Shown here piece by piece: positions 1 to 64,000 of a stretch of 64,000 bases of DNA (position 1 is the stretch's first letter; every line of letters begins with the position of its first letter). Below the pieces are notes generated by a model. It did not search any database, had not been told where the DNA came from, and saw nothing but the letters and a program-made list of their open reading frames with translations. Origin of the DNA: an uncultured Gemmatimonadaceae bacterium (lineage in GTDB: Bacteria; Gemmatimonadota; Gemmatimonadetes; Gemmatimonadales; Gemmatimonadaceae). The position numbers were made by a program, and so were the translations under genes. The stretch lies in the NCBI GenBank assembly GCA_963781585.1, contig CAWAGQ010000003.1, positions 192,001 to 256,000 on the forward strand, in the 5' to 3' direction.

Positions 1-432
1 AACCGGACGGTGGCCGATGTGCGCCACCGCCTGTCGCGCGGCGGCGGCAACATGGGAAGTGCCAACTCGGTCGCCTGGATGTTCGAGCGCAAGGGCCAGC
101 TGTATATCGACGCCGCCCAGTTCGACGAGGATCGCACACTCGAGGCGGCGCTCGAGGCCGGAGCGACCGATTTCTCCACTGAAGAAGGACAGTACGTGGT
201 GAGTACCGACGTGCCCTCCTTTCACGCCGTCAAGGCGGCGCTCGAGGAAAAGGGCATTGCCCCTTCGCAGTCCGAGATCGCCTGGATACCCCGCCAGACC
301 GTGCGCGTGGAAGGCACCGAGGCGGAAGCCGTCCTGCGACTGATCGAATCGCTGGACGAGCTGGACGATGTCCAGAAGGTCGACGCAAACTTCGACATTG
401 ACGCGGACGTGATGGCGGGGATCCGGGGATAG
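1..432 (+). CDS. yebC: YebC/PmpR family protein, 5'-truncated by the window edge
   Basis: NRTVADVRH...GGNMG..SVAWMFERKG and LDELDDVQKVDANFD motifs; usual position before ruvC. Confidence 0.93.
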   Translation, partial: NRTVADVRHRLSRGGGNMGSANSVAWMFERKGQLYIDAAQFDEDRTLEAALEAGATDFSTEEGQYVVSTDVPSFHAVKAALEEKGIAPSQSEIAWIPRQTVRVEGTEAEAVLRLIESLDELDDVQKVDANFDIDADVMAGIRG

Positions 433-479
433 GATGACCACGCTCTTTCCCCGGTGCTGATGACCCGTCCTGGACGTAC

Positions 480-1109
480 GTGATCGTCCTCGGCATCGAC
501 CCCGGAACCGCCGTGACCGGCTTTGGCGTCGTCTCGGCCGGGGATGCGGAGCCGGCGCATCAGAGACCGGCGGCGGCCCGCATGCGACTGGTGGAGTGTG
601 GGGTGATCCGCACCCGCGCGGGTGACGCCCTGGCGTCGCGTCTTCGCGACATCTACGACGGTGTCGGGGAATTGATCGCGCGGCACCACCCCGACTTCCT
701 GGCGGTGGAAGACGTGTTCTATGCGCGGAACGTGCGCACGACACTGGTGCTGGGCCACGCGCGCGGTGTAGTGCTGCTGGCCGGCGTCGAGGCGGGCGTT
801 CCAATCCGCGAATACCCTCCCGCCGAGATCAAGAAGGCGGTCGTGGGTACCGGCGCGGCGACCAAGGACCAGGTGCAGTTCATGCTCACCCGCCTGCTGC
901 ACTTGCGCTCAGCGCCACAACCGGCGGACGCGGCCGACGGCGTTGCCGCCGCGCTGACCTGCGTGATGACCGCGCATCTGGAGCGGGTCCGCGAGGCCGC
1001 CGCCGGCATGCGCGGCACGACCGGAGGCGGTTCGAGGAGTGTCGGTCGCACCTCTGCGCCGGGAAAGACCACAGGCGATCGGCGGCCGAACGGATCGGGG
1101 CGCCGATGA
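480..1109 (+). CDS. ruvC: Holliday junction resolvase RuvC
   Basis: VLGIDPG, AVEDVF, IKKAVVGTGAATKDQV, DAADG motifs; ATGA overlap with ruvA. Confidence 0.95.
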   Translation: MIVLGIDPGTAVTGFGVVSAGDAEPAHQRPAAARMRLVECGVIRTRAGDALASRLRDIYDGVGELIARHHPDFLAVEDVFYARNVRTTLVLGHARGVVLLAGVEAGVPIREYPPAEIKKAVVGTGAATKDQVQFMLTRLLHLRSAPQPADAADGVAAALTCVMTAHLERVREAAAGMRGTTGGGSRSVGRTSAPGKTTGDRRPNGSGRR

Positions 1110-1705
1110 TCTCCCAGGTCACCGGGCGGCTGATCGCGAAGGACGTGGATCGCGTCGAGGTCGCCACATCGGGAGGCGTAGCGTACGAGCTGGCGGTTCC
1201 CCTGAGTACGTTCGAACGCCTCCCGGCCGCCGGCCAGCAGATCACGCTGTTCACCGATCTGGTGGTGCGCGACGACGAGTGGTTGCTGTACGGTTTTGGA
1301 ACGCTGCTGGAGCGTCGGGTCTTCCGGCGGCTCCGTGGCGCCACCGGCGTGGGTCCGGCCCTCGCGTTAGGCATGCTGTCGCGGTTCGCCGCCGACCGGC
1401 TGGTGCGTGCCATTCGCGAGCGCGACGTGGCGGTGCTGCAGACCGTGCCGCGGGTGGGCCGCAAGAAAGCGCAGCAGCTGGTGCTCGACCTGGCGGACAA
1501 GCTGGACGACTTGCTGGAAGACGAAGGCGTCGTGCCGCGGACCGGGGGGTCGGCTGCCGACGACGCGATGCGCGCCCTGGTGTCGCTGGGGTATTCGGGC
1601 GTGGAAGCGGAGAAGGCGGTGCACGCGGCCCTGGACGGCGTGGACGGCATCCCCAGCGTGCCGAACCTCATTCGCGCAGCGCTGGCGAAGGTGGGCCGGG
1701 GCTGA
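1106..1705 (+). CDS. ruvA: Holliday junction branch migration protein RuvA
   Basis: LLYGF, GVGPALAL, VPRVGRKKAQ, ALVSLGY motifs. Confidence 0.95.
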   Translation: MISQVTGRLIAKDVDRVEVATSGGVAYELAVPLSTFERLPAAGQQITLFTDLVVRDDEWLLYGFGTLLERRVFRRLRGATGVGPALALGMLSRFAADRLVRAIRERDVAVLQTVPRVGRKKAQQLVLDLADKLDDLLEDEGVVPRTGGSAADDAMRALVSLGYSGVEAEKAVHAALDGVDGIPSVPNLIRAALAKVGRG

Positions 1706-1775
1706 GCAACGCCCGGCGCGATTGCCCCCGCCCTGCCCGCCGGTTCTATTCGACTCTCCCGGAGCCATTCCCGTC

Positions 1776-2930
1776 ATGCCTGCCGCCCGAACTGCCACCT
1801 TCACCGAGTCCGTCATCCGCGAGATGACGCGCGTCGCCCATCAGCACGGCGCGATCAATCTGGCGCAGGGCTTTCCCGACTTCGCGATGCCGTCGCCCAT
1901 GAAGGACGCGGCCAGCGCCGCCATCCATGGCGACGTCAATCAGTACGCCATCACCTGGGGAACGCCGGCGCTGCGGCTCGCGATCGCGGACAAGTACCGA
2001 CGGTGGTACGACTTCACCGTGAATACCGAGACCGAGATCACGGTGACCTGCGGCGCCACCGAAGCGATGGCGTCGGTTTTTCTCGCGCTGGTCGATCCCG
2101 GCGACGAAGTCATCATCTTCGAGCCGTTCTACGAGAACTACGGGCCCGACGCCGTCCTCGCCGGTGCCAGGCCCGTGTTCGTGCCGCTCGAACCGCCCAC
2201 CTGGCGCTTCGACCCGGACGAGCTGCGTCGCGCCTTCTCGCCCCGCACGCGCGCGATCATCGTCAACACGCCGCATAACCCCACGGGTCGGGTCTTCACG
2301 CGCGACGAGATGGCGCTGATAGCCGGACTCTGCGTCGAACACGACGTCTGGGCGTTCACCGACGAGATCTACGAGCACATCCGGTACGCGGGCAATCATC
2401 ATCTGCTGGCCGCGTTTCCGGGAATGCGGGAGCGGACGGTGACGATATCGGGGCTGTCCAAGACCTTCAGCTGCACGGGATGGCGGCTGGGTTACGCCAT
2501 CGCACCGCCGCGGGAAACGGTGGCCATTCGCAAGGTGCACGACTTCCTGACCGTGGGCGCACCAGCTCCGCTGCAGGAGGCGGGGGCCGTGGGGATGGCG
2601 TTCGGTCCGGACTACTACAACCGCCTGGCGCAGGAGTATCGGGAGCGGCGCGAGATCCTGTGCGGCGCGCTGCGAGAGGCCGGATTCGTCTTTACGGTGC
2701 CCGAAGGCGCGTACTATGTACTGGCGGATTTCTCCAGCCTGAGCAGCGTGGACGATCGTGAGTTCGGGCTCTGGCTGGCGCGGGATATCGGCGTGGCGAC
2801 CGTTCCCGGGTCGAGCTTCCACGCCACCGAGGGCCGCGGCAGCCGGTTTGCGCGGTTTGCGTTCTGCAAGAAGCGGGAGACGCTGGAGGCCGCCGCCGAG
2901 CGGCTGCTGAGAGTCAGATCGCTCGTCTAG
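1776..2930 (+). CDS. PLP-dependent aminotransferase class I/II
   Basis: AINLAQGFPD, NTPHNPTG, DEIYE, SKTFSCTGWRLG; start moved to ATG 1776. Confidence 0.92.
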   Translation: MPAARTATFTESVIREMTRVAHQHGAINLAQGFPDFAMPSPMKDAASAAIHGDVNQYAITWGTPALRLAIADKYRRWYDFTVNTETEITVTCGATEAMASVFLALVDPGDEVIIFEPFYENYGPDAVLAGARPVFVPLEPPTWRFDPDELRRAFSPRTRAIIVNTPHNPTGRVFTRDEMALIAGLCVEHDVWAFTDEIYEHIRYAGNHHLLAAFPGMRERTVTISGLSKTFSCTGWRLGYAIAPPRETVAIRKVHDFLTVGAPAPLQEAGAVGMAFGPDYYNRLAQEYRERREILCGALREAGFVFTVPEGAYYVLADFSSLSSVDDREFGLWLARDIGVATVPGSSFHATEGRGSRFARFAFCKKRETLEAAAERLLRVRSLV

Positions 2931-2982
2931 ACGGCCGCGCCCGGAGGCAGGCGCGCCGTGAGGCAGGCGCGGCTTGGGGCCG

Positions 2983-4893
2983 TCAGGATGCCGCGTTGCG
3001 CTTCCGGCTGCGCGGCGCGCGTGCCGCGGACAGCCCGTCGTGCGGGACGAGCACCCGGGTCACGAAATCCTCGGCGCTCATGGGGTATGCGAACAAGTAG
3101 CCCTGCCCCAGGGTGCAGCCCAGGGCACGCAGGCCGTCGCGCTGGTTGGCGCGCTCGATCCCCTCGGCCACGGTCTCGATTCCCAGCGTCTTGCCTAACG
3201 CAATGATCGCGCGCGCCAGCACCGGATCTTCGTCTTCGTTCCCCACCGCGTCGACAAAGGTGCGGTCGATCTTCAGCATGTCGATCGGAAACTGCTGCAG
3301 ATAGCCGAGCGACGAATAGCCGGTCCCGAAGTCGTCGATGGCCAGATTCAGCCCGAGCGCCTTGAGCGAGCGCAGTTTGTCCAGCGTGCTGTGCGATCGC
3401 TGCATCAGCACGCTCTCGGTGATCTCGAGGGTGAGGGCCCACGGTTCGAGGCGGGAATCCTCCAGCGCGCTCCGGACGTCGTCCACCAGGGACGGATCCT
3501 GGAAATGGCGTCCCGAGAGGTTGACGCTCATCTGCATCAGGCGCGCGGCCGGATTCCGGGAGCGCCATTCGCGCGCCCGCTCGCAGGCCTCGCGCAGCAC
3601 GGCGCGGCCGATCGGAATGATCAGCCCCGTTTCCTCGGCGACCTCGACGAACTTGGCCGGAGCCACGATCCCGCGCTCGGGATCGTGCCACCGGACCAGC
3701 GCTTCGGCGCCGTAGATCTCGCCGGAGTTGAGGTTGATGATCGGCTGGTATTCCACCTGGAAGTTCTGCTGGGCCACCGCCGCCCGCAGGTCGGCCTCGA
3801 GCTCGAGCCGCTCCATGACCAGCTGGTGCATCTCGCGCTCGTAGATCGCATAGTGCCCCTTGTGGCGCGCCTTGGCGAAGTACATCGCCAGGTCGGCGTT
3901 CCGGAGCACGTCGCCGGGAGTGTCGCCTAACGACACGGCGGCGATGCCGATGCTGACGCTGATGAACACGTCGCGGCCTCGCACCCGGAACGGCGCCCGC
4001 AGCGCCTGGGCGATCCGCTCGGCGGCCACCTCCACGTCGGCCAGGGTGTCCACGTCCTCCAGCAGGACCGCGAATTCGTCTCCGCCCAGGCGGGCGATCG
4101 TGTCGGCGGGCCGCACGCAGCCGGTGAGTCGGCCCGCGGCCGCCAGGAGCAGCTCGTCGCCCACCGCGTGTCCGAGGGAGTCGTTGACCTTCTTGAAGTC
4201 GTCCAGGTCGAGGAACAGCACCGATGCCGGATGCTTCCCGCGCGGCGCACGTGCCACCGCGTGCCCCACCCGATTCAGGAACAGCGCCCGGTTCGCCAGT
4301 CGCGTCAACTCGTCGTGAAAGGCCTGGTGGGTGAGCCGGGCCTGGAGCGTGCGACGCTCGGAGATGTCGCGCGCGTTCACCACGATCCCGCCCACCATGG
4401 GTTCGGCCGTCAGGTTGGTTCCGATGTTCTCGGTCCACAGCGCGACGCCATCGGGCCGCACCAGACGCCACTCCTCCACCAGCGACGTCGCGGCCTCGAC
4501 CTTCTGCAGCTGCGCGAAGAACCGCTGCGCCGCCTCGCGATCGTCGGCGTGCACGAGCTCGATCAGCCGCCTTCCCTGGAGCTCATCGGCATCGATCCCC
4601 AGTACCTGCCGCGCGGTCGGACTGGCGTAGCGCACTACGGTCTCCGCGTCGCTGATCAGAATCACGTCCGACGAGTTCTGCACGAGTGACCGGAATCGGG
4701 CTTCACTGGCCGCCAGGGTGATCACGTCGTCGCGCACCGAAGCCACCCGACGCACCAGCGCCAGGAGCACTATCGCCACGAGGATGAACGCCAGTGACGT
4801 GAGCAGGTTCTGTGACTGCGGGCGCAGCAGGTAGAGCACGCACGCCGACCCGACGACGATGGCCGCACCCCATCCCTCGGGAAGCCGCGCCAT
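2983..4893 (-). CDS. Membrane-anchored PAS-GGDEF-EAL diguanylate cyclase/phosphodiesterase
   Basis: Two N-terminal hydrophobic segments, PAS (RFRSLVQNSSD), RLGGDEF, EAL, IDDFGTGYSS; start uncertain. Confidence 0.92.
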   Translation of the reverse strand: MARLPEGWGAAIVVGSACVLYLLRPQSQNLLTSLAFILVAIVLLALVRRVASVRDDVITLAASEARFRSLVQNSSDVILISDAETVVRYASPTARQVLGIDADELQGRRLIELVHADDREAAQRFFAQLQKVEAATSLVEEWRLVRPDGVALWTENIGTNLTAEPMVGGIVVNARDISERRTLQARLTHQAFHDELTRLANRALFLNRVGHAVARAPRGKHPASVLFLDLDDFKKVNDSLGHAVGDELLLAAAGRLTGCVRPADTIARLGGDEFAVLLEDVDTLADVEVAAERIAQALRAPFRVRGRDVFISVSIGIAAVSLGDTPGDVLRNADLAMYFAKARHKGHYAIYEREMHQLVMERLELEADLRAAVAQQNFQVEYQPIINLNSGEIYGAEALVRWHDPERGIVAPAKFVEVAEETGLIIPIGRAVLREACERAREWRSRNPAARLMQMSVNLSGRHFQDPSLVDDVRSALEDSRLEPWALTLEITESVLMQRSHSTLDKLRSLKALGLNLAIDDFGTGYSSLGYLQQFPIDMLKIDRTFVDAVGNEDEDPVLARAIIALGKTLGIETVAEGIERANQRDGLRALGCTLGQGYLFAYPMSAEDFVTRVLVPHDGLSAARAPRSRKRNAAS

Positions 4894-5332
4894 GATCCCA
4901 CGCGCCGACTGCGGGACCGGCGTTCGCCTGGGAAACGACCGGGGGTAGCGACGCAGCTGGCCGCGCGCACGGGCGATCAGGCGCGCGAGCCACCAGCGAA
5001 GCGGGCGGCGGTTCTCTCGCGGAGTGGTGCGATCCACGCGTCGGGTTGGGACGTTGGGAGCCGAAAGTGACCCGCGCCCGACGGAGGGCTGGCGCTGGAG
5101 TCGGCCAGAATACGGGAGATGCGCCACTCTTCGAAAGTGACGCGCACACCCACTCCGGAACGACGCGCGGGAGCACCCGTGGTCACAGGGAGCCGCGCTC
5201 GTATTCGGCAAATCTTCGGGATATATTTCCGGCTTGGTTGGATGCGGCATGGGCTGCCGGAACGGTCGTACTGGGCCGCCCGGCTGGCCGCTTTGCACCG
5301 GTGTCCCGAGCATCGTCCCTACCACGTCGCTG

Positions 5333-6364
5333 ATGCCCCCCTCCGAGATCACCACACCAGCCGAACTCCCCGAGGAAGGCGCCGTGGAGCTGTCCCTCCG
5401 GCCACAGCGGCTGGCGGAGTTCATCGGCCAGACCAAGGTGAAGGAGGCCCTCCGCATCTACATCGAGGCCGCGCGAGCCCGGCGCGAACCCCTCGACCAT
5501 GCGCTCTTCTTCGGTCCGGCCGGACTGGGGAAGACGACCCTGGCCGAGCTGATCGCCCGGGAGCTGGGCGTGAACATTCGCGGCACGTCCGGTCCCGCGC
5601 TCGAGAAGCCGGCCGACCTGGTGGGGACACTCACCAACCTGCGCGAGGGCGACATCCTCTTTATCGACGAGATCCACCGGCTGCGCTCGGTGATCGAGGA
5701 GTTCCTGTACCCTGCGATGGAGGACTATCGCATCGACATCAGGCTCTCCGAGGGACCGAAGGCACAGACGATCACGATGCCGATCGAGCGGTTCACACTC
5801 ATCGGCGCGACGACCAGGCTCGGATTGCTCACCCCGCCGATGCGCGGGCGATTCGGCATCGTGGAACGACTCAACTACTATCCGGCCGAGGACCTCGAGC
5901 TGATCGTGAAGCGCACTGCGGAGGTGCTGAAGGTCGGCATCGACTCGGAAGGCATGACCGAGATCGCCAAACGGTCGCGCGGCACACCGCGCATCGCCAA
6001 CCGGTTGCTGCGGCGGGTGCGGGACTACGCCCAGGTGCGCGCCGATGGGCGGATCACGCGGGAGGTGGCGAACCAGGCGCTGCAGCTGCTCGACGTGGAC
6101 CACTTCGGGCTCGACGACATGGATGCGCGCATTCTCCGGATCATCATCGAGAAGTTCGGCGGCGGCCCGGTGGGTGTCGGCGCCATCGCCTCGGCCATCG
6201 CCGAGGATGCCGACACCATCGAGGAGGTGTACGAGCCGTTCCTGGTGCAGAACGGGTTTCTGCAGCGCACGCCGCGCGGCCGCGTGGCCACGGCGCTCGC
6301 GTACCGCCATTTCGGCTTCGAGGCGCCGGTGCGCGCGGAGCAGGAGTCGCTGTTCGACGCCTGA
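5333..6364 (+). CDS. ruvB: Holliday junction helicase RuvB
   Basis: [42 protein letters not shown]. Confidence 0.97.
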
Positions 6365-6373
6365 AGGGCGCCC

Positions 6374-7414
6374 TTGACCCACGGATTCCGCACCGCCGAC
6401 TACGAGTACGCGCTCCCCACCGGCCGGATCGCCCAGAAGCCTAACGAGCGGCGCGATCGGAGCCGCCTGCTGGTCGTCGATCGCGAAACCGGGAGGCTCG
6501 AACACCGGGTGTTCGCCGAGCTTCCGGATCTGGTCCCGCCCGGCGACGCGCTGGTGCTCAACACCACCCGCGTGCGGCGCGCCCGTCTCCTCGGCCGGCG
6601 CGGTTCGGGCGCCCCGGCGGAAGTCCTGCTGCTTCGCGCCACCGGCGAGGAAAAGCAGTTCGAGGCGCTGGTGCACCCGGGCGGAAAGCTCCGGCCCGGG
6701 CGCGTGGTCCATGTCGCACCCGGTCTGGACGTGATCATCGAGCGGACCACCGCTCGTCGCACCCGCATCGTGCGGCTGCAGACGACGCTGTCGGCCGACG
6801 CGGCGATCGAGCAGTTCGGCCATGTGCCGCTGCCGCCGTATATCGCGCGCGACGACACCGCCGACGATGACGCCCGGTATCAGACCGTGTACGCGCGGGA
6901 GCCGGGGTCGGCCGCCGCGCCCACCGCCGGTCTGCATTTCACTCGTGAGCTGCTCGAGGACCTCGAGCGTCGCGGCGTACGGCGCGTCGACGTCGTGCTG
7001 CACGTCGGCGCGGGGACGTTCAAGCCGGTGGAGCACGACGATCCGGCACAGCACGTCATGCACGAGGAGTGGTACGACGTACGTGACGACGCCGTGGCGC
7101 GACTGGAAGCCACCCGCGCGGCGGGCGGCAGGATCTGGGCCGTGGGCACCACATCGGCCCGCACGCTGGAGACGATCGCCGGCGAGGGCGGTCGCTGGCA
7201 TTCCGGCGCGGGGGAAACTCGACTCTTCATCCGGCCTCCGTACCGATGGCGCGCCGTGGACAGGCTGATCACCAACTTCCATCTTCCGCGCTCCACGCTG
7301 CTCATGCTGGTGGCGGCGTTCGCCGGCTACGAGCTTACCATGGAAGCGTACCGCGTCGCGCTCGATTCGGGGTATCGGTTCTACTCCTACGGCGACGCCA
7401 TGGCGATTCTCTGA
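6374..7414 (+). CDS. queA: SAM:tRNA ribosyltransferase-isomerase QueA
   Basis: VPLPPYI, YQTVYA, AAPTAGLHF, TNFHLPRST, YRFYSYGDAM. Confidence 0.97.
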   Translation: MTHGFRTADYEYALPTGRIAQKPNERRDRSRLLVVDRETGRLEHRVFAELPDLVPPGDALVLNTTRVRRARLLGRRGSGAPAEVLLLRATGEEKQFEALVHPGGKLRPGRVVHVAPGLDVIIERTTARRTRIVRLQTTLSADAAIEQFGHVPLPPYIARDDTADDDARYQTVYAREPGSAAAPTAGLHFTRELLEDLERRGVRRVDVVLHVGAGTFKPVEHDDPAQHVMHEEWYDVRDDAVARLEATRAAGGRIWAVGTTSARTLETIAGEGGRWHSGAGETRLFIRPPYRWRAVDRLITNFHLPRSTLLMLVAAFAGYELTMEAYRVALDSGYRFYSYGDAMAIL

Positions 7415-7442
7415 CCGCGCGCGGCACCCACGGCCTGACGAC

Positions 7443-8636
7443 ATGACCACGGCTGTCCGCTTCGACGTCATGAGCACGGACGGCGCGGCGCGCGCCGGCC
7501 GGCTCGACACGCCCCATGGCGCGGTCGAGACCCCGGCGTTCATGCCGGTCGGGACGCTCGCCACCGTCAAGGCCCTCGATCCCACCGACCTTCGCGACGC
7601 GGGCGTCCGTGTCGTGCTCGCCAACGCGTACCATCTGCACCTCCGGCCCGGTGATGAACTCATCGCCACCCTCGGTGGCCTGCACCGATTCATGGCCTGG
7701 GACGGTCCCGTGCTCACCGACTCCGGCGGCTTCCAGGTCTTCTCGCTGGAGGGACTCCGTCGGGTGGACGAGGACGGGGTGGAATTCCAGAGTCACATCG
7801 ACGGCTCGTCCCGACGATTCACCCCCGAGCTGGTGATGCGCATTCAGCGCAACCTGGGCGCCGACATCGTCATGCAGTTCGATCACGTCATTCCCGGTCA
7901 GGCCGATGCGAGCCGCGCCCGGGACGCGAGCGAGCGGAGCATCCGCTGGCTGGTGCGCTGCCTGGCCGAATTCGAGCGCCTGCAGAAGGACGCGGCGGGG
8001 CTTCCCGCCGCGACGTCCGGATCACCTTCAGCCGAGCGGCTGCTTTCGCAGAGCCTGTTTCCCATTATCCAGGGCGGCATTCACGGAGATCTGCGCCTGG
8101 AGGCTGCGCGATCGATCACCGGCATGGCGGACTGGCCCGGCTACGGCATCGGCGGCCTCTCAGTGGGCGAGTCGAAGCCGGACATGTACGCGGTGCTCGA
8201 CCTGCTGGCCCGCGACCTCCCCCCGTCGCGACCGCGGTACCTGATGGGCGTCGGATTCCCCGAGGACCTGGTCGAGGGAATCCGTCGGGGGATGGACCTG
8301 TTCGACTGCGTGGCGCCAACTCGCATGGGGCGGAACGGCACCGCGTTCACCAGCGACGGTCGCATCAACGTGAAGCGGGCCGAGTTCCGCGCTGACGAGC
8401 GACCCCTGGATATGGACTGCTCATGCGCGTCGTGCCGGCGCTTCACGCGGGCGTATCTCCGGCACCTGTACGTCTCGGACGAACTCCTCGGGCTGCGCCT
8501 CCTCTCCCTGCACAATGTACATTTCCTGATCGCGCTCAGCCGCGAAGCGGCGAGCGCGATTCACGATGGCACGTTCGACGCCTGGGCCCGCGCCCGGCTC
8601 GAACGTCTCGCTTCCGGACCAGTCCTCACACCATGA
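7443..8636 (+). CDS. tgt: tRNA-guanine transglycosylase
   Basis: TPAFMPVGT, TDSGGFQVFSL, PRYLMGVG, DLFDCV, CxCxxC zinc site. Confidence 0.97.
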   Translation: MTTAVRFDVMSTDGAARAGRLDTPHGAVETPAFMPVGTLATVKALDPTDLRDAGVRVVLANAYHLHLRPGDELIATLGGLHRFMAWDGPVLTDSGGFQVFSLEGLRRVDEDGVEFQSHIDGSSRRFTPELVMRIQRNLGADIVMQFDHVIPGQADASRARDASERSIRWLVRCLAEFERLQKDAAGLPAATSGSPSAERLLSQSLFPIIQGGIHGDLRLEAARSITGMADWPGYGIGGLSVGESKPDMYAVLDLLARDLPPSRPRYLMGVGFPEDLVEGIRRGMDLFDCVAPTRMGRNGTAFTSDGRINVKRAEFRADERPLDMDCSCASCRRFTRAYLRHLYVSDELLGLRLLSLHNVHFLIALSREAASAIHDGTFDAWARARLERLASGPVLTP

Positions 8637-9004
8637 TGTGGCCAACCTATCCCGCTCTGCTTCTGCTTCAGGCCGCCGGCGGCGGCATCTCGATGATCGG
8701 CTTCGTGCTCGAAATGGGAGCGATCGCCGCCATCTTCTACTTCCTGATGATTCGGCCTCAGCAGAAACAGCGAAAGACGCATGAGGAGCGGCTCCGCAAT
8801 CTGCGAAAGGGCGATCATATCGTGACCACCGGCGGTATTATCGGCGAGGTTGTGCATGTGAAGGAAACGGTCAAGGACGGCGCTCCGCAGCGCACGATGG
8901 AGGATCCGGTGACCATCAAGTCGGGCGACACCCGGGTGATCGTGGAACGCGGTCGCATTGCGCGGGTCGCCGGCAGTGCCTCCACTTCCAGTCCCGACAC
9001 GTGA
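8633..9004 (+). CDS. yajC: Preprotein translocase subunit YajC
   Basis: FYFLMIRPQQK, GDHIVTTGGIIG; follows tgt with ATGA overlap. Confidence 0.93.
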   Translation: MMWPTYPALLLLQAAGGGISMIGFVLEMGAIAAIFYFLMIRPQQKQRKTHEERLRNLRKGDHIVTTGGIIGEVVHVKETVKDGAPQRTMEDPVTIKSGDTRVIVERGRIARVAGSASTSSPDT

Positions 9005-9579
9005 GCCTGCTCGACATTCACGTCCTGGGCTCGCCCGTGCTGCGCTCCGAGACGACGCTCGTCTCGGAGGTGGGGGCCGATTTTCAGCGCCTCGTCGACG
9101 ACATGTTTGAGACGATGTACGCGGCGCAGGGAATTGGCCTGGCCGCGCCCCAGGTGGGTCGCGGCGCGCGGGTGGCCATCGTGGACGTCGAAAACAACCC
9201 ACTGGTGCTCGTGAACCCCGAGGTCGTCCTGGGGGAGGGCACCGATCGGGCGGAGGAGGGATGCCTTTCGATTCCCGACATCTACGGCGAGGTGGAACGC
9301 GCGGAGCGCGTGACCGTGCGTGCGCTCGACCGGAAGGGCCAGGAGTTCACGATCGACGCGGCCGGGCTGCTGGCACGCGCGATTCAGCACGAGATCGACC
9401 ACCTGCATGGGAAGCTCTTCATCGACTACCTCAGCTTCCTCAAACGGCGCGCGGCCTTGTCGAAATGGGACTCGATGAAAGAACAGTATCCGGCGCTGAT
9501 CCGCCGGATCGTGGTCCCGGAGACCTCGCGCGCCTCGTCGCACCGTTCCGCCGGCGGCATCGGAGACGAGGTGCTGTAG
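9001..9579 (+). CDS. def: Peptide deformylase
   Basis: GIGLAAPQVG, EGCLS, QHEIDHL. Confidence 0.97.
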   Translation: MSLLDIHVLGSPVLRSETTLVSEVGADFQRLVDDMFETMYAAQGIGLAAPQVGRGARVAIVDVENNPLVLVNPEVVLGEGTDRAEEGCLSIPDIYGEVERAERVTVRALDRKGQEFTIDAAGLLARAIQHEIDHLHGKLFIDYLSFLKRRAALSKWDSMKEQYPALIRRIVVPETSRASSHRSAGGIGDEVL

Positions 9580-9580
9580 G

Positions 9581-10513
9581 ATGCGCGTCCTCTTCTGGGG
9601 GACGCCCGACTTCGCCGCCCCGGCGCTGCGCGCATTGATCGGCGAAGGGTACGACGTCGTCGGCGTCGTAACCCGGCCGGATCGGCCGCAGGGGCGCCAC
9701 CGCAGTGTGCCCGCACCACCGCCGGTGAAGGAAATCGCTGTTGCCGAGGAGATCCCCGTGCTGCAGCCTGAACGGCCGCGCGGTGACGAGTTCCTGCGGG
9801 CGATCCGCGACCTCCAGCCCGACGTGTCGGTGGTGATCGCGTACGGGCACCTGCTGCCGGTCGATGCCATCGACCTGCCGACCCTGGCGACGGTGAACCT
9901 GCACGCTTCGCTCCTGCCCCGGTGGCGTGGCGCGGCACCCATCCAGGCCGCCATCCTCGAGGGTGACGCCGAGACCGGGATCTCGGTGATGCGCATGGTG
10001 GAGCAGCTCGATGCCGGTCCGGTGCTGCTTCAGGCCCCGACGCCGATTGTCGAGGACGAGACCTTCGGAGAGCTCCATCTGCGCCTCTCGGAGCTGGGGG
10101 CTCTGGCGGTGGTGGAGGCGCTGGCGCTGCTGGCGTTAGGCGATGCACCCGAGCACGCGCAGGACGAGGCGCGCGCGACCTACGCGCCGAAGATCGGTCG
10201 CGAGCAGACCCGCATCGACTGGACGCGCCCGGCCGAGCGGATAGCGCGGGTGGTGCGCGCGTTCGACCCGGCTCCCGGCGCATTCAGCACACTCCGGGGC
10301 GCCGACGTGAAGCTCTTCGGCGCCCGGGTCGCGTCCGACGCCCGCGGCGATCCGGGCGAGGTGCTCGAGGTCGATGAGTCGGGGTTGCTGGTGGCCTGCG
10401 GCACATCGGCAGTGCGGCTCGGCTACGCCCAGCCATCCGGGCGGCGCCGTCTGGCCGGGCTGGACTGGGCCCAGGGACGGGGGGTGTTCGTGGGAGACCG
10501 GTTTGGCGCGTAA
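9581..10513 (+). CDS. fmt: Methionyl-tRNA formyltransferase
   Basis: FWGTPDFA, NLHASLLPRWRGAAPIQ, LDAG. Confidence 0.97.
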   Translation: MRVLFWGTPDFAAPALRALIGEGYDVVGVVTRPDRPQGRHRSVPAPPPVKEIAVAEEIPVLQPERPRGDEFLRAIRDLQPDVSVVIAYGHLLPVDAIDLPTLATVNLHASLLPRWRGAAPIQAAILEGDAETGISVMRMVEQLDAGPVLLQAPTPIVEDETFGELHLRLSELGALAVVEALALLALGDAPEHAQDEARATYAPKIGREQTRIDWTRPAERIARVVRAFDPAPGAFSTLRGADVKLFGARVASDARGDPGEVLEVDESGLLVACGTSAVRLGYAQPSGRRRLAGLDWAQGRGVFVGDRFGA

Positions 10514-10546
10514 CCGCGCGCGATCGGCGGCGCTATTTTGCGTGGT

Positions 10547-11914
10547 ATGATGCCGCCCGATGTCTCCGCCGCGCCGGACGCAACCCTGGGGCGCGGCGGA
10601 CTCACCGACACGCGCGTCGCCGCCGCCGACATTCTCGCCGATCTCCGCAGCGGCACGCTGCTCGACGCCGCGCTCGACCGCCGCGTGGACACACTCGAAG
10701 CGCGCGACCGCCGATTCGTGCAGGAGCTCGTGTACGGCACGCTGCGCCAGCGGAGCGCCCTCGACGCCGTGCTCACCACGCGCGTACGCGGCGGCCTGGT
10801 GCGGCTCGATGCCGACCTGGTGGACGTACTCCGCCTTGGCACGTATCAGCTGCTGCAGATGGGCAGCGTTCCCGCGTACGCGGCGATCGCGCAGAGTGTG
10901 GAGCTGGCCAAGAGGCGCCATGGCATCGGCGCCAGTCGCCTGGCAAACGCCGTCCTGCGCAGGGTCGATCGCGAGCGCGCCGAGCTGGCCGGGGCGACAC
11001 TCGGTGAGAACGACGATCCGGTCGACTCCCTGGCGCTGCGGTACTCACATCCCCGGTGGCTGGTGGCGCGGTGGGTGGCGCGGTGGGGCGCCGTCGAAAC
11101 GGAAGGACTGCTGGCGTTCAACAACGAGGAGGCGCCGCTGGTGGTACGTCCCTGTGGCGTGAGCCGCGAACAGCTGCAGGCCCAGCTGGAGCTGAGTGGC
11201 GTGCGTACCGCCGACGTGCCCCTGGTACCGGACAGCCTCCGTCTCGAGAACGCGGGAGGCCTCACCCAGCTCGGGGCTTTTCGCCAGGGCCTCTTCTTCG
11301 TGCAGGATCCCGGGGCCACGCTGGTGACTCGTTATGCATCCTTCCGGTCGGCGACGGTGGTGGCCGACCTGTGCGCGGCACCGGGCGGCAAGGCGGTGGA
11401 GCTCGGACGCGAGGCGTCCCTGGTGGTCGCCTCCGACCGGTCACTCCCCCGGCTCGCGCGCATGCGCGCCAATCTCGCGCGGCTCGGCGCCAGCCACATC
11501 GCACTGGTGGCGATGGACGCGCGGGCGCTCGCTCTGGCGCCGGTCCCGGCGGTCCTGCTCGACGTGCCCTGCACCGGGACCGGGACGTTCCGGCGACATC
11601 CCGATGCCCGATGGCGGCTGCGTATCTCCGACCTCGCCGTGCTCGCCGCCATGCAGCAAACGATGCTCCGCGCGGCCGCCGACGCCGTGCAGCCGGGAGG
11701 ATTGCTGGTCTACAGCACCTGCTCCCTGGAGCCCGAGGAGAACGACGCCCAGATCGATGGGTTCCTCGAGGATCACACCGGGTGGAATCTCGAGCCCCCG
11801 CCCGCGGATGCGGTTCCCGACGATCTGCTCGACGTCGGACGGCTGCGAATCCTTCCGCAGCGTCAGCGTGTGGACGGTGCCTTCGCGGCGCGTTTGCGAC
11901 GGGCGGCCGCATAA
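10547..11914 (+). CDS. rsmB: 16S rRNA m5C967 methyltransferase RsmB
   Basis: NusB-like N-terminus, YSHP, DLCAAPGGK, DVPCTGTG, YSTCS. Confidence 0.95.
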   Translation: MMPPDVSAAPDATLGRGGLTDTRVAAADILADLRSGTLLDAALDRRVDTLEARDRRFVQELVYGTLRQRSALDAVLTTRVRGGLVRLDADLVDVLRLGTYQLLQMGSVPAYAAIAQSVELAKRRHGIGASRLANAVLRRVDRERAELAGATLGENDDPVDSLALRYSHPRWLVARWVARWGAVETEGLLAFNNEEAPLVVRPCGVSREQLQAQLELSGVRTADVPLVPDSLRLENAGGLTQLGAFRQGLFFVQDPGATLVTRYASFRSATVVADLCAAPGGKAVELGREASLVVASDRSLPRLARMRANLARLGASHIALVAMDARALALAPVPAVLLDVPCTGTGTFRRHPDARWRLRISDLAVLAAMQQTMLRAAADAVQPGGLLVYSTCSLEPEENDAQIDGFLEDHTGWNLEPPPADAVPDDLLDVGRLRILPQRQRVDGAFAARLRRAAA

Positions 11915-12651
11915 TGGCGCGATCCGGACGCGCCGCGGGGAATGGGCGCCTCCTGATTCATCTCGGCCTGGCGTCGATGGGCTTCCTCGTCGCATGGCTG
12001 CTTGTTGCGTTCGTCATTTTCCCCGATGAGGGGCCGCCGGACGCCGTGCTCGTTCCGGCGGTGGTCGGGTTGCCTTACGCGGACGCGTCGCAACGGCTCA
12101 CCGCCGCGGGACTCAAGGCCTCGCAAGGCGAGTCGCGGCTGAGCGGTGAAGCGCCCAAATCAACCGTCCTGGCCCAGACGCCCGTGGGCGGATCGCGCGC
12201 TCAGCGAGGCGACCAGGTGACGCTCGATGTGAGCGCCGGACAGCAGCGAGCGACCATCCCCGAGCTGGTCGGCAAGGGGCGATCCGCCGCCGACCGGGCC
12301 CTGCGTGCAGCGGGACTGACCATGGGACAGGTCACCGAACGTCCGGACGCGCAGGCACGGGGAACGGTGCTGGCCTTGACTCCTTCGCCAGGACAGGTGG
12401 TGCCGGCGGGGACAGCAGTGGATCTGGTGGTCAGCTCCGGTCCGGCGCAGCTCACCATGCCCGATCTGGTCGGCCGCGACCTGATCGATGCGCGCAGCAC
12501 GATCGAACAGCTCGGGTTGACGATCGGGGCCGTGCATTACGATTCCTCCAGCACGCGTTCCGCAGGCCGGGTGCTCGAGCAGTCCCCGACTGCGGGATCA
12601 TCCGTGGCTCCTGGAGCAGCCGTCACCCTTCTCGTGTCGGGGACCTCGTGA
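11914..12651 (+). CDS. Single-pass membrane protein with three PASTA domains and no kinase domain
   Basis: One TM helix, then repeats starting VPAVVG, IPELVG, MPDLVG with VL.Q.P..G..V motifs. Confidence 0.88.
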   Translation: MARSGRAAGNGRLLIHLGLASMGFLVAWLLVAFVIFPDEGPPDAVLVPAVVGLPYADASQRLTAAGLKASQGESRLSGEAPKSTVLAQTPVGGSRAQRGDQVTLDVSAGQQRATIPELVGKGRSAADRALRAAGLTMGQVTERPDAQARGTVLALTPSPGQVVPAGTAVDLVVSSGPAQLTMPDLVGRDLIDARSTIEQLGLTIGAVHYDSSSTRSAGRVLEQSPTAGSSVAPGAAVTLLVSGTS

Positions 12652-13313
12652 CCGTTCGTATCGTGCCGTCCGTGCTGAGCGCCGACTTCGCGCGTCTGGG
12701 CGACGAGATCGCCATGTGTGAGGCCGCCGGTGCGGACTGGATCCACGTTGACGTGATGGACGGCCGGTTCGTACCGAACCTCACGTACGGCGCGAAGGTC
12801 ATCGAGACCATCCGGCGCCTCACGCCCCTTCCCCTGGACATCCACCTGATGGTCGTGGAGCCGGAGCGGTACTTCGACGACTTCGCGCGGGCGGGGGCGA
12901 GCGGCCTGACGCTGCACCAGGAGGCGGCGCCCCACCTCCACCGCCAGCTCCAGCACATCCGCGAGCTGGGGTGCAGGGCCGGCGTGGCCATCAATCCGTC
13001 GACCCCCGTCGGGACGCTGCAGGAGGTGGTGGGCATGGTGGATCTGGTCCTCGTGATGACGGTCAATCCCGGGTTCGGCGGCCAGAGTTTCATCGAGGCT
13101 TCGGTGGACAAGATCCGGCGGGCCCGCGCCATGCTCGACCAGGCGGGAAGCGGTGCCGCCCTCGAGGTGGACGGCGGGATCGCGCGGGACACAATAGCGC
13201 GCTGCTGGCGGGCCGGCGCCGATACCTTCGTGGCTGGTCACTCCATCTTCGCGGCACCGGATCCGGGGGGAGAGATTGTGGCGCTGAGACGACTGTGCAT
13301 GGAGGCCGTATGA
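12648..13313 (+). CDS. rpe: Ribulose-phosphate 3-epimerase
   Basis: PSVLSADF, HVDVMDG, VNPGFGGQ, VDGG. Confidence 0.97.
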   Translation: MTVRIVPSVLSADFARLGDEIAMCEAAGADWIHVDVMDGRFVPNLTYGAKVIETIRRLTPLPLDIHLMVVEPERYFDDFARAGASGLTLHQEAAPHLHRQLQHIRELGCRAGVAINPSTPVGTLQEVVGMVDLVLVMTVNPGFGGQSFIEASVDKIRRARAMLDQAGSGAALEVDGGIARDTIARCWRAGADTFVAGHSIFAAPDPGGEIVALRRLCMEAV

Positions 13314-13915
13314 GGGACGCTGTACGCCGCGCGGGAGGCACTCGACGCGCGCTGGGGGCCGCGCGGACCCTGGTCGTGACGGTTCTGGCGCTGGCAGGGG
13401 TCGCCGGCATTCTACTGATGAGGCGGTCGCCCGACGCGGCGGCGCGGATGATCACGGTGGGCTCGACGGCTCCGGATTTCCTCGCCAAGACGCTCGACTC
13501 GGTGCCGAAGACCCGTAGCCTGGCCGACTATCGCGGCCAGGTGGTGCTGCTGAATCTGTGGGCGTCGTGGTGCGAGCCATGCCGGGTCGAGATGCCGAGC
13601 ATCGAGGCGCTGTACCGGCAGTTCGGACCGCACGGCCTCAAGGTGGTCGCGGTGGCCACCGACGATCCGGGGTTCGAGGATCGCGTGCGGTCGTTCGTGG
13701 CGCGCTACGGCCTCACCTTCGACGTCCTGAGCGAGGGATCCGGCAGGATCGAGCAGTCCTATCAGTCGTTAGGCATTCCATCCACCTTCCTGATCGGACG
13801 CGACGGGATGATCCGCAAGCGGGTCACCGGGGCCTCCGACTGGAGTTCTCCCGCCAACCAGGCGCTGGTGTCGCAACTGCTCGGCATCCCACTGCCCTCC
13901 GCCGGCGGATCATGA
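13310..13915 (+). CDS. TlpA/ResA-like thiol:disulfide oxidoreductase
   Basis: N-terminal anchor, LNLWASWCEPC..EMP, IPSTFLI. Confidence 0.92.
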   Translation: MRDAVRRAGGTRRALGAARTLVVTVLALAGVAGILLMRRSPDAAARMITVGSTAPDFLAKTLDSVPKTRSLADYRGQVVLLNLWASWCEPCRVEMPSIEALYRQFGPHGLKVVAVATDDPGFEDRVRSFVARYGLTFDVLSEGSGRIEQSYQSLGIPSTFLIGRDGMIRKRVTGASDWSSPANQALVSQLLGIPLPSAGGS

Positions 13916-14994
13916 CCGTCGTGCTGGGAGTGGAGACGTCGTGCGACGAGACCTCCGCGGCGGTGGTGGCCGGCTGCGGCGACGAGGTGACGCAGCGTTC
14001 GCTGGTGATCCTGTCGCAGGACGTTCACCGCGTATTCGGCGGCGTGGTTCCCGAGATCGCATCGCGGGCGCATCTCACGGCGATCGTTCCGGTGGTCGGG
14101 CGCGCGCTCGCCGATGCCGGCGCGTCGCTCGATGACGTGGACGTGGTGGCGGTGACGAACGGTCCCGGACTGGTGGGAGCGCTGCTGGTGGGTTTGAGTT
14201 TCGCGAAAGCGATGGCGTTCGCGCGGGGCAAGCGACTGATCGGGGTGCACCACATGGAGGGCCACCTGTTCGCCCAGTCGCTCGAGCACGCCGACGCCGT
14301 TCCCCCGTTCACCGCGCTCCTCGTTTCGGGCGGGCACACGATGCTGATCGACGCCCCGGCGTGGGGGACCTATCGCCTGCTGGGAGCGACGCGGGACGAC
14401 GCCGCCGGCGAGGCGTTCGACAAGGTCGCCAAGCTGCTGGGCCTGCCCTATCCCGGCGGCCGGCCGGTCGAGCGCCTGGCGCGCGACGGCGATCCGCGCC
14501 GGTTCCACTTCGCGCGCCCGATGCTCCGACGCAGCCAGGCACCCGGGGACGACGATTACTACGACGTATCGTTCAGCGGCCTCAAGACCGCGGTGCTGCA
14601 TGCGGTGCGCGGGTCGCCCGATCCGGAGGGCGATCGGCCGCACCTGGCGCGCGGCTTTCAGGACGCCCTGATCGAGACGCTGGTGGAGAAGACCTACCGT
14701 GCGGCCGCCCGGTTCGGGCGACGACGGGTGGTCCTGGGCGGCGGCGTGGCCTGCAACGGTGCGCTGGCCGACGCGATGCGCGAGCGACTGTCCTCGTTAG
14801 GCGCCGAGCTGTTCGCGCCGAGTCCGCGGCTGGCCACCGATAACGCGGCGATGATCGCCCGCGCCGGCCTGTTTCGCGCCGAAGCCGGCGCCCGCGACGG
14901 CTGGGATCTGAACGCCTATGCCAGCCTCCCGCTCCCCGGCCTGGTCCAGGACCGGCACCCCGGTCGTCGCATCAGGAAGATGGCTGCCGGGTAG
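13912..14994 (+). CDS. tsaD: t6A synthase TsaD
   Basis: GVETSCDET, GGVVPEIASRAH, HHMEGH, VSGGHT, SFSGLKT, TDNAAMI. Confidence 0.97.
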   Translation: MTVVLGVETSCDETSAAVVAGCGDEVTQRSLVILSQDVHRVFGGVVPEIASRAHLTAIVPVVGRALADAGASLDDVDVVAVTNGPGLVGALLVGLSFAKAMAFARGKRLIGVHHMEGHLFAQSLEHADAVPPFTALLVSGGHTMLIDAPAWGTYRLLGATRDDAAGEAFDKVAKLLGLPYPGGRPVERLARDGDPRRFHFARPMLRRSQAPGDDDYYDVSFSGLKTAVLHAVRGSPDPEGDRPHLARGFQDALIETLVEKTYRAAARFGRRRVVLGGGVACNGALADAMRERLSSLGAELFAPSPRLATDNAAMIARAGLFRAEAGARDGWDLNAYASLPLPGLVQDRHPGRRIRKMAAG

Positions 14995-15071
14995 CAGAAA
15001 ACGCGGTGCCGAGGCGCCCGCCACCTGGCCGCCGCCTGCGCCCCTCGCAAACCCCTTACCCGTCGCGGCAC

Positions 15072-15926
15072 ATGCCCATCATTCACCATCCGCTCGAGAT
15101 CCACATCGGTCCGCTTCCCCTCACCGGGTTCGGTATCGCGGTAATGCTCGCGTTCGTGCTCTCGAATTTCATCGCCGAGCGGGTACTGGAGCGGCGCGGC
15201 CATCCGGATTCGGCCCGGGCCATCCCCGATCTCATCATCGCCTGCATCGTGGGGACGCTGATCGGCGGCAAGCTGTACTACGCAGGCATCGTGACGCACA
15301 ACTGGCATGATCTCTTCGGGCGCGCAGGGTTCGTGTTCTGGGGAGGGTTCACCGGTTCAGTGCTGGCAAGCTGGTTGTACATCTGGTACAAGAAGCTCTC
15401 CTTCGTCCGGTTTGCCGACGTCGCGGGCATCTGCATCGCGGCCGGCTACTCGGTGGGGCGCACCGGATGCTGGGCGGTGGGCGACGACTACGGCCGCCCA
15501 TGGAACGGCCCGCTGGCCGTGCTGTTCCCCAACGGATCGCCGCCGTCCACCGCCGAGAACATGCGACAACTGTTTCACCTGCCGGTGCCGGCCGGGGTCG
15601 CGAGCGACACCGTGCTGTCGGTCTACCCGACGCAGCTGCTGGAAGTGGCGCTCGGGTTCGTGATGTTTCTCGTCCTGTGGCGCTACCGCGACCACCGACA
15701 TGCGGAGGGGTGGCTCTTCGGGCTGTGGGCGGTCCTGGCCGGCCTGGAGCGCTTCGCGGTCGAATTCCTGCGCGCCAAGGACGATCGTTTTCTCGGGACC
15801 CTGACTCTGGCCCAGGCAATCGCGCTGGCGGTGACGGTGATCGGCGCCCTGGTGATGTACTGGCGCTGGAACACCGGTCCCGCGCGACCCGGGATCCGCC
15901 CGCTCCCGGCCCACCAGGCTCGTTAG
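15072..15926 (+). CDS. lgt: Prolipoprotein diacylglyceryl transferase
   Basis: Multi-TM protein; GRTGC..GDDYG, YPTQLLE, ERFAVEFLR. Confidence 0.88.
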   Translation: MPIIHHPLEIHIGPLPLTGFGIAVMLAFVLSNFIAERVLERRGHPDSARAIPDLIIACIVGTLIGGKLYYAGIVTHNWHDLFGRAGFVFWGGFTGSVLASWLYIWYKKLSFVRFADVAGICIAAGYSVGRTGCWAVGDDYGRPWNGPLAVLFPNGSPPSTAENMRQLFHLPVPAGVASDTVLSVYPTQLLEVALGFVMFLVLWRYRDHRHAEGWLFGLWAVLAGLERFAVEFLRAKDDRFLGTLTLAQAIALAVTVIGALVMYWRWNTGPARPGIRPLPAHQAR

Positions 15927-16013
15927 GCTCCCGCGTGTGCCCGGTCCGGCGGCGACCGCGGGGCCAGTCGCCGACGCCCGGCCGTCGTCAACCCCGGAGG
16001 GTGGACGGGCTGC

Positions 16014-18308
16014 TCAGGTGCGACGGTCGGACGACGGGACGGGTCCCACCCGCTCGGCGGCCTCGATGGCCTGCTCCAGTTCCTCGAGGCGCCGTTCCAG
16101 ATGCGCCATGCGCTGGCCCAACTGCTCCACCCGGGGTCCCAGTACGGAAGCTCGTTCCACCGCGCGAGGCGCAGCGGCGTCGGCCGGAGCCATCGGCAGC
16201 GCGACCGACCGGCGCGGCCAGAACGTCCTGAGCAGCGCAAACACGAACAGCGCCACCAGCACGACCTGCGCGAGCAGCGTCTCGACGGTCGCGAAGACCC
16301 CCATCTTCTCGGCCTGGGGCCAACCCGGCAGCACCGTCCAGGAGACGATGTTGGCCTCCTGCAGCTCGTGAATGCCCTTCCCCACGAACACGAACGCCAG
16401 GTAGTACAGGAGCGCGCTGGTCACCGCAAAGAACGGTCTCAGCGGGATCCGCACGCCGTACCGATAGAAGAGGGTGAAGACCACCACCAGCCCGGCCGCG
16501 CCGGCGAGCAGTCCGAGTGCGATTGCCAGGCCGTGACCACCGGCGTCCTGAAAGAGCGCCTGGTAGAAGAGGGCCGTCTCCGCGCCTTCACGATACACCG
16601 CCAGGAACGCCACGAATGCCAGCGTCTTCCCGCCGCCGCGTTCCAGCGCCGCGGTCACCTTGTCGCGGATGAACTGCTGCCAGCGGGCGGCTTCGACCTT
16701 GGAGATGAGCCAGTAGCTCACCGAGAACAACACGGCGACCGCCACCAGCATGGTGATGCCTTCGATGATCTCGCGGCTGGCGGGAATGGCGCTGAGGAGG
16801 GTCGCCAGCACCACCGCCGTGAGCAGACTCGCGCCCAGCCCGCCCAGCACGCCGGCCCAGATCGATTTCAGCCGCTCCCGATGCCCGGTCTTCAGCAGGA
16901 ATGCCACGATCGCGCCGATCACCAGGATGGCCTCGAAGCCTTCGCGAAGAATGATCAGCAGCGACTGGAGAAAGGCCCCCCACCGACCAGCGGTCGGCTC
17001 GTTGAGCGCGACGATGTCGGGCAGCCGCTCCTGGATGATGTTTCGCGACGCTTCTGCCTGACGCGGGTCATTGCCGTTGATCGCTCCACGGAAGTCCGCG
17101 AAGTGACTCTCGAGCGAGCCGACCAGCCCCGGATTGCGCGCGCGGGCCGGGGTCTCCAGCGGTTCGAACGCGATGTAGGCATCGAACGCGCGGTCACTGG
17201 CCTCGCCGCGCCGTCCCGCGCGCGCGGCTTCCAGCGCCTCGTCCAGTATCGCCAGGACTTTCCGGGCGGTCAGGGCCGGCTCGGACGATTGCGCGGCTGC
17301 CGGGGGAGCCTGCACGTCGTTGAGCGCCAGGGTCCGGATGTACGCGACAATCCGGCTGATGTCGGCCTCGCCGAGGTCGCGCGAGGGGGGCATTGCCGTT
17401 CCGGCGATGCCCCGCCGCACGACCTCGGCGATCTGACCGTCGCTGCGCTCGGCCTGCCAGGCGAACGAGGACAGTTCGATCGGGAGACGCGAGAGCGCCG
17501 CGCTCAGCGTGCCGTTCGACCCGCCGGCGGCGCCGTGGCACTCGGCGCACTGCCGGACGTACAGTCCCTGCCCTTCAGCCCGCGGCGCGGGGGCCCGCAG
17601 GGACACCGCGTACTCAACGACATCCCACCGTTGATCGGGCGTCAGATCGGGCGCGAAGCTCACCATCGCGGTGCCGGCAACCCCGACCGACACGATGCGG
17701 AACATCATCGCCGGCGTCACGTCGCGCATCGCCGACGCGCTGCCTAACGCGGGCGGTGGCGTGGACGTGGTGTGGGCCATCGGGCCGTCGCCCTGACCGT
17801 GCATGCCGTGGCAGCTCGCGCAACGCGCCTCGAAGGTCCGCTGCCCGGCCGCCAGATCCACCGGCCGCGAGGGGAGGTCGAGCGCCGCTTCGGCGCCCAG
17901 CGACTCCATGATCAGCCGCACGAACGGCGCCAGGGCCGCCGGCGGCACACGCCGCGCGGTCAGCGCCGACAGCGAGTCGAGACCCGCGCGCGCCGAGTCC
18001 GCCCTATTGCCGCTGAGTCGCCCGGCCGACTCCCTGGCATCCCTGAGAAACGCGATCGCTTCCCGGTACTCGGTCGCCGAGATCAGCCGGCCCGCGGAAT
18101 CGACGCCCTTGGCGTATTCCTCCACCGCCACCCCGGCGATGTAGGCGACACGCTTCGCCGGACGATCCTGCGCCGCCGCCACGCGCACCAGGACGAGGAA
18201 CATCGGCAACCCGCGCACCAGGGCCATTCCGGCGCGCGACTGCCTCCACCGGTGCATCCTTCCGGGTCCGGCCGTCGGCCGCTGAGCGGGTGCTGCGTTC
18301 CAGGGCAT
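16014..18308 (-). CDS. Cytochrome c / FTR1 family iron permease fusion
   Basis: Two CxxCH motifs (CASCH, CAECH); FTR1 motifs REGFE and REGAE; start uncertain (18203/18257/18308). Confidence 0.9.
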   Translation of the reverse strand: MPWNAAPAQRPTAGPGRMHRWRQSRAGMALVRGLPMFLVLVRVAAAQDRPAKRVAYIAGVAVEEYAKGVDSAGRLISATEYREAIAFLRDARESAGRLSGNRADSARAGLDSLSALTARRVPPAALAPFVRLIMESLGAEAALDLPSRPVDLAAGQRTFEARCASCHGMHGQGDGPMAHTTSTPPPALGSASAMRDVTPAMMFRIVSVGVAGTAMVSFAPDLTPDQRWDVVEYAVSLRAPAPRAEGQGLYVRQCAECHGAAGGSNGTLSAALSRLPIELSSFAWQAERSDGQIAEVVRRGIAGTAMPPSRDLGEADISRIVAYIRTLALNDVQAPPAAAQSSEPALTARKVLAILDEALEAARAGRRGEASDRAFDAYIAFEPLETPARARNPGLVGSLESHFADFRGAINGNDPRQAEASRNIIQERLPDIVALNEPTAGRWGAFLQSLLIILREGFEAILVIGAIVAFLLKTGHRERLKSIWAGVLGGLGASLLTAVVLATLLSAIPASREIIEGITMLVAVAVLFSVSYWLISKVEAARWQQFIRDKVTAALERGGGKTLAFVAFLAVYREGAETALFYQALFQDAGGHGLAIALGLLAGAAGLVVVFTLFYRYGVRIPLRPFFAVTSALLYYLAFVFVGKGIHELQEANIVSWTVLPGWPQAEKMGVFATVETLLAQVVLVALFVFALLRTFWPRRSVALPMAPADAAAPRAVERASVLGPRVEQLGQRMAHLERRLEELEQAIEAAERVGPVPSSDRRT

Positions 18309-18421
18309 CGCCCGCCAATCTAGCGCGCGTCCGACACCCTCGGCCAAGGCCTGCACCCGGCACGCTTCGCCGGTGTCGCAGGCCAACAACGCCCGGGAGC
18401 CCGGCGGGCCCGGCGTTTCCG

Positions 18422-18805
18422 TCATCTGATTTCCAGCACCACCACCGCGGCCGCGACCGCGTCAGCATGGGTCAGCGACACCCAGATCCGCGCGACACCC
18501 ATCTCCCGCGCACGGCTCGCGGCCCGGGCATGACAGCGAATGGATGGCCGGCCAGCCTCGTCGACCTGAACTTCGATCTCGCGCCACCCGATCGCCCGCG
18601 CCGCGTCGCTGCCGCTCAGCGCCTTGAACGCGGCTTCCTTGGCGGCGATCCGGACGGCGTAGTGTCGTTCGGGAACGGCTCTGCCGTCGCAGTACTGCCG
18701 CTCGGACTCGGTGAACAGGCGTTCGAGTCCGCGCCCGCCGTGTCGGGCGATCAGGGCGCGCACGCGCCCGATGTCCACCGCGTCGATCCCCACGCCGCCG
18801 ATCAC
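18422..18805 (-). CDS. acpS: Holo-ACP synthase
   Basis: GVGIDAVD, RLFTESE, AAKEAAFKAL, VSLTH; GTG start overlapping the upstream stop. Confidence 0.93.
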   Translation of the reverse strand: MIGGVGIDAVDIGRVRALIARHGGRGLERLFTESERQYCDGRAVPERHYAVRIAAKEAAFKALSGSDAARAIGWREIEVQVDEAGRPSIRCHARAASRAREMGVARIWVSLTHADAVAAAVVVLEIR

Positions 18806-19611
18806 CGGTGACCCCCCAGCAGCAGCGCGCCTGACGAGACGAGGAGCGCCAGGCCGGCGCTCCGCCGCCACCACCGTCCGCGGGTGCCCGTGCCACGGAC
18901 CGGCGGCAGGAGATCCACCGCCGCGCTCCAACTCCGGTCGGCGGCGACAAACACCGCCGTCACGTGGGCAACCCAGGCGCGCCACGCCACGAATCCCTGC
19001 TCGTCAGGCGCCGACCGGGCACGAGCGGTTGTTGCCTCGAGTGCACGCAACCGCGTGAACACTGCCGCAGCCGCGTCCGTGAGTTGGGCCTCGAGGGCGC
19101 GACGGTCGGGTGCGCGGTCCGGACATCGCTCGGCAGCGAGCGCCGCGATGACCTGCGACAGACGCTCGGACAGCGCCGGGGCCTGGAAGGCGTCGAGGCG
19201 GCGGTCGAAGTCCGTCTCCTCTTCCAGTCGGCGCCGGGCCTGCAACAGCGGTGCGAAGAACCGCGACTGGGCGTCGCGATCCCCGCCCCTTCGCGAGCCC
19301 AGGACCCGAAGCCCACGCGTGAACTCGGGCAACGGACAGGCACGCGCCACGATCGCCACCCAGGCGCGATCGAGCGCCTGCACTCCCTCGAGTTCCACGG
19401 TGCCATCTAGCCCGTGCAGTGTCAGGACGCCCTTGCGCCACACCGCCCCCGACAGCGCCGGGTACTCCTCGCGCGCCGTCGCGCCACCGTCGGTTACGAC
19501 TTCGATCGTCCGATCGCGGAGGCGCAGCACGCCCCGGCCCGAGAGGGCCGCGTCGCGCCAGGTGCCGCTCACGCGCCGCAGCGCGAACTCGCTCCCGGCG
19601 TCAGGCATCAT
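18802..19611 (-). CDS. Hypothetical protein with C-terminal hydrophobic tail
   Basis: Fills the gap between the CYTH gene and acpS, overlapping both; no motif recognised. Confidence 0.6.
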   Translation of the reverse strand: MMPDAGSEFALRRVSGTWRDAALSGRGVLRLRDRTIEVVTDGGATAREEYPALSGAVWRKGVLTLHGLDGTVELEGVQALDRAWVAIVARACPLPEFTRGLRVLGSRRGGDRDAQSRFFAPLLQARRRLEEETDFDRRLDAFQAPALSERLSQVIAALAAERCPDRAPDRRALEAQLTDAAAAVFTRLRALEATTARARSAPDEQGFVAWRAWVAHVTAVFVAADRSWSAAVDLLPPVRGTGTRGRWWRRSAGLALLVSSGALLLGGHR

Positions 19612-20194
19612 CCCGAGAGTAGCGATACTCGCCGCGCGCCTCACGATCGCTGACGGCGGCACGCTGGCCGGTGCGGGACTCATACCGCGCGACGAATGCC
19701 GCGAGACGATCCGCGGTGAAGTGCGATCGTGGAATGCCGAGGACGGCAATGGCGCGTTCGATCGCATCGGGCTCACCTTCGACCTCGACCAGCGCGTCCA
19801 TCCGCGGGAACCGCTCGAAGCGCACGGTCACGCCGTCGAGCGCGAAGACCCGGATATCGCGATCGATCTCCCGCGACACCACCAGCCCCAGTCCCTCGAG
19901 AATGGCGGTCATGGCCGCCGCATCGGCCACCGCCACGCTTGTCTCATCGCGACGCTTGAATCCGCCTTCGTAGCTGGCCGGCCCCTTCCAGTCGAGAGCG
20001 GCGGCGGTGGATCCATCGCATCGCGTTACCCGGACGCGCAGTACCAGATCCCGGCGCAGCAGCGCGCGGTCCGGAGTGTCGAAGCGGCGATCCTCGAGTC
20101 GCCCCGCGAGGATCGGAGTCGCCCCGGCACGCAGCAGCCGCTCCGTGCACGGCGCCTCGTCAGGCACCACGCTCTTGAGCTCGATCTCACGCAT
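19601..20194 (-). CDS. CYTH-family protein (class IV adenylate cyclase-like)
   Basis: MREIELK (ExExK), LRVR, FKRRDE, LVEVE. Confidence 0.85.
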   Translation of the reverse strand: MREIELKSVVPDEAPCTERLLRAGATPILAGRLEDRRFDTPDRALLRRDLVLRVRVTRCDGSTAAALDWKGPASYEGGFKRRDETSVAVADAAAMTAILEGLGLVVSREIDRDIRVFALDGVTVRFERFPRMDALVEVEGEPDAIERAIAVLGIPRSHFTADRLAAFVARYESRTGQRAAVSDREARGEYRYSRDDA

Positions 20195-20897
20195 CGAAGA
20201 TCGCTCGCGTCACGGCCGCGGTGTCGCGGAGATCGGGGAACACCGCCCACGGCCGGTGGATCGCCAGTTCCTCCACGCGGTAGCGGCCGGTGGCCACCGC
20301 GATTGCGCGCGCACCCAACCCCCGTCCGCAGGCGATATCGGCGGGCGTGTCGCCGATGATCACCAGCGAAGCGCCGGGCAGGTCGAGCCCGAGGAGTTCG
20401 CGCGCGCGGCGTTGCGCGACCGCCGGCAATTCCTCGCGTACTTCGTGATCCGATCCGTACGCGCAGATCGTGAAACCAGCCGCGTCGACGCCCACCGCGG
20501 CGAGCTTTCGCGCCGCACCGTGCTCCAGGTTGCCGGTGAGGAGCCCCAGGACGCAGTCGCCGCGCCCGCGGAGCGCGGCGAGCAGGTCGGCGACACCATC
20601 GAGCAGACGTACCGTCGTGTGCGGTGCGGTCAGTTCGCGATCCAGGTACGACAGGTATTCCGCGATCACGCGCGGCATGGCGCGATTGATCGCGTCGTCG
20701 TCATGTCCCTCGTCCCTCATCAACTCGCGCACGATCTGCGGATCCGTCTTGCCGTCGAAGCGATAGGCGCGATTTCCCGACGAGCCGAAGACGGCGAGCA
20801 GTGCGGCGTCCATGGCGCGCCGCCCTGCCCCGTCGCTCCAGAGCAGCGTGCCGTCGATGTCGAACAGAACGAGCCTCGGATGCGTTCGAGGAGTCAT
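20187..20897 (-). CDS. HAD-family hydrolase
   Basis: LFDIDGTL, LLTGN, IIGDTPAD. Confidence 0.9.
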   Translation of the reverse strand: MTPRTHPRLVLFDIDGTLLWSDGAGRRAMDAALLAVFGSSGNRAYRFDGKTDPQIVRELMRDEGHDDDAINRAMPRVIAEYLSYLDRELTAPHTTVRLLDGVADLLAALRGRGDCVLGLLTGNLEHGAARKLAAVGVDAAGFTICAYGSDHEVREELPAVAQRRARELLGLDLPGASLVIIGDTPADIACGRGLGARAIAVATGRYRVEELAIHRPWAVFPDLRDTAAVTRAIFDA

Positions 20898-21838
20898 GGC
20901 GCTTCCGGCTCGTGGGTCGACGTGCGCGCCAGCAGAAGGCCACTGGTGATGAAGGCGGCGCCGGCGAGCTGCCAGCGCGACGGCAGTTCGCGGAGGAACG
21001 CCCACGCCACCGCCATGGCCAGGATCGGCTGGAGGTTGCTGTACATCGATGTGCGCGTGGGTCCGATGATCCGCACGCCGCGATACCAGAACAGATAGGC
21101 GAGCACCAGCGCTCCGGCGCTGGAATACAGCAGCGCGCCATACACTCCCCGCGGCAGGACGCGCCACGGCGTGGACGCCATCGCCGGTACCGCCGCGACG
21201 ACGCTCAACATGGCTCCCCCCAGCATCGTGTATCCCCCGATCTGCAGCCCCGCGATGCGCTCCGAGAACGGCTTCACGAGAATCGAGTAGTACGCCCAGG
21301 CTACCGCACCTCCCAGCACCAGAAGACCGCCGAAGAGGCTGTCGGTCCCCGCCGTGCTTCCCGCCGTTCCCGCAACCACGAACAGCACGCCCATGAGCTG
21401 GAGCGCGATGCCGCTCCACGCGCGCGCCCGCAGGCGTTCCTTGCCCAGCAGCCGTCCGAGGATGGCGACCAGCGCTGGTCCCGATGCGAGGATCAGTGCG
21501 GTGGTCGCCACTCGGGTCCGGGAGACGCCGATGATGAACAGGAGTTGATAGACGCCGTTGCCGAGCGTCCCCAGCAGAATCAGCGTCCAGGCGTCGCGAC
21601 GGGTGATCGGCTTGAGTCGCATGGCTCGCGCGATCAGCAGCTGCAGGGCGGCTGCCACCGAGATGCGGACGCCGTTGAAGGCGAGCGGGGCGACCAGTTG
21701 CGTGCCGTATTTCAGCACGGAAAAGTTCACGGCCCAGATGAGGGCCATGAGCAGCAACAGGGCATCGGTGTGCCACGGGTGAACGCGCGTGCCCGCCGCG
21801 GGTCCCGGCAATGGCGCGCTCTGCGCCGTGGTGGCCAT
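20894..21838 (-). CDS. DMT/EamA family transporter
   Basis: About 10 TM helices; LIWAVNF, LGKERL, YSNLQP, FLRE. Confidence 0.9.
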   Translation of the reverse strand: MATTAQSAPLPGPAAGTRVHPWHTDALLLLMALIWAVNFSVLKYGTQLVAPLAFNGVRISVAAALQLLIARAMRLKPITRRDAWTLILLGTLGNGVYQLLFIIGVSRTRVATTALILASGPALVAILGRLLGKERLRARAWSGIALQLMGVLFVVAGTAGSTAGTDSLFGGLLVLGGAVAWAYYSILVKPFSERIAGLQIGGYTMLGGAMLSVVAAVPAMASTPWRVLPRGVYGALLYSSAGALVLAYLFWYRGVRIIGPTRTSMYSNLQPILAMAVAWAFLRELPSRWQLAGAAFITSGLLLARTSTHEPEAP

Positions 21839-22011
21839 GCTGGAAGTTAGGCGTCCGACAAATTCGACGGCAGCGTCGACCGCGGTTTCTGCCGGCGCCC
21901 GAGCCAGCTGCTTCCCGGTCCTTGCGCAGGCCGCCGACTCACGCAGTCGAGCGCGCGTGCGATCGGACCGGAGCAATCGCCGAGCCCCGCGGCCGGCGCT
22001 ACCTTGCAGCC

Positions 22012-22434
22012 ATGCATGTCTCTTTTGCGCTGTTCGCCGACGCGGCCAATCTCTCTCAGGAAGGGAAGCTGAACGTGCTCGGCGTCTTCGACGCGGTGCA
22101 GGTGGGCACGCTGCCCGCGGTGCACCCGCGCGCCAACCTGGTGGTGCGGCTCAAGGGCTCCCGGCTCGACATTGGCAAGCACTCGGTGACGCTGAAGTGG
22201 ATCAATCCATCCGGGGTCGAGCTCTGGAACTCGATCGGCGAAATCGAGGTGGCCACGCCGCCTCCCACCGTCTCCGAAATGGACTTTCCGCTCATTGCGT
22301 CGATCGACCTTCCACTCGACCAGTCCGGCGCCTACGTGATGCAGATCGTCCTCGACAACCAGCCGCGTGCCGACGTGCAGCTCCAGGTCCGCACCAACGC
22401 CCAGATGATGCCGGCGAGTCCGCTGGTGAGCTGA
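22012..22434 (+). CDS. Conserved-looking hypothetical beta-rich protein (DUF6941-like)
   Basis: FADAANLSQEGKLNVLGVFD; normal codon bias; TACCTT box 6 nt upstream. Confidence 0.65.
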   Translation: MHVSFALFADAANLSQEGKLNVLGVFDAVQVGTLPAVHPRANLVVRLKGSRLDIGKHSVTLKWINPSGVELWNSIGEIEVATPPPTVSEMDFPLIASIDLPLDQSGAYVMQIVLDNQPRADVQLQVRTNAQMMPASPLVS

Positions 22435-22448
22435 CCGCCGCCTAACGA

Positions 22449-22472
22449 CCCGCCGGGAGCAATCCCGGCGGG
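22449..22472. terminator. Hairpin between convergent genes (possible bidirectional terminator)
   Basis: CCCGCCGGGA-GCAA-TCCCGGCGGG: 10-bp perfect stem with GNRA loop, no U-tract. Confidence 0.6.
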
Positions 22473-22509
22473 CCGTGGCTCAGGTGGTTGGTGCGGGGCC
22501 CCCCGATGC

Positions 22510-25500
22510 TCAGCGCTTCTTCGGGTTCCGGACCTCCTCCCGCTGGCCGAACGGCGAGCCACTGTCGTCGCCGCCGCTCGCGCGCTCAACCCGCAACAGC
22601 TGCCTGTAGGTGTTGCCGCCGGCCTTGAGCGTGACCAGGTAGTCGCCAGTGTTCACCGCCGACGCTCCTCCGCCACCGAAGCCGCCACCACGTCCCCCAC
22701 CACCGCCACCGGTGAACGCGGCCAACACCGCGCCGAGTGGGTTGCCGCGACCTCCGAAGCCGCCGCCGCCTCTGCCGCTCGGCACCCCACCGGGACTGAG
22801 CAGCTGCGCGAGTGCTTCGGCGCCACCCGGGAAGTCGGCGTATGGATCGGCGGCACCGGCGCCACCGCGCCCTCCGCCCCCGCCGCGCGCACCCGCCGGT
22901 CCGCCCTCAGCCGGACGCGGATTCCACACGCCGGGTTGCCCCCCGCCTCCCCGCCCTCCGCCCCCACCACCACCGCGCCCTCGTCCGAAGGCCGCGAACG
23001 CACCGGCACCGCCCGTCAACGTCTGCCTCATCCGATCCAGAGATGCCTTCGGGACGGAGCCGGCCTTTTCCACCGAGTCGAACACGACGTCGATGCGGCG
23101 CGCGAGATTCGCGCTGTCACGCCGCTGCGATGGAGATAGCTCCGGCCGCGGCGGCGGCGGTCCGCGGAAATCCCACGTCACGCGATGCAACCCCGGGTTC
23201 GCCGGTCCGTTGAGCGTGGTCACCGTGTCCCCCTTCGCGTCGGTGATTACGAGCTCCACCTGCGGCCCGCCACCGCGGCCACCGCGACCACCCGCCGGCG
23301 CTGCCGCCGGACCAGCGGCGGCCGCCATCCCACCCGTAATGCGATACACGATCTCGGCACCGTACTGCGGGCTCGACACCGACCAGAAACTCTGCGCCGT
23401 GCCGTTACCCGACTCGCCCATCGCCACGCCTTGCCCGTACTCGTAGGCGGTGCCGGGCGAGAACAGGTGAACGTTCTCGGCGATGACCTTGGCGTTGTCG
23501 GGGCCGGCCATCTGCTCGAGCGGAGCAATATCCACGATCCAGAAGCTGCGTCCGTGCGTGGCCGCGATCAGTTCGCGGTCGCGCGGATGAATCTGCAGGT
23601 CGTACACCGGCACCGTGGGCATACCAGGCATGAAGCGCTGCCACGCCTTTCCGCGGTTCAGCGACACGTACACGGCACGCGACGTACCCAGGAACAGCAG
23701 GTCGCGGTTGTGTTGATCCTCGCGAATCACGTGCACGTAGTCGGCCGGGCTCTCGGTCGGCAGATCGTTCCGGATCGACGTGAACGTCTTGCCGCCGTCG
23801 GTGGTCACGTAGACGTACGGCGTGAAGTCGTTGTTGCGATGGTTCTCGAACGAGATGTAGAACGTGAGCGAGTCGAAGTGCGAGGGTTCGATGCGGCTCA
23901 CGTAGATATCTCCGGCCGCGAGTCCGGCGAACCGGCTCACCGGAATCTGATCCCACGTGGTTCCGTCGCTCTTCGTTACCCATACGTTGCCGTCGTCGGT
24001 GCCGGCGTAGAGGTACCCGGCGCGCACCGGCGATTCCGCCAGCGACACTACCGTGCCGTAGGTCTCGGCCCCGGTGGCGTCACGCGTGATGCCGCCCGTG
24101 TAGACCATGCTCGTGTCGATCTTCCCCATCTGCTTCTTGGAGAGGTCGGGGGAGATCGAAAACAGGTTGTCGCCGCGCTGGGTCGACTTGAGCACGTGGT
24201 TGCCGCCGATGTAGAACACGTCGGGATTGTGCGGCGACAGGAAGTACGGCGTCTCCCAGTTGAAGCGCATCTCGCCTTCCACCGAGTCGGCTTTCTGCCG
24301 TGACCGAAGCTCGGTGATGTGCGCCTGCTGTTCCCTGGTCACCGGGCGCGTGGTGTCGCCGCGCACGAAGTACAGCGAGTCCTCGAACATCAGGTACTCC
24401 GGACGCCAGTTCGGCTTCACCAGCCCTGAACGCTCGCCGGTGCGGAGGTTGAGTCGCGACACGTTGCCGCCCTGCGACTCGCCCCACACGATCCACGGCT
24501 CGCTGGGATGCTGGGCCGTGTAGAAGCCGTCGCCTCCGGAAATGGTGAACCAGTAGTTGTTGGTGATCGGACCGTTCTTGCGACGGCTCGGCCCGCACCA
24601 GGCACCGTTGTCCTGTGCCCCGCCGCAGATGTTGTACGGAATCTCGTAGTCGTAGCTCACGTCGTAGAACTGGCCGATCGGAATGTTCATCGGATACCAG
24701 AAGTTCCCGCCGCCGTCGAACGTGATGGCGATCCCGCCATCGTTGCCGATGATGAAGTGGTCGGGATCACCCGGGTCGATCCAGAAGGCGTGGGTGTCGA
24801 CGTGCACGTCCTGCGCGGCCGTGCGGGCCGTCTTGCCACCGTCATAGGAGAACAGCACCGGCGTGGACGAGAACCAGACGTGCTCGGAGTTCCGCGGATC
24901 GACCCGCACCTGCGAGTAATAGAAGGGACGGGTGTCGGCGTCGTTCATCTTCTCCCACGTCTTCCCGCCGTCGGTAGTGCGATAGAGGCCGGTCTTGAGC
25001 TGCTGCCGCTCCTGCCCGGCCTTCGGCTTGGGGTTGGGGAGCGAATCGGCTTCAACCTCGGCGTACACGATGTCGGTGTTGCCGGGGAAGATGGAGAAGC
25101 TGATGCGTCCCTTCTGCGTCTCGGGGAATCCGCCGCCCTTGATCTCGGTCCAGCTGGCGCCGCCGTCAGTGGACTTGAAGAGCGCCGAACCCGGCCCTCC
25201 GCTGGTGAGGAAGTATGGTCCACGCACCCGCTGCCAGGCCGAGGCCCAGACCACGTTGGGGTTCCTGGGGTCGAGGCCCACGTCGATGAAACCCGCCTTG
25301 TCACTCACGAACTTGATCTGCTTCCAGGTCTGGCCGCCGTCTTCGGTCTTGTAGAGGCCCCGTTCCGGATTCGCCTTCCACGCCGCGCCTAACGCGGCGA
25401 CGTAGACGATGTTGGGATTGGTGGGATGCACCACGATGCGGCCGATGTGCTGGGTCTTCTCGAGCCCCATCAGCTTCCAGGTGATGCCGCCGTCGGTGGA

Positions 25501-25878
25501 CTTGTAGATGCCGGCGCCCGGCTCGATGGTGTTGCGCGAATTCTGCTCCCCGGTTCCGGCCCACACCTGCATCGTGTCGCTGGGGGCGATCGCCAGCGCG
25601 CCCATCGCTACCACGGGTTCGTTCTCGAAAACCGGGCGGAAGGTCACACCGCCGTTCATGGTCTTCCAGATGCCCCCGCCAGCGGCGGCCACGAAGAACG
25701 TCTTGGACGGGAATGGAATGCCGGCGACGTCGGCCACGCGCCCCATGAACACGGCGGGCCCGACGGTTCGCCATCGAAAACCGGCAAGCGTGACGGAGTC
25801 GAGGGTTTGCGCACTGAGCGCAGTCGACGTGGCCACGCCAGCGGCGGCCACGAATCGAATGAGAGTGGTTGGTCGCAT
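22510..25878 (-). CDS. Secreted VPS10/BNR (Asp-box) beta-propeller protein with Gly/Arg-rich C-terminus
   Basis: Signal peptide; many S/T.DGG.TW Asp-boxes; GNDGG, GGAQDNG, RFNWETP, ATHGRS. Confidence 0.88.
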   Translation of the reverse strand: MRPTTLIRFVAAAGVATSTALSAQTLDSVTLAGFRWRTVGPAVFMGRVADVAGIPFPSKTFFVAAAGGGIWKTMNGGVTFRPVFENEPVVAMGALAIAPSDTMQVWAGTGEQNSRNTIEPGAGIYKSTDGGITWKLMGLEKTQHIGRIVVHPTNPNIVYVAALGAAWKANPERGLYKTEDGGQTWKQIKFVSDKAGFIDVGLDPRNPNVVWASAWQRVRGPYFLTSGGPGSALFKSTDGGASWTEIKGGGFPETQKGRISFSIFPGNTDIVYAEVEADSLPNPKPKAGQERQQLKTGLYRTTDGGKTWEKMNDADTRPFYYSQVRVDPRNSEHVWFSSTPVLFSYDGGKTARTAAQDVHVDTHAFWIDPGDPDHFIIGNDGGIAITFDGGGNFWYPMNIPIGQFYDVSYDYEIPYNICGGAQDNGAWCGPSRRKNGPITNNYWFTISGGDGFYTAQHPSEPWIVWGESQGGNVSRLNLRTGERSGLVKPNWRPEYLMFEDSLYFVRGDTTRPVTREQQAHITELRSRQKADSVEGEMRFNWETPYFLSPHNPDVFYIGGNHVLKSTQRGDNLFSISPDLSKKQMGKIDTSMVYTGGITRDATGAETYGTVVSLAESPVRAGYLYAGTDDGNVWVTKSDGTTWDQIPVSRFAGLAAGDIYVSRIEPSHFDSLTFYISFENHRNNDFTPYVYVTTDGGKTFTSIRNDLPTESPADYVHVIREDQHNRDLLFLGTSRAVYVSLNRGKAWQRFMPGMPTVPVYDLQIHPRDRELIAATHGRSFWIVDIAPLEQMAGPDNAKVIAENVHLFSPGTAYEYGQGVAMGESGNGTAQSFWSVSSPQYGAEIVYRITGGMAAAAGPAAAPAGGRGGRGGGPQVELVITDAKGDTVTTLNGPANPGLHRVTWDFRGPPPPRPELSPSQRRDSANLARRIDVVFDSVEKAGSVPKASLDRMRQTLTGGAGAFAAFGRGRGGGGGGGRGGGGQPGVWNPRPAEGGPAGARGGGGGRGGAGAADPYADFPGGAEALAQLLSPGGVPSGRGGGGFGGRGNPLGAVLAAFTGGGGGGRGGGFGGGGASAVNTGDYLVTLKAGGNTYRQLLRVERASGGDDSGSPFGQREEVRNPKKR

Positions 25879-25991
25879 AAGGCCCGAGCAGCGTGCGAAG
25901 AGGCAGGTGCCCGCTCAGCGCGTGCGGCGCCGGCGGAGGGAAAGGGGCAGCGGCGGCCGGACATCCGTGTTTCCGGTCCGGAAATGCGCCC

Positions 25992-26895
25992 TCAATGGTA
26001 GGCTACGCCCCCGGTTGCGCCAGTGTTGAGCTGATGGCGCCGACGGCTGCTACGCCGCAGCCGCGCCGGCGAGCCCGGGAACGGCCAGGGCGGTTCCCTG
26101 ACCCGCAAACTTTCGGGCTGCACCGCGAACGCGATCGCACGTTCGGACATTTCGCTGTCCGAGAGTGCGGCACTCATCCGCGCGGGGCTTTGTCCGACCA
26201 CCCTTTGACACTCGGATCGTAGTCTCCTGCCCAGGGGATCCTGCAGCAGGAGTGCCACGGACTTCACTGAACTCCCCTGGAAGCGCGATCATCTGGTAAG
26301 CAAGCACCACATGCGCCGCGCACAGCACCCTGTGGGCACCACGCAAGCCGGCGCGATGGAGCTCGCGCGCGAGGGTGCGCCGGGAACGGCCTGCCGCCGT
26401 GGCGACAGCATCCGGATCCGCACACTCCGTCGCGTCGAGAAAGAGTGCGCGCAGCGTTTCTCGCAGGGACGGGTCCAGGCGCTCCAGCGTCTCCCGCAGC
26501 TGGGTCAGCAGCCCCTGAAGGAAGCTCGCGGCGGCGACCTCTGCGACCAGGCGCGAGAGATCGGCTCGTGCATCGTCTACGCCGACGACGACGAAACGTA
26601 CCATATCTCGTGCGAGCAGCTCACGGCAACGCTGAACACCGTTCGTCGAGGAGTAGACGACCACGGGAAAATTGGCGATCGATGTCAGGGTGCCGCGCAC
26701 CACTGGCCATGTGGCGTTGACCTGGGCCGATGGCAGGCGGAGGAATGGATCAATCACCGCAACATCGAATGGACGCCGGTGCAGGATCGCGACCAATTCG
26801 TCCCAGGTGTGCGCGGCAGTTGCGACGTGCGGGCCGCGAATTGCGGCGCCGAGGCGCGCCGATTCCGTGTCGTCCAGGTACGTCAGCAAGCGCAT
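25992..26895 (-). pseudogene. AraC-like HTH regulator with receiver-like N-terminus, interrupted by a +1 frameshift at 26274-26277 (real or sequencing error)
   Basis: HTH-like DAVATAAGRSRRTLARELHRAGL; removing one base of the C4 run joins it to ORF 25992..26267 (PGSSVKSVALLL...RRLRSECQRVVGQSP). Confidence 0.6.
26049..26081. repeat. Left copy of a 33-bp degenerate direct repeat matching the 3' end of the P1 peptidase gene
   Basis: 28/33 identical to 29807-29839 by manual alignment. Confidence 0.7.
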
Positions 26896-27090
26896 TGCAA
26901 GAGCTTCTCCCGACAGCGGCTGCTCCGTCCCGCGGGGAACCTGGGACGCGAAGCGCCACGCTCGCGCGTGCACGCAGCCTCAAGAGTACGTCGGCCGCAT
27001 GTCTCCCCTACATGCCACGAACCGGCTTCGCAACATCGCGCAGGGATGGCGCTCGCGTCACATGGTACCAGCGGAGTCGAGATGCCCCGG

Positions 27091-27150
27091 GGAGTGGACG
27101 GAGTTCGCTCGACTTGGCTGGATCTGACCGGTGTTGGCCGGATTTGGTCG
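27091..27150. repeat. Six phased degenerate decamers (consensus ~GAYTTGGYCG), candidate operator array
   Basis: GGAGTGGACG/GAGTTCGCTC/GACTTGGCTG/GATCTGACCG/GTGTTGGCCG/GATTTGGTCG; TATCTT follows at 27175. Confidence 0.5.
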
Positions 27151-27341
27151 ATGTGTGGGAAATGCGGTCGCACGTATCTTGGGTTCCTCTCGCTGGCGCT
27201 CCCACGGGCGATGGTCCCAAACATTCAGCGAGGGGATGGCCGACAGTAGCGTCCGTAGAGCACTGCAGGGGCGGTCAAGAAGAGAGGTCGGCACACGGAC
27301 CTCTGACACGCGGCTTCCTGCATCATCTCGGGGGAACTCTC

Positions 27342-29101
27342 ATGCAGCTGATCAATCATAGCGACCTTGGCCCGCGTCATCTGGCCGTTCCCAACGCAGA
27401 AGGTTCAGGCCCATCGGGTCCGACCGCTGCAAATGTCACTTCGCGCCCGGCCGCCCAACCAATGCCAGGAACCGAGCCGCGGACGATTGACGTGACCTGG
27501 GTAGGGCCGCATTCCGGCGACGCCCCCTGGCGCGTCCCATGGGCACGCCGAAGCATGCTCCCCGCACTCGCGCTCGTCGCGCTGGCATGCGCGGACGTCA
27601 GCGAGAGTCCGATAGCGCCCCGGAACACCGTCGCATCGACCAGCCTGGCGGAAGCAACGTCCCCAGGAACGATTGCAGGGTCCTACATGGTTCGACTTGG
27701 ACCCGAAGTTTCCGGATGTCACCGTGCGAGCAGGTGATCTTGTTCGCTTGACGAATGGCGTACTGGGTGGAGCATGGGGTCGGCGTGTCCGAGGCTTTTC
27801 TCTTCACAATATCTCGGCCCAGGCAGCAGAGCTTCTCAGGTCGAGTCCAGGCGTCCTCTCGGTCGAGCCCCTTCGCTGGATGGCTGTAACTGGCTCCCAG
27901 TCCCTTCCGTCAGGAGGGCAGGCGGGCCCTCTGTGGGCGCTCGATCGCACTGACCACCATGGCAGCTATTCGTACGACGCGAGTTTCAGCTATACCAACG
28001 ATGGCGACAGTGTGCATGTCTACGTCGTGGACACAGGCGTAAGGGGTGGGCACAGCGAGTTCACCGGCCGCATCGGAAATGGCACGTGCATCGTTTCGTA
28101 CTACATCCTCGGCGTCTTTCAGTACCACGTTTCCTGTAGCCAGACGATAGACCCCATTGGCCACGGTACAGCCGTAGCGTCGGCGGCCGCTGGGAGCACG
28201 TACGGTATCGCCAAGAGCGCGATAATTCACCCGGTACGAGTTGCAAACACGGGGGGAGACATGGCGGAGGACGACGTGATCGATGGCCTCGAGTGGATCG
28301 CGTCCAACGCACAGTTTCCCGCCGTCGTCAACGTCAGCATCGCGAAGGGCGATTCGGCGGACGCCGGCAGTTTTGGTGTTCGCGACGCAATCGACGACGT
28401 GTTGGACCAGGGCATTCTGGTTTTCAAGGCGGCAGGCAACTGGAATGAAGACGCTTTCAACGACCGCTCCAATCGCGCTTCGGGATCTGTCGTAGTGGGC
28501 GGAGTTGACCCTTCCGACACCCGAGCATCGTTCAGTTCGTATGGATCGACGGTTGGACTTATGGGACCCGCCGTCGACATGCTTCTCGCGGGGAGTGGCA
28601 GCAATTCGGACTCCGGCTACTGGAGCGGCACTTCCTTCGCCACCCCAATGGCCGCTGGTGTCGCCGCGACCCTTCTGCAAGGCTACCACGGCATGAGTCG
28701 CACTGACCTCAAGAACTGGCTGCTCAGCAACGCTTCGCCGGTAACCGTCGGCGATGGGCACTCGGTTGCCAACCTGATACTGTTCTCCAACATGACGTTG
28801 CCATCGCCTCCGCCTCCGGCCCTCAGCGTCACGATCCTCGGGTCCAGCACCGTTCCTCCCAATTACTCGCAGTGCTGCTTCAGCGCCACCGTGTCGGGCG
28901 GCAACGGGAACAACGACTACGCTTGGACGAAAAACGGTTCCTCGGTGGGATCCAATTCTCCCGACCTTTACGTGTCCACGGGAAACCTCCGACTTCACAC
29001 TCGCGCTTACCGTGTCGGAGACTGGATTCTCGAACGGGAACACCTCTCGGTCGATTACCGTGTCCGCAGAGGCGCCGGGGGGTGCTTGCGATGTCTTCTA
29101 G
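27342..29101 (+). pseudogene. S8 subtilisin-like (aqualysin/proteinase K-type) lipoprotein protease with two apparent +1 frameshifts (27709-27711, 28983-28985)
   Basis: Lipobox LALVALAC; I9-like prodomain; triad YVVDTG, HGTAVAS, SGTSFATP; corrected C-terminus ...TSDFTLALTVSETG...ACDVF* at 29101; start uncertain (27342-27555). Confidence 0.8.
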
Positions 29102-29170
29102 GCGAGCGCGCTGGGTGCGACGGCCCTTCGGTGCAGTCGATCCGGCCGGTCAGTCCGGCACGAAGGCTCC

Positions 29171-29734
29171 ATGAGGACCCCTCGAAGGCTTTGCTCTTCG
29201 TCAGGCCGGGGGCAAAATGCGAGTGCAGGCTCTTCCGGCTATGCCTCGCAGAAGCCACTCGTGCACAGGGCCTGCCCTCGCTGTAGCGTGGCGGTCGTGA
29301 CTTTCGCATGCGGCCTGATCCTGATGAGCGCTTGTCAGCCCGAACACCCCCTGTGCGCGCCCGATATCGTCTTCGTGGATCCGTTGATCACAATAACCGG
29401 TGCGAGGAACGCGGTTACGCAGACCGCCCTGGGCGAGATACGAATTGCCAACATCATGTTCAAAGGCAGTCCGTGGCCAATTTCTCAATTGCCCCATCTG
29501 GTTCGGGGACCGGAGGGTTGGGACGGGGTAACCGTCGACGGTTCACAACTGCGATGTACGCCCCGGTGCGCCTTTGGCGTCGACGAAGGCGCGTATCAGT
29601 TCACGTTTCGAGCAGACGGGTATCGCGACACGGTGGTAATCCTTGACGCCGCGTACTCGTCGCGGCAAGGAGGCTGCCATTTGAGGCTCGCGAAGGGCGA
29701 TTCTCTCTTCGTCACGCTTTCGCCGGTGCCGTAG
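29171..29734 (+). CDS. Hypothetical Cys-rich lipoprotein
   Basis: Lipobox-like LILMSAC; GAYQFTFRADGYRD beta-sandwich-like segment; true start probably downstream of 29171. Confidence 0.6.
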   Translation: MRTPRRLCSSSGRGQNASAGSSGYASQKPLVHRACPRCSVAVVTFACGLILMSACQPEHPLCAPDIVFVDPLITITGARNAVTQTALGEIRIANIMFKGSPWPISQLPHLVRGPEGWDGVTVDGSQLRCTPRCAFGVDEGAYQFTFRADGYRDTVVILDAAYSSRQGGCHLRLAKGDSLFVTLSPVP

Positions 29735-29806
29735 CGCCGGGAGCATTTCGGAAGCAGTCGCGCGTCTCCCGATGGCATGGGGTGGTTGGGTCGGTCCAGG
29801 CCTGCC

Positions 29807-29839
29807 GCTACGCCGCCGCCGGGTCAGCGAGCCCCGGAA
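29807..29839. repeat. Right copy of the 33-bp direct repeat (last codons and stop of the P1 peptidase gene)
   Basis: 28/33 identical to 26049-26081. Confidence 0.7.
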
Positions 29840-30782
29840 TCCCATCGCGACCCACCGCCAGCCGCACCGCGCGTTCGATCGCCATCTCCAGCGCGCTCAC
29901 CGCCAACACTTCAACCTGGACCAGCGGCGCGGACGGCCCTTCGTGCGCACACAGCGCAAACACGATGTCGCCGTCGTAGCTCGTTCCCGCGGGCGTGATG
30001 CGACGATACAGAGCCGCTGCGCTCGCCGTCGCGAGCTGCTGAACCTCCAGGCGCGACAGCGCGGCGTTCGTCACCACCACCGCCAGCGTCGTGTTCGCGG
30101 ACGCCGCCTCGGCGCCGCGCAACCGGGGAGCGCCCCGCGCCAACAGACGCGACGCATCCAGGAACCCGCCATCCGGAGCCCGGGCGCCGGCGAGAATCTG
30201 CCCCCGGGCATCCCGCACGTCGCCGACCGCGTTCACCACCGCCACTGCGCCCACAATAATCTCGTCCGTCCGCTCCACCCAGCAGCCAACGCCCCCCTTC
30301 ATCGCACGTTCCACTCCCGCCGCCTTGCCGACCGTGGCGCCGGTGCCGGCACCCACGCTCCCCTCGGCAATCCCGGCCGCTCGGCCGTCCTCGCAGGCTT
30401 GGTACGCCATGTCCGCTGTGGGACGCGCATCGAATCGGCCCAGGGGGCCCAGGTCGAAGATCGCCGCCGTGGGCACCAGAGGCACGACACCGCCTCCAAT
30501 CGGGTATCCGCGCCCGCGCTCCTCCATCCAGCGCATCACCCCGGCCGCCGCGTCCAGTCCGTATGCCGAACCGCCGGTGAGAAGAATCGCGTCGATGCGG
30601 TCCGTGAGGTTGGCCGGCGAGGCTACCGCAAGCTCGCGCGTGGCCGTGGCGCGCCCCACCACGGCCGATCCTCCGCGAAAATGGCCGGTCTCACGCCGGA
30701 TGACGGTGAGTCCCGTTGCGCCGGCGGGGTTCGTGGCGTGCCCCACCACCACGCCCAGCGGCGTGAAATCCACTCCGGTCAC
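29808..30782 (-). CDS. P1 family (DmpA/L-aminopeptidase-like) peptidase
   Basis: VGHAT...TGLTV, LTGGSAYGL, EGSVGAGTGATVGK, ANTTL, DGDIVFA. Confidence 0.9.
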   Translation of the reverse strand: MTGVDFTPLGVVVGHATNPAGATGLTVIRRETGHFRGGSAVVGRATATRELAVASPANLTDRIDAILLTGGSAYGLDAAAGVMRWMEERGRGYPIGGGVVPLVPTAAIFDLGPLGRFDARPTADMAYQACEDGRAAGIAEGSVGAGTGATVGKAAGVERAMKGGVGCWVERTDEIIVGAVAVVNAVGDVRDARGQILAGARAPDGGFLDASRLLARGAPRLRGAEAASANTTLAVVVTNAALSRLEVQQLATASAAALYRRITPAGTSYDGDIVFALCAHEGPSAPLVQVEVLAVSALEMAIERAVRLAVGRDGIPGLADPAAA

Positions 30783-30976
30783 ATGGCTCCGGGCCGCGTC
30801 ACACCCGTCGCCGCCAGCCCCTCCTCCTGGCACTTCCGGCAATAGCGAACGCCGCGCATCGAACACATCAGACAGATGAACGTGCCGCACCCGTCGCAGG
30901 GATAGCCCTCGGAGGCACGCTCCTCGTTGCCGCAGGCGCGACAAACCATCGCGTCGTGTTCGTGTAGCTTGCTCAT
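30779..30976 (-). CDS. Small protein with four CxxC motifs (putative two-zinc finger)
   Basis: CRAC, CDGC, CLMC, CRKC in 65 aa; GAGGA SD upstream; GTGA overlap with the peptidase. Confidence 0.75.
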   Translation of the reverse strand: MSKLHEHDAMVCRACGNEERASEGYPCDGCGTFICLMCSMRGVRYCRKCQEEGLAATGVTRPGAM

Positions 30977-31118
30977 GAGATCATCCTCTGCAGTCCGGGA
31001 CACCAGGTCCCCGAATGTCCGGTGATATGGCCCTCACGAAGTACCCGAGAACGGCCCGACCGCCATGCGTGCGCACCGCGGAATCTTACGTGGCGCGCCG
31101 GCGCGTCGAAACAGCGCT

Positions 31119-32498
31119 TCATGTCGTGCTCTGCTCCGTCACCGCCCCTTCCGGTACCTCGTCGAAGGTGACGATCACGCCGCGATCCAGGTGAGGCGCG
31201 GCGGTGAGGTGAAGCCACCGGCCCGTCCCCGGGATCTGCACCGTGCCGCGCACCATGGTGCCCTCGCGCAGCGCGCGTTCGATGGGCCGGTCATCGTTAG
31301 GCGATGGGATCGCGCCGACGATCGCCTCGTAGAACGTCCGGCCGGCGAGTTCGCGCGGCTCGGTGTCAAGGGCGAGCTGGCGCGCCCGCTCATTATGTCG
31401 CACGATCCGCCCGGCATCATCCACGATCACCATCCCCACCCCGATCGCTTCGAACGTCGAGGTCCAGGCGCGCGACGCCTCGCTCAGCTCCTCGAACAGG
31501 CGCGCATTCACAATCGCCACCGCCACCTGATCGGCCAGCCGCTGCAGCACCCGCGCGTCCTCGCCGCCGAAATCGTCGGCCCGGTTGAAGAGCATGAGCG
31601 CGCCGAGCACTCCCCGGGAAGTCGACAGGGGCGCCACGATCATCTTCTCCACCGGGGCGAACCGCAGCGCCGGACGATACGTCCCTGGATCGCCCGACAC
31701 GTCGTTGGAGATGATCGTCGTCCCTTCGAGCACCGCGCGTCCGGCAATGCTGCCCGCCAGCGGGATGTGGACGCCGGAAAGCAGGTCCGCCATGCCCACC
31801 GCAGCCACGATGTGCAGATACTTTCCTTCGCGCAGTCCCACACACGCGCCGTCGCTGCGCAACAGTCCGGTGGCGTGACGAAGAATGAGGCGCACCACCT
31901 CGCCCATCCGCAGCGACGCGCTCACCGCCCGGGCCGCGTCCGCCAGCGCCTCGATCTGGCGGCGCTCGCGTTCGCTCTCGGCGAACAGCTGCGCGTTGCT
32001 CAGGGCCATGGCCGCCTGCGTGGCCAGGGTCCGCGCCGCCGCCAGCGCCTCCGCGTCGAACGCGTCAGGCGACGCGGCATGCGCGCCCACCAGTCCGAGC
32101 AGCCGGCGCCCGTGCATTACCGGAACCACCAGCAACGAGGTCGTCTTCGGCACCGTGGGCAGGATCGCGCCGTCCGCCGCGGCCGCCCGCGTGGCCGCCG
32201 CCCCCGACAGGGCCACCGCGTCCCCGCCCCGCCCCGCACGAATGATGGCGCCGTCGCCCAGCCGCACATCGCGGGTGGGAAGTTCCACTCCGCCCGACTC
32301 CTGATACAGCACCCGTGCCGACAGCCGGTCCAGGTCGGGCTGCACCACGAAGACGCCCTCGCCGCCGGCAGTTGAAGACACGCCGCGTCCCAGCTCGCGC
32401 GCGATCTCCGATGCATCGGCGGCCCGGGCCAGCGCCGCGCTCGCCTGTTGCAGCCGGTGGAGCCGCTCCGTGCTCAGGTCAGTCTTCACGTCCGGCAC
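31119..32498 (-). CDS. GAF-GAF-PAS sensor protein without output domain
   Basis: Two GAF segments ending QAAMALSNAQLF and QVAVAIVNARLF, then a PAS-like region; stop follows. Confidence 0.82.
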   Translation of the reverse strand: MPDVKTDLSTERLHRLQQASAALARAADASEIARELGRGVSSTAGGEGVFVVQPDLDRLSARVLYQESGGVELPTRDVRLGDGAIIRAGRGGDAVALSGAAATRAAAADGAILPTVPKTTSLLVVPVMHGRRLLGLVGAHAASPDAFDAEALAAARTLATQAAMALSNAQLFAESERERRQIEALADAARAVSASLRMGEVVRLILRHATGLLRSDGACVGLREGKYLHIVAAVGMADLLSGVHIPLAGSIAGRAVLEGTTIISNDVSGDPGTYRPALRFAPVEKMIVAPLSTSRGVLGALMLFNRADDFGGEDARVLQRLADQVAVAIVNARLFEELSEASRAWTSTFEAIGVGMVIVDDAGRIVRHNERARQLALDTEPRELAGRTFYEAIVGAIPSPNDDRPIERALREGTMVRGTVQIPGTGRWLHLTAAPHLDRGVIVTFDEVPEGAVTEQSTT

Positions 32499-32522
32499 CT
32501 GCGGTCAAGCCTCCCCGATTGC

Positions 32523-33404
32523 CTACCGTCGCGGCACGAGAAACGTCCCGGCGAGCGGAGCCACCTCGATCACTACCGGGGTGACCGCAACCAGTTCGCC
32601 GTCGGCCTGCACGGCTTGCGGAGGTTCGCTCGCGAGACAGAATCGCTTGCCCTTGAGAAATCGCATGCACGGATGCGGCCGGAAATCCTTGCGTACGACG
32701 CGCCAGGCGATGCCGAGCACATCCCTGGTGGTCCTCGGGGAGAGGACGCACAAGTCGAGCATTCCGTCATGCGCCGAGATGCCGGGGCCCAGCAGCAGCC
32801 GGCCTCCAAAGAGCGATCCCGCGTTCGCCACCATGGCGAGGATCGCCGGGATGCGCACCTCGGTACGGTCCACGACCGCGGTCAGATTGAACTCAGGGCG
32901 CCGCAGTGCAGCCGTGCCCGCCGTCAGGAAGTAGGCCAGGACGCCCCACCGCCGCTTGTGGCCTGCGCCGGTGGACGCGATCATCGTTGCATCGATGCCA
33001 AGGCCGGCCGCAAACGCGAAGTACACGCCGTTCTCGAACCGGCCCAGGTCTACACGCCGGCATTCCCCGGCAAGCAGCTCTCGCACGGCGCGTGCCACGC
33101 GCCTGGGGACTCCCAGCGATCCCGCGATGAGGTTTCCCGTACCGCCGGGGAGGACGCCGACCGGGACACCGGTCCCCGCCAGCGCTCCAACCACCTCCAT
33201 GACCGTGCCGTCTCCGCCGAGCACGAAGACGGCATCCCACCCTGCCGCTGCATCCCTGACGGATTCCAGGGCGTGACCGGGCTTCCCCGTCGTGAGCACG
33301 TGGTACGCCACGCCGGCTGTGCGGAAGGCGCCTTCAGCGGTCCGGAGCAGTCGCGCTCCGCGCCGCGAGGCCGGGTTCACCACCAGCAGAGCGCGCGAGA
33401 TCAG
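32523..33404 (-). CDS. Diacylglycerol/lipid kinase (YegS/DAGK family)
   Basis: VVNPAS, GGDGT, PGGTGN, QADGE; start codon unclear (CTG proposed). Confidence 0.9.
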   Translation of the reverse strand: MISRALLVVNPASRRGARLLRTAEGAFRTAGVAYHVLTTGKPGHALESVRDAAAGWDAVFVLGGDGTVMEVVGALAGTGVPVGVLPGGTGNLIAGSLGVPRRVARAVRELLAGECRRVDLGRFENGVYFAFAAGLGIDATMIASTGAGHKRRWGVLAYFLTAGTAALRRPEFNLTAVVDRTEVRIPAILAMVANAGSLFGGRLLLGPGISAHDGMLDLCVLSPRTTRDVLGIAWRVVRKDFRPHPCMRFLKGKRFCLASEPPQAVQADGELVAVTPVVIEVAPLAGTFLVPRR

Positions 33405-36400
33405 TAGCGAAAGACGCGGAAGAGGTCGAATCCCAACTGGCGCACCGAGGTCGAGAATCCCCGCTCGATGCCCTGGCTGCACAACAACGCACTCAGAGAC
33501 GGCTCGACGCTGGCCGACACACCCAGCCCGATGCTCGGGTCGATCTGGTACTCGACCTTCGCGCCAATCGCCTGTGCCAGACTTCCCGGATCGAGCTTCT
33601 GGCTCGACAGCGGGTTGAGCTGCCCCAATTGACAGACGCCGGCCGTCAGAGAAAGGAAAGTCCGATCGTTGAGCTGTTTGCCGATGCCGAGCTGCGCCCC
33701 GGAAAAGTACCCGCCGGCCGACGCCTGCTGCGCGTTTCCGAGCCGCAGCCGATCCGCCGCCGTTTGCACTTCTACGTAATCGAACAGTCCGCCCGAGAGA
33801 CGGGACGAGAGTGCGTTCACCGCCGACCCCAGCACCACTGCGGACAGCTGCGAGTAGTTCTGGCGCAGTCCCCCGCCCACGTCGAAGCTCGGCGTCCGGA
33901 AGACCAGGTAGCTGATCATGTCCGACTGTGAGAGCTGCAGCGAATCCGCGCTCTCCAGCGTGAGTTGGGGACTGTCCAGCGTGCCCTGGATCTTCACGCG
34001 GATACGGATGGTGTTGCGTCCGCCGTACGTGCTGGACGCCAGTCGCTCGGTGTAGAGCGCGCTGATATCGAGCGCGGGATTGAACTCCGGCGTCCCGAAA
34101 AACCGTAGCTGTCCCTGCTCGATGTCGAAGCTCCGCTGCACGATGCCCAGGTTGAGTACGTATCGGCCGCGCTCGGTCTGGAGGGTGCCTTCCAGCCCCA
34201 GTTGTGGCGGGCCGTTCTCGGTGACCGTACGTCCCTTGGTCACGCGTACCGACCCGCCGAGCTTGATGTTCACATCGCCCGAACCGGCCGATCGCAGCCA
34301 CACGTCCGGGCCGATCACCACATCCACGTTGGAGATGGCGAGATTCTTGAGCACCGCCGGGGGTGGCTCGGGGAGGATGTTCAGCCGGGCGAGCGCCAGC
34401 GTGTCGAGTCCGAGGCTCTTCAGATCATCCCGGGAGAGACTGATGAGCTGCTTGTCGCTCGACTCCGGCATGTTCACGGAACCACTATTCACGATCACCG
34501 TGCCGGTCAGTTGCGATCCGCTCATGTGCCCTACCAGGTGCAGCGGAGGCCGCGTGCTGATGTTCAGGTCGGCCAGATGCTTGTTACCGACCGCGTGAAA
34601 ATCGTTCGCGGTCAGCGTCAAGTCGAACGCCGGATCCTTGCCGGCGGACGGCGAGACGACGTGCAGTGGGTCCGTCAAGTAGCCGGCGACGCGGAACATG
34701 TTCGACGGCGAGTCACCGCTTACGATGGAAAAGCGCTCGACACGCACCGTGTCCTGGGCCGCACGCACCACCGCGTTGATGTCGCGGAGGCGGACGCCCG
34801 CCCTGGGAAGCGTGAGCGCTCCTTCGGTCACCGTCACGAGGCCGCTGAGTGCCGTCGAGTCGCCTTTCCCGGTTACGTCCAGGTTCGCCGTGAACTTGCC
34901 CACCGCGTCTCTGACTCCGGAGGTAAAGCTCTCGAGCAACCGCAGGTCCACGTCGCGCGAGGCAACCCTTACTCGGAGAGTGTCGTCTCGCATCCGGCCG
35001 CGGCGGTCGATGGGGAGATTGTAGGCGACCTCGGCCACCACCGTGTCCTGTTCGGCGAGCAGGACACCTCCCAGGAGCCGTTCGTCCTGATAGTGCCCGT
35101 TCACGCTGACGCGCGGGAGCTTCACGTCGCCCACCTCGGCGCCTTGCACGCGAGCCGCGAGCTGCAGCTCCGGTGCCTGGCGCGTACCCGTCAGGTCCAC
35201 CTCCCCGGTCAGCGTGCCACCAAGCGGAACGCGCGCCTGCATGAGATCGGCCAGGTCTCGCAGATGTATCGAATCCACGCGCAGCACCGCCAGCATGTCG
35301 CCCGAATCAGGGAGGCTCCCCGCCAGCGTGATTCGTTCCGCTTTCTGACTCTCCAGTACGAGCGTGTCGATCACAATGTGGTGCCGCTCGACGCGCACAC
35401 TGGCCGGCCGGGCGAGGGTGAAGCCGTGGTCCAGCATCGTCACGTCCAGCGACCGGATCCGTACCGTGGTAGTGTCGCTGGCGAAGGCCAGATCTCCCGC
35501 CGACGCCACAGACGTCCCGTTGGCCGCGTTGGCCAGCAACGAGAAGTCACCGCTCAGCGAATCGGCGAAGTGCACGGTGATTCCCGCGTCCCTGAGCGCG
35601 ACTCCCGACACGTTCATTGCCTCGCCCGACACGTCCAGGCTCCCCACAGGTGAGGTAGTGAGGTTGCGCAGCTCCACGCCGGCACGCACGTCGCGAGCGG
35701 CCACTCCCATCGCCGACACGCCCGCCGCGTCGATCGTGGCCAGCACCCCCAGGGAATCGATGGAACCCTTGAGAAAGCCCTGACCGGAAACGATCCCCCG
35801 GAGCGAGTCGGCCACGGCCGCCGGTGGGGCGCCGCCGGCAGGGGGCATCGCGCCCAGCAGGCGCCGGAAGCCCCCCAGCGAATCAGCGTTGATGGTGAAC
35901 TGCAGAGAGTCCCCCATGGTCCGGTCGAGTCCGAGCGCGCCCGAGGCGGCCAGCGTGGCTGCGACCGTCTCCGCGAACAGCGTGTCGACGAACACCTTCC
36001 GGTTTGCGAAGCGCAGCCGCGCCCGGGAGGTGGGGAACACGCGAATGCTGTCGAAAAGCGACCGTTCCATCTCGATGGTCGCCGACCCCGTCAACGTTGT
36101 CAGCGAATCGCCCGACAGGCGGATCGTGGCGCTCCCCGTCAGAACCGTGTTCGGCGTCACCGCCGTATCAAGCAGCGTTCGCAGGTTGAGCCCTGCCACG
36201 CGCAGGGTCCCGTCGAACCCGTACCCACCCACGGAGTCGGCGTCCACCCGTCCGTCATAGGCCAACATGCCCGCCGTTCCACGCAGCTCCGTGTTGAGCG
36301 AGAAGTCGGGCAGCGACCCCTCGATCCTGATGGGACCCTCGTATTCTCCGGTCAGCGGAATGTGCGAGGTCTTGTAGGCTGGGGCGAAGCTCGCGAACGA

Positions 36401-37981
36401 GAGCGGCGCCACGTTGAGTGCCAGATCGTAATGGAGCGTATCGCCGAACGTCACGCGCCCCGCCCCCGTCAGGTGCGACGGTGGGGCAGCGCCGTAGGTG
36501 TGCGTGATGTTGGCATCGCGGAAGCGCAGGTCGAGGAGCGAGGAGTCGAGCGTGGCCTGCCCGCTGACGAGGCCGTCCAGACGCGGAAAGCCCGTGTTCA
36601 GGTACTGGAGCGTGCGCAGGTCGAGCTGGGAGAGCGCCAGATGAAAGCCCAGGAAGACGGTCTCCGACGGCTTGAGGATGTTCAGCAGTCCGTTGCCGCG
36701 CGCGTAGGTCACCGCGCCCGGAACGTTCTCGTCCCGGTAGATGATGTCGGCCGAATCGACGCGAAACCGGTTCAGCGGGCCGCCGGCCCCTCTTACCGTT
36801 CCTGTGAGTGTGCCGCGAAACGGGTATGGCAGGGGCTCACCGCTGAGCGCCTCGATAAGGCGAAAATCGACCGGATCGGCGTTGATGTTCACGTCCTTCA
36901 GAATCGTGATCGGAGCGCCCACACCGAACGTCATGGTGCCCCGCAGGCGGGATGCCGTGGTTCGTACGTCCATGTTGCGCAGCACGTAGTCCACCACTGC
37001 GGGGTCCTTCTGACTCCGCATCAGCAGCGTCATCCGGCCGCGGCCCTCCTTGGGCAGGGTCGGGTAGACCCACGCCACGTCACCGAGCGTGACCGAGTCC
37101 CCCACGACCGTGACGTCGTATCGTACGGGCACTCCGCCTCCCCACCACAGCTTGCCCTTGGCGTTGCCGGCGGATCCAGGCAGGTCGAAATGGGGCAGAT
37201 CGAGCCACAGGGAATCGGACTTCAGCAGCACCGTGCCGCGCACGTTTCTGAAACGGAACGGTGGGTCCGACTCGTTCGCGTTGAGGGAGGCGATGTGGAT
37301 CGCGCGGCCTCCTGGTCCCCGATCGTCCAGCCGAGCCGAGTCGACAGTCAAGCCGGCGTTCACCCAGTGCATGACCTTCACGAAGCCGCCCGGGACGCGG
37401 CGAATCTCCTTGTCCGTGCGCTTCAGGCTGTAGGCAACGGCGCTGTCGCGCCGGGCGCCATGCAGGGAGTCGTCGGGTTGCCACGGCTCCGTGACCTGCA
37501 CGGTCAGATTCGTCAGGCGCACGTTGTGCAGGGCGATGTAGTCGCCCCAACGGCCGGCCGGCTGCGGCAGCGTCGATTGGCCGGATGGGAAGATCTTCCG
37601 GAAGTTCGAATTGCCGCTCGAATCGATCCAGATGCGGACGGTGGGATTGGCCAGCGTGACCCGCGTCAGCACGATTCGCTTGTCGAGCAGGTCGCGGGCG
37701 TCGAAGTCCACGGCGATCTGGCCGGTACGCACGAACAGCGAGTCGTCGGTGCCCCGGATCTCCGCCGAATCGATGATCACGCTGGTGAGCAGCGTGCCGT
37801 GCATCGACCCGAGATACACGGTGCCGTGGACTGCCCCGCGGATTTCGCGCATCACGAGCGCGCGGATGCGCGCGCGGCCGAAGTCGGTGCGCGTGAGAAC
37901 TGCCAGCGCCACGATCAGGAGCGCGAACAGGCCAAGCAGGCTCCCCGCTGACGCGAGCACGACGGTCCGGCGTCGAATCAC
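33401..37981 (-). CDS. tamB: Translocation/assembly module TamB (AsmA-like) protein
   Basis: 1526 aa, N-terminal anchor, beta-rich, C-terminal NPALDI/GTLDSP/GKQL; adjacent to an Omp85 gene. Confidence 0.85.
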   Translation of the reverse strand: MIRRRTVVLASAGSLLGLFALLIVALAVLTRTDFGRARIRALVMREIRGAVHGTVYLGSMHGTLLTSVIIDSAEIRGTDDSLFVRTGQIAVDFDARDLLDKRIVLTRVTLANPTVRIWIDSSGNSNFRKIFPSGQSTLPQPAGRWGDYIALHNVRLTNLTVQVTEPWQPDDSLHGARRDSAVAYSLKRTDKEIRRVPGGFVKVMHWVNAGLTVDSARLDDRGPGGRAIHIASLNANESDPPFRFRNVRGTVLLKSDSLWLDLPHFDLPGSAGNAKGKLWWGGGVPVRYDVTVVGDSVTLGDVAWVYPTLPKEGRGRMTLLMRSQKDPAVVDYVLRNMDVRTTASRLRGTMTFGVGAPITILKDVNINADPVDFRLIEALSGEPLPYPFRGTLTGTVRGAGGPLNRFRVDSADIIYRDENVPGAVTYARGNGLLNILKPSETVFLGFHLALSQLDLRTLQYLNTGFPRLDGLVSGQATLDSSLLDLRFRDANITHTYGAAPPSHLTGAGRVTFGDTLHYDLALNVAPLSFASFAPAYKTSHIPLTGEYEGPIRIEGSLPDFSLNTELRGTAGMLAYDGRVDADSVGGYGFDGTLRVAGLNLRTLLDTAVTPNTVLTGSATIRLSGDSLTTLTGSATIEMERSLFDSIRVFPTSRARLRFANRKVFVDTLFAETVAATLAASGALGLDRTMGDSLQFTINADSLGGFRRLLGAMPPAGGAPPAAVADSLRGIVSGQGFLKGSIDSLGVLATIDAAGVSAMGVAARDVRAGVELRNLTTSPVGSLDVSGEAMNVSGVALRDAGITVHFADSLSGDFSLLANAANGTSVASAGDLAFASDTTTVRIRSLDVTMLDHGFTLARPASVRVERHHIVIDTLVLESQKAERITLAGSLPDSGDMLAVLRVDSIHLRDLADLMQARVPLGGTLTGEVDLTGTRQAPELQLAARVQGAEVGDVKLPRVSVNGHYQDERLLGGVLLAEQDTVVAEVAYNLPIDRRGRMRDDTLRVRVASRDVDLRLLESFTSGVRDAVGKFTANLDVTGKGDSTALSGLVTVTEGALTLPRAGVRLRDINAVVRAAQDTVRVERFSIVSGDSPSNMFRVAGYLTDPLHVVSPSAGKDPAFDLTLTANDFHAVGNKHLADLNISTRPPLHLVGHMSGSQLTGTVIVNSGSVNMPESSDKQLISLSRDDLKSLGLDTLALARLNILPEPPPAVLKNLAISNVDVVIGPDVWLRSAGSGDVNIKLGGSVRVTKGRTVTENGPPQLGLEGTLQTERGRYVLNLGIVQRSFDIEQGQLRFFGTPEFNPALDISALYTERLASSTYGGRNTIRIRVKIQGTLDSPQLTLESADSLQLSQSDMISYLVFRTPSFDVGGGLRQNYSQLSAVVLGSAVNALSSRLSGGLFDYVEVQTAADRLRLGNAQQASAGGYFSGAQLGIGKQLNDRTFLSLTAGVCQLGQLNPLSSQKLDPGSLAQAIGAKVEYQIDPSIGLGVSASVEPSLSALLCSQGIERGFSTSVRQLGFDLFRVFRY

Positions 37982-37984
37982 GGC

Positions 37985-40243
37985 TCAGAAGGGCTGGCCA
38001 ATGGAAAACTGGAACGTCAGGCGACTGAGGAAGCTCGTCTTGGTCGCCGGAGCGTAGGTGGCCGGACAGTCAGTCTGATCGATTTGTCGCGGCGGCGTGG
38101 TCTCGTCGCCGAGGCGAACCCGCAGCGTATTCCCCGGACTGACGCAGATGAGTCGCACGTCGCCGCTGGTGGAGTAGGACCCGGTCGCGAGGGGATTGTA
38201 GTAGGCCGGACCGCTGGGTCGCGCATAGGGATTGTAGCCCACGTCCACGCGCAACGGCCCGATCGACGAGAAGTATCGAGCGCCGACTCCCGGTGTTACC
38301 CGGAACTTCTGGAAACTGATGCCGGTCCCCTTCCGTCCGCGGTTCCACACCTGGCCACCATCCACGAACATCGCGAGCTGCAATACGTCGGGCAGAACGA
38401 AACTGGGAAGCCGCAGCTCTACGTTGGCCACAACGGCGTTGTCGCCCCCGGTGGGCACCACCAGCTGACTGGTCTTGTCCGGAACCGCCTGCATGAACAC
38501 CAGCGTGTCGTTTCCGGGAATGGGGATCGTATCGATCTTCTCGGGAATGTAGATGGAGGGGCCCAATTCGTTCTGTCGGTAGCCCCGCACCGTGGTGGGG
38601 CCTCCACCGTAGAGGCGCTGTTCGAGTGGGACGAAGGTGGGACTTCCTGAGAAGCTGAGGCGCTGTCCGAGGACGACCCCGTATCGGAAGCGCAGCGCCA
38701 GCGCGCCACCGAGCGCCGGCCGATACAGCGACGCGTCCACCACCAGGCGATTGAACGCGACGTCAGGCGACGAGCCAACGAGGCTCGAGGAGTGTCGAAC
38801 TTCGAGCCGCATGACCGAGCCACGGGTTGGGCTCACGATGCTGTTGGATTCATTTCTGGTTCCGGTCCAGCCGAGTACCGCGGAACGCGTCTGCCGTTCC
38901 AGCCGTTCGCGCGCCGCGTCCTCGCACACGTTGAACACGCCGCAGAAGAACGCGGCCTGGGCCACCGTCCGGCCGTACTCGAGCTGGTACGAGTAGATCT
39001 TCGGAAACGTGCCGTTGGCGTCCTGCGTGAGCGATCCAATGAGACCGAACGGCGTGTCGCGCAGAAACGCCTCGAATTCCGAACGACGCTCACTGTACAC
39101 GGTGAGTGACGGCACGTACGGAAGACGGAACAGCGCCGCCTGCGAAATCGTTGTGGCGGCGTAGTAGTTGAGTGTGTCGCTGAGCGGATCGCCACGCACC
39201 GTGCTGGTACAGAGCCCGAACTTGGACACGCGGCCGTTGAGATCCAGCCGACGCAGCCGGCCAAGCAGCGCATAGTTCGAGAATGACCCCTGCGTGCGGA
39301 GACAATCCAGGCTCCCCCATCCGATCGAGACGCGCGCCGCGTGGAGGTCCGCCTCGAGCAGTCGCACGTCGATCGAGACAAGGGAGTCGGCCGGATCCGT
39401 GAGGCTCCCCGAGTCGATCTGAATGCCCACGTTCTGAAACGCCTGGCTGAGGTACAGTCCGCGCTGGACCGTCTCCAGGTTGCTCTCGTTGTACAACTGC
39501 CCCTCGCGCACACCCAGCACCGCCCGCACGGCCTCCGGCTTGAGGGTGGTGTGGACGCTGTCGCGGGGTCCGCTGCCCGGTGCGTGCAGGCGCTCAACGT
39601 GGATGGCAATTGCACCGATCCGCATGCGGGGGCCGGGCATGACCTGGAAAGCAACCCGCGCGGTATGTTGCGCCGTGTCGGTGTCGAAGTCCCGCAGCAC
39701 GTCGGCGATCGGATAGCCGCGGTCCCGCAGCCGCCGTACGAGCGTGTCGCGCATCGACGACACCACCAACTGGTCGAAGCGGTCTCCTTTGTTCAGCGGG
39801 AGCCCGCGCAACACACGGCTCCGCTCGGGAAGGCTGTCGAGCCCCGCGATCGTCAGACTGTCCACCACCGTGGGGCGCCCTTCGGCGATCGTGAATCGGA
39901 CCTGTGCTGCATCGTCGCCCTGCAGGGCGATGCTCGATCCCACCGCGACATCGGAGAATCCGTGCTGGCGATAGAACACGATCAGCCGCAGAGAGTCCTG
40001 CCGTACCGCCAGGGAATCGAGGCAATAGCGCTGCCCGATGATGTGCAGATGTCGCCGCGCCCAGGAGTCCTGCGTCGTCAGGATGCGATTGGCCAGTTCA
40101 TCGTCGCGGAACGTCTGATTACCGGTGAACAGCACCTGTCGCACTTCGCGGTCACCGGGGTCACACGTCACCTCCTGTGCCACCACCGGCCGAATCGCGA
40201 CGAACAGGGCCGCGCCCGCCGCGAGCCGCCACCATCTGGTCAC
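37985..40243 (-). CDS. tamA: BamA/TamA (Omp85) family outer membrane protein
   Basis: Signal peptide, POTRA-like segments, GGPTTVRGY, GPLRVDVGY, terminal IGQPF. Confidence 0.87.
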   Translation of the reverse strand: MTRWWRLAAGAALFVAIRPVVAQEVTCDPGDREVRQVLFTGNQTFRDDELANRILTTQDSWARRHLHIIGQRYCLDSLAVRQDSLRLIVFYRQHGFSDVAVGSSIALQGDDAAQVRFTIAEGRPTVVDSLTIAGLDSLPERSRVLRGLPLNKGDRFDQLVVSSMRDTLVRRLRDRGYPIADVLRDFDTDTAQHTARVAFQVMPGPRMRIGAIAIHVERLHAPGSGPRDSVHTTLKPEAVRAVLGVREGQLYNESNLETVQRGLYLSQAFQNVGIQIDSGSLTDPADSLVSIDVRLLEADLHAARVSIGWGSLDCLRTQGSFSNYALLGRLRRLDLNGRVSKFGLCTSTVRGDPLSDTLNYYAATTISQAALFRLPYVPSLTVYSERRSEFEAFLRDTPFGLIGSLTQDANGTFPKIYSYQLEYGRTVAQAAFFCGVFNVCEDAARERLERQTRSAVLGWTGTRNESNSIVSPTRGSVMRLEVRHSSSLVGSSPDVAFNRLVVDASLYRPALGGALALRFRYGVVLGQRLSFSGSPTFVPLEQRLYGGGPTTVRGYRQNELGPSIYIPEKIDTIPIPGNDTLVFMQAVPDKTSQLVVPTGGDNAVVANVELRLPSFVLPDVLQLAMFVDGGQVWNRGRKGTGISFQKFRVTPGVGARYFSSIGPLRVDVGYNPYARPSGPAYYNPLATGSYSTSGDVRLICVSPGNTLRVRLGDETTPPRQIDQTDCPATYAPATKTSFLSRLTFQFSIGQPF

Positions 40244-40244
40244 G

Positions 40245-41171
40245 TCAGGCGATCTCGACGAGCATCGTGCCCGGACCACGCTGCTTGGCCCGCCGCTTCA
40301 CATCGGCGGCTCGCATGCCCAGATGGGCCAGGTTCACCCACGCCTCCGGATGCACCAGGAGTACGGCCGCCGAGATGCGCGCCAGGGGGAACCGCCGCAC
40401 CTGCCCCTCCCGATCGACGCCGGTGAACGATCCCGCGCGACGCGCCTCTTCCCCCACGGCTTGTTCGATCACCTCGCGACACCGTGTGGCACATTCGGTC
40501 ACGAAGCCCTCGGCCCGGGCCGGCGCCGTGAGAATGATGAAGTCGTCGCCTCCGATGTGGCCCACGAAGTCCTTCTCCTCCGCCCGCCCCACCGCCGAGG
40601 CGCTTTCGCGCATCGCGGCGCCCAGTCCGCGGATCACTTCGTCAGCGATGGCGAATCCGAAGGTGTCGGCAAACGGCTTGAAGTAGTCGAGATCCAGGTA
40701 GCACACTGCGAACGATTCCCGGCGGTCGATTCGCGAGGTGATCTCGCGATCGATTGCGCGCCCGCCCGGCAGCCCACTGGTCGGATTGCGGTCGCTCTCC
40801 CGCTGCACCAGACGCAACAGCGCCTGGACCCGCGCCCGGAGCTCCCGCGGGTCGAACGGCTTGGCGAGATAGTCATCGGCCCCGGCCGCGAATCCTTCCA
40901 CCTTGCTCTCGACCGCGCTCTGCGCAGTCAGCATCAGGACCGGAATGCGCGAGGTGAAGGGATTCTGCTTGATGCGGCGACAGACTTCGAACCCGTTCAT
41001 CCCCGGCATCGCGTGATCGAGGATAACGAGGTCCGGCTCGCGTTCCTGAATCCCCGTCAGCACGCTCAGCCCATCCTCGACGAGCGCGACGTCGTGCCCG
41101 AGGGAGCGGAACAGGTCCCGCAACATCAGGCGCATCTCTTCGTTGTCGTCCGCCAGCAGCAAGTAACTCAC
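40245..41171 (-). CDS. Response regulator with GGDEF-like (GGDDF) domain
   Basis: LADD, LDHAMP, MLTA, KPF; NPTSGLPG, DLDYFK, HIGGDDF. Confidence 0.88.
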   Translation of the reverse strand: MSYLLLADDNEEMRLMLRDLFRSLGHDVALVEDGLSVLTGIQEREPDLVILDHAMPGMNGFEVCRRIKQNPFTSRIPVLMLTAQSAVESKVEGFAAGADDYLAKPFDPRELRARVQALLRLVQRESDRNPTSGLPGGRAIDREITSRIDRRESFAVCYLDLDYFKPFADTFGFAIADEVIRGLGAAMRESASAVGRAEEKDFVGHIGGDDFIILTAPARAEGFVTECATRCREVIEQAVGEEARRAGSFTGVDREGQVRRFPLARISAAVLLVHPEAWVNLAHLGMRAADVKRRAKQRGPGTMLVEIA

Positions 41172-41324
41172 AATTCGACAGTAAGTTGCGCGTTCGTTTT
41201 GACTCCTCCAACCGGGGTTGGATAAGTTCACCGGCCTTCACGCTTCGTGTCAACGTCAAGCGGCGGATTGAAGCGCACTTAGGCCACCGCTGCCTCCGGC
41301 CCACACCCCCTTCGGGATCGCACC

Positions 41325-41624
41325 ATGACTCTCGACGAGTACCAGCGCCAGGCGAGCCGCACGCTCAATCCCCGACTGGACGAAAGTGAACGGCTGGTCG
41401 ACGCCGCGGCCGGACTCGCCGAGGAGGCAGGCGAAGTGCTCGCGCACGTGCGCAAGCATCGTTTTCAGGATCGTCCCCTCGACCGCGACCGCGTTCGCGA
41501 GGAACTGGGTGATGCCCTCTGGTGCCTGGCCGCCACCGCGGGCGCCCTCGACATGTCGTTAGGCGAGGTGGCCGCGGACAATCTGCGAAAGATCGCCCGG
41601 CGGGCGCACGACAACGGCCCCTGA
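41325..41624 (+). CDS. MazG-like nucleotide pyrophosphohydrolase
   Basis: GLAEEAGEV, EELGDALW, NLRK. Confidence 0.88.
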   Translation: MTLDEYQRQASRTLNPRLDESERLVDAAAGLAEEAGEVLAHVRKHRFQDRPLDRDRVREELGDALWCLAATAGALDMSLGEVAADNLRKIARRAHDNGP

Positions 41625-41649
41625 CCGTCGGACTCTTCCCTCCCGGCCT

Positions 41650-42666
41650 CTAGTCTTCCGCCTGACCGAAAATCGCCATGTTCGAACTGTGGCCCGGATT
41701 CACCTTCTTCTCCGGATAGATCCAGTGCACGGCCTGATTCACCGCCGTGGCGACCTCGCCAAATCCCGTGGCAATCAGCTTCAGCTTTCCCGGATATGTC
41801 GCCACGTCTCCGGCCGCATAGATCCCCGCGCGCCCCGTCTCCATCCTGCTGTTCACCAGGATCTCGTCTTTCTCGAGCGTCAGGCCCCATTCCGCGATGG
41901 CCCCCAGATCGCTCACATATCCGAGCATCGGCAGCACCACGTCGCACGGCAGCGTAGTCACTTCCTTGCTCTTCGTCGCACGCACGGTCACGCCCGTCAG
42001 CATGCCGTTGTCGCTCACCACCTCGTGCAACTCGTGGAACGTCAGGACCGCGGCGCGTCCCGCAGCGGCCGCGCGCTGGATCTCGTTCACCGTGGCCGCA
42101 TGCGCCCGGAACCGGTCGCTGCGATGGACGAGCGTCACCGACGCCGCGCGATCCAGCAGCTGATGCGCCCAGTCGAACGCCGTGTCGCCACCACCGATGA
42201 TCACCACGCGCTGCCCGCGAAAGCGCTCCGGATCGGTGACCACGTCGAAGATCCCGCGGCCATACCAGGGATGCGCCGCGGTCTGCGGTAGGCGCCTCGG
42301 AGAAAATGCGCCGATGCCGGCGGCTATCACAATCGCGCGGGTCGGGAAGCGCGCGTCGGCGGTCCGCAACTCGAATCCCCCGTCTCCCTCCACCAGGCCC
42401 GTCACCCGCTGATTCAGGTGAGCGGCGCCGCGAAACTGGAGCGCTTGCTCTTCGAGCAGCTTTACGAAGTCCTTGGCCAGGACCTTCGGAAACCCGCCAA
42501 CGTCGAAGATGTACTTCTCGGGATAGAGCGCCGTGAGCTGGCCGCCGGCCTGCGGCAGCGCGTCGAGGATTTGCGCGGCCACGCCCCGCATCCCCGCGTA
42601 GAACAGACCGAAGAGTCCAGTCGGCCCGCCGCCGAGAATCGTGATGTCGACCGGATCGTGAATCAT
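41650..42666 (-). CDS. Thioredoxin reductase-type ferredoxin-NADP+ reductase
   Basis: GGGPTG, GGQLTALYPEKYIFDVGG, GGGDTA, YPGKLKLIATG, PGHSS; no CxxC. Confidence 0.88.
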   Translation of the reverse strand: MIHDPVDITILGGGPTGLFGLFYAGMRGVAAQILDALPQAGGQLTALYPEKYIFDVGGFPKVLAKDFVKLLEEQALQFRGAAHLNQRVTGLVEGDGGFELRTADARFPTRAIVIAAGIGAFSPRRLPQTAAHPWYGRGIFDVVTDPERFRGQRVVIIGGGDTAFDWAHQLLDRAASVTLVHRSDRFRAHAATVNEIQRAAAAGRAAVLTFHELHEVVSDNGMLTGVTVRATKSKEVTTLPCDVVLPMLGYVSDLGAIAEWGLTLEKDEILVNSRMETGRAGIYAAGDVATYPGKLKLIATGFGEVATAVNQAVHWIYPEKKVNPGHSSNMAIFGQAED

Positions 42667-42787
42667 CGTAGCAAGATAGCGCCGCGTGGAGTCGCAGTCG
42701 CGCTGGCGCACCGCGTGGCGTTGGGTTGACCCAACGCCCATCGCGTGCCGCTCGCTGCCCCCCGGTCTCGCTCGTATCCTTAGCGCA

Positions 42788-43333
42788 ATGAAGATCTATA
42801 CCAGAACCGGCGATCGTGGCGACACCGGACTGTTCGGCGGCGGCCGCGTGGACAAGGACCATCCTCGCGTGGAAGCATACGGCGACGTCGATGAGCTCAA
42901 CGCCATTCTCGGCACCGCGCGCGCCACCGAGCCGATGCCCAGGATCGATGAAATCGTGGTGCGCGCGCAACGCGACCTGTTCAGCATCGGCGCGCTGCTG
43001 GCCACCCCTGATCGCGCGAAGATGGCTGAGCACCTCGACAAGGCGCGCATTGACGACGCTCGCATCGCGGAACTCGAGCACGCCATCGACGAATGCGAAA
43101 AAGAGCTCGACCCATTGCGCAGCTTCATCCTGCCGGGTGGCACTCCCAAGGCGGCCGCGCTGCACGTGGCCCGGACCGTCTGCCGGCGCGCCGAACGGCG
43201 GGTGGTGACCCTCCGACGGGACACCGATGTGCCGGAACTGGTCGTGCGGTACCTGAACCGCCTCTCCGACCTGCTGTTCATGCTGGCGCGCGTCGCGAAT
43301 CGTCGGGCCGGAGCGGCCGAGGTGACCTGGTGA
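42788..43333 (+). CDS. Cob(I)alamin adenosyltransferase, PduO type
   Basis: KIYTRTGDRG, YGDVDELN, FILPGG, RTVCRRAER, YLNRLSD. Confidence 0.95.
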   Translation: MKIYTRTGDRGDTGLFGGGRVDKDHPRVEAYGDVDELNAILGTARATEPMPRIDEIVVRAQRDLFSIGALLATPDRAKMAEHLDKARIDDARIAELEHAIDECEKELDPLRSFILPGGTPKAAALHVARTVCRRAERRVVTLRRDTDVPELVVRYLNRLSDLLFMLARVANRRAGAAEVTW

Positions 43334-43399
43334 CTGGCGTCGGCGCGGGCCGGCGCAGGGACTGTGCGCCCGCCCTGCGCATCGTTCGGCGGAGGCGAC

Positions 43400-44557
43400 G
43401 TGCCTGACATCCCCATCCTCGGCTACATGGCGCGGGTGGTTCCGGGCCTCGTCGCCGAGGCCGGACCGATCGTGCACGCGGCAGCCCCGGCTCACATGTA
43501 CGCCGTCATCACCGATGACCACGTGGCGGCGAACTGGCTGACGCCGGTCCGACGTTCGCTCCAGCAGGTGCCCGGTGCGCAGGTCGTTGCGCGCGCAGTG
43601 GAGCCGGGTGAGGCACGGAAGACCCGCCAGACGTGGGCCGCCCTCACCGACTGGATGCTGGACGCCGGATGCCGCCGGGACACGACCGTCGTCGCGTTAG
43701 GCGGAGGGGTGGTGGGCGACCTGGCGGGTTTCGTGGCGGCCACGTTCATGCGCGGTGTACCGGTGGTCCAGATCCCGACCTCGCTGCTGGCGATGGTCGA
43801 TGCCGCCATTGGGGGCAAGACCGGAGTCGACGCACCGGCCGGAAAGAACCTCGTCGGCGCGTTCCATCAGCCGGCGGCGGTCCTGATCGACCCGCTGGTG
43901 CTGTCCACGCTCCCGGCGGCGCACATGCGGGCCGGCCTGGCCGAAGTCATCAAGCACGGGGCCATCGCCGATGCGGCCTTCTTCCGGGAAGCGGCGGCCT
44001 TCGGATGCCGCGTGCACGACGCAATCACCCGCGGCACCGCCCCACCGTGGAGCACCGAGGACGCCTCCGCGCTGCTGGCCCGGAGTGTCGCGATCAAGGG
44101 CGGGATCGTCTCGCGCGACGAGCGGGAGTCGGGCGAACGGCAGATCCTGAACGCCGGACACACGGTGGCGCACGCCGTGGAGTCCGCAAGCGAATACCGC
44201 ATCCTGCACGGCGAGGCGGTGGCCATCGGTCTGGTGGCCGAGTCGCGCATCGCCGAGCAGGGCGGCTGGGCGGAACCCGGGACCGCGCGGCTGCTCGAAT
44301 CCGCCCTGGCCGGCGCGGGACTGCCGGTGCAGCTCCCCTCGGAGCTCGCCGTCGACGTCCTGGTGCGCGCCATGCGGGTGGACAAGAAGATGCGTCAGGG
44401 ACGAATCGCCTTCGCGCTGCTGGCGGCTGTCGGTCGGCCGGCCGGAAGCGACGCGGGCGGTTGGAGCACGTTCGTCGCCGAAGACGACGTGCGATCGGTG
44501 CTGGCCGGGATGGCCGCGCCTGACGAGCCAGCGCGACCGGCGAAGCCGGCCGCCTGA
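43400..44557 (+). CDS. aroB: 3-dehydroquinate synthase
   Basis: ALGGGVVGDLAGF, PTSLLAMVDA, GKNLVGAFHQP, HGEAV; GGAGG SD before GTG 43400. Confidence 0.93.
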   Translation: MPDIPILGYMARVVPGLVAEAGPIVHAAAPAHMYAVITDDHVAANWLTPVRRSLQQVPGAQVVARAVEPGEARKTRQTWAALTDWMLDAGCRRDTTVVALGGGVVGDLAGFVAATFMRGVPVVQIPTSLLAMVDAAIGGKTGVDAPAGKNLVGAFHQPAAVLIDPLVLSTLPAAHMRAGLAEVIKHGAIADAAFFREAAAFGCRVHDAITRGTAPPWSTEDASALLARSVAIKGGIVSRDERESGERQILNAGHTVAHAVESASEYRILHGEAVAIGLVAESRIAEQGGWAEPGTARLLESALAGAGLPVQLPSELAVDVLVRAMRVDKKMRQGRIAFALLAAVGRPAGSDAGGWSTFVAEDDVRSVLAGMAAPDEPARPAKPAA

Positions 44558-44561
44558 CGAG

Positions 44562-44765
44562 TTGAGAGACCGTCCGGTGTCGAGTCTCGCGGCGCTCCTG
44601 ATCGCGCTCCTGCTGATTGTCGTGCTCGTGGCTTTCGCGGCGGTGTTGCTCGGCGTCGTCTGGTGGGCTGTCCTCGGGCTCTCGGTCCTGGCACTCGCCG
44701 CGGCATCGCTAGTGATCCGGCGCCGACTGCGCCAGTCGCGCGACGTCGAACGCGCGGAGTCATGA
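44562..44765 (+). CDS. Small two-TM membrane protein
   Basis: Long hydrophobic stretch followed by RRRLR; directly after aroB. Confidence 0.5.
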   Translation: MRDRPVSSLAALLIALLLIVVLVAFAAVLLGVVWWAVLGLSVLALAAASLVIRRRLRQSRDVERAES

Positions 44766-44874
44766 AAGCCGAGCAAACAGATCACATTTCGTTCGGCGTG
44801 GCCGCAAGTTGTTGACAATTCAGGATATGCCAGAAAGGCGTCGAACCACGCCTCGCTGGCACAGAAAATGGCTG

Positions 44875-44903
44875 TTGACGGTTACGGAACGCGTTTGTAT
44901 CGT
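44875..44903 (+). promoter_or_regulatory. sigma70-type promoter of the sigma factor gene
   Basis: TTGACG-N17-TATCGT, 70 nt upstream of ATG 44973. Confidence 0.7.
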
Positions 44904-44972
44904 GCGCGCCCACTCTGCAGGACCCTGTCGCGAGGAGAACTCGCCGAACTCCCTAACGGGTAAGGGGCGCGT

Positions 44973-45866
44973 ATGCAGCAAGTGACCGAGAGCCGGGCCA
45001 AAGGGTTCGTTCGTTCCTCCCCCTCCACAGCTTTCGATCAATACCTGCACGACATCCAGAAGCTCCCCCTCATCACCGATCCGGAAGAGGAACGCCGCCT
45101 GGCGCGTCGCGCCCAGAAAGGCGACGAGAAAGCCGCCGAGCGGCTGGTCACGGCGAACCTGCGATTCGTGATCTCGTACGTGAAGAAGTACCAGGGGCAC
45201 GGACTCGATCTCAGCGAGCTCGTCGCCATCGGGAACGAAGGCCTGCTGAAGGCGGTGCGGAAGTTCGATCCGGATCAGGGCGTGAAGTTCATTTCGTACG
45301 CCGTGTGGTGGGTGCGACAGGCGGTCCTCAAGGCGCTGGCCGAGCAGACGCGCTCGGTGCGCATCCCGCTCAACCAGAATTCGCAGCTGATCCGGCTGTC
45401 GCGCGCCGAGACGATCCTCTCCCAGGTGCTGAAGCGCGATCCCACCGATCACGAAATCAGCCGGCTGCTCGAGGACACAGTTGAGAACGTCCGCTCGGCG
45501 CGGCAGATGACCTCGACCGAAGTCTCCCTCGATGCTCCCATCGACCGCAGCGATCGCGACGCCGCCACGTTAGGCGAGCGGTTCTCCGGCGTCGATGGCA
45601 CCGAGATCGAGGAGCGGACTGACGGCCGGCTGATGCGCGAGTTCATCGACCGGGTCTTCGCCAAGTACCTCACTCCGCGGGAGCGCCGGATCCTCTACCT
45701 CTACTACGGGCTCGAGGAAGGGTCGGAGGCCATGACACTGGAACGCATCGGCGCGCTCATGGGCGTCACGCGGGAGCGGATCCGGCAGATTCGCGAGCGC
45801 GCCTTCGAGAAACTCCGCGAATCACCCGACGGCCGCGCCCTGGCGAGCTTCTGGACCGCCGCCTGA
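44973..45866 (+). CDS. sigma70-family factor lacking region 1.1 (group 2-like)
   Basis: ANLRFV, KFISYAVWWVRQ, VRIP, SLDAP, GVTRERIRQI. Confidence 0.93.
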   Translation: MQQVTESRAKGFVRSSPSTAFDQYLHDIQKLPLITDPEEERRLARRAQKGDEKAAERLVTANLRFVISYVKKYQGHGLDLSELVAIGNEGLLKAVRKFDPDQGVKFISYAVWWVRQAVLKALAEQTRSVRIPLNQNSQLIRLSRAETILSQVLKRDPTDHEISRLLEDTVENVRSARQMTSTEVSLDAPIDRSDRDAATLGERFSGVDGTEIEERTDGRLMREFIDRVFAKYLTPRERRILYLYYGLEEGSEAMTLERIGALMGVTRERIRQIRERAFEKLRESPDGRALASFWTAA

Positions 45867-45894
45867 CCGCCGTCGCCAGCCCGCGACGTACCCA

Positions 45895-45923
45895 CGGGGC
45901 CCCGGAGCGCTTCCGGGGCCCCG
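45895..45923 (+). terminator. Strong hairpin downstream of the sigma gene
   Basis: CGGGGCCCCGGA-GCGCT-TCCGGGGCCCCG, 12-bp perfect stem, no U-tract. Confidence 0.55.
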
Positions 45924-46084
45924 CGCCGTTGAGGAGTCCGCGAGGCTGACTCGTCAGGGGTGCGCGCCCGGAGTCGTGCGGGATTCGTCATGATCAGCGG
46001 ATCCCATGCCTGCCGCCCACCCCGATCGGTCGCGTGTGCGTCTTTCTGGCCGCGCGTCGAAAGAGAACGAATTACCTTCCCCGA

Positions 46085-46756
46085 GTGAGCGTTCGTCTTC
46101 TTCCCATTTTTCCGCTCCCACTCGTTCTGTTCCCGCGGGAATCGCTCCCGCTGCACATCTTCGAACCACGCTACCGCCGAATGCTCGCAGACTGCCTGAC
46201 CCGAGACCGCCGGTTCGGCGTCGTCTGTCTTCAGGAGAACGTCGACGAGCGCGACATCCCGATCGGCACCGTAGGCTGCATCGCGCTGATCGAGCAGGTC
46301 GCGCCCCTTCCCGATGGGCGGTCCAACCTCGTGGTCAACGGAACACATCGCTTCACGCTCGAACGATTCGTGCCCGATGCGGCGCCCTACCACGTTGGAG
46401 AAGTGGCAACCATCGATGACGACCCCGAACCGCCCCTCCTGCTGAAGACGGAGGCGGAACACCTTCGCGCGTTGTTCACCCGGGTCGGCCGGTCTGCTCG
46501 CTCCCTCGCCAACGATCAGTCACCACCACCCGAGCTCCCCGAGGAAGCAGCGGACGTCTCGTTCGTGGTCGCGCAGTACCTCGATCTCGAGTTGGCAGCC
46601 AAACAGGCGCTGCTCGCGTCACGGTCGCCGTCGCACCGCCTGCGCCACCTGGTCGAACTCCTCGACGCAGTCGCCGACAGCATGGATGAGCGCGCCGACG
46701 TGCATGAGCGGGCTGGCGGAAACGGCAATGGGCCGCGACCGCGGCACCCGAAATGA
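46085..46756 (+). CDS. Lon N-terminal (substrate-binding) domain protein
   Basis: LPIFPLPLVLFP, LHIFEPRY, LPDGRS. Confidence 0.9.
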   Translation: MSVRLLPIFPLPLVLFPRESLPLHIFEPRYRRMLADCLTRDRRFGVVCLQENVDERDIPIGTVGCIALIEQVAPLPDGRSNLVVNGTHRFTLERFVPDAAPYHVGEVATIDDDPEPPLLLKTEAEHLRALFTRVGRSARSLANDQSPPPELPEEAADVSFVVAQYLDLELAAKQALLASRSPSHRLRHLVELLDAVADSMDERADVHERAGGNGNGPRPRHPK

Positions 46757-48189
46757 CGGCACCGTCCGGGCTGGCGGCGCGTCTTGCGGCGATCGTCGGG
46801 GACAGGCACGTCCTGGAACGTCCGGCGGAGCTCCTGGTGTATTCGGCCGACGGACTGCCAGGGTATCGCAAGCGCCCGTCGCTCGCCGTGTTTCCGGGTG
46901 CGCGGGACGAAGCCGTCGACGTCGTCAGGCTGCTGGCCGCCGAGCGCGTCCCCTTCGTGCCGCGTGGGGCCGGCACAGGATTGTCCGGTGGGGCGCTCGC
47001 GGACGACGTCGTACTGTTGGGCATGAACCGGCTCACCCGCATTCTCGACATCGATGCCGCGAACCGTCGGGCTCTGGTGGAGCCGGGCGTGGTGAACGTG
47101 GCGCTGTCGCGGGCGGTCGCCCCGTTCGGCCTGTACTACGCCCCCGACCCCTCCAGTCAGGCAGCCTGCACGATCGGCGGGAATGTCGCCGAAAACGCGG
47201 GTGGTCCCCATTGCCTGAAGTACGGCACGACCGTCAATCATGTGATCGCGCTCACGGCGGTGCTCCCCGACGGCGCGGTCGTGGCGTTAGGCAGCGCCGA
47301 CGGTGAAGTGGAAGGCTACGACCTCCGCGGCGCGTTCGTCGGCTCGGAAGGCTGCTTCGGTGTCGCCCTGGACGTCACCGTGCGCCTCACACCGTTGCCG
47401 CAGGCCGTGTGCACCATGCTCGCCGATTTCGGCTCCATCGACGCCGCCGCCCTGGTGGTCTCGGCGATCATCGCCGAGGGCATCGTGCCCGCCGCTCTGG
47501 AGATGATGGATGGCCCGACGATCCGTGCCGTCGAGGCGTCCATCTACGCCGCGGGGTACCCCGTCGATGCCGCCGCCGTGCTCCTGATCGAGATCGATGG
47601 CCTCGCCGCCGGCCTCGAGCAGGACGTCGATCGCGTGGAGGAGATCTGTCGCCAGGGCGGATGCCGCTCGATCGTCACCGCACGCGACGAGGCCGTCCGT
47701 GCCAGGCTGTGGCAGGGCCGCAAGAAGGCGTTCGGCGCAATGGGACGCGTTTCGTCGCACCTGGTCGTGCAGGACGCGGTCGTACCCCGCACCAGACTGC
47801 CGGCCGTGCTCGCCGAAGTGGGGCGCATCGCGGCCGCGTACCACGTGAACGTCTGCAACGTATTCCACGCGGGCGACGGAAACCTCCACCCGAACATCGC
47901 CTACGATGGACACGACCGCGACGAGCGGGAGCGCGTTCACGCCGCGATGCGGGATATCATGCGCGCTTGCGTGGCGGCTGGCGGGAGCGTGACCGGCGAG
48001 CACGGCGTGGGACTCGACAAGCTGGATTACATGCCGCTGATCTTCTCCGACGACTCGCTCGATGCCATGTGCCGTTTGCGCGATGCCTTCGACCCGGACC
48101 GCCGTGCCAATCCGGGCAAGGTCGTTCCGGTGCGCTCCTGTCGCGAGTGGGCGGGAGTGCCGGCCACACGGGCGGTCGCGGCCACGTGA
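46753..48189 (+). CDS. glcD: Glycolate oxidase FAD subunit GlcD-like
   Basis: PRGAGTGLSGG, APDPSS, NAGGPHCLKYG, HAGDGNLH, GEHGVG. Confidence 0.88.
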   Translation: MTAPSGLAARLAAIVGDRHVLERPAELLVYSADGLPGYRKRPSLAVFPGARDEAVDVVRLLAAERVPFVPRGAGTGLSGGALADDVVLLGMNRLTRILDIDAANRRALVEPGVVNVALSRAVAPFGLYYAPDPSSQAACTIGGNVAENAGGPHCLKYGTTVNHVIALTAVLPDGAVVALGSADGEVEGYDLRGAFVGSEGCFGVALDVTVRLTPLPQAVCTMLADFGSIDAAALVVSAIIAEGIVPAALEMMDGPTIRAVEASIYAAGYPVDAAAVLLIEIDGLAAGLEQDVDRVEEICRQGGCRSIVTARDEAVRARLWQGRKKAFGAMGRVSSHLVVQDAVVPRTRLPAVLAEVGRIAAAYHVNVCNVFHAGDGNLHPNIAYDGHDRDERERVHAAMRDIMRACVAAGGSVTGEHGVGLDKLDYMPLIFSDDSLDAMCRLRDAFDPDRRANPGKVVPVRSCREWAGVPATRAVAAT

Positions 48190-49370
48190 CGGGCAGGCTG
48201 GTGGACCGGCTGCCGACCGGGCTCTCGCGCGTGGACATTGCGGCGAACGAAACCGACGTCGTGGAGATCGTCCGTGCTGCGCACGCCGCCCGGACGCCGC
48301 TTCGCATCGTCGGCGGCGGCACCTGGCTGGAGGCGGGCCGGCCGGTGGCCGCGAAGACCGGCATCGACGTGTTGCCGCTGAGCGGTATCACCGAGTACGT
48401 GCCAGGCGACCTCACGCTCACGGCGCGGGCCGGTACCACACTGGCCGAGATCGACGCAGCCACCCGCGCTCACCGGCAGTGGCTCCCGCTGGATCCGTTC
48501 GGGCCGCCGCTCGGGACGCTGGGGGCCACGCTCGCGACGGCGTCGGCAGGGCCGCTCGCGTCCAGCATCGGGTCCCCCCGCGATGTGGCGCTGGGCCTCG
48601 CCTTCGTCTCGGGCGACGGGAAGCTCATCCGAGGCGGCGGTCGCGTGGTCAAGAATGTCGCCGGCTTCGACCTGGTCCGGTTGGCAGTGGGCGCCTGGGG
48701 CACGATCGGCGTCGTGGTCGAGGCCACGGTCAGGCTGCGCGCCCGGGCCGAGGCCGATGAAACCGTGGGCCTGCGGCTCCCGCCGACCGCGCGCGAGGTG
48801 GCGGAGCTGCTCGGTGCGATCCGCCGCGCCGCCGTTGCGCCGCTCGCGGCGGAGCTGATCTCTGCCAGCCTGGCCCAGCGGATCGGGGTGGGAGCGGAGA
48901 GCCTGCTGCTGGTGCGCCTGGCGGGAAACGCCGCGTCCGTCCGCGCGCAACGCGCCGAGACGGCGCGTTGCGCGCCGGCCGCGGACGTGGCGGCCGACGT
49001 ATGGGAACGCCTTGCCGGCGCCGAACCGCCGTCGTCCTGGATCGTTAGGCTGTCAGGCCGCCCGTCGGAACTGGCACGCCTCTGGGAGTGCGCACTCGGA
49101 TTGGTCGACGGCGCGGGTGGACTGGCGCACGCTTCCCTCGAGCGCGGCGTCGTGCGCTGCTGGCTCGACGGCGCGAACCCACCGATGCACGAGGCGGCCG
49201 TCGGGGCGCTCGACGCCGCCGGCACCCGGATCTTCGAGCGACTGCCGGCCGCCGTCTGGCTCCGCCTGACGGTCCCCGCCGCCGATGACCCGCTGTCACG
49301 CGCGGTGCGACACGCTTTCGACCCGGACCGCATTCTCAACCCCGGCATTCTCGGGGAGCTGCAATCGTGA
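48186..49370 (+). CDS. glcE: Glycolate oxidase FAD-binding subunit GlcE-like
   Basis: EYVPGDLT, GGRVVKNVAGFD, FDPDRILNPG. Confidence 0.85.
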   Translation: MTGRLVDRLPTGLSRVDIAANETDVVEIVRAAHAARTPLRIVGGGTWLEAGRPVAAKTGIDVLPLSGITEYVPGDLTLTARAGTTLAEIDAATRAHRQWLPLDPFGPPLGTLGATLATASAGPLASSIGSPRDVALGLAFVSGDGKLIRGGGRVVKNVAGFDLVRLAVGAWGTIGVVVEATVRLRARAEADETVGLRLPPTAREVAELLGAIRRAAVAPLAAELISASLAQRIGVGAESLLLVRLAGNAASVRAQRAETARCAPAADVAADVWERLAGAEPPSSWIVRLSGRPSELARLWECALGLVDGAGGLAHASLERGVVRCWLDGANPPMHEAAVGALDAAGTRIFERLPAAVWLRLTVPAADDPLSRAVRHAFDPDRILNPGILGELQS

Positions 49371-50650
49371 GCAACGACGCGCACACCGCCGGTGCCGCCA
49401 GCCCCGCCACCGCGTTGGCCGATGCCGCGGCCGGCCTGGACGCCTGCGTCCACTGTGGATTCTGCCTGCAGGCGTGTCCCACTTACCTCGCGCTGAGCGA
49501 TGAGAACGACAGTCCACGTGGCCGACTGTTTCTCATGCGGGCCGTGGTGGAGGGCGACCTCGCGGCAACCGATCCGGCTTTCCGAACGCATATCGATCGA
49601 TGCCTGGGGTGTCGGGCCTGCGAGACGGCGTGTCCCAGTGGCGTGCCCTACGGCGCGCTGCTGGAGGCCAGTCGGGCGACCATCGGTGCCTCTCGACCCG
49701 TTCCACGCCTGACGAGGATGCTGCTCGCCACGATGGCCCGCCCGGTCTGGCGCTCGGCGGCGCTCGCCCTCGGTCGCGCACTGCGCGCCACCGGGCTGGC
49801 GCGGCTGTTCGCGCGCCTCCCGGGTCGCGTGGGATTCGCATGCGCCATGCTGGAGAGCTCCCGACCGGTCGCCATGCGCGCGAACTACGCCCCCCACGAG
49901 TCGGATGCGCGTGGCCGCGTGGCGGTGCTGGTGGGATGTGTGATGGAGGGCCTGTTTGCGCCCACCAACGAAGCGACTCGACGCACACTCGCGATGAACG
50001 AATACCGGTTGGTTCCCGCGCCGGGTCAGGGATGTTGCGGCGCGCTCCACGCGCACGCCGGTGACCTCGCCGGCGCGCGCGCGCTTGCGCGCCGCAACAT
50101 CGTCGCGTTCGAGCAATGCGGCGCCGACTCGATCGCGGTGAATGCCGCCGGATGCGGTGCGATGATGAAGGAGTACGGACACTTGTTCGGACGCGATGCC
50201 TCGTGGCGCGATCGCGCGGCCGCAATCGGGGCACGCGTACGTGACGTCACCGAACTGCTGGCGGCCGCCGGTCCGCGGCCAGGCGGCCCGCTCCCCCTGT
50301 CGGTGGCCTACGATGCACCGTGTCACCTGTTGCACGCCCAACGCGTCGGCACAGCGCCGCTCACGGTGCTCCGCGCCATTCCCGATCTCGACCTCACACC
50401 GCTTCCTGACGCCGACCAGTGTTGTGGAGGCGCGGGCATCTACAATCTGGTCGAGCCGGGGCTCTCCCGCGCGGTGCTGGCGCCCAAGCTGTCGGCCATC
50501 GGGCGCTCCGCGGCGCAATTCGTGGCCACGGGCAACCCGGGTTGCCACATGCAGATCGGTGCCGGTCTCCTGCAGACGCACCAGCCGGCGCGGTGCATCC
50601 ATCCCGTCGATTTGCTCGACGCGTCCTACGCACGCCTGCGGCCGTCGTAG
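49367..50650 (+). CDS. glcF: Glycolate oxidase Fe-S subunit GlcF-like
   Basis: CVHCGFC...CPTY, CLGCRACETACPSGV, two CCG domains. Confidence 0.88.
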   Translation: MSNDAHTAGAASPATALADAAAGLDACVHCGFCLQACPTYLALSDENDSPRGRLFLMRAVVEGDLAATDPAFRTHIDRCLGCRACETACPSGVPYGALLEASRATIGASRPVPRLTRMLLATMARPVWRSAALALGRALRATGLARLFARLPGRVGFACAMLESSRPVAMRANYAPHESDARGRVAVLVGCVMEGLFAPTNEATRRTLAMNEYRLVPAPGQGCCGALHAHAGDLAGARALARRNIVAFEQCGADSIAVNAAGCGAMMKEYGHLFGRDASWRDRAAAIGARVRDVTELLAAAGPRPGGPLPLSVAYDAPCHLLHAQRVGTAPLTVLRAIPDLDLTPLPDADQCCGGAGIYNLVEPGLSRAVLAPKLSAIGRSAAQFVATGNPGCHMQIGAGLLQTHQPARCIHPVDLLDASYARLRPS

Positions 50651-50714
50651 CCGGGGCTCGTGAACCGCGCCGGCGACGGTACCGTTTCCTTCCCCGCCGG
50701 TTTACTCCTTCTAC

Positions 50715-51407
50715 ATGCTGGATTCGGTGCTCTTCGAGTTTGATGGAGTTCTCGCGGACACCGCCGACGCGCGCGCGGACGCGCTGCGGTCGACGCTGCA
50801 CGTGGACGGCGTGGATCTCTCGGACGACGAATACCGGTCCGCGTGCGCCGGGCTCGGCTTCGAGGAGGCCGTGCGGAACGCGATGGCGCTGCGCGCCGCG
50901 CCCGTTGACGCCGCAGCGATCGCACTCGTGGCCTTGCGCGCCGATCGCACCTATCAGGCGTACCTTGGCAAGGGGCTGCGGCTGGCCGACGGCGCGCGCG
51001 AGGTGATCGAGCGCTTTCTGCCGGTGACCCGACTCGGCATCGTGACCCGGTCCAGTCGCCGCGAGGTCGGGTTCGTGCTCGGGCTGGCCCGCCTCGAACA
51101 CGCCTTTACGTGCATCATTGCCGCCGAGGACGCCTATCCCGGCAAGCCGTCGCCGGCGCCGTACCGGGCTGCGTTGGAGCGGCTCACGCGGCAGCGGCCG
51201 CTCCTCGCGCACGCGCGCGTCGTGGCTTTCGAGAACGGCCTGGCCGGCATCCGCGCCGCCCGGGGCGCCGGAATCGAGTGCGTGGCCGTAGGCGATCTGC
51301 CCGCGCACGTGGCGATCGAGGCCGACGCGTTGCTCCCGGGGATCACCGGCCTCACCCCTGACCGGCTGCTCACACTGCTCACGCGCAGCAGCGAGCCGAT
51401 CGTCTGA
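50715..51407 (+). CDS. HAD-fold protein with degenerate catalytic motifs
   Basis: LFEFDGV (motif I), GKPSP, FENG..G. Confidence 0.75.
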   Translation: MLDSVLFEFDGVLADTADARADALRSTLHVDGVDLSDDEYRSACAGLGFEEAVRNAMALRAAPVDAAAIALVALRADRTYQAYLGKGLRLADGAREVIERFLPVTRLGIVTRSSRREVGFVLGLARLEHAFTCIIAAEDAYPGKPSPAPYRAALERLTRQRPLLAHARVVAFENGLAGIRAARGAGIECVAVGDLPAHVAIEADALLPGITGLTPDRLLTLLTRSSEPIV

Positions 51408-52480
51408 TGGAAGCCCACACGCCTAACGCGATCGGACGCAGCGACGGACGCGGACCGGAGCCGCGGTCGCACGGTCCGTCGTCCGCCGGCAACCCGGTGC
51501 TGGAATACGACGCCCTCCGGGGCGCCGCCATCGTCCTCGACCGCAGTGATCGGACGCGGGCCACGTTCGCCGGACCGGCGGCGGCCGAGGTGCTCACCGG
51601 CCTGCTCACCAACGACGTTCCTGCGCTGACGCCCGGTCAGGGTCAATACGCGGCCGTGCTCACTCCCAAAGGGAAGATCATCGCCGACGTGCGCGTGTTC
51701 GCGCGCGACCAGGACCTGTTTGTCGATGCCCCCGCCCGCGCTTCGGCCGGGTGGTGGAACCTCGTCCGCAAATTCGTCAACCCGCGCCTGGCCCGCTATG
51801 CCGATGTCAGCGCGTCGCTCGGCGACATCGGAATCTTCGGCCTGGCGGCGGTGGGTGTGGTCGGCAGAATGTGCGGGCTGGGCCCCGAGGAGCTGACAGC
51901 GCTCGCTCCGTATGCGCACCGGCAGGTGCAGCTCGGGAGCGAGAAGGTCATGCTGGCTCGTGTGCCCGATGCCGGGTTGGATGGATTCGAGTTCTTCCCG
52001 GAGCTGGAGGCGGTGCTCGAGGTGCGTGCGCGCGCGATCCAGTGCGGCGCCACGCCCGCCGGCGCGGCCGCGTTCGAGATCGCCCGCATCGAGGCGGGAC
52101 GCCCCGAGTGGGGTCTGGACATGGATGACACGACCCTGCCCCAGGAGGCCAACCTCGACACGCTCCACGCCATCTCGTACACGAAGGGATGCTATACCGG
52201 GCAGGAGACGGTGGCCCGCGTGCATTTCCGCGGACACGTGAATCGTCACTTGCGTGGACTGGAGTTCGATCCAGCAGTCCTGCCGGTGGTCGGCGCCGAG
52301 CTGGTCGATGACGCCGAGCGTGTGGTCGGAGACGTACGAAGTGTCGCGCGCTCTCCGAGACTCGGCGGTGTGGCGCTGGCAATGGTGCGTCGCGAGGTGC
52401 AGCCGGGCGGGATACTCATGGCGAGGTGGCCGGAAGGCACGGTTCGCGTGAGTGTGCTCGAGCTCCCGTTCCCGCCCTGA
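51407..52480 (+). CDS. ygfZ: YgfZ/GcvT-like folate-binding protein
   Basis: LTND, TPKGK, ARIEAG, KGCYTGQE signature. Confidence 0.88.
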   Translation: MEAHTPNAIGRSDGRGPEPRSHGPSSAGNPVLEYDALRGAAIVLDRSDRTRATFAGPAAAEVLTGLLTNDVPALTPGQGQYAAVLTPKGKIIADVRVFARDQDLFVDAPARASAGWWNLVRKFVNPRLARYADVSASLGDIGIFGLAAVGVVGRMCGLGPEELTALAPYAHRQVQLGSEKVMLARVPDAGLDGFEFFPELEAVLEVRARAIQCGATPAGAAAFEIARIEAGRPEWGLDMDDTTLPQEANLDTLHAISYTKGCYTGQETVARVHFRGHVNRHLRGLEFDPAVLPVVGAELVDDAERVVGDVRSVARSPRLGGVALAMVRREVQPGGILMARWPEGTVRVSVLELPFPP

Positions 52481-52609
52481 GGGGGCTGGCAAGTCGTTCA
52501 TCCGGCGAGTAGCCTGACAGACGGACGCTCGCGCACGTTCGTGAGGATGACGCCCCGCTCGGTCGATTGCGGATAGCGCGACACGGTTCGCACTTCACGG
52601 GAGTACAGG

Positions 52610-54082
52610 TTGCCAGAACTGCCGAGAACACTGGGCGCTCTCCGGCGTTCCCCGCTCGGCGCTCCGGAGCGGGTGCTCCGCAGCGTCAAGGATGAGATGC
52701 GCGCCAATCTGCTGGCACGGCTGCGTTCCGGCAGCGCGCTCTTCGCGGACGTGATTGGGTACGACGAGTCCGTGATTCCCCAGCTCATCAATGCGGTGCT
52801 GGCACGTCACAACTTCATCCTCCTGGGGCTGCGCGGGCAGGCCAAATCACGCATCCTCCGCTCCCTGGTCACGTTGCTCGACGACGCGATTCCCATCGTC
52901 GACGGCAGTGAGATCAACGACAGCCCGTACGCTCCGATCTCGAAGTACGCGCGGGCGCTCCTCTCCGAGGCCGGCGACGACACACCCGTCGCGTGGGTGG
53001 AGCGGTCCAGCCGCTATGTCGAGAAGCTCGCCACTCCCGACGTCACCATCGCCGACATCATCGGCGATCTCGATCCCATCAAGGCGGCGCGCGGCGGCCA
53101 TCTGCTCTCGGACGAACTGACCATCCACTACGGAATGCTGCCGCGCGCGAACCGCGGCATTTTCGCTCTCAACGAGCTCCCCGATCTGGCCGGGAAAGTG
53201 CAGGTGGGCCTGTTCAACATCATGCAGGAAGGCGACGTCCAGATCAAAGGCTATCCGGTGCGATTGCCCCTCGACGTGCTCCTGTGTTTCACCGCCAATC
53301 CCGAGGACTACACGGCGCGCGGCAAGATCATCACCCCGCTCAAGGACCGCATCGGCAGCGAGATCGCGACTCACTATCCCGAGACGGTCGAGCTGGGCAT
53401 GCAGATCACCACTCAGGAAGCCTGGACGAACCGGGACGCCATGCCGGTGCGCATTCCGGACTTCCTGTCCGAGGTGATCGAGCGTGTGGCGTTCGAGGCT
53501 CGCACCGACAAACGCGTGGACCGCCGGTCGGGCGTGTCGCAACGAATGCCCATCTCGCTCGTCGAGAACGTCGTCTCCAACGCCGAGCGGCGCGCCATTC
53601 ATCTCGGGGAGCGCGAAATCGTGCCGCGGATCGCGGACGTGTATTCGGCCCTGCCCGCCATCACGGGGAAGATCGAGCTGGAATACGAAGGCGAACTGCT
53701 CGGCGCCTCGGTGATCGCGCGCGAACTGATCCGCCGGGCCGCCGACGCGACGTTCCGGGCACGTGCCGGCACGGTGAACGCTGACGAGATCATCATCTGG
53801 TTCGACGGAGGTGGCGCGGTACAGGTGACCGACGACGTCGAGGCCGTCGCACTGCACCGCGCCTTCGGCACGGTACCTGGGCTGGTCGACCTGGTGCATC
53901 ATGTGGGTCTGGCGCCGGAGAGCGACCCGGCCTTCACGGCGTCGGCCTGCGAGCTGGTCCTGGAGGCGCTGGTGGCGCGTCGCAAGATCTCGCGATCCGA
54001 GGGGGGGCAGTACGGGCGGGCGCCGGCCGAACAGCGGCGGCGGCCGAATCAGGATCTCTTTGGCGGCGGGCTGACCGCCTGA
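52610..54082 (+). CDS. AAA+ ATPase (Mg-chelatase-like family)
   Basis: GLRGQAKS Walker A, EKLATPD, ANRGIFALNELPDL, TANPEDYT. Confidence 0.85.
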   Translation: MPELPRTLGALRRSPLGAPERVLRSVKDEMRANLLARLRSGSALFADVIGYDESVIPQLINAVLARHNFILLGLRGQAKSRILRSLVTLLDDAIPIVDGSEINDSPYAPISKYARALLSEAGDDTPVAWVERSSRYVEKLATPDVTIADIIGDLDPIKAARGGHLLSDELTIHYGMLPRANRGIFALNELPDLAGKVQVGLFNIMQEGDVQIKGYPVRLPLDVLLCFTANPEDYTARGKIITPLKDRIGSEIATHYPETVELGMQITTQEAWTNRDAMPVRIPDFLSEVIERVAFEARTDKRVDRRSGVSQRMPISLVENVVSNAERRAIHLGEREIVPRIADVYSALPAITGKIELEYEGELLGASVIARELIRRAADATFRARAGTVNADEIIIWFDGGGAVQVTDDVEAVALHRAFGTVPGLVDLVHHVGLAPESDPAFTASACELVLEALVARRKISRSEGGQYGRAPAEQRRRPNQDLFGGGLTA

Positions 54083-54114
54083 CGGCGGACAACGCGGGCC
54101 ATCGCCCAGCCAAC

Positions 54115-54669
54115 TTGTCCACCTCCCGCACTGCCACCCATCCGGCGCCACGGTCCGGCCGCGGGCGGCGCCGGGCCCCTCCGGGCCGCGAGCCGGTCCT
54201 CGTGAGGGCCGCCGTAGGGGACGACGAGCCGGCGGTCACGGCGTTGCGGCTGGCGCTCCTGGCGGAGGAAGCGAGGAGTCCACTCTTCGCCCAGCCTCAT
54301 CCGCGCGCCGCAGACCGGGCGCGCCAACTCTCGGCCACGCAGCTGGCGGCACGGAACGAAGCGGTGCTGCTGGCCTTTGCCGGCGCCCACGCCGTCGGCA
54401 TGCTGCGCTGTTCGATCGCTCGCGGGTTTCCGCTCGTGCGCGACGCCCGCCACGCGGCGTTGACGTCGGCCTACGTTCGGCCGGAATACCGGCGCAAGGG
54501 CGTTCTCCGGGCCCTGCTGTCCGCCGCCGACGAATGGTGCCGAGCGCGTCGGCTCGGCGAGATGCGCCTGCGATGCACGGTGGAGAACGCTGGCGGCAAC
54601 GCCGCCTGGGAATCGTTAGGCTTCGCCCCCGCGGAGATCGTGCACCGCCGCCCGGTTCCCCGGTCCTGA
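54115..54669 (+). CDS. GNAT family acetyltransferase
   Basis: YVRPEYRRKG, N...WESLGF; start may be GTG 54202. Confidence 0.8.
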   Translation: MSTSRTATHPAPRSGRGRRRAPPGREPVLVRAAVGDDEPAVTALRLALLAEEARSPLFAQPHPRAADRARQLSATQLAARNEAVLLAFAGAHAVGMLRCSIARGFPLVRDARHAALTSAYVRPEYRRKGVLRALLSAADEWCRARRLGEMRLRCTVENAGGNAAWESLGFAPAEIVHRRPVPRS

Positions 54670-54675
54670 TCACGC

Positions 54676-55308
54676 GTGCCGGTCATCACCATCTCTCGCA
54701 TGTTCGGATCCGGCGGCTCGGAGGTCGCCCGCGGGGTGGCGCAGGCCCTTCGGTGGACGCTGGTGGACAACGCGTTCGTGGAGGGCGTGGCCGGGCGGCT
54801 CGGCACCACACCGGCAACGGTGGAAGCCATCGAAGAGCGGGTGCCCACACTGGCCGAACGGATTGCCGATGCGTTCGCCCTTGGCTCTCCGGAGGTGTTG
54901 CCGGCGGCCATGTCCACTCCCCTTCTGCCAACGGAAGAACGGGTGCTCCAGGTCACGCGCCGCCTCATCGACGAGACCCTCGCCCGCGGGCCGGCGGTGC
55001 TGGTGGGACGCGGCGCCCAGGCATACCTCGAACCGCGCGCCGACGCACTCCACGTCCTGTGCTGCGCGCCGCACGAGGCGCTTGTGGCTCGCGTGGCCGA
55101 GCGCGATCACCTGGCGCCGGACGAGGCCGACCGGCTGGTGCGCGAGAAGAACCAGCAACGCGCGCAGTTCGTGCAGGCCAACTGGGGACGGCAATGGCTC
55201 GCCCCGGAACACTATCATCTCTGTCTCAACACCACCTGGCTGGGGATCGATGCCGCGGTCGACCTGGTGGTGCAACGGGCGCGCATCCAGTTCGGCGCTG
55301 CTCGTTAG
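54676..55308 (+). CDS. Cytidylate kinase-like family protein
   Basis: VITISRMFGSGG, VLVGRG, YHLCLNT. Confidence 0.85.
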   Translation: MPVITISRMFGSGGSEVARGVAQALRWTLVDNAFVEGVAGRLGTTPATVEAIEERVPTLAERIADAFALGSPEVLPAAMSTPLLPTEERVLQVTRRLIDETLARGPAVLVGRGAQAYLEPRADALHVLCCAPHEALVARVAERDHLAPDEADRLVREKNQQRAQFVQANWGRQWLAPEHYHLCLNTTWLGIDAAVDLVVQRARIQFGAAR

Positions 55309-55315
55309 GCACGCA

Positions 55316-56545
55316 CTACAAGGCCCGGACTTCGGGGTAGCGGCGCAGCGTCAGGATGCCGTATACCATCATGATGGCGGCGGCGCCGCCGATCGCCCAC
55401 TGCACGCCGACCACCCGAGCCACAGCGCCGGCCACGAACGCACCCACCACCTGCGGCAGGCCAACCACGATCAGCGAATACATCGACATCAGGCGGCCCC
55501 GGAGCTCGTCAGGCACAAGCGTCTGCAGCAGACCGTTGGCCACCGCGTTGTTGACGATCATCAGAAACCCCGTGGCCAGCAGCACCGGGTAGGCGAACGC
55601 CGGCTCACGGATGTCCGCCAGGATGATCAGCAGCGTAGCAAACCCCAACGAAGCGATGGCCAGCAGCTTGCCGCGCCGCACCCGATGCCCGATCGCCGCC
55701 AACGACAGCGCGCCTGTCAATCCGCCGATTCCAAGAGCCGACAGCAGAAGGCCGTACCCGCCCGCTCCCAGCCCAAGACGGTCGCGCGCCAGCACCGGCA
55801 TCAACACGATGTACGGAATCCCCAGCACCGAAAACACGGTGACCAGCTCGAGCAGGGCGCGCACCGTGCGCTCGCGACGGACGTAGTCCAGGCCGCCCCG
55901 GATCTCCTCCAGCGGACGGCCGGGACGACGCAGCGGCCTCCAGGGCGGCAATGACACCAGCCACAAGCCGATCAGCACAGTCAGATAGCTCAGTGCATTG
56001 ACGCCGAAACACCACGCGAGGCCCAACCTGGCGATGACCGCCGCTCCGATTGCCGGACCCACGATGCGCGCCAGGTTGAATCCGCTGGAGTTCAGCGCGA
56101 TGGCATCGCGGAGATCGTCCCGGCCCACCAGATCGATCATCAGCGATTGCCGCGCCGGGATTTCCACGCTCCCGATCGCGCCCCCGAGCAATGACAGCGA
56201 CAGCAGCCAGCTGACCGTGATCCGGCCGGTCCAGGTGAGCCACCAGAGCGCCGCCGCTTCGACCAGCAGCAGCGCCTGAGCGATCTTCACCAGGCGCAGC
56301 TTGTCGCTCCGGTCCACGAGCACGCCGGCGTGGAGCGAGAAGATGAGAATCGGGAAGGAACCCGATGCCGCCACCAGCCCCACGATGAAGGCGCTGTTCG
56401 AGAGCTGCAGGGCGAGCCACCCGAGTGCCATCGACTGCATCCACGTGCCGATGAGCGACAGCGTCTGACCGGTCCAGAAAAGCCGGAAGTTCCGATGCGT
56501 GACGAGTACACGAAACGGATTGAGGGTCCGGCGCTGGGAGGGCAC
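55316..56545 (-). CDS. MFS transporter
   Basis: NFRLFWTGQ.LS.IGTWMQ, AIALNS..FNLARIVGP, PDELRGR. Confidence 0.92.
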   Translation of the reverse strand: MPSQRRTLNPFRVLVTHRNFRLFWTGQTLSLIGTWMQSMALGWLALQLSNSAFIVGLVAASGSFPILIFSLHAGVLVDRSDKLRLVKIAQALLLVEAAALWWLTWTGRITVSWLLSLSLLGGAIGSVEIPARQSLMIDLVGRDDLRDAIALNSSGFNLARIVGPAIGAAVIARLGLAWCFGVNALSYLTVLIGLWLVSLPPWRPLRRPGRPLEEIRGGLDYVRRERTVRALLELVTVFSVLGIPYIVLMPVLARDRLGLGAGGYGLLLSALGIGGLTGALSLAAIGHRVRRGKLLAIASLGFATLLIILADIREPAFAYPVLLATGFLMIVNNAVANGLLQTLVPDELRGRLMSMYSLIVVGLPQVVGAFVAGAVARVVGVQWAIGGAAAIMMVYGILTLRRYPEVRAL

Positions 56546-56664
56546 GGGGGAAAACTAGTGACGGGCCGCTGCTCACGTCGGAACAGGACGCTGGATATGT
56601 TGTTGGAGCAAGGGCAAACGCGGCATACTTCGCATGACCAGCTCTCTCCTTCGGCCGTCCCGTC

Positions 56665-57945
56665 GTGCGCTTCCACACCTACTCCAGGTTCACCCCTGAG
56701 CTCGCCGACGCGATCGATCTCGAATCGCTCCTCGAGCGGATGGCGGACTTTCTGCTGCAATCCGGCTTTGCCGGCGGCTCCTACTCGCACCCCTACTGGG
56801 GTGATTTCGGCGAGGAAGAGGACCGGTCGCTCGAAGCTCTCAAGCGCGCGATCCTCGACGCGCTGATCGAGAGCGGTCAGCTCACCCCGGAAATGCTCGC
56901 GGCGCTCCGCGGCGAGGGGGACGAGGAGGCGGCCCAACAGCTCGCCGAGTTGCTGGATCAGATCGTGCGCGGCCTGGCCGAGAAGGGCTTCCTGCACCTC
57001 GACGCTCCGCCCCGGGTGGCCGACAGCCATCAGCCAGTCGAAGGCAAGGGGAGCCTGTCGCACGCCGCGTCGCGCGACGTGCAGTTCCGGCTCACCGAGA
57101 AAGGCATCGATTTTCTGGGATACCGCGCCCTGCGACACATCCTGGGCTCGTTGGGACGCAGCAGCGTGGGGAGCCACGACACGCCCCATCTCGCCACCGG
57201 CATCGAGTCAGACGGATGGAGCAAACCGTACGAATTCGGCGATACCCTCAATCTCGATGTCAACCAGACGCTCAAGAACACCCTCGCCCGCACCGGGTCG
57301 CTCGCCGTTCCCATGGACCTCGACTATCCCGACCTGATGGTCCATCAGGCGGAGTATCGCTCGTCCTGCGCGACGGTGCTGCTGCTCGATACATCGCACT
57401 CGATGATCCTGTACGGGGAAGATCGCTTCACGCCGGCCAAGAAGGTCGCGCTCGCACTCACCCACCTGATCAGGACCCAGTATCCCGGGGATACCATTCG
57501 GGTCGTCCTGTTTCACGATTCGGCGGAGGAGATTCCGCTGGCCACTCTGGCCCACGCGCAGGTGGGACCGTACCACACCAACACCGCGGAAGGACTGAGA
57601 CTCTCACGCCGGATTCTGCTCGGACAGAAGAAGGACATGCGCCAGGTGATCATGATCACCGACGGCAAGCCCAGCGCACTCACGATGCCCAACGGCCTGG
57701 TCTACAAGAACGCGATGGGGCTCGACGCCGAGATTATCGCCGCGACCCTCAAGGAAGTGGCGGAATGCCGGCGGGCCGGCATCATGATCAACACGTTCAT
57801 GCTCGCCCGCGATCGGGCGCTGGTGGAGTTCGTCAAGCGCGTGGCGGCGCTCAGCCGCGGCAAAGCGTACTTCACCAACACCATGACGCTCGGACAGTTC
57901 ATCCTCATGGACTTCCTCAAGCGAAAGACGCGAAAGGTAAGCTGA
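56665..57945 (+). CDS. VWA domain protein
   Basis: [20 protein letters not shown]. Confidence 0.88.
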
Positions 57946-59097
57946 ATGCCCGAGCTGCCATCGCTGGATCGGGAGGAGATCCACCGATACAGCCGCCATC
58001 TCCTCCTCCCCGAGGTGGGATTGGAAGGACAGCGCCAGTTCAAGGCCGCGCGTGTCCTCGTGGTCGGCGCCGGCGGGCTCGGATCGCCGGCCGCGCTCTA
58101 CCTCGCCGCCGCCGGCGTCGGGACGCTCGGATTGGTCGATTTCGACGTGGTGGACCTGACCAACCTTCAGCGTCAGATTCTCCATGGGACCAGGGACGTG
58201 GGCCGCTCCAAGCTCGAATCGGCGCGTGAGCGGATCGGCGACCTCAATCCGCACGTGCGCGTCGAGTGTTTCGAGACCCGGCTCACCTCCGCCAACGCCC
58301 TCCAGATCGCCGCCGGCTTCGACATCGTGGTTGATGGCACCGACAACTTCGCCACCCGCTATCTGGTGAACGATACCTGCGTGCTGCTAGGCAGGCCTAA
58401 CGTCTACGGCAGCATCTTCCGGTTCGAGGGCCAGGCGTCGGTGTTCGCGACGGCCGACGGTCCCTGTTATCGCTGCCTGTACCCCGAGCCGCCGCCCCCA
58501 GGCCTGGTTCCCAGCTGCGCCGAAGGCGGCGTACTGGGTGTCCTCCCGGGGCTGATCGGCAGCATCCAGGCGACCGAGACCTTGAAGCTGATTCTGGGTC
58601 GGGGCACGTCGCTGGTGGGACGGCTGCTGCTCGTCGACGCGCTGAACGTCCGGATACGGTCGGTGAACGTGCGCCGGAACCCGGGCTGTCCCGCCTGCGG
58701 TACCCGCGAGATTCGTGAGCTCATCGACTACGACCAGTTCTGCGGCGCCCAGCCGACCACCGACGGCGCGGCCGGCCAGGTTCCCGAGATCGCACCGCGC
58801 GAGCTGCTGGCTCGCCTCGCCGCGGGCGAGTCGGTCACGGTGCTCGACGTGCGGGAAGCGTACGAGCGCGCCATCGCCTCCATCGACGGCTCCCGCCACA
58901 TCCCGCTCGGCGCGCTCGAGCAGGCCATGGGCACCCTCGATCCGGGTACGGAGATCGTCGTCTACTGCCAGAGCGGCATTCGCAGCGCAGACGCGGTGCG
59001 CCGCCTGCGCGCCGCCGGTTTCACGAGGGTATGGAACCTGGTCGGGGGCATCAATCGCTGGACCGCGGACGTCGATTCCGCCGTCCGTATCTCCTGA
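57946..59097 (+). CDS. moeB: MoeB/MoeZ adenylyltransferase with C-terminal rhodanese
   Basis: RYSRH, GAGGLG, NLQRQ, DGTDN, CYRC, SCAEGG, CPAC, YCQSGIRS. Confidence 0.92.
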   Translation: MPELPSLDREEIHRYSRHLLLPEVGLEGQRQFKAARVLVVGAGGLGSPAALYLAAAGVGTLGLVDFDVVDLTNLQRQILHGTRDVGRSKLESARERIGDLNPHVRVECFETRLTSANALQIAAGFDIVVDGTDNFATRYLVNDTCVLLGRPNVYGSIFRFEGQASVFATADGPCYRCLYPEPPPPGLVPSCAEGGVLGVLPGLIGSIQATETLKLILGRGTSLVGRLLLVDALNVRIRSVNVRRNPGCPACGTREIRELIDYDQFCGAQPTTDGAAGQVPEIAPRELLARLAAGESVTVLDVREAYERAIASIDGSRHIPLGALEQAMGTLDPGTEIVVYCQSGIRSADAVRRLRAAGFTRVWNLVGGINRWTADVDSAVRIS

Positions 59098-59235
59098 ACT
59101 GCCCGCCGGTGTCCTCATCCGGGTGCACGCGCCCCGCGCTGCGGCTGTCGGATGGTGCGGCATCACGCCCGGTTCCCGTGCCTGACGCCGGGCCGCGGCC
59201 GCATCGCGCGTGCCGGTTCCCTCGTTAGGCTCCCG

Positions 59236-59927
59236 ATGTCTTCGCCGAGTCGCAGCGCGCGCCCCCGGTCGCCGACGCCGGCCGCCGCCGTCCGGTTCTC
59301 ACGGAACCTGCGGGCGTGGTTCAGGAGACACGGACGGGATCTGCCCTGGCGCCGCACGCGTGATCCGTACCACGTCCTGGTGTCGGAGCTGATGCTGCAG
59401 CAGACTCAGGTCTCGCGCGTGCTGGACTACTATGAACGGTTCGTGACACGTTTCCCGACCCTTGGCGCGGTGGCGGCGGCGCCGCCGCGGCGTGTCATGG
59501 AGGCGTGGACCGGTCTCGGGTACTACGCGCGCGCGCGCCACCTCCACCGGCTCGCCCGGGAGGTGACGCGGCGCGGCGCCCCGGGTGACCTCCCGGGCGA
59601 GCCCGAGGCGTTGCGCAAGCTGCCCGGCGTTGGCGCGTACACTGCGGGGGCGGTTGCCTCGTTCGCGTACGAGCGCCGCGCCGCACTGGTGGACACCAAC
59701 GTGGGACGCGTGCTGAGACGGGTCTTCGCTCCCGACCTTGACACCGCCACTGCCCATGGCCGACGCCGGCTGTGGCAGCTCGCCGACGCCACACTGCCCC
59801 GCACCGGCCGCGCCGCCTGGACGCACAACCAGGCCCTGATCGAGCTCGGCGCCCTGGTGTGCACCGCCCGCGTGATGCACTGCGATCGCTGTCCAGTGCG
59901 ATCGCAGTGCGCGACGTTGGCGCGACG

Positions 59928-59931
<4 letters not shown>
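59236..59931 (+). CDS. mutY: MutY-like HhH-GPD glycosylase, catalytic domain only
   Basis: RDLPWR, SELMLQQTQV, GLGYYARA, LPGVGAYTA, VDTNV, Fe-S C-x6-C-x2-C-x5-C. Confidence 0.82.
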
Positions 59932-61274
<1,343 letters not shown>

Positions 61275-61704
61275 GGACCAATTTCTCCCTGATCAACGGT
61301 GCTGCCATGCGCGCCCTCGCGCGCCGCACCCAAATCTAGCCCACTGAAATCCCGGCTGGCATTACCGGGCTGCGGATCGGCGACATGTTCGGCGCCGGTG
61401 ATCCGCCAATTCTGTTATCGCGCACCGTGCCGAGTCCGCTGTTGCATTCACCGATCCGCGCGTCTTTTCTTCCCCGTGTCGGCACGATTCCGCGCTTCGT
61501 CCCGCTTGGCGCGCCGCATTCGTGCGCTCTTCCATCTGAGGAGACTCCGGGATCGCTGGCGGCGATACATTCGCGAGGCACTGCTCCGAACACCGGAGCA
61601 TCGAGAGTGATCGACACCGTCGAACGCAATGGGACATCGCGCATTTCTGCGTGGGGCCCGCCCCGGCATTTGCGTCAGGCGTGTCGCGCGTGCGTCCGGA
61701 CCGT

Positions 61705-63000
61705 CTACACGCTGATCCCGTCCCGAATGGCCCTGATGACGAGATCGGCAAACAGGTCGACCTCGTCGGGCATCGTGTACACGCTCGGCGTTACACGCAA
61801 TCCATTGAACTCGGCGTGATTGATCGGCGTGGTCATGACCCGGTGCCGTGCCCAGAGCCAGGCCTGCAGCTTCGACGTTTCCAGCCCGTCGACGTGCAGC
61901 AGCGCTATGCCGCAGGAATGCGTGTCGTCCAGCGGAGTGAGTATCCGCACGCGGGGACTCGCCTGCTGCAGCCGCTTGGCCCACCGGTCGCGCAGGTAAC
62001 GAAGGCGCGCCGCCTTTCGGTCGATCCCCATCCCGCGGTTGAAGGCGATCGCCACTGCTACTGCGTTGTGGTTTGCGGCCGGGTGGGTTCCGATCTCCTC
62101 GTACTTGCGAATGTCGTCATCCATCGATGTCGGCGCCGCCATCAGCGGCCAGAGCGATTTGATCCGTTCCCCCCTCACGTAGAGGAAGCCGGTTCCGATC
62201 GGCGCGTGCAGCCACTTGTGCAGGCTGGTGCCGTAGAAATCGCACTCCAGGTCGTCGCGGGAGAATGGGAAGTGGGCGAATGCGTGGGCGCCGTCCACCA
62301 GCACAGCGATGCCCCGGCTGCGCGCCATCTCGACGATCGGTCGGACCGGAAGAATCTGTCCGGTGAGGTTGGTGATGTGGGTGAGCTCGATCACGCGCGT
62401 CCGCAGCGTGATAGCGTCGCGGAAGCGGTCCACCAGGTATGCGTCCGATGGCGGCGGCACCGTGAACGAAATGGGCTTGACCACAATGCCGTCGCGCCGA
62501 ACACGCTGGTCCCATGTGGTGAGCATGCGGCCGTAATTCTGGTTGGTCACCACGACCTCGTCTCCGCGCCGTAGGTCGAGGCCGAGAATCATCGTCTCGT
62601 TCGACTCGGAGGCATTCCTGGTGATCGCCATCTCCTCCGGATCGCAACCGAACATCCCGGCGAGGTCCCGACGCACGCTCTCGATCCGCGGTTCCAGGAC
62701 CGCCCACATGTGTTCCACCGGCATCTCGTTGGAAAAGCGCAGGTCCCGGATCATCGCCTCCAGGACATGCGTCGGCGCCGGACTCACGCCGCCGTTGTTC
62801 AGATTGACGAGTGTCCGATCGGAGTCGAAGGCGCGGGCGATCTCGCTCCAGTAGTCCTCGTCATCGGCGACCTCCAGGGGCGTCCGGCTCCCCACCACCC
62901 GTTCCGCACGGAATAGTGAGGTGAATGCCGACGCCTTGAGGGCCGGGAGCGCCACACCGGCGCGCATCAGCGATGTGACGAACGTGCGGCGGTTGGTCAT
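61705..63000 (-). CDS. Tat-signal class V PLP enzyme (isopenicillin N epimerase-like)
   Basis: MTNRRTFV, NLNNGG, VDGAH, SLHKW; GGAGG SD. Confidence 0.85.
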   Translation of the reverse strand: MTNRRTFVTSLMRAGVALPALKASAFTSLFRAERVVGSRTPLEVADDEDYWSEIARAFDSDRTLVNLNNGGVSPAPTHVLEAMIRDLRFSNEMPVEHMWAVLEPRIESVRRDLAGMFGCDPEEMAITRNASESNETMILGLDLRRGDEVVVTNQNYGRMLTTWDQRVRRDGIVVKPISFTVPPPSDAYLVDRFRDAITLRTRVIELTHITNLTGQILPVRPIVEMARSRGIAVLVDGAHAFAHFPFSRDDLECDFYGTSLHKWLHAPIGTGFLYVRGERIKSLWPLMAAPTSMDDDIRKYEEIGTHPAANHNAVAVAIAFNRGMGIDRKAARLRYLRDRWAKRLQQASPRVRILTPLDDTHSCGIALLHVDGLETSKLQAWLWARHRVMTTPINHAEFNGLRVTPSVYTMPDEVDLFADLVIRAIRDGISV

Positions 63001-63086
63001 CTCTGCCTCCACGTGGGAGATGAACGCGTCGCCACAAAGTTGGGGATGATGCGACCGGCGGGCCAGAGCGCTTCAGTCGGAGGACG

Positions 63087-63167
63087 CTTGGCTTCGACCA
63101 TTGGCTTTGGACAATGACCTGTGACCTGTGGCCCTTGGCCTTTGACCTTTGGCTGGCCTCTGGCCTC
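63087..63167. repeat. Degenerate heptamer tandem repeat TG(A/G)CCTN
   Basis: TGACCTG x2, TGGCCCT, TGGCCTT, TGACCTT, TGGCCTC x2 plus weaker units. Confidence 0.7.
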
Positions 63168-63172
63168 TTCCC

Positions 63173-64000
63173 CTACATCCGTTCGGACTGCGGCAACTCG
63201 AGCACGAAAAAGAACCGCGTGCCCTCATCCAGCGCCGTGTCCACCTGCAACTCGCCGCCCATTGCGCGCACCAGTTTCTGGCAGATCGACAGCCCCAGCC
63301 CCGCGCTCGAGAACGCGTAATCCCCGGGAATCTGTCGCTGTCGAAATGCCTCGAACAGATTCGCGATCACGTGCGCGGGGATGCCCCGGCCCGTGTCCTT
63401 CACCGAGAACTCCACGTTGGTGCGGTCGAACTCACGACAGCTGACTTCCACGAGTCCGGTGTTGGTGAACTTGATGGCGTTGGTGGCCAGGTTGAGCAGG
63501 ACGCGGTTGAGCGCGGAAGGGTGGCCGATGCGCACGTCGGCCGACGGCCCCACTGCTTTCATCGTCAGGCGCTTTTCCTCGGCCATGGGTCGCAGAATAT
63601 CGAGAATCGACTGGAGCACATCTGAGACCGAGAACGCGATCGGCTCCTGGTCAAGCAGCGTCGTGCCGCCGCGGGCGAGCTCGATGACGTCGCCGGCCAG
63701 CGCGCTGAGGCCGAACGCGGCGCTGTAGATCAGCCCCAGCTGGCGCTGCTGAATCGGCGAGAGGTCTCCGCCGGCCCCAGCGCGCAACCGCTCCGCGAGG
63801 ATGAGGATGGAACCCAGCGGGGAACGCATGTCATGGGCCATCTCGACCACCAGTTGCTGCGCGTCGTGACCGGTCAGGCGGGCTGCGAAGCGGTGGGCGG
63901 CGTCGAGGTCGAGCAAATCCTGCACGCGCTCGAACGCACGCACAATGATCACGATGTCGGAGGACTGTTCTCGCACATCCGGCGCCTCGGCATGCTCGAG
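63173..64000 (-). CDS. Sensor histidine kinase, 5'-truncated by the window edge
   Basis: AHDMRSPL, NLATNAIKFT, DTGRGI, GLGLSIC. Confidence 0.92.
   Translation of the reverse strand, partial: LEHAEAPDVREQSSDIVIIVRAFERVQDLLDLDAAHRFAARLTGHDAQQLVVEMAHDMRSPLGSILILAERLRAGAGGDLSPIQQRQLGLIYSAAFGLSALAGDVIELARGGTTLLDQEPIAFSVSDVLQSILDILRPMAEEKRLTMKAVGPSADVRIGHPSALNRVLLNLATNAIKFTNTGLVEVSCREFDRTNVEFSVKDTGRGIPAHVIANLFEAFRQRQIPGDYAFSSAGLGLSICQKLVRAMGGELQVDTALDEGTRFFFVLELPQSERM

Follow-up and report, generated by a model that had tools for sequence, protein, structure and literature searches.

About 1,400 scattered copies of the 8-bp word CGTTAGGC in a soil Gemmatimonadaceae bacterium: a possible DNA-uptake-enhancing sequence

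The uptake sequences of Neisseriaceae (DUS) and Pasteurellaceae (USS) are short exact words present in hundreds to thousands of copies, equally divided between the strands, free of replication polarity and restricted to clades at the family level; they show in-gene frame bias and enriched one-mismatch relatives, and occur together with transformation genes. About half of DUES are described as lying in terminators, mostly as inverted pairs (bioRxiv 10.1101/2025.10.24.684340). Literature searches restricted to uptake sequences yielded, in the library covered, no paper on them for Gemmatimonadota or beyond Neisseriaceae and Pasteurellaceae. HIP1 of cyanobacteria (GCGATCGC), a palindrome with methyltransferase target sites, is a hyper-abundant 8-mer found inside and between genes, for which PMC5861425 gives a 15- to 300-fold abundance, sites conserved above background in related genomes and an unknown function. 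Chi and KOPS/AIMS are over-represented octamers dispersed along the chromosome with a leading-strand skew. The word CGTTAGGC described here shares all the listed traits of DUS/USS, but differs from them in being 8 bp without an extended flank, in almost never forming inverted pairs or terminators, in being mostly intragenic and centred on the rarest Leu codon, and in having neither dialects (one word over 34 genera) nor a receptor candidate that could be found. It resembles HIP1 in abundance and location, but is asymmetric, belongs to another phylum and is tracked by no searched methyltransferase family; it is dispersed like Chi and KOPS/AIMS, but unskewed. It is also, unexpectedly, the R′ core of attC sites in this order, ending most of the repeats seen, and the TAG within it is used as a stop codon, as in the integron cassettes of PMC8876359; unlike attC, the dispersed copies have no R″/L″/L′ arms, lie inside housekeeping genes independently of intI, and differ in flank and variant preferences.

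In the 5.72-Mb assembly, CGTTAGGC occurs 1442 times (724 forward and 718 reverse), at 0.19–0.34 per kb on each of the 17 contigs. The bin has a contamination of 7.19%, and contigs C5 and C8 are homologous to each other. The 64-kb stretch of DNA analysed, hereafter the window (C3:192001-256000), had been credited with at least 22 exact copies in an earlier note, and all 22 were found at exactly the positions listed there, 14 on the plus and 8 on the minus strand, as follows.

1365..1372, plus: in ruvA, GCG-TTA-GGC (Ala-Leu-Gly)
3193..3200, minus: in the PAS-GGDEF-EAL gene, sense strand, GCG-TTA-GGC
3925..3932, minus: in the PAS-GGDEF-EAL gene, sense strand, TCG-TTA-GGC
6439..6446, minus: antisense in queA, mRNA AAG-CCT-AAC-GAG (Pro-Asn)
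10134..10141, plus: in fmt, GCG-TTA-GGC
13767..13774, plus: in the AhpC/TSA redoxin gene, TCG-TTA-GGC
14795..14802, plus: in tsaD, TCG-TTA-GGC
15921..15928, plus: TAG stop of lgt (gene end 15926), CGT-TAG
17742..17749, minus: in the FTR1/cytochrome c gene, sense strand, GCG-TTA-GGC
22440..22447, minus: intergenic, between the DUF6941 and BNR/sortilin genes
25387..25394, minus: in the BNR/sortilin-like gene, sense strand, GCG-TTA-GGC
31295..31302, plus: antisense in the GAF-PAS gene, mRNA CCT-AAC (Pro-Asn)
41557..41564, plus: in the MazG-like gene, TCG-TTA-GGC
43695..43702, plus: in the 3-dehydroquinate synthase gene, GCG-TTA-GGC
45568..45575, plus: in the sigma-70 family gene, ACG-TTA-GGC
47285..47292, plus: in the FAD-linked oxidase gene, GCG-TTA-GGC
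49043..49050, plus: in the FAD-binding gene, ATC-GTT-AGG-CTG (Val-Arg)
51421..51428, minus: antisense in the GCV_T-like gene, mRNA CCT-AAC (Pro-Asn)
54614..54621, plus: 5′ of the called cytidylate-kinase-like gene, scored outside genes
55303..55310, plus: TAG stop of the cytidylate-kinase-like gene (end 55308)
58395..58402, minus: antisense in the ThiF/rhodanese gene, mRNA CCT-AAC (Pro-Asn)
59223..59230, plus: between the ThiF gene and the called HhH-GPD gene, scored outside genes

The near-copies reported there, AGTTAGGC (21845) and, on the reverse strand, CGTTAGGG (44951), were re-found, as were the preceding bases (12 T, 8 G, 2 A and no C), the four Pro-Asn readings, the one Val-Arg reading and the two TAG stops (lgt and the cytidylate-kinase-like gene). 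Under our crude gene calls, the x-Leu-Gly readings numbered 12 instead of 13, and the copies outside called genes 3 instead of 2. The same note had missed that the last seven bases of CGTTAGGC are the integron core site GTTRRRY.

An order-3 Markov model predicted 50.6 copies against the 1442 in the assembly, i.e. a 28.5-fold excess, and CGTTAGGC had the top z of all 8-mers; in the window, 100 dinucleotide-preserving shuffles yielded a mean of 0.83 and a maximum of 5 copies versus the 22 observed. The maximal-order (7-mer based) Markov model did not flag the word in this assembly, because its component 7-mers barely occur outside it: C precedes 1442 of 1591 GTTAGGC and follows 1442 of 1706 CGTTAGG. 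Shuffling of synonymous codons, with all proteins and codon usage held constant, left only 44 (per-gene) or 31 (genome-wide) in-gene copies versus 1084 observed, a 25–35-fold excess, and so the enrichment, whose loss under a codon model the earlier note had envisaged, persisted. Excesses of this size are also seen for known uptake sequences.

About three-quarters of the copies are intragenic, and the density in genes (0.26 per kb) is similar to that in short true intergenic spacers (0.21–0.42 per kb). Within genes, 735 of the 1084 copies lie in a single frame, xCG-TTA-GGC, which contains 61% (735 of 1203) of the TTA codons of the genome, contrary to the possibility, also raised beforehand, that TTA is equally common elsewhere. 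The word had been called frame-independent, which holds in part: two of its four stop-free frames predominate, but these lie on opposite strands and are similarly filled, with CGTTAGGC occupying 14–21% of all [S/P/T/A]-Leu-Gly sites and 24.5% of x-Pro-Asn-(G..) sites, which argues for a DNA-level cause. Given the similar coding and intergenic densities and the sites shared between sister species, CGTTAGGC is maintained at the DNA level, as had been proposed.

No preference for strand or replication direction was observed. The sense fraction was 69% in both replication-co-oriented and head-on genes, intergenic copies were split 61 to 54 between the leading and lagging strands, neighbouring copies had the same orientation in 170 cases and the opposite one in 179, and the forward fraction was 0.46–0.54 in 51 of 51 family genomes with at least 200 copies. 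The flanks of dispersed copies displayed no informative pattern, with C being the rarest preceding base. Copies avoided each other at short range: gaps of ≤500 bp numbered 68 versus 172 expected (Poisson) in this assembly, and gaps of ≤100 bp numbered 12 versus 41 expected in a sample of the relative G009, a pattern that would follow from a single copy being sufficient on each fragment. The single-base variants CGTTAGGT, TGTTAGGC, CGTTATGC and CGTCAGGC were enriched in rich genomes only, and those changed at position 2, 3, 5 or 7 were not enriched. The density climbed as regions became richer in G+C (0.09 per kb where it is 60%, 0.4 per kb where it is 70–72%), the reverse of the prediction from the word's own composition; a recombination-linked process could produce such a pattern.

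Between sister species (88% identity), 82% of CGTTAGGC sites were common, versus 42% for all 8-mers and 44–56% for synonymous Leu-Gly words (site scores, shared first: 74/15/18 for C5 versus C8, and 23/6/4 for this assembly versus G001). The conserved stretch ends exactly at 8 bp (flank identity 0.88–0.90 versus 0.875 overall), and relatives have CTC or CTG codons at the same sites. Among 151 Gemmatimonadaceae genomes, 54 were rich and 97 poor in CGTTAGGC, with a patchy distribution, and one genus of a neighbouring family was also enriched, the word being identical throughout. Its density spreads ∼100-fold across related genera, the highest being 1.25 per kb in G009; no alternative hyper-abundant 8-mer was found in the one motif-poor genome searched. 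Two of the long motif-free gaps that were annotated are islands, one with a CRISPR-Cas locus and one with the C5-methyltransferase and Vsr pair, a point in favour of an uptake signal. A 38.7-kb stretch on C4, longer than any other without the motif, carries core genes including alaS, recA, ftsK and lptD. DUES are reportedly biased toward genome-maintenance genes, and the core-gene content of this stretch is contrary to such a bias. Depletion in accessory DNA was not seen either, with 0.24–0.25 per kb in unaligned versus 0.25–0.26 per kb in aligned segments of C5/C8.

Given the contaminated bin and the single frame that takes up most in-gene copies, CGTTAGGC might be suspected to be an assembly or binning artefact, or a side effect of preferences for certain peptides, codons or dicodons, but the codon-preserving shuffles, the equal coding and intergenic densities, an antisense frame saturated to an equal degree and the same trait in 54 of 151 independent assemblies leave this a vanishingly small probability; codon bias was rejected on the shuffles and the intergenic density. 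With roughly one copy every 4 kb, much like Chi in E. coli, this over-represented 8-mer could also be a Chi-like recombination hotspot or a KOPS/AIMS-like orienting sequence. The Chi excess is much smaller, however, and the symmetry between co-oriented and head-on genes, between leading and lagging strands and between neighbouring copies, in line with the earlier judgement against Chi and KOPS, makes this reading very improbable, and it was rejected for lack of strand skew. The earlier note had also suggested a methylation- or repair-driven motif, i.e. that a methyltransferase marks CGTTAGGC and Vsr-like biased repair converts near-matches, as proposed for HIP-type sequences, which Elhai's survey links to orphan methyltransferases (PMC4390886). 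A single C5-methyltransferase and Vsr pair is indeed encoded (C7:477177-478451), but this only C5 enzyme sits in a motif-free island, PF01555 and PF02384 had no match in the assembly, and G057, with ∼3,900 copies, had zero matches to PF01555, PF02384 and PF00145. Neither Vsr (10 of 54 rich versus 19 of 97 poor genomes) nor N6_N4_Mtase (17 of 54 versus 46 of 97) followed the trait, five rich genomes had no methyltransferase family in common among PF01555, PF02384 and PF00145, and T:G-to-C:G repair is unable to turn the CTC/CTG codons of relatives into the A+T-rich TTA centre. As Vsr and three methyltransferase families do not track the trait, the suggestion is unsupported and appears highly doubtful.

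The integron likeness offers another reading, namely that an integron-integrase-like tyrosine recombinase reads CGTTAGGC and the dispersed copies are secondary recombination or landing sites or integrase by-products. Bases 2–8 of the word, GTTAGGC, match GTTRRRY, the core present in the R′ box of attC and also in attI and given as the site of strand exchange in PMC8876359, and by our rough count an arbitrary 8-mer matches GTTAGGC by chance in ∼2 of 10,000 cases. Where relatives are poor in the motif, the copies that they do have mostly form the R′ ends of typical attC repeats, within cassette arrays adjoining intI; this assembly has intI (C7:185885-186829) and attC-like sites ending in CGTTAGGC, and the family has IntI unusually often (90 of 151 genomes). 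Yet IntI is not linked to the trait (36 of 54 rich versus 54 of 97 poor genomes), no intact intI turned up in g9, the richest genus (3 genomes searched), attC-like flanks are absent around dispersed copies, and the preceding base, mostly C or T in attC, is least often C there. Moreover, CGTTAGAC, a variant common in attC, shows no enrichment (0.6–0.7-fold), CGTCAGGC and CGTTATGC are enriched though outside GTTRRRY, and insertion sites in essential genes would harm the host, so that we consider an integrase origin improbable. Somewhat more credible, though still rather unlikely, is that CGTTAGGC binds an abundant chromosomal protein for nucleoid organisation, segregation or another genome-wide task, under weak selection at each site and with no link to uptake. 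The signature of a hyper-abundant, genic and intergenic 8-mer with conserved sites is HIP1-like, and for HIP1 conservation has been read as selection and a structural role in the chromosome or nucleoid proposed (PMC5861425); the spacing-out of copies is also compatible with a site-occupancy function, and the lack of terminator association and dialects fits a HIP1-like case better than DUES. Against it, a symmetric dimeric binder is excluded because the word is non-palindromic, selection would be needed on 1,400 to 6,400 separate sites with a rare codon forced at each, the ∼100-fold density range among related genera is odd for a core architectural role, and no candidate binding protein was found.

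Our best reading, held tentatively, makes CGTTAGGC a DNA-uptake-enhancing sequence that owes its spread to biased uptake combined with recombination. A sequence-specific protein present in much of the Gemmatimonadaceae would recognise the exact 8 bp in double-stranded DNA in either orientation, and the type IV pilus/ComEA/ComEC transformation apparatus would favour fragments that bear it. Imported DNA of kin would then replace homologous chromosome segments, and uptake bias with recombination (molecular drive, perhaps together with selection) would spread and preserve the word where proteins tolerate it, thereby acting as the force on DNA itself that keeps it at thousands of places. In this reading, it is an inference that the reader belongs to the uptake machinery and that these bacteria undergo transformation at all. 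The uptake signal named in the earlier note stands as the best single analogy, and the genes are there (ComEC and PilM each in 21 of 21 relatives, ComEA-like and DprA in all 5 genomes examined), but motif-poor relatives have them equally, which leaves the patchy distribution unexplained by them, and the terminator association of DUS/USS is absent, with only 1 of the 8 CGTTAGGC pairs within 100 bp in this assembly forming a terminator-like hairpin. Pilin homologues occurred in rich and poor genomes alike and revealed no specific reader or receptor. That the word stays intact between species despite forcing a rare codon means that some system reads the ∼1,400 copies scattered through this soil bacterium, possibly a system by which DNA of the cell's own kind is tagged for uptake.

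Both orientations of the octamer, CGTTAGGC and its reverse complement GCCTAACG, together occur 22 times in the window, and every copy that the earlier note had placed by eye was recovered at exactly its position, while 100 dinucleotide-preserving shuffles gave a mean of 0.83 and a maximum of 5 copies. The preceding bases (T 12, G 8, A 2, C 0), both near-copies and the readings as Pro-Asn (4), Val-Arg (1) and TAG stop (2) were reproduced as well; according to our own gene calls, 12 instead of the claimed 13 copies are read as x-Leu-Gly, and 3 instead of 2 lie outside genes. The window content is ordinary housekeeping DNA, comprising among others ruvCAB, queA, tgt, yajC, def, fmt, rsmB, rpe, tsaD, lgt, tamB, bamA, aroB, gltA and a sigma factor gene. 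In the whole assembly (G000; 5.72 Mb, 17 contigs, 67% G+C), where the window corresponds to C3:192001-256000, 1442 copies were counted, 724 forward and 718 reverse, and each contig has 0.19–0.34 copies per kb. Against the 50.6 copies predicted by an order-3 Markov model, this makes the word the most exceptional 8-mer of the genome; a 7-mer-based model did not flag it, because its constituent 7-mers scarcely occur elsewhere. An assembly or binning artefact was rejected as its source.

The flanks of the word are nearly uninformative, with C avoided immediately 5′ and a purine favoured immediately 3′, both in all copies and separately in 208 clearly intergenic ones. Neither a conserved flank, nor families of 10–12-mers, nor an attC left arm was found around the copies in G000. 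Therefore, the repeat unit is the bare 8-mer and no part of a larger repeat, and an extended motif or mobile repeat was rejected. A second enriched family of words in G000 (AGGCCAAA, AAAGGCCA and CTTTGGCC; 331–394 copies) stems from tandem octamer arrays, e.g. (GGCCAAAG)n and (GGTCATAG)n; most of this family (about 87%) is located outside genes, and the window has one isolated such word, at 52839. G000 also has a heptamer array, (GGTCAGC)n, at C12:6720-6762, with matches at many places in the relative G053.

A crude gene caller of our own defined 4167 genes covering 80% of the G000 DNA, by which the copies were assigned to reading frames.

Position of the word relative to called genes in G000
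Frame xCG-TTA-GGC, sense strand: 735 copies
Frame GTT-AGG, sense strand: 24 copies
Frame CCT-AAC, antisense: 265 copies
Frame CTA-ACG, antisense: 59 copies
Spanning a gene end: 96 copies
Outside called genes: 262 copies

The two unused frames hold TAG or TAA. As many as 735 of the 1203 TTA codons (61%) lie within the word, so codon choice is overridden by it and the majority of TTA codons in G000, which encodes a tRNA-Leu(UAA), exist solely through it. The favoured frames on the opposite strands are similarly filled: the word encodes 14–21% of the [S/P/T/A]-Leu-Gly tripeptides in the one case and 24.5% of the x-Pro-Asn-(G..) sites in the other. Codon or peptide bias was rejected, as synonymous-codon shuffling that kept proteins and codon usage left just 31–44 of the 1084 in-gene copies. 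Genes contain 0.26 copies per kb, and short true intergenic spacers 0.21–0.42. Frame filling, codon shuffles and intergenic density thus indicate a cause that works on the DNA itself rather than through peptides, codons or mRNA, bearing out the earlier note's proposal of maintenance at the DNA level. A function in RNA or on the sense strand was likewise rejected, given the equal frame saturation on both strands and a non-significant split of intergenic copies between co-directional genes (49 sense versus 32 antisense). TAG terminates 1264 of the 4167 called genes (30%), a high share for a 67% G+C genome; by the same gene calls, the word contains 67 of these stops as well as 37 of the 306 TAA stops.

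Orientation of the in-gene copies follows the coding strand alone. With replication direction taken from cumulative GC skew in nine contig segments of G000, the sense fraction was 69% both in replication-co-oriented genes (256:113) and in head-on genes (157:71), and the intergenic copies divided into 61 leading and 54 lagging. Chi and KOPS are skewed to the leading strand, whereas the word is unskewed; signals of this type were rejected because replication polarity is absent, in line with the poor fit that had been claimed. The copies are also spaced out: gaps of at most 500 bp numbered 68 versus 172 expected, and those of at most 100 bp 8 versus 36. In a five-fold denser sample from G009, the deficit was limited to gaps under ∼300 bp (at most 100 bp: 12 versus 41 expected), and neighbouring copies were same-oriented in 170 cases and opposite in 179. 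Regions richer in G+C hold more copies: the density is 0.09 per kb where local G+C is 60% and 0.4 per kb where it is 70–72%. Three of the longest motif-free stretches were annotated, ranking first, second and fourth (38.7, 38.4 and 26.5 kb); among them are a CRISPR-Cas locus, a lower-GC3 region near gidA/murB, and a core region that includes alaS, recA, ftsK and lptD. The core region, C4:866742-905435 (38.7 kb), carries alaS, recX, recA, ftsK, accC, a pilT-like ATPase gene, lptD and tol-pal without a single copy, and its GC3 is below usual; it could reflect recent replacement from a motif-poor lineage or highly expressed genes avoiding TTA.

G000 was placed in Gemmatimonadaceae via RuvB-containing loci, and the word was scanned in 151 genomes of 77 genera of this family, a genome being counted as enriched, or motif-rich, when the word outnumbered its reversed control. 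Enrichment was found in 54 genomes from 34 genera. Densities were <0.01 per kb in 84 genomes, at least 0.1 per kb in 44 and >1 per kb in three, and the highest count was 6360 over 5.1 Mb. The forward fraction was 0.46–0.54 in each of the 51 genomes that held at least 200 copies. Among the 14 genomes nearest to G000 by RuvB, 13 are rich and a single one is intermediate; among genera more distant by RuvB, rich ones are interleaved with poor ones. The trait is uniform within most genera, but not all: genus g54 is split between G057 with ∼3900 copies (3896/4141 for the pair G057 and G157) and G115 with 66, and is the sharpest natural contrast for the responsible gene. As rich and poor states switch among close relatives, even within a genus, that gene should be findable by comparative genomics. 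In a phylum sample of 201 genomes, the control was exceeded outside the family only in genus g109 of a neighbouring family (3 of 5 genomes), and none of the other 157 non-family genomes rose above it. Unpublished genomes contribute to these tallies (G008, G042, G043 and G141 for the family; G201, G230 and G301 for the phylum), and no named example depends on them.

Site conservation was followed in two alignments. Contigs C5 and C8 of the G000 bin are collinear and 88% identical over ∼358 kb, a homology that spans the cumulative GC-skew minimum (the likely origin); therefore, one of them is probably a contig of a sister species, which agrees with the bin's contamination figure of 7.19%. In addition, the congeneric G001 was aligned to 120 kb around the window at ∼88% identity.

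Word sites in aligned segments
C5 versus C8: shared 74; first only 15; second only 18
G000 versus G001: shared 23; first only 6; second only 4

Over both alignments, 82% of word sites were conserved versus 42% for all 8-mers, 44–56% for synonymous Leu-Gly alternatives and 12–49% for a further five control words. The flanks matched the background in identity (0.88–0.90 versus 0.875), so the constraint spans exactly the 8 bp. Depletion of the word in DNA not shared between the C5 and C8 segments was not observed. In more distant motif-rich relatives, the sites have mostly turned over: at just 4 of 8 compared window sites was the word kept by one of four relatives (L001, L002, L003 and L008), and mostly CTC or CTG stands where the window has TTA, so that a new copy arises via two synonymous steps. 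Among single-base variants, CGTTAGGT, TGTTAGGC, CGTTATGC and CGTCAGGC were enriched, in rich genomes alone, and those changed at positions 2, 3, 5 or 7 were not; CGTCAGGC was also conserved above background (59–65%).

In its last seven bases, the word matches the 7-bp core GTTRRRY at the R′ end of integron attC sites, within which strands are exchanged between bases 1 and 2 (PMC8876359). A chance identity is unlikely, at a rough estimate of 2 in 10,000 for GTTAGGC. In motif-poor relatives, many of the few copies stand in one-strand arrays, 500–650 bp apart, that adjoin intI genes or intI fragments and consist of textbook attC sites with R″ GCCTAAC or GTCTAAC, complementary L″/L′ arms and, as the R′ end, CGTTAGGC or CGTTAGAC. 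Large chromosomal cassette arrays were seen in motif-poor relatives of another family (L082/L083, G015:C95:1-24000; L084, G013:C3; L085, G015:C80:1-7000); the one on G015:C95 holds ∼26 cassettes of 500–650 bp, whose attC repeats are very uniform and end in CGTTAGGC or CGTTAGAC, and that on G015:C80 abuts intI fragments. Literature searches on integrons in the phylum yielded just the statement that they are known in Gemmatimonadota (PMC8618304). G000 carries an intact intI (C7:185885-186829); in its region (C7:157000-186829), attC-like sites at C7:170-183 kb end in the word and share side and strand with the integrase gene. The genome also has IntI fragments at C13:299000-335300 with one clear attC ending in the word at C13:335 kb. 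Three identical genes for a 303-aa tyrosine recombinase with identical flanks (C7:172407-173237, C7:183006-183836 and C13:309021-309851) are each followed after ∼24 nt by CGTTAGGC; two of them lie within the cassette array and one is also present in G001, and they are possibly a mobile element targeting attC sites.

That an integron recombinase underlies the dispersed word as well is nevertheless very unlikely. The dispersed copies share the R′ core, but the imperfect inverted repeat R″-L″...L′-R′ of ∼60–130 nt in one-strand arrays by intI is absent from them, as are attC arms and attC-like preferences of flanks or variants, and true attC arrays in G000 amount to a handful of sites. IntI was detected in 90 of the 151 family genomes, far above the frequency in most phyla, and does not track the trait (36/54 rich, 54/97 poor). 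The drive by methylation or very-short-patch repair that had been suggested finds no support: in the same genomes, neither Vsr (10/54 rich versus 19/97 poor) nor the methyltransferase family PF01555 (17/54 versus 46/97), like IntI, was positively associated with the trait, and such repair is unable to produce the TTA centre of the word. PF02384 and PF00145, searched in five rich genomes, were neither common to all, and G057 matched none of the three families despite its ∼3900 copies. In G000, PF01555 and PF02384 are absent, and the single C5 enzyme lies in a motif-free island, a 24.6-kb gap with the genome's only C5-methyltransferase and Vsr pair. 

Of the two explanations left, the less likely one is a site of a chromosomal protein maintained by selection, like the hyper-abundant cyanobacterial HIP1. 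The word resembles HIP1 in its hyper-abundance and in conserved sites in and between genes, a conservation pattern that has been described for HIP1; however, HIP1-type words are palindromic and CGTTAGGC differs from its reverse complement. As to co-occurring methyltransferases that target the word, the families covered (PF01555, PF02384, PF00145 and Vsr) do not track the trait.

We tentatively consider the word a putative DNA-uptake-enhancing sequence, which is possible though short of probable; uptake bias plus recombination would spread it through the chromosome. This reading accounts for how large the excess is, for the symmetry, for the spacing-out and the graded variants and for the clade pattern, and possibly for the rise of density with G+C. 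Like the DUS of Neisseriaceae and the USS of Pasteurellaceae, the word is one short sequence strongly over-represented genome-wide (1442 versus 50.6), uses both strands equally with no replication polarity, and is common to a clade of related species (54/151) with conserved sites (82% versus 42%); the transformation genes ComEC, PilM, ComEA-like and DprA are encoded as well. Against uptake, motif-poor relatives have the same machinery, the recA-ftsK region is motif-free, and terminator association is lacking: about half of the known uptake sequences reportedly lie in terminators, often as inverted repeats, but among the 1442 copies just 8 close pairs fall within 100 bp, of which one forms a terminator-like hairpin. 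The absence of dialects also speaks against it: a 400-kb sample of the motif-poor G003 held no hyper-abundant 8-mer at all. A specific reader sought via pilins was not found; the minor-pilin region was too diverged for DNA search in all five test genomes, and two pilin proteins had 30–45% identical homologues in rich and poor genomes alike.

Uptake tag and integron core may be the same word for a reason, uptake specificity having been set on the attC end, although we deem this improbable. The uptake apparatus would have come to prefer the R′ end CGTTAGGC, carried by every gene cassette of the order; cassette arrays of relatives would then be imported preferentially, arrive single-stranded and pass directly to the integron integrase, and the same bias would have driven the word through the entire chromosome. 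Such a scheme is plausible given a 2025 study, according to which cassettes from single-stranded DNA taken up by transformation are recruited by a chromosomal integron of Vibrio (PMC12614218). If true, an uptake sequence would for the first time be known from outside Proteobacteria, and natural transformation would for the first time be linked to integrons through its specificity. Literature searches with the word and its complement gave no genome-wide abundance of it among the matches listed, none was found on DNA uptake sequences in Gemmatimonadetes, and in the literature searched such sequences were described just for Neisseriaceae and Pasteurellaceae.

To our knowledge, few kinds of hyper-abundant short genomic words exist, namely DUS/USS, HIP1, Chi and KOPS, each of which revealed or still conceals a genome-wide molecular machine. 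The present word, reaching >1 copy per kb in a little-studied, mostly uncultured soil phylum, adds a new form to these: it is asymmetric, located inside genes, based on a rare codon, from a new phylum and identical to the integron core. It is a strong marker for binning and foreign-DNA detection in these genomes. Since the integron core is the same sequence, a link between transformation and the capture of cassettes can be put to the test. Should the word prove to be an uptake sequence, sequence-selective transformation would be shown to exist outside Proteobacteria, and Gemmatimonadota genetics would gain a handle.
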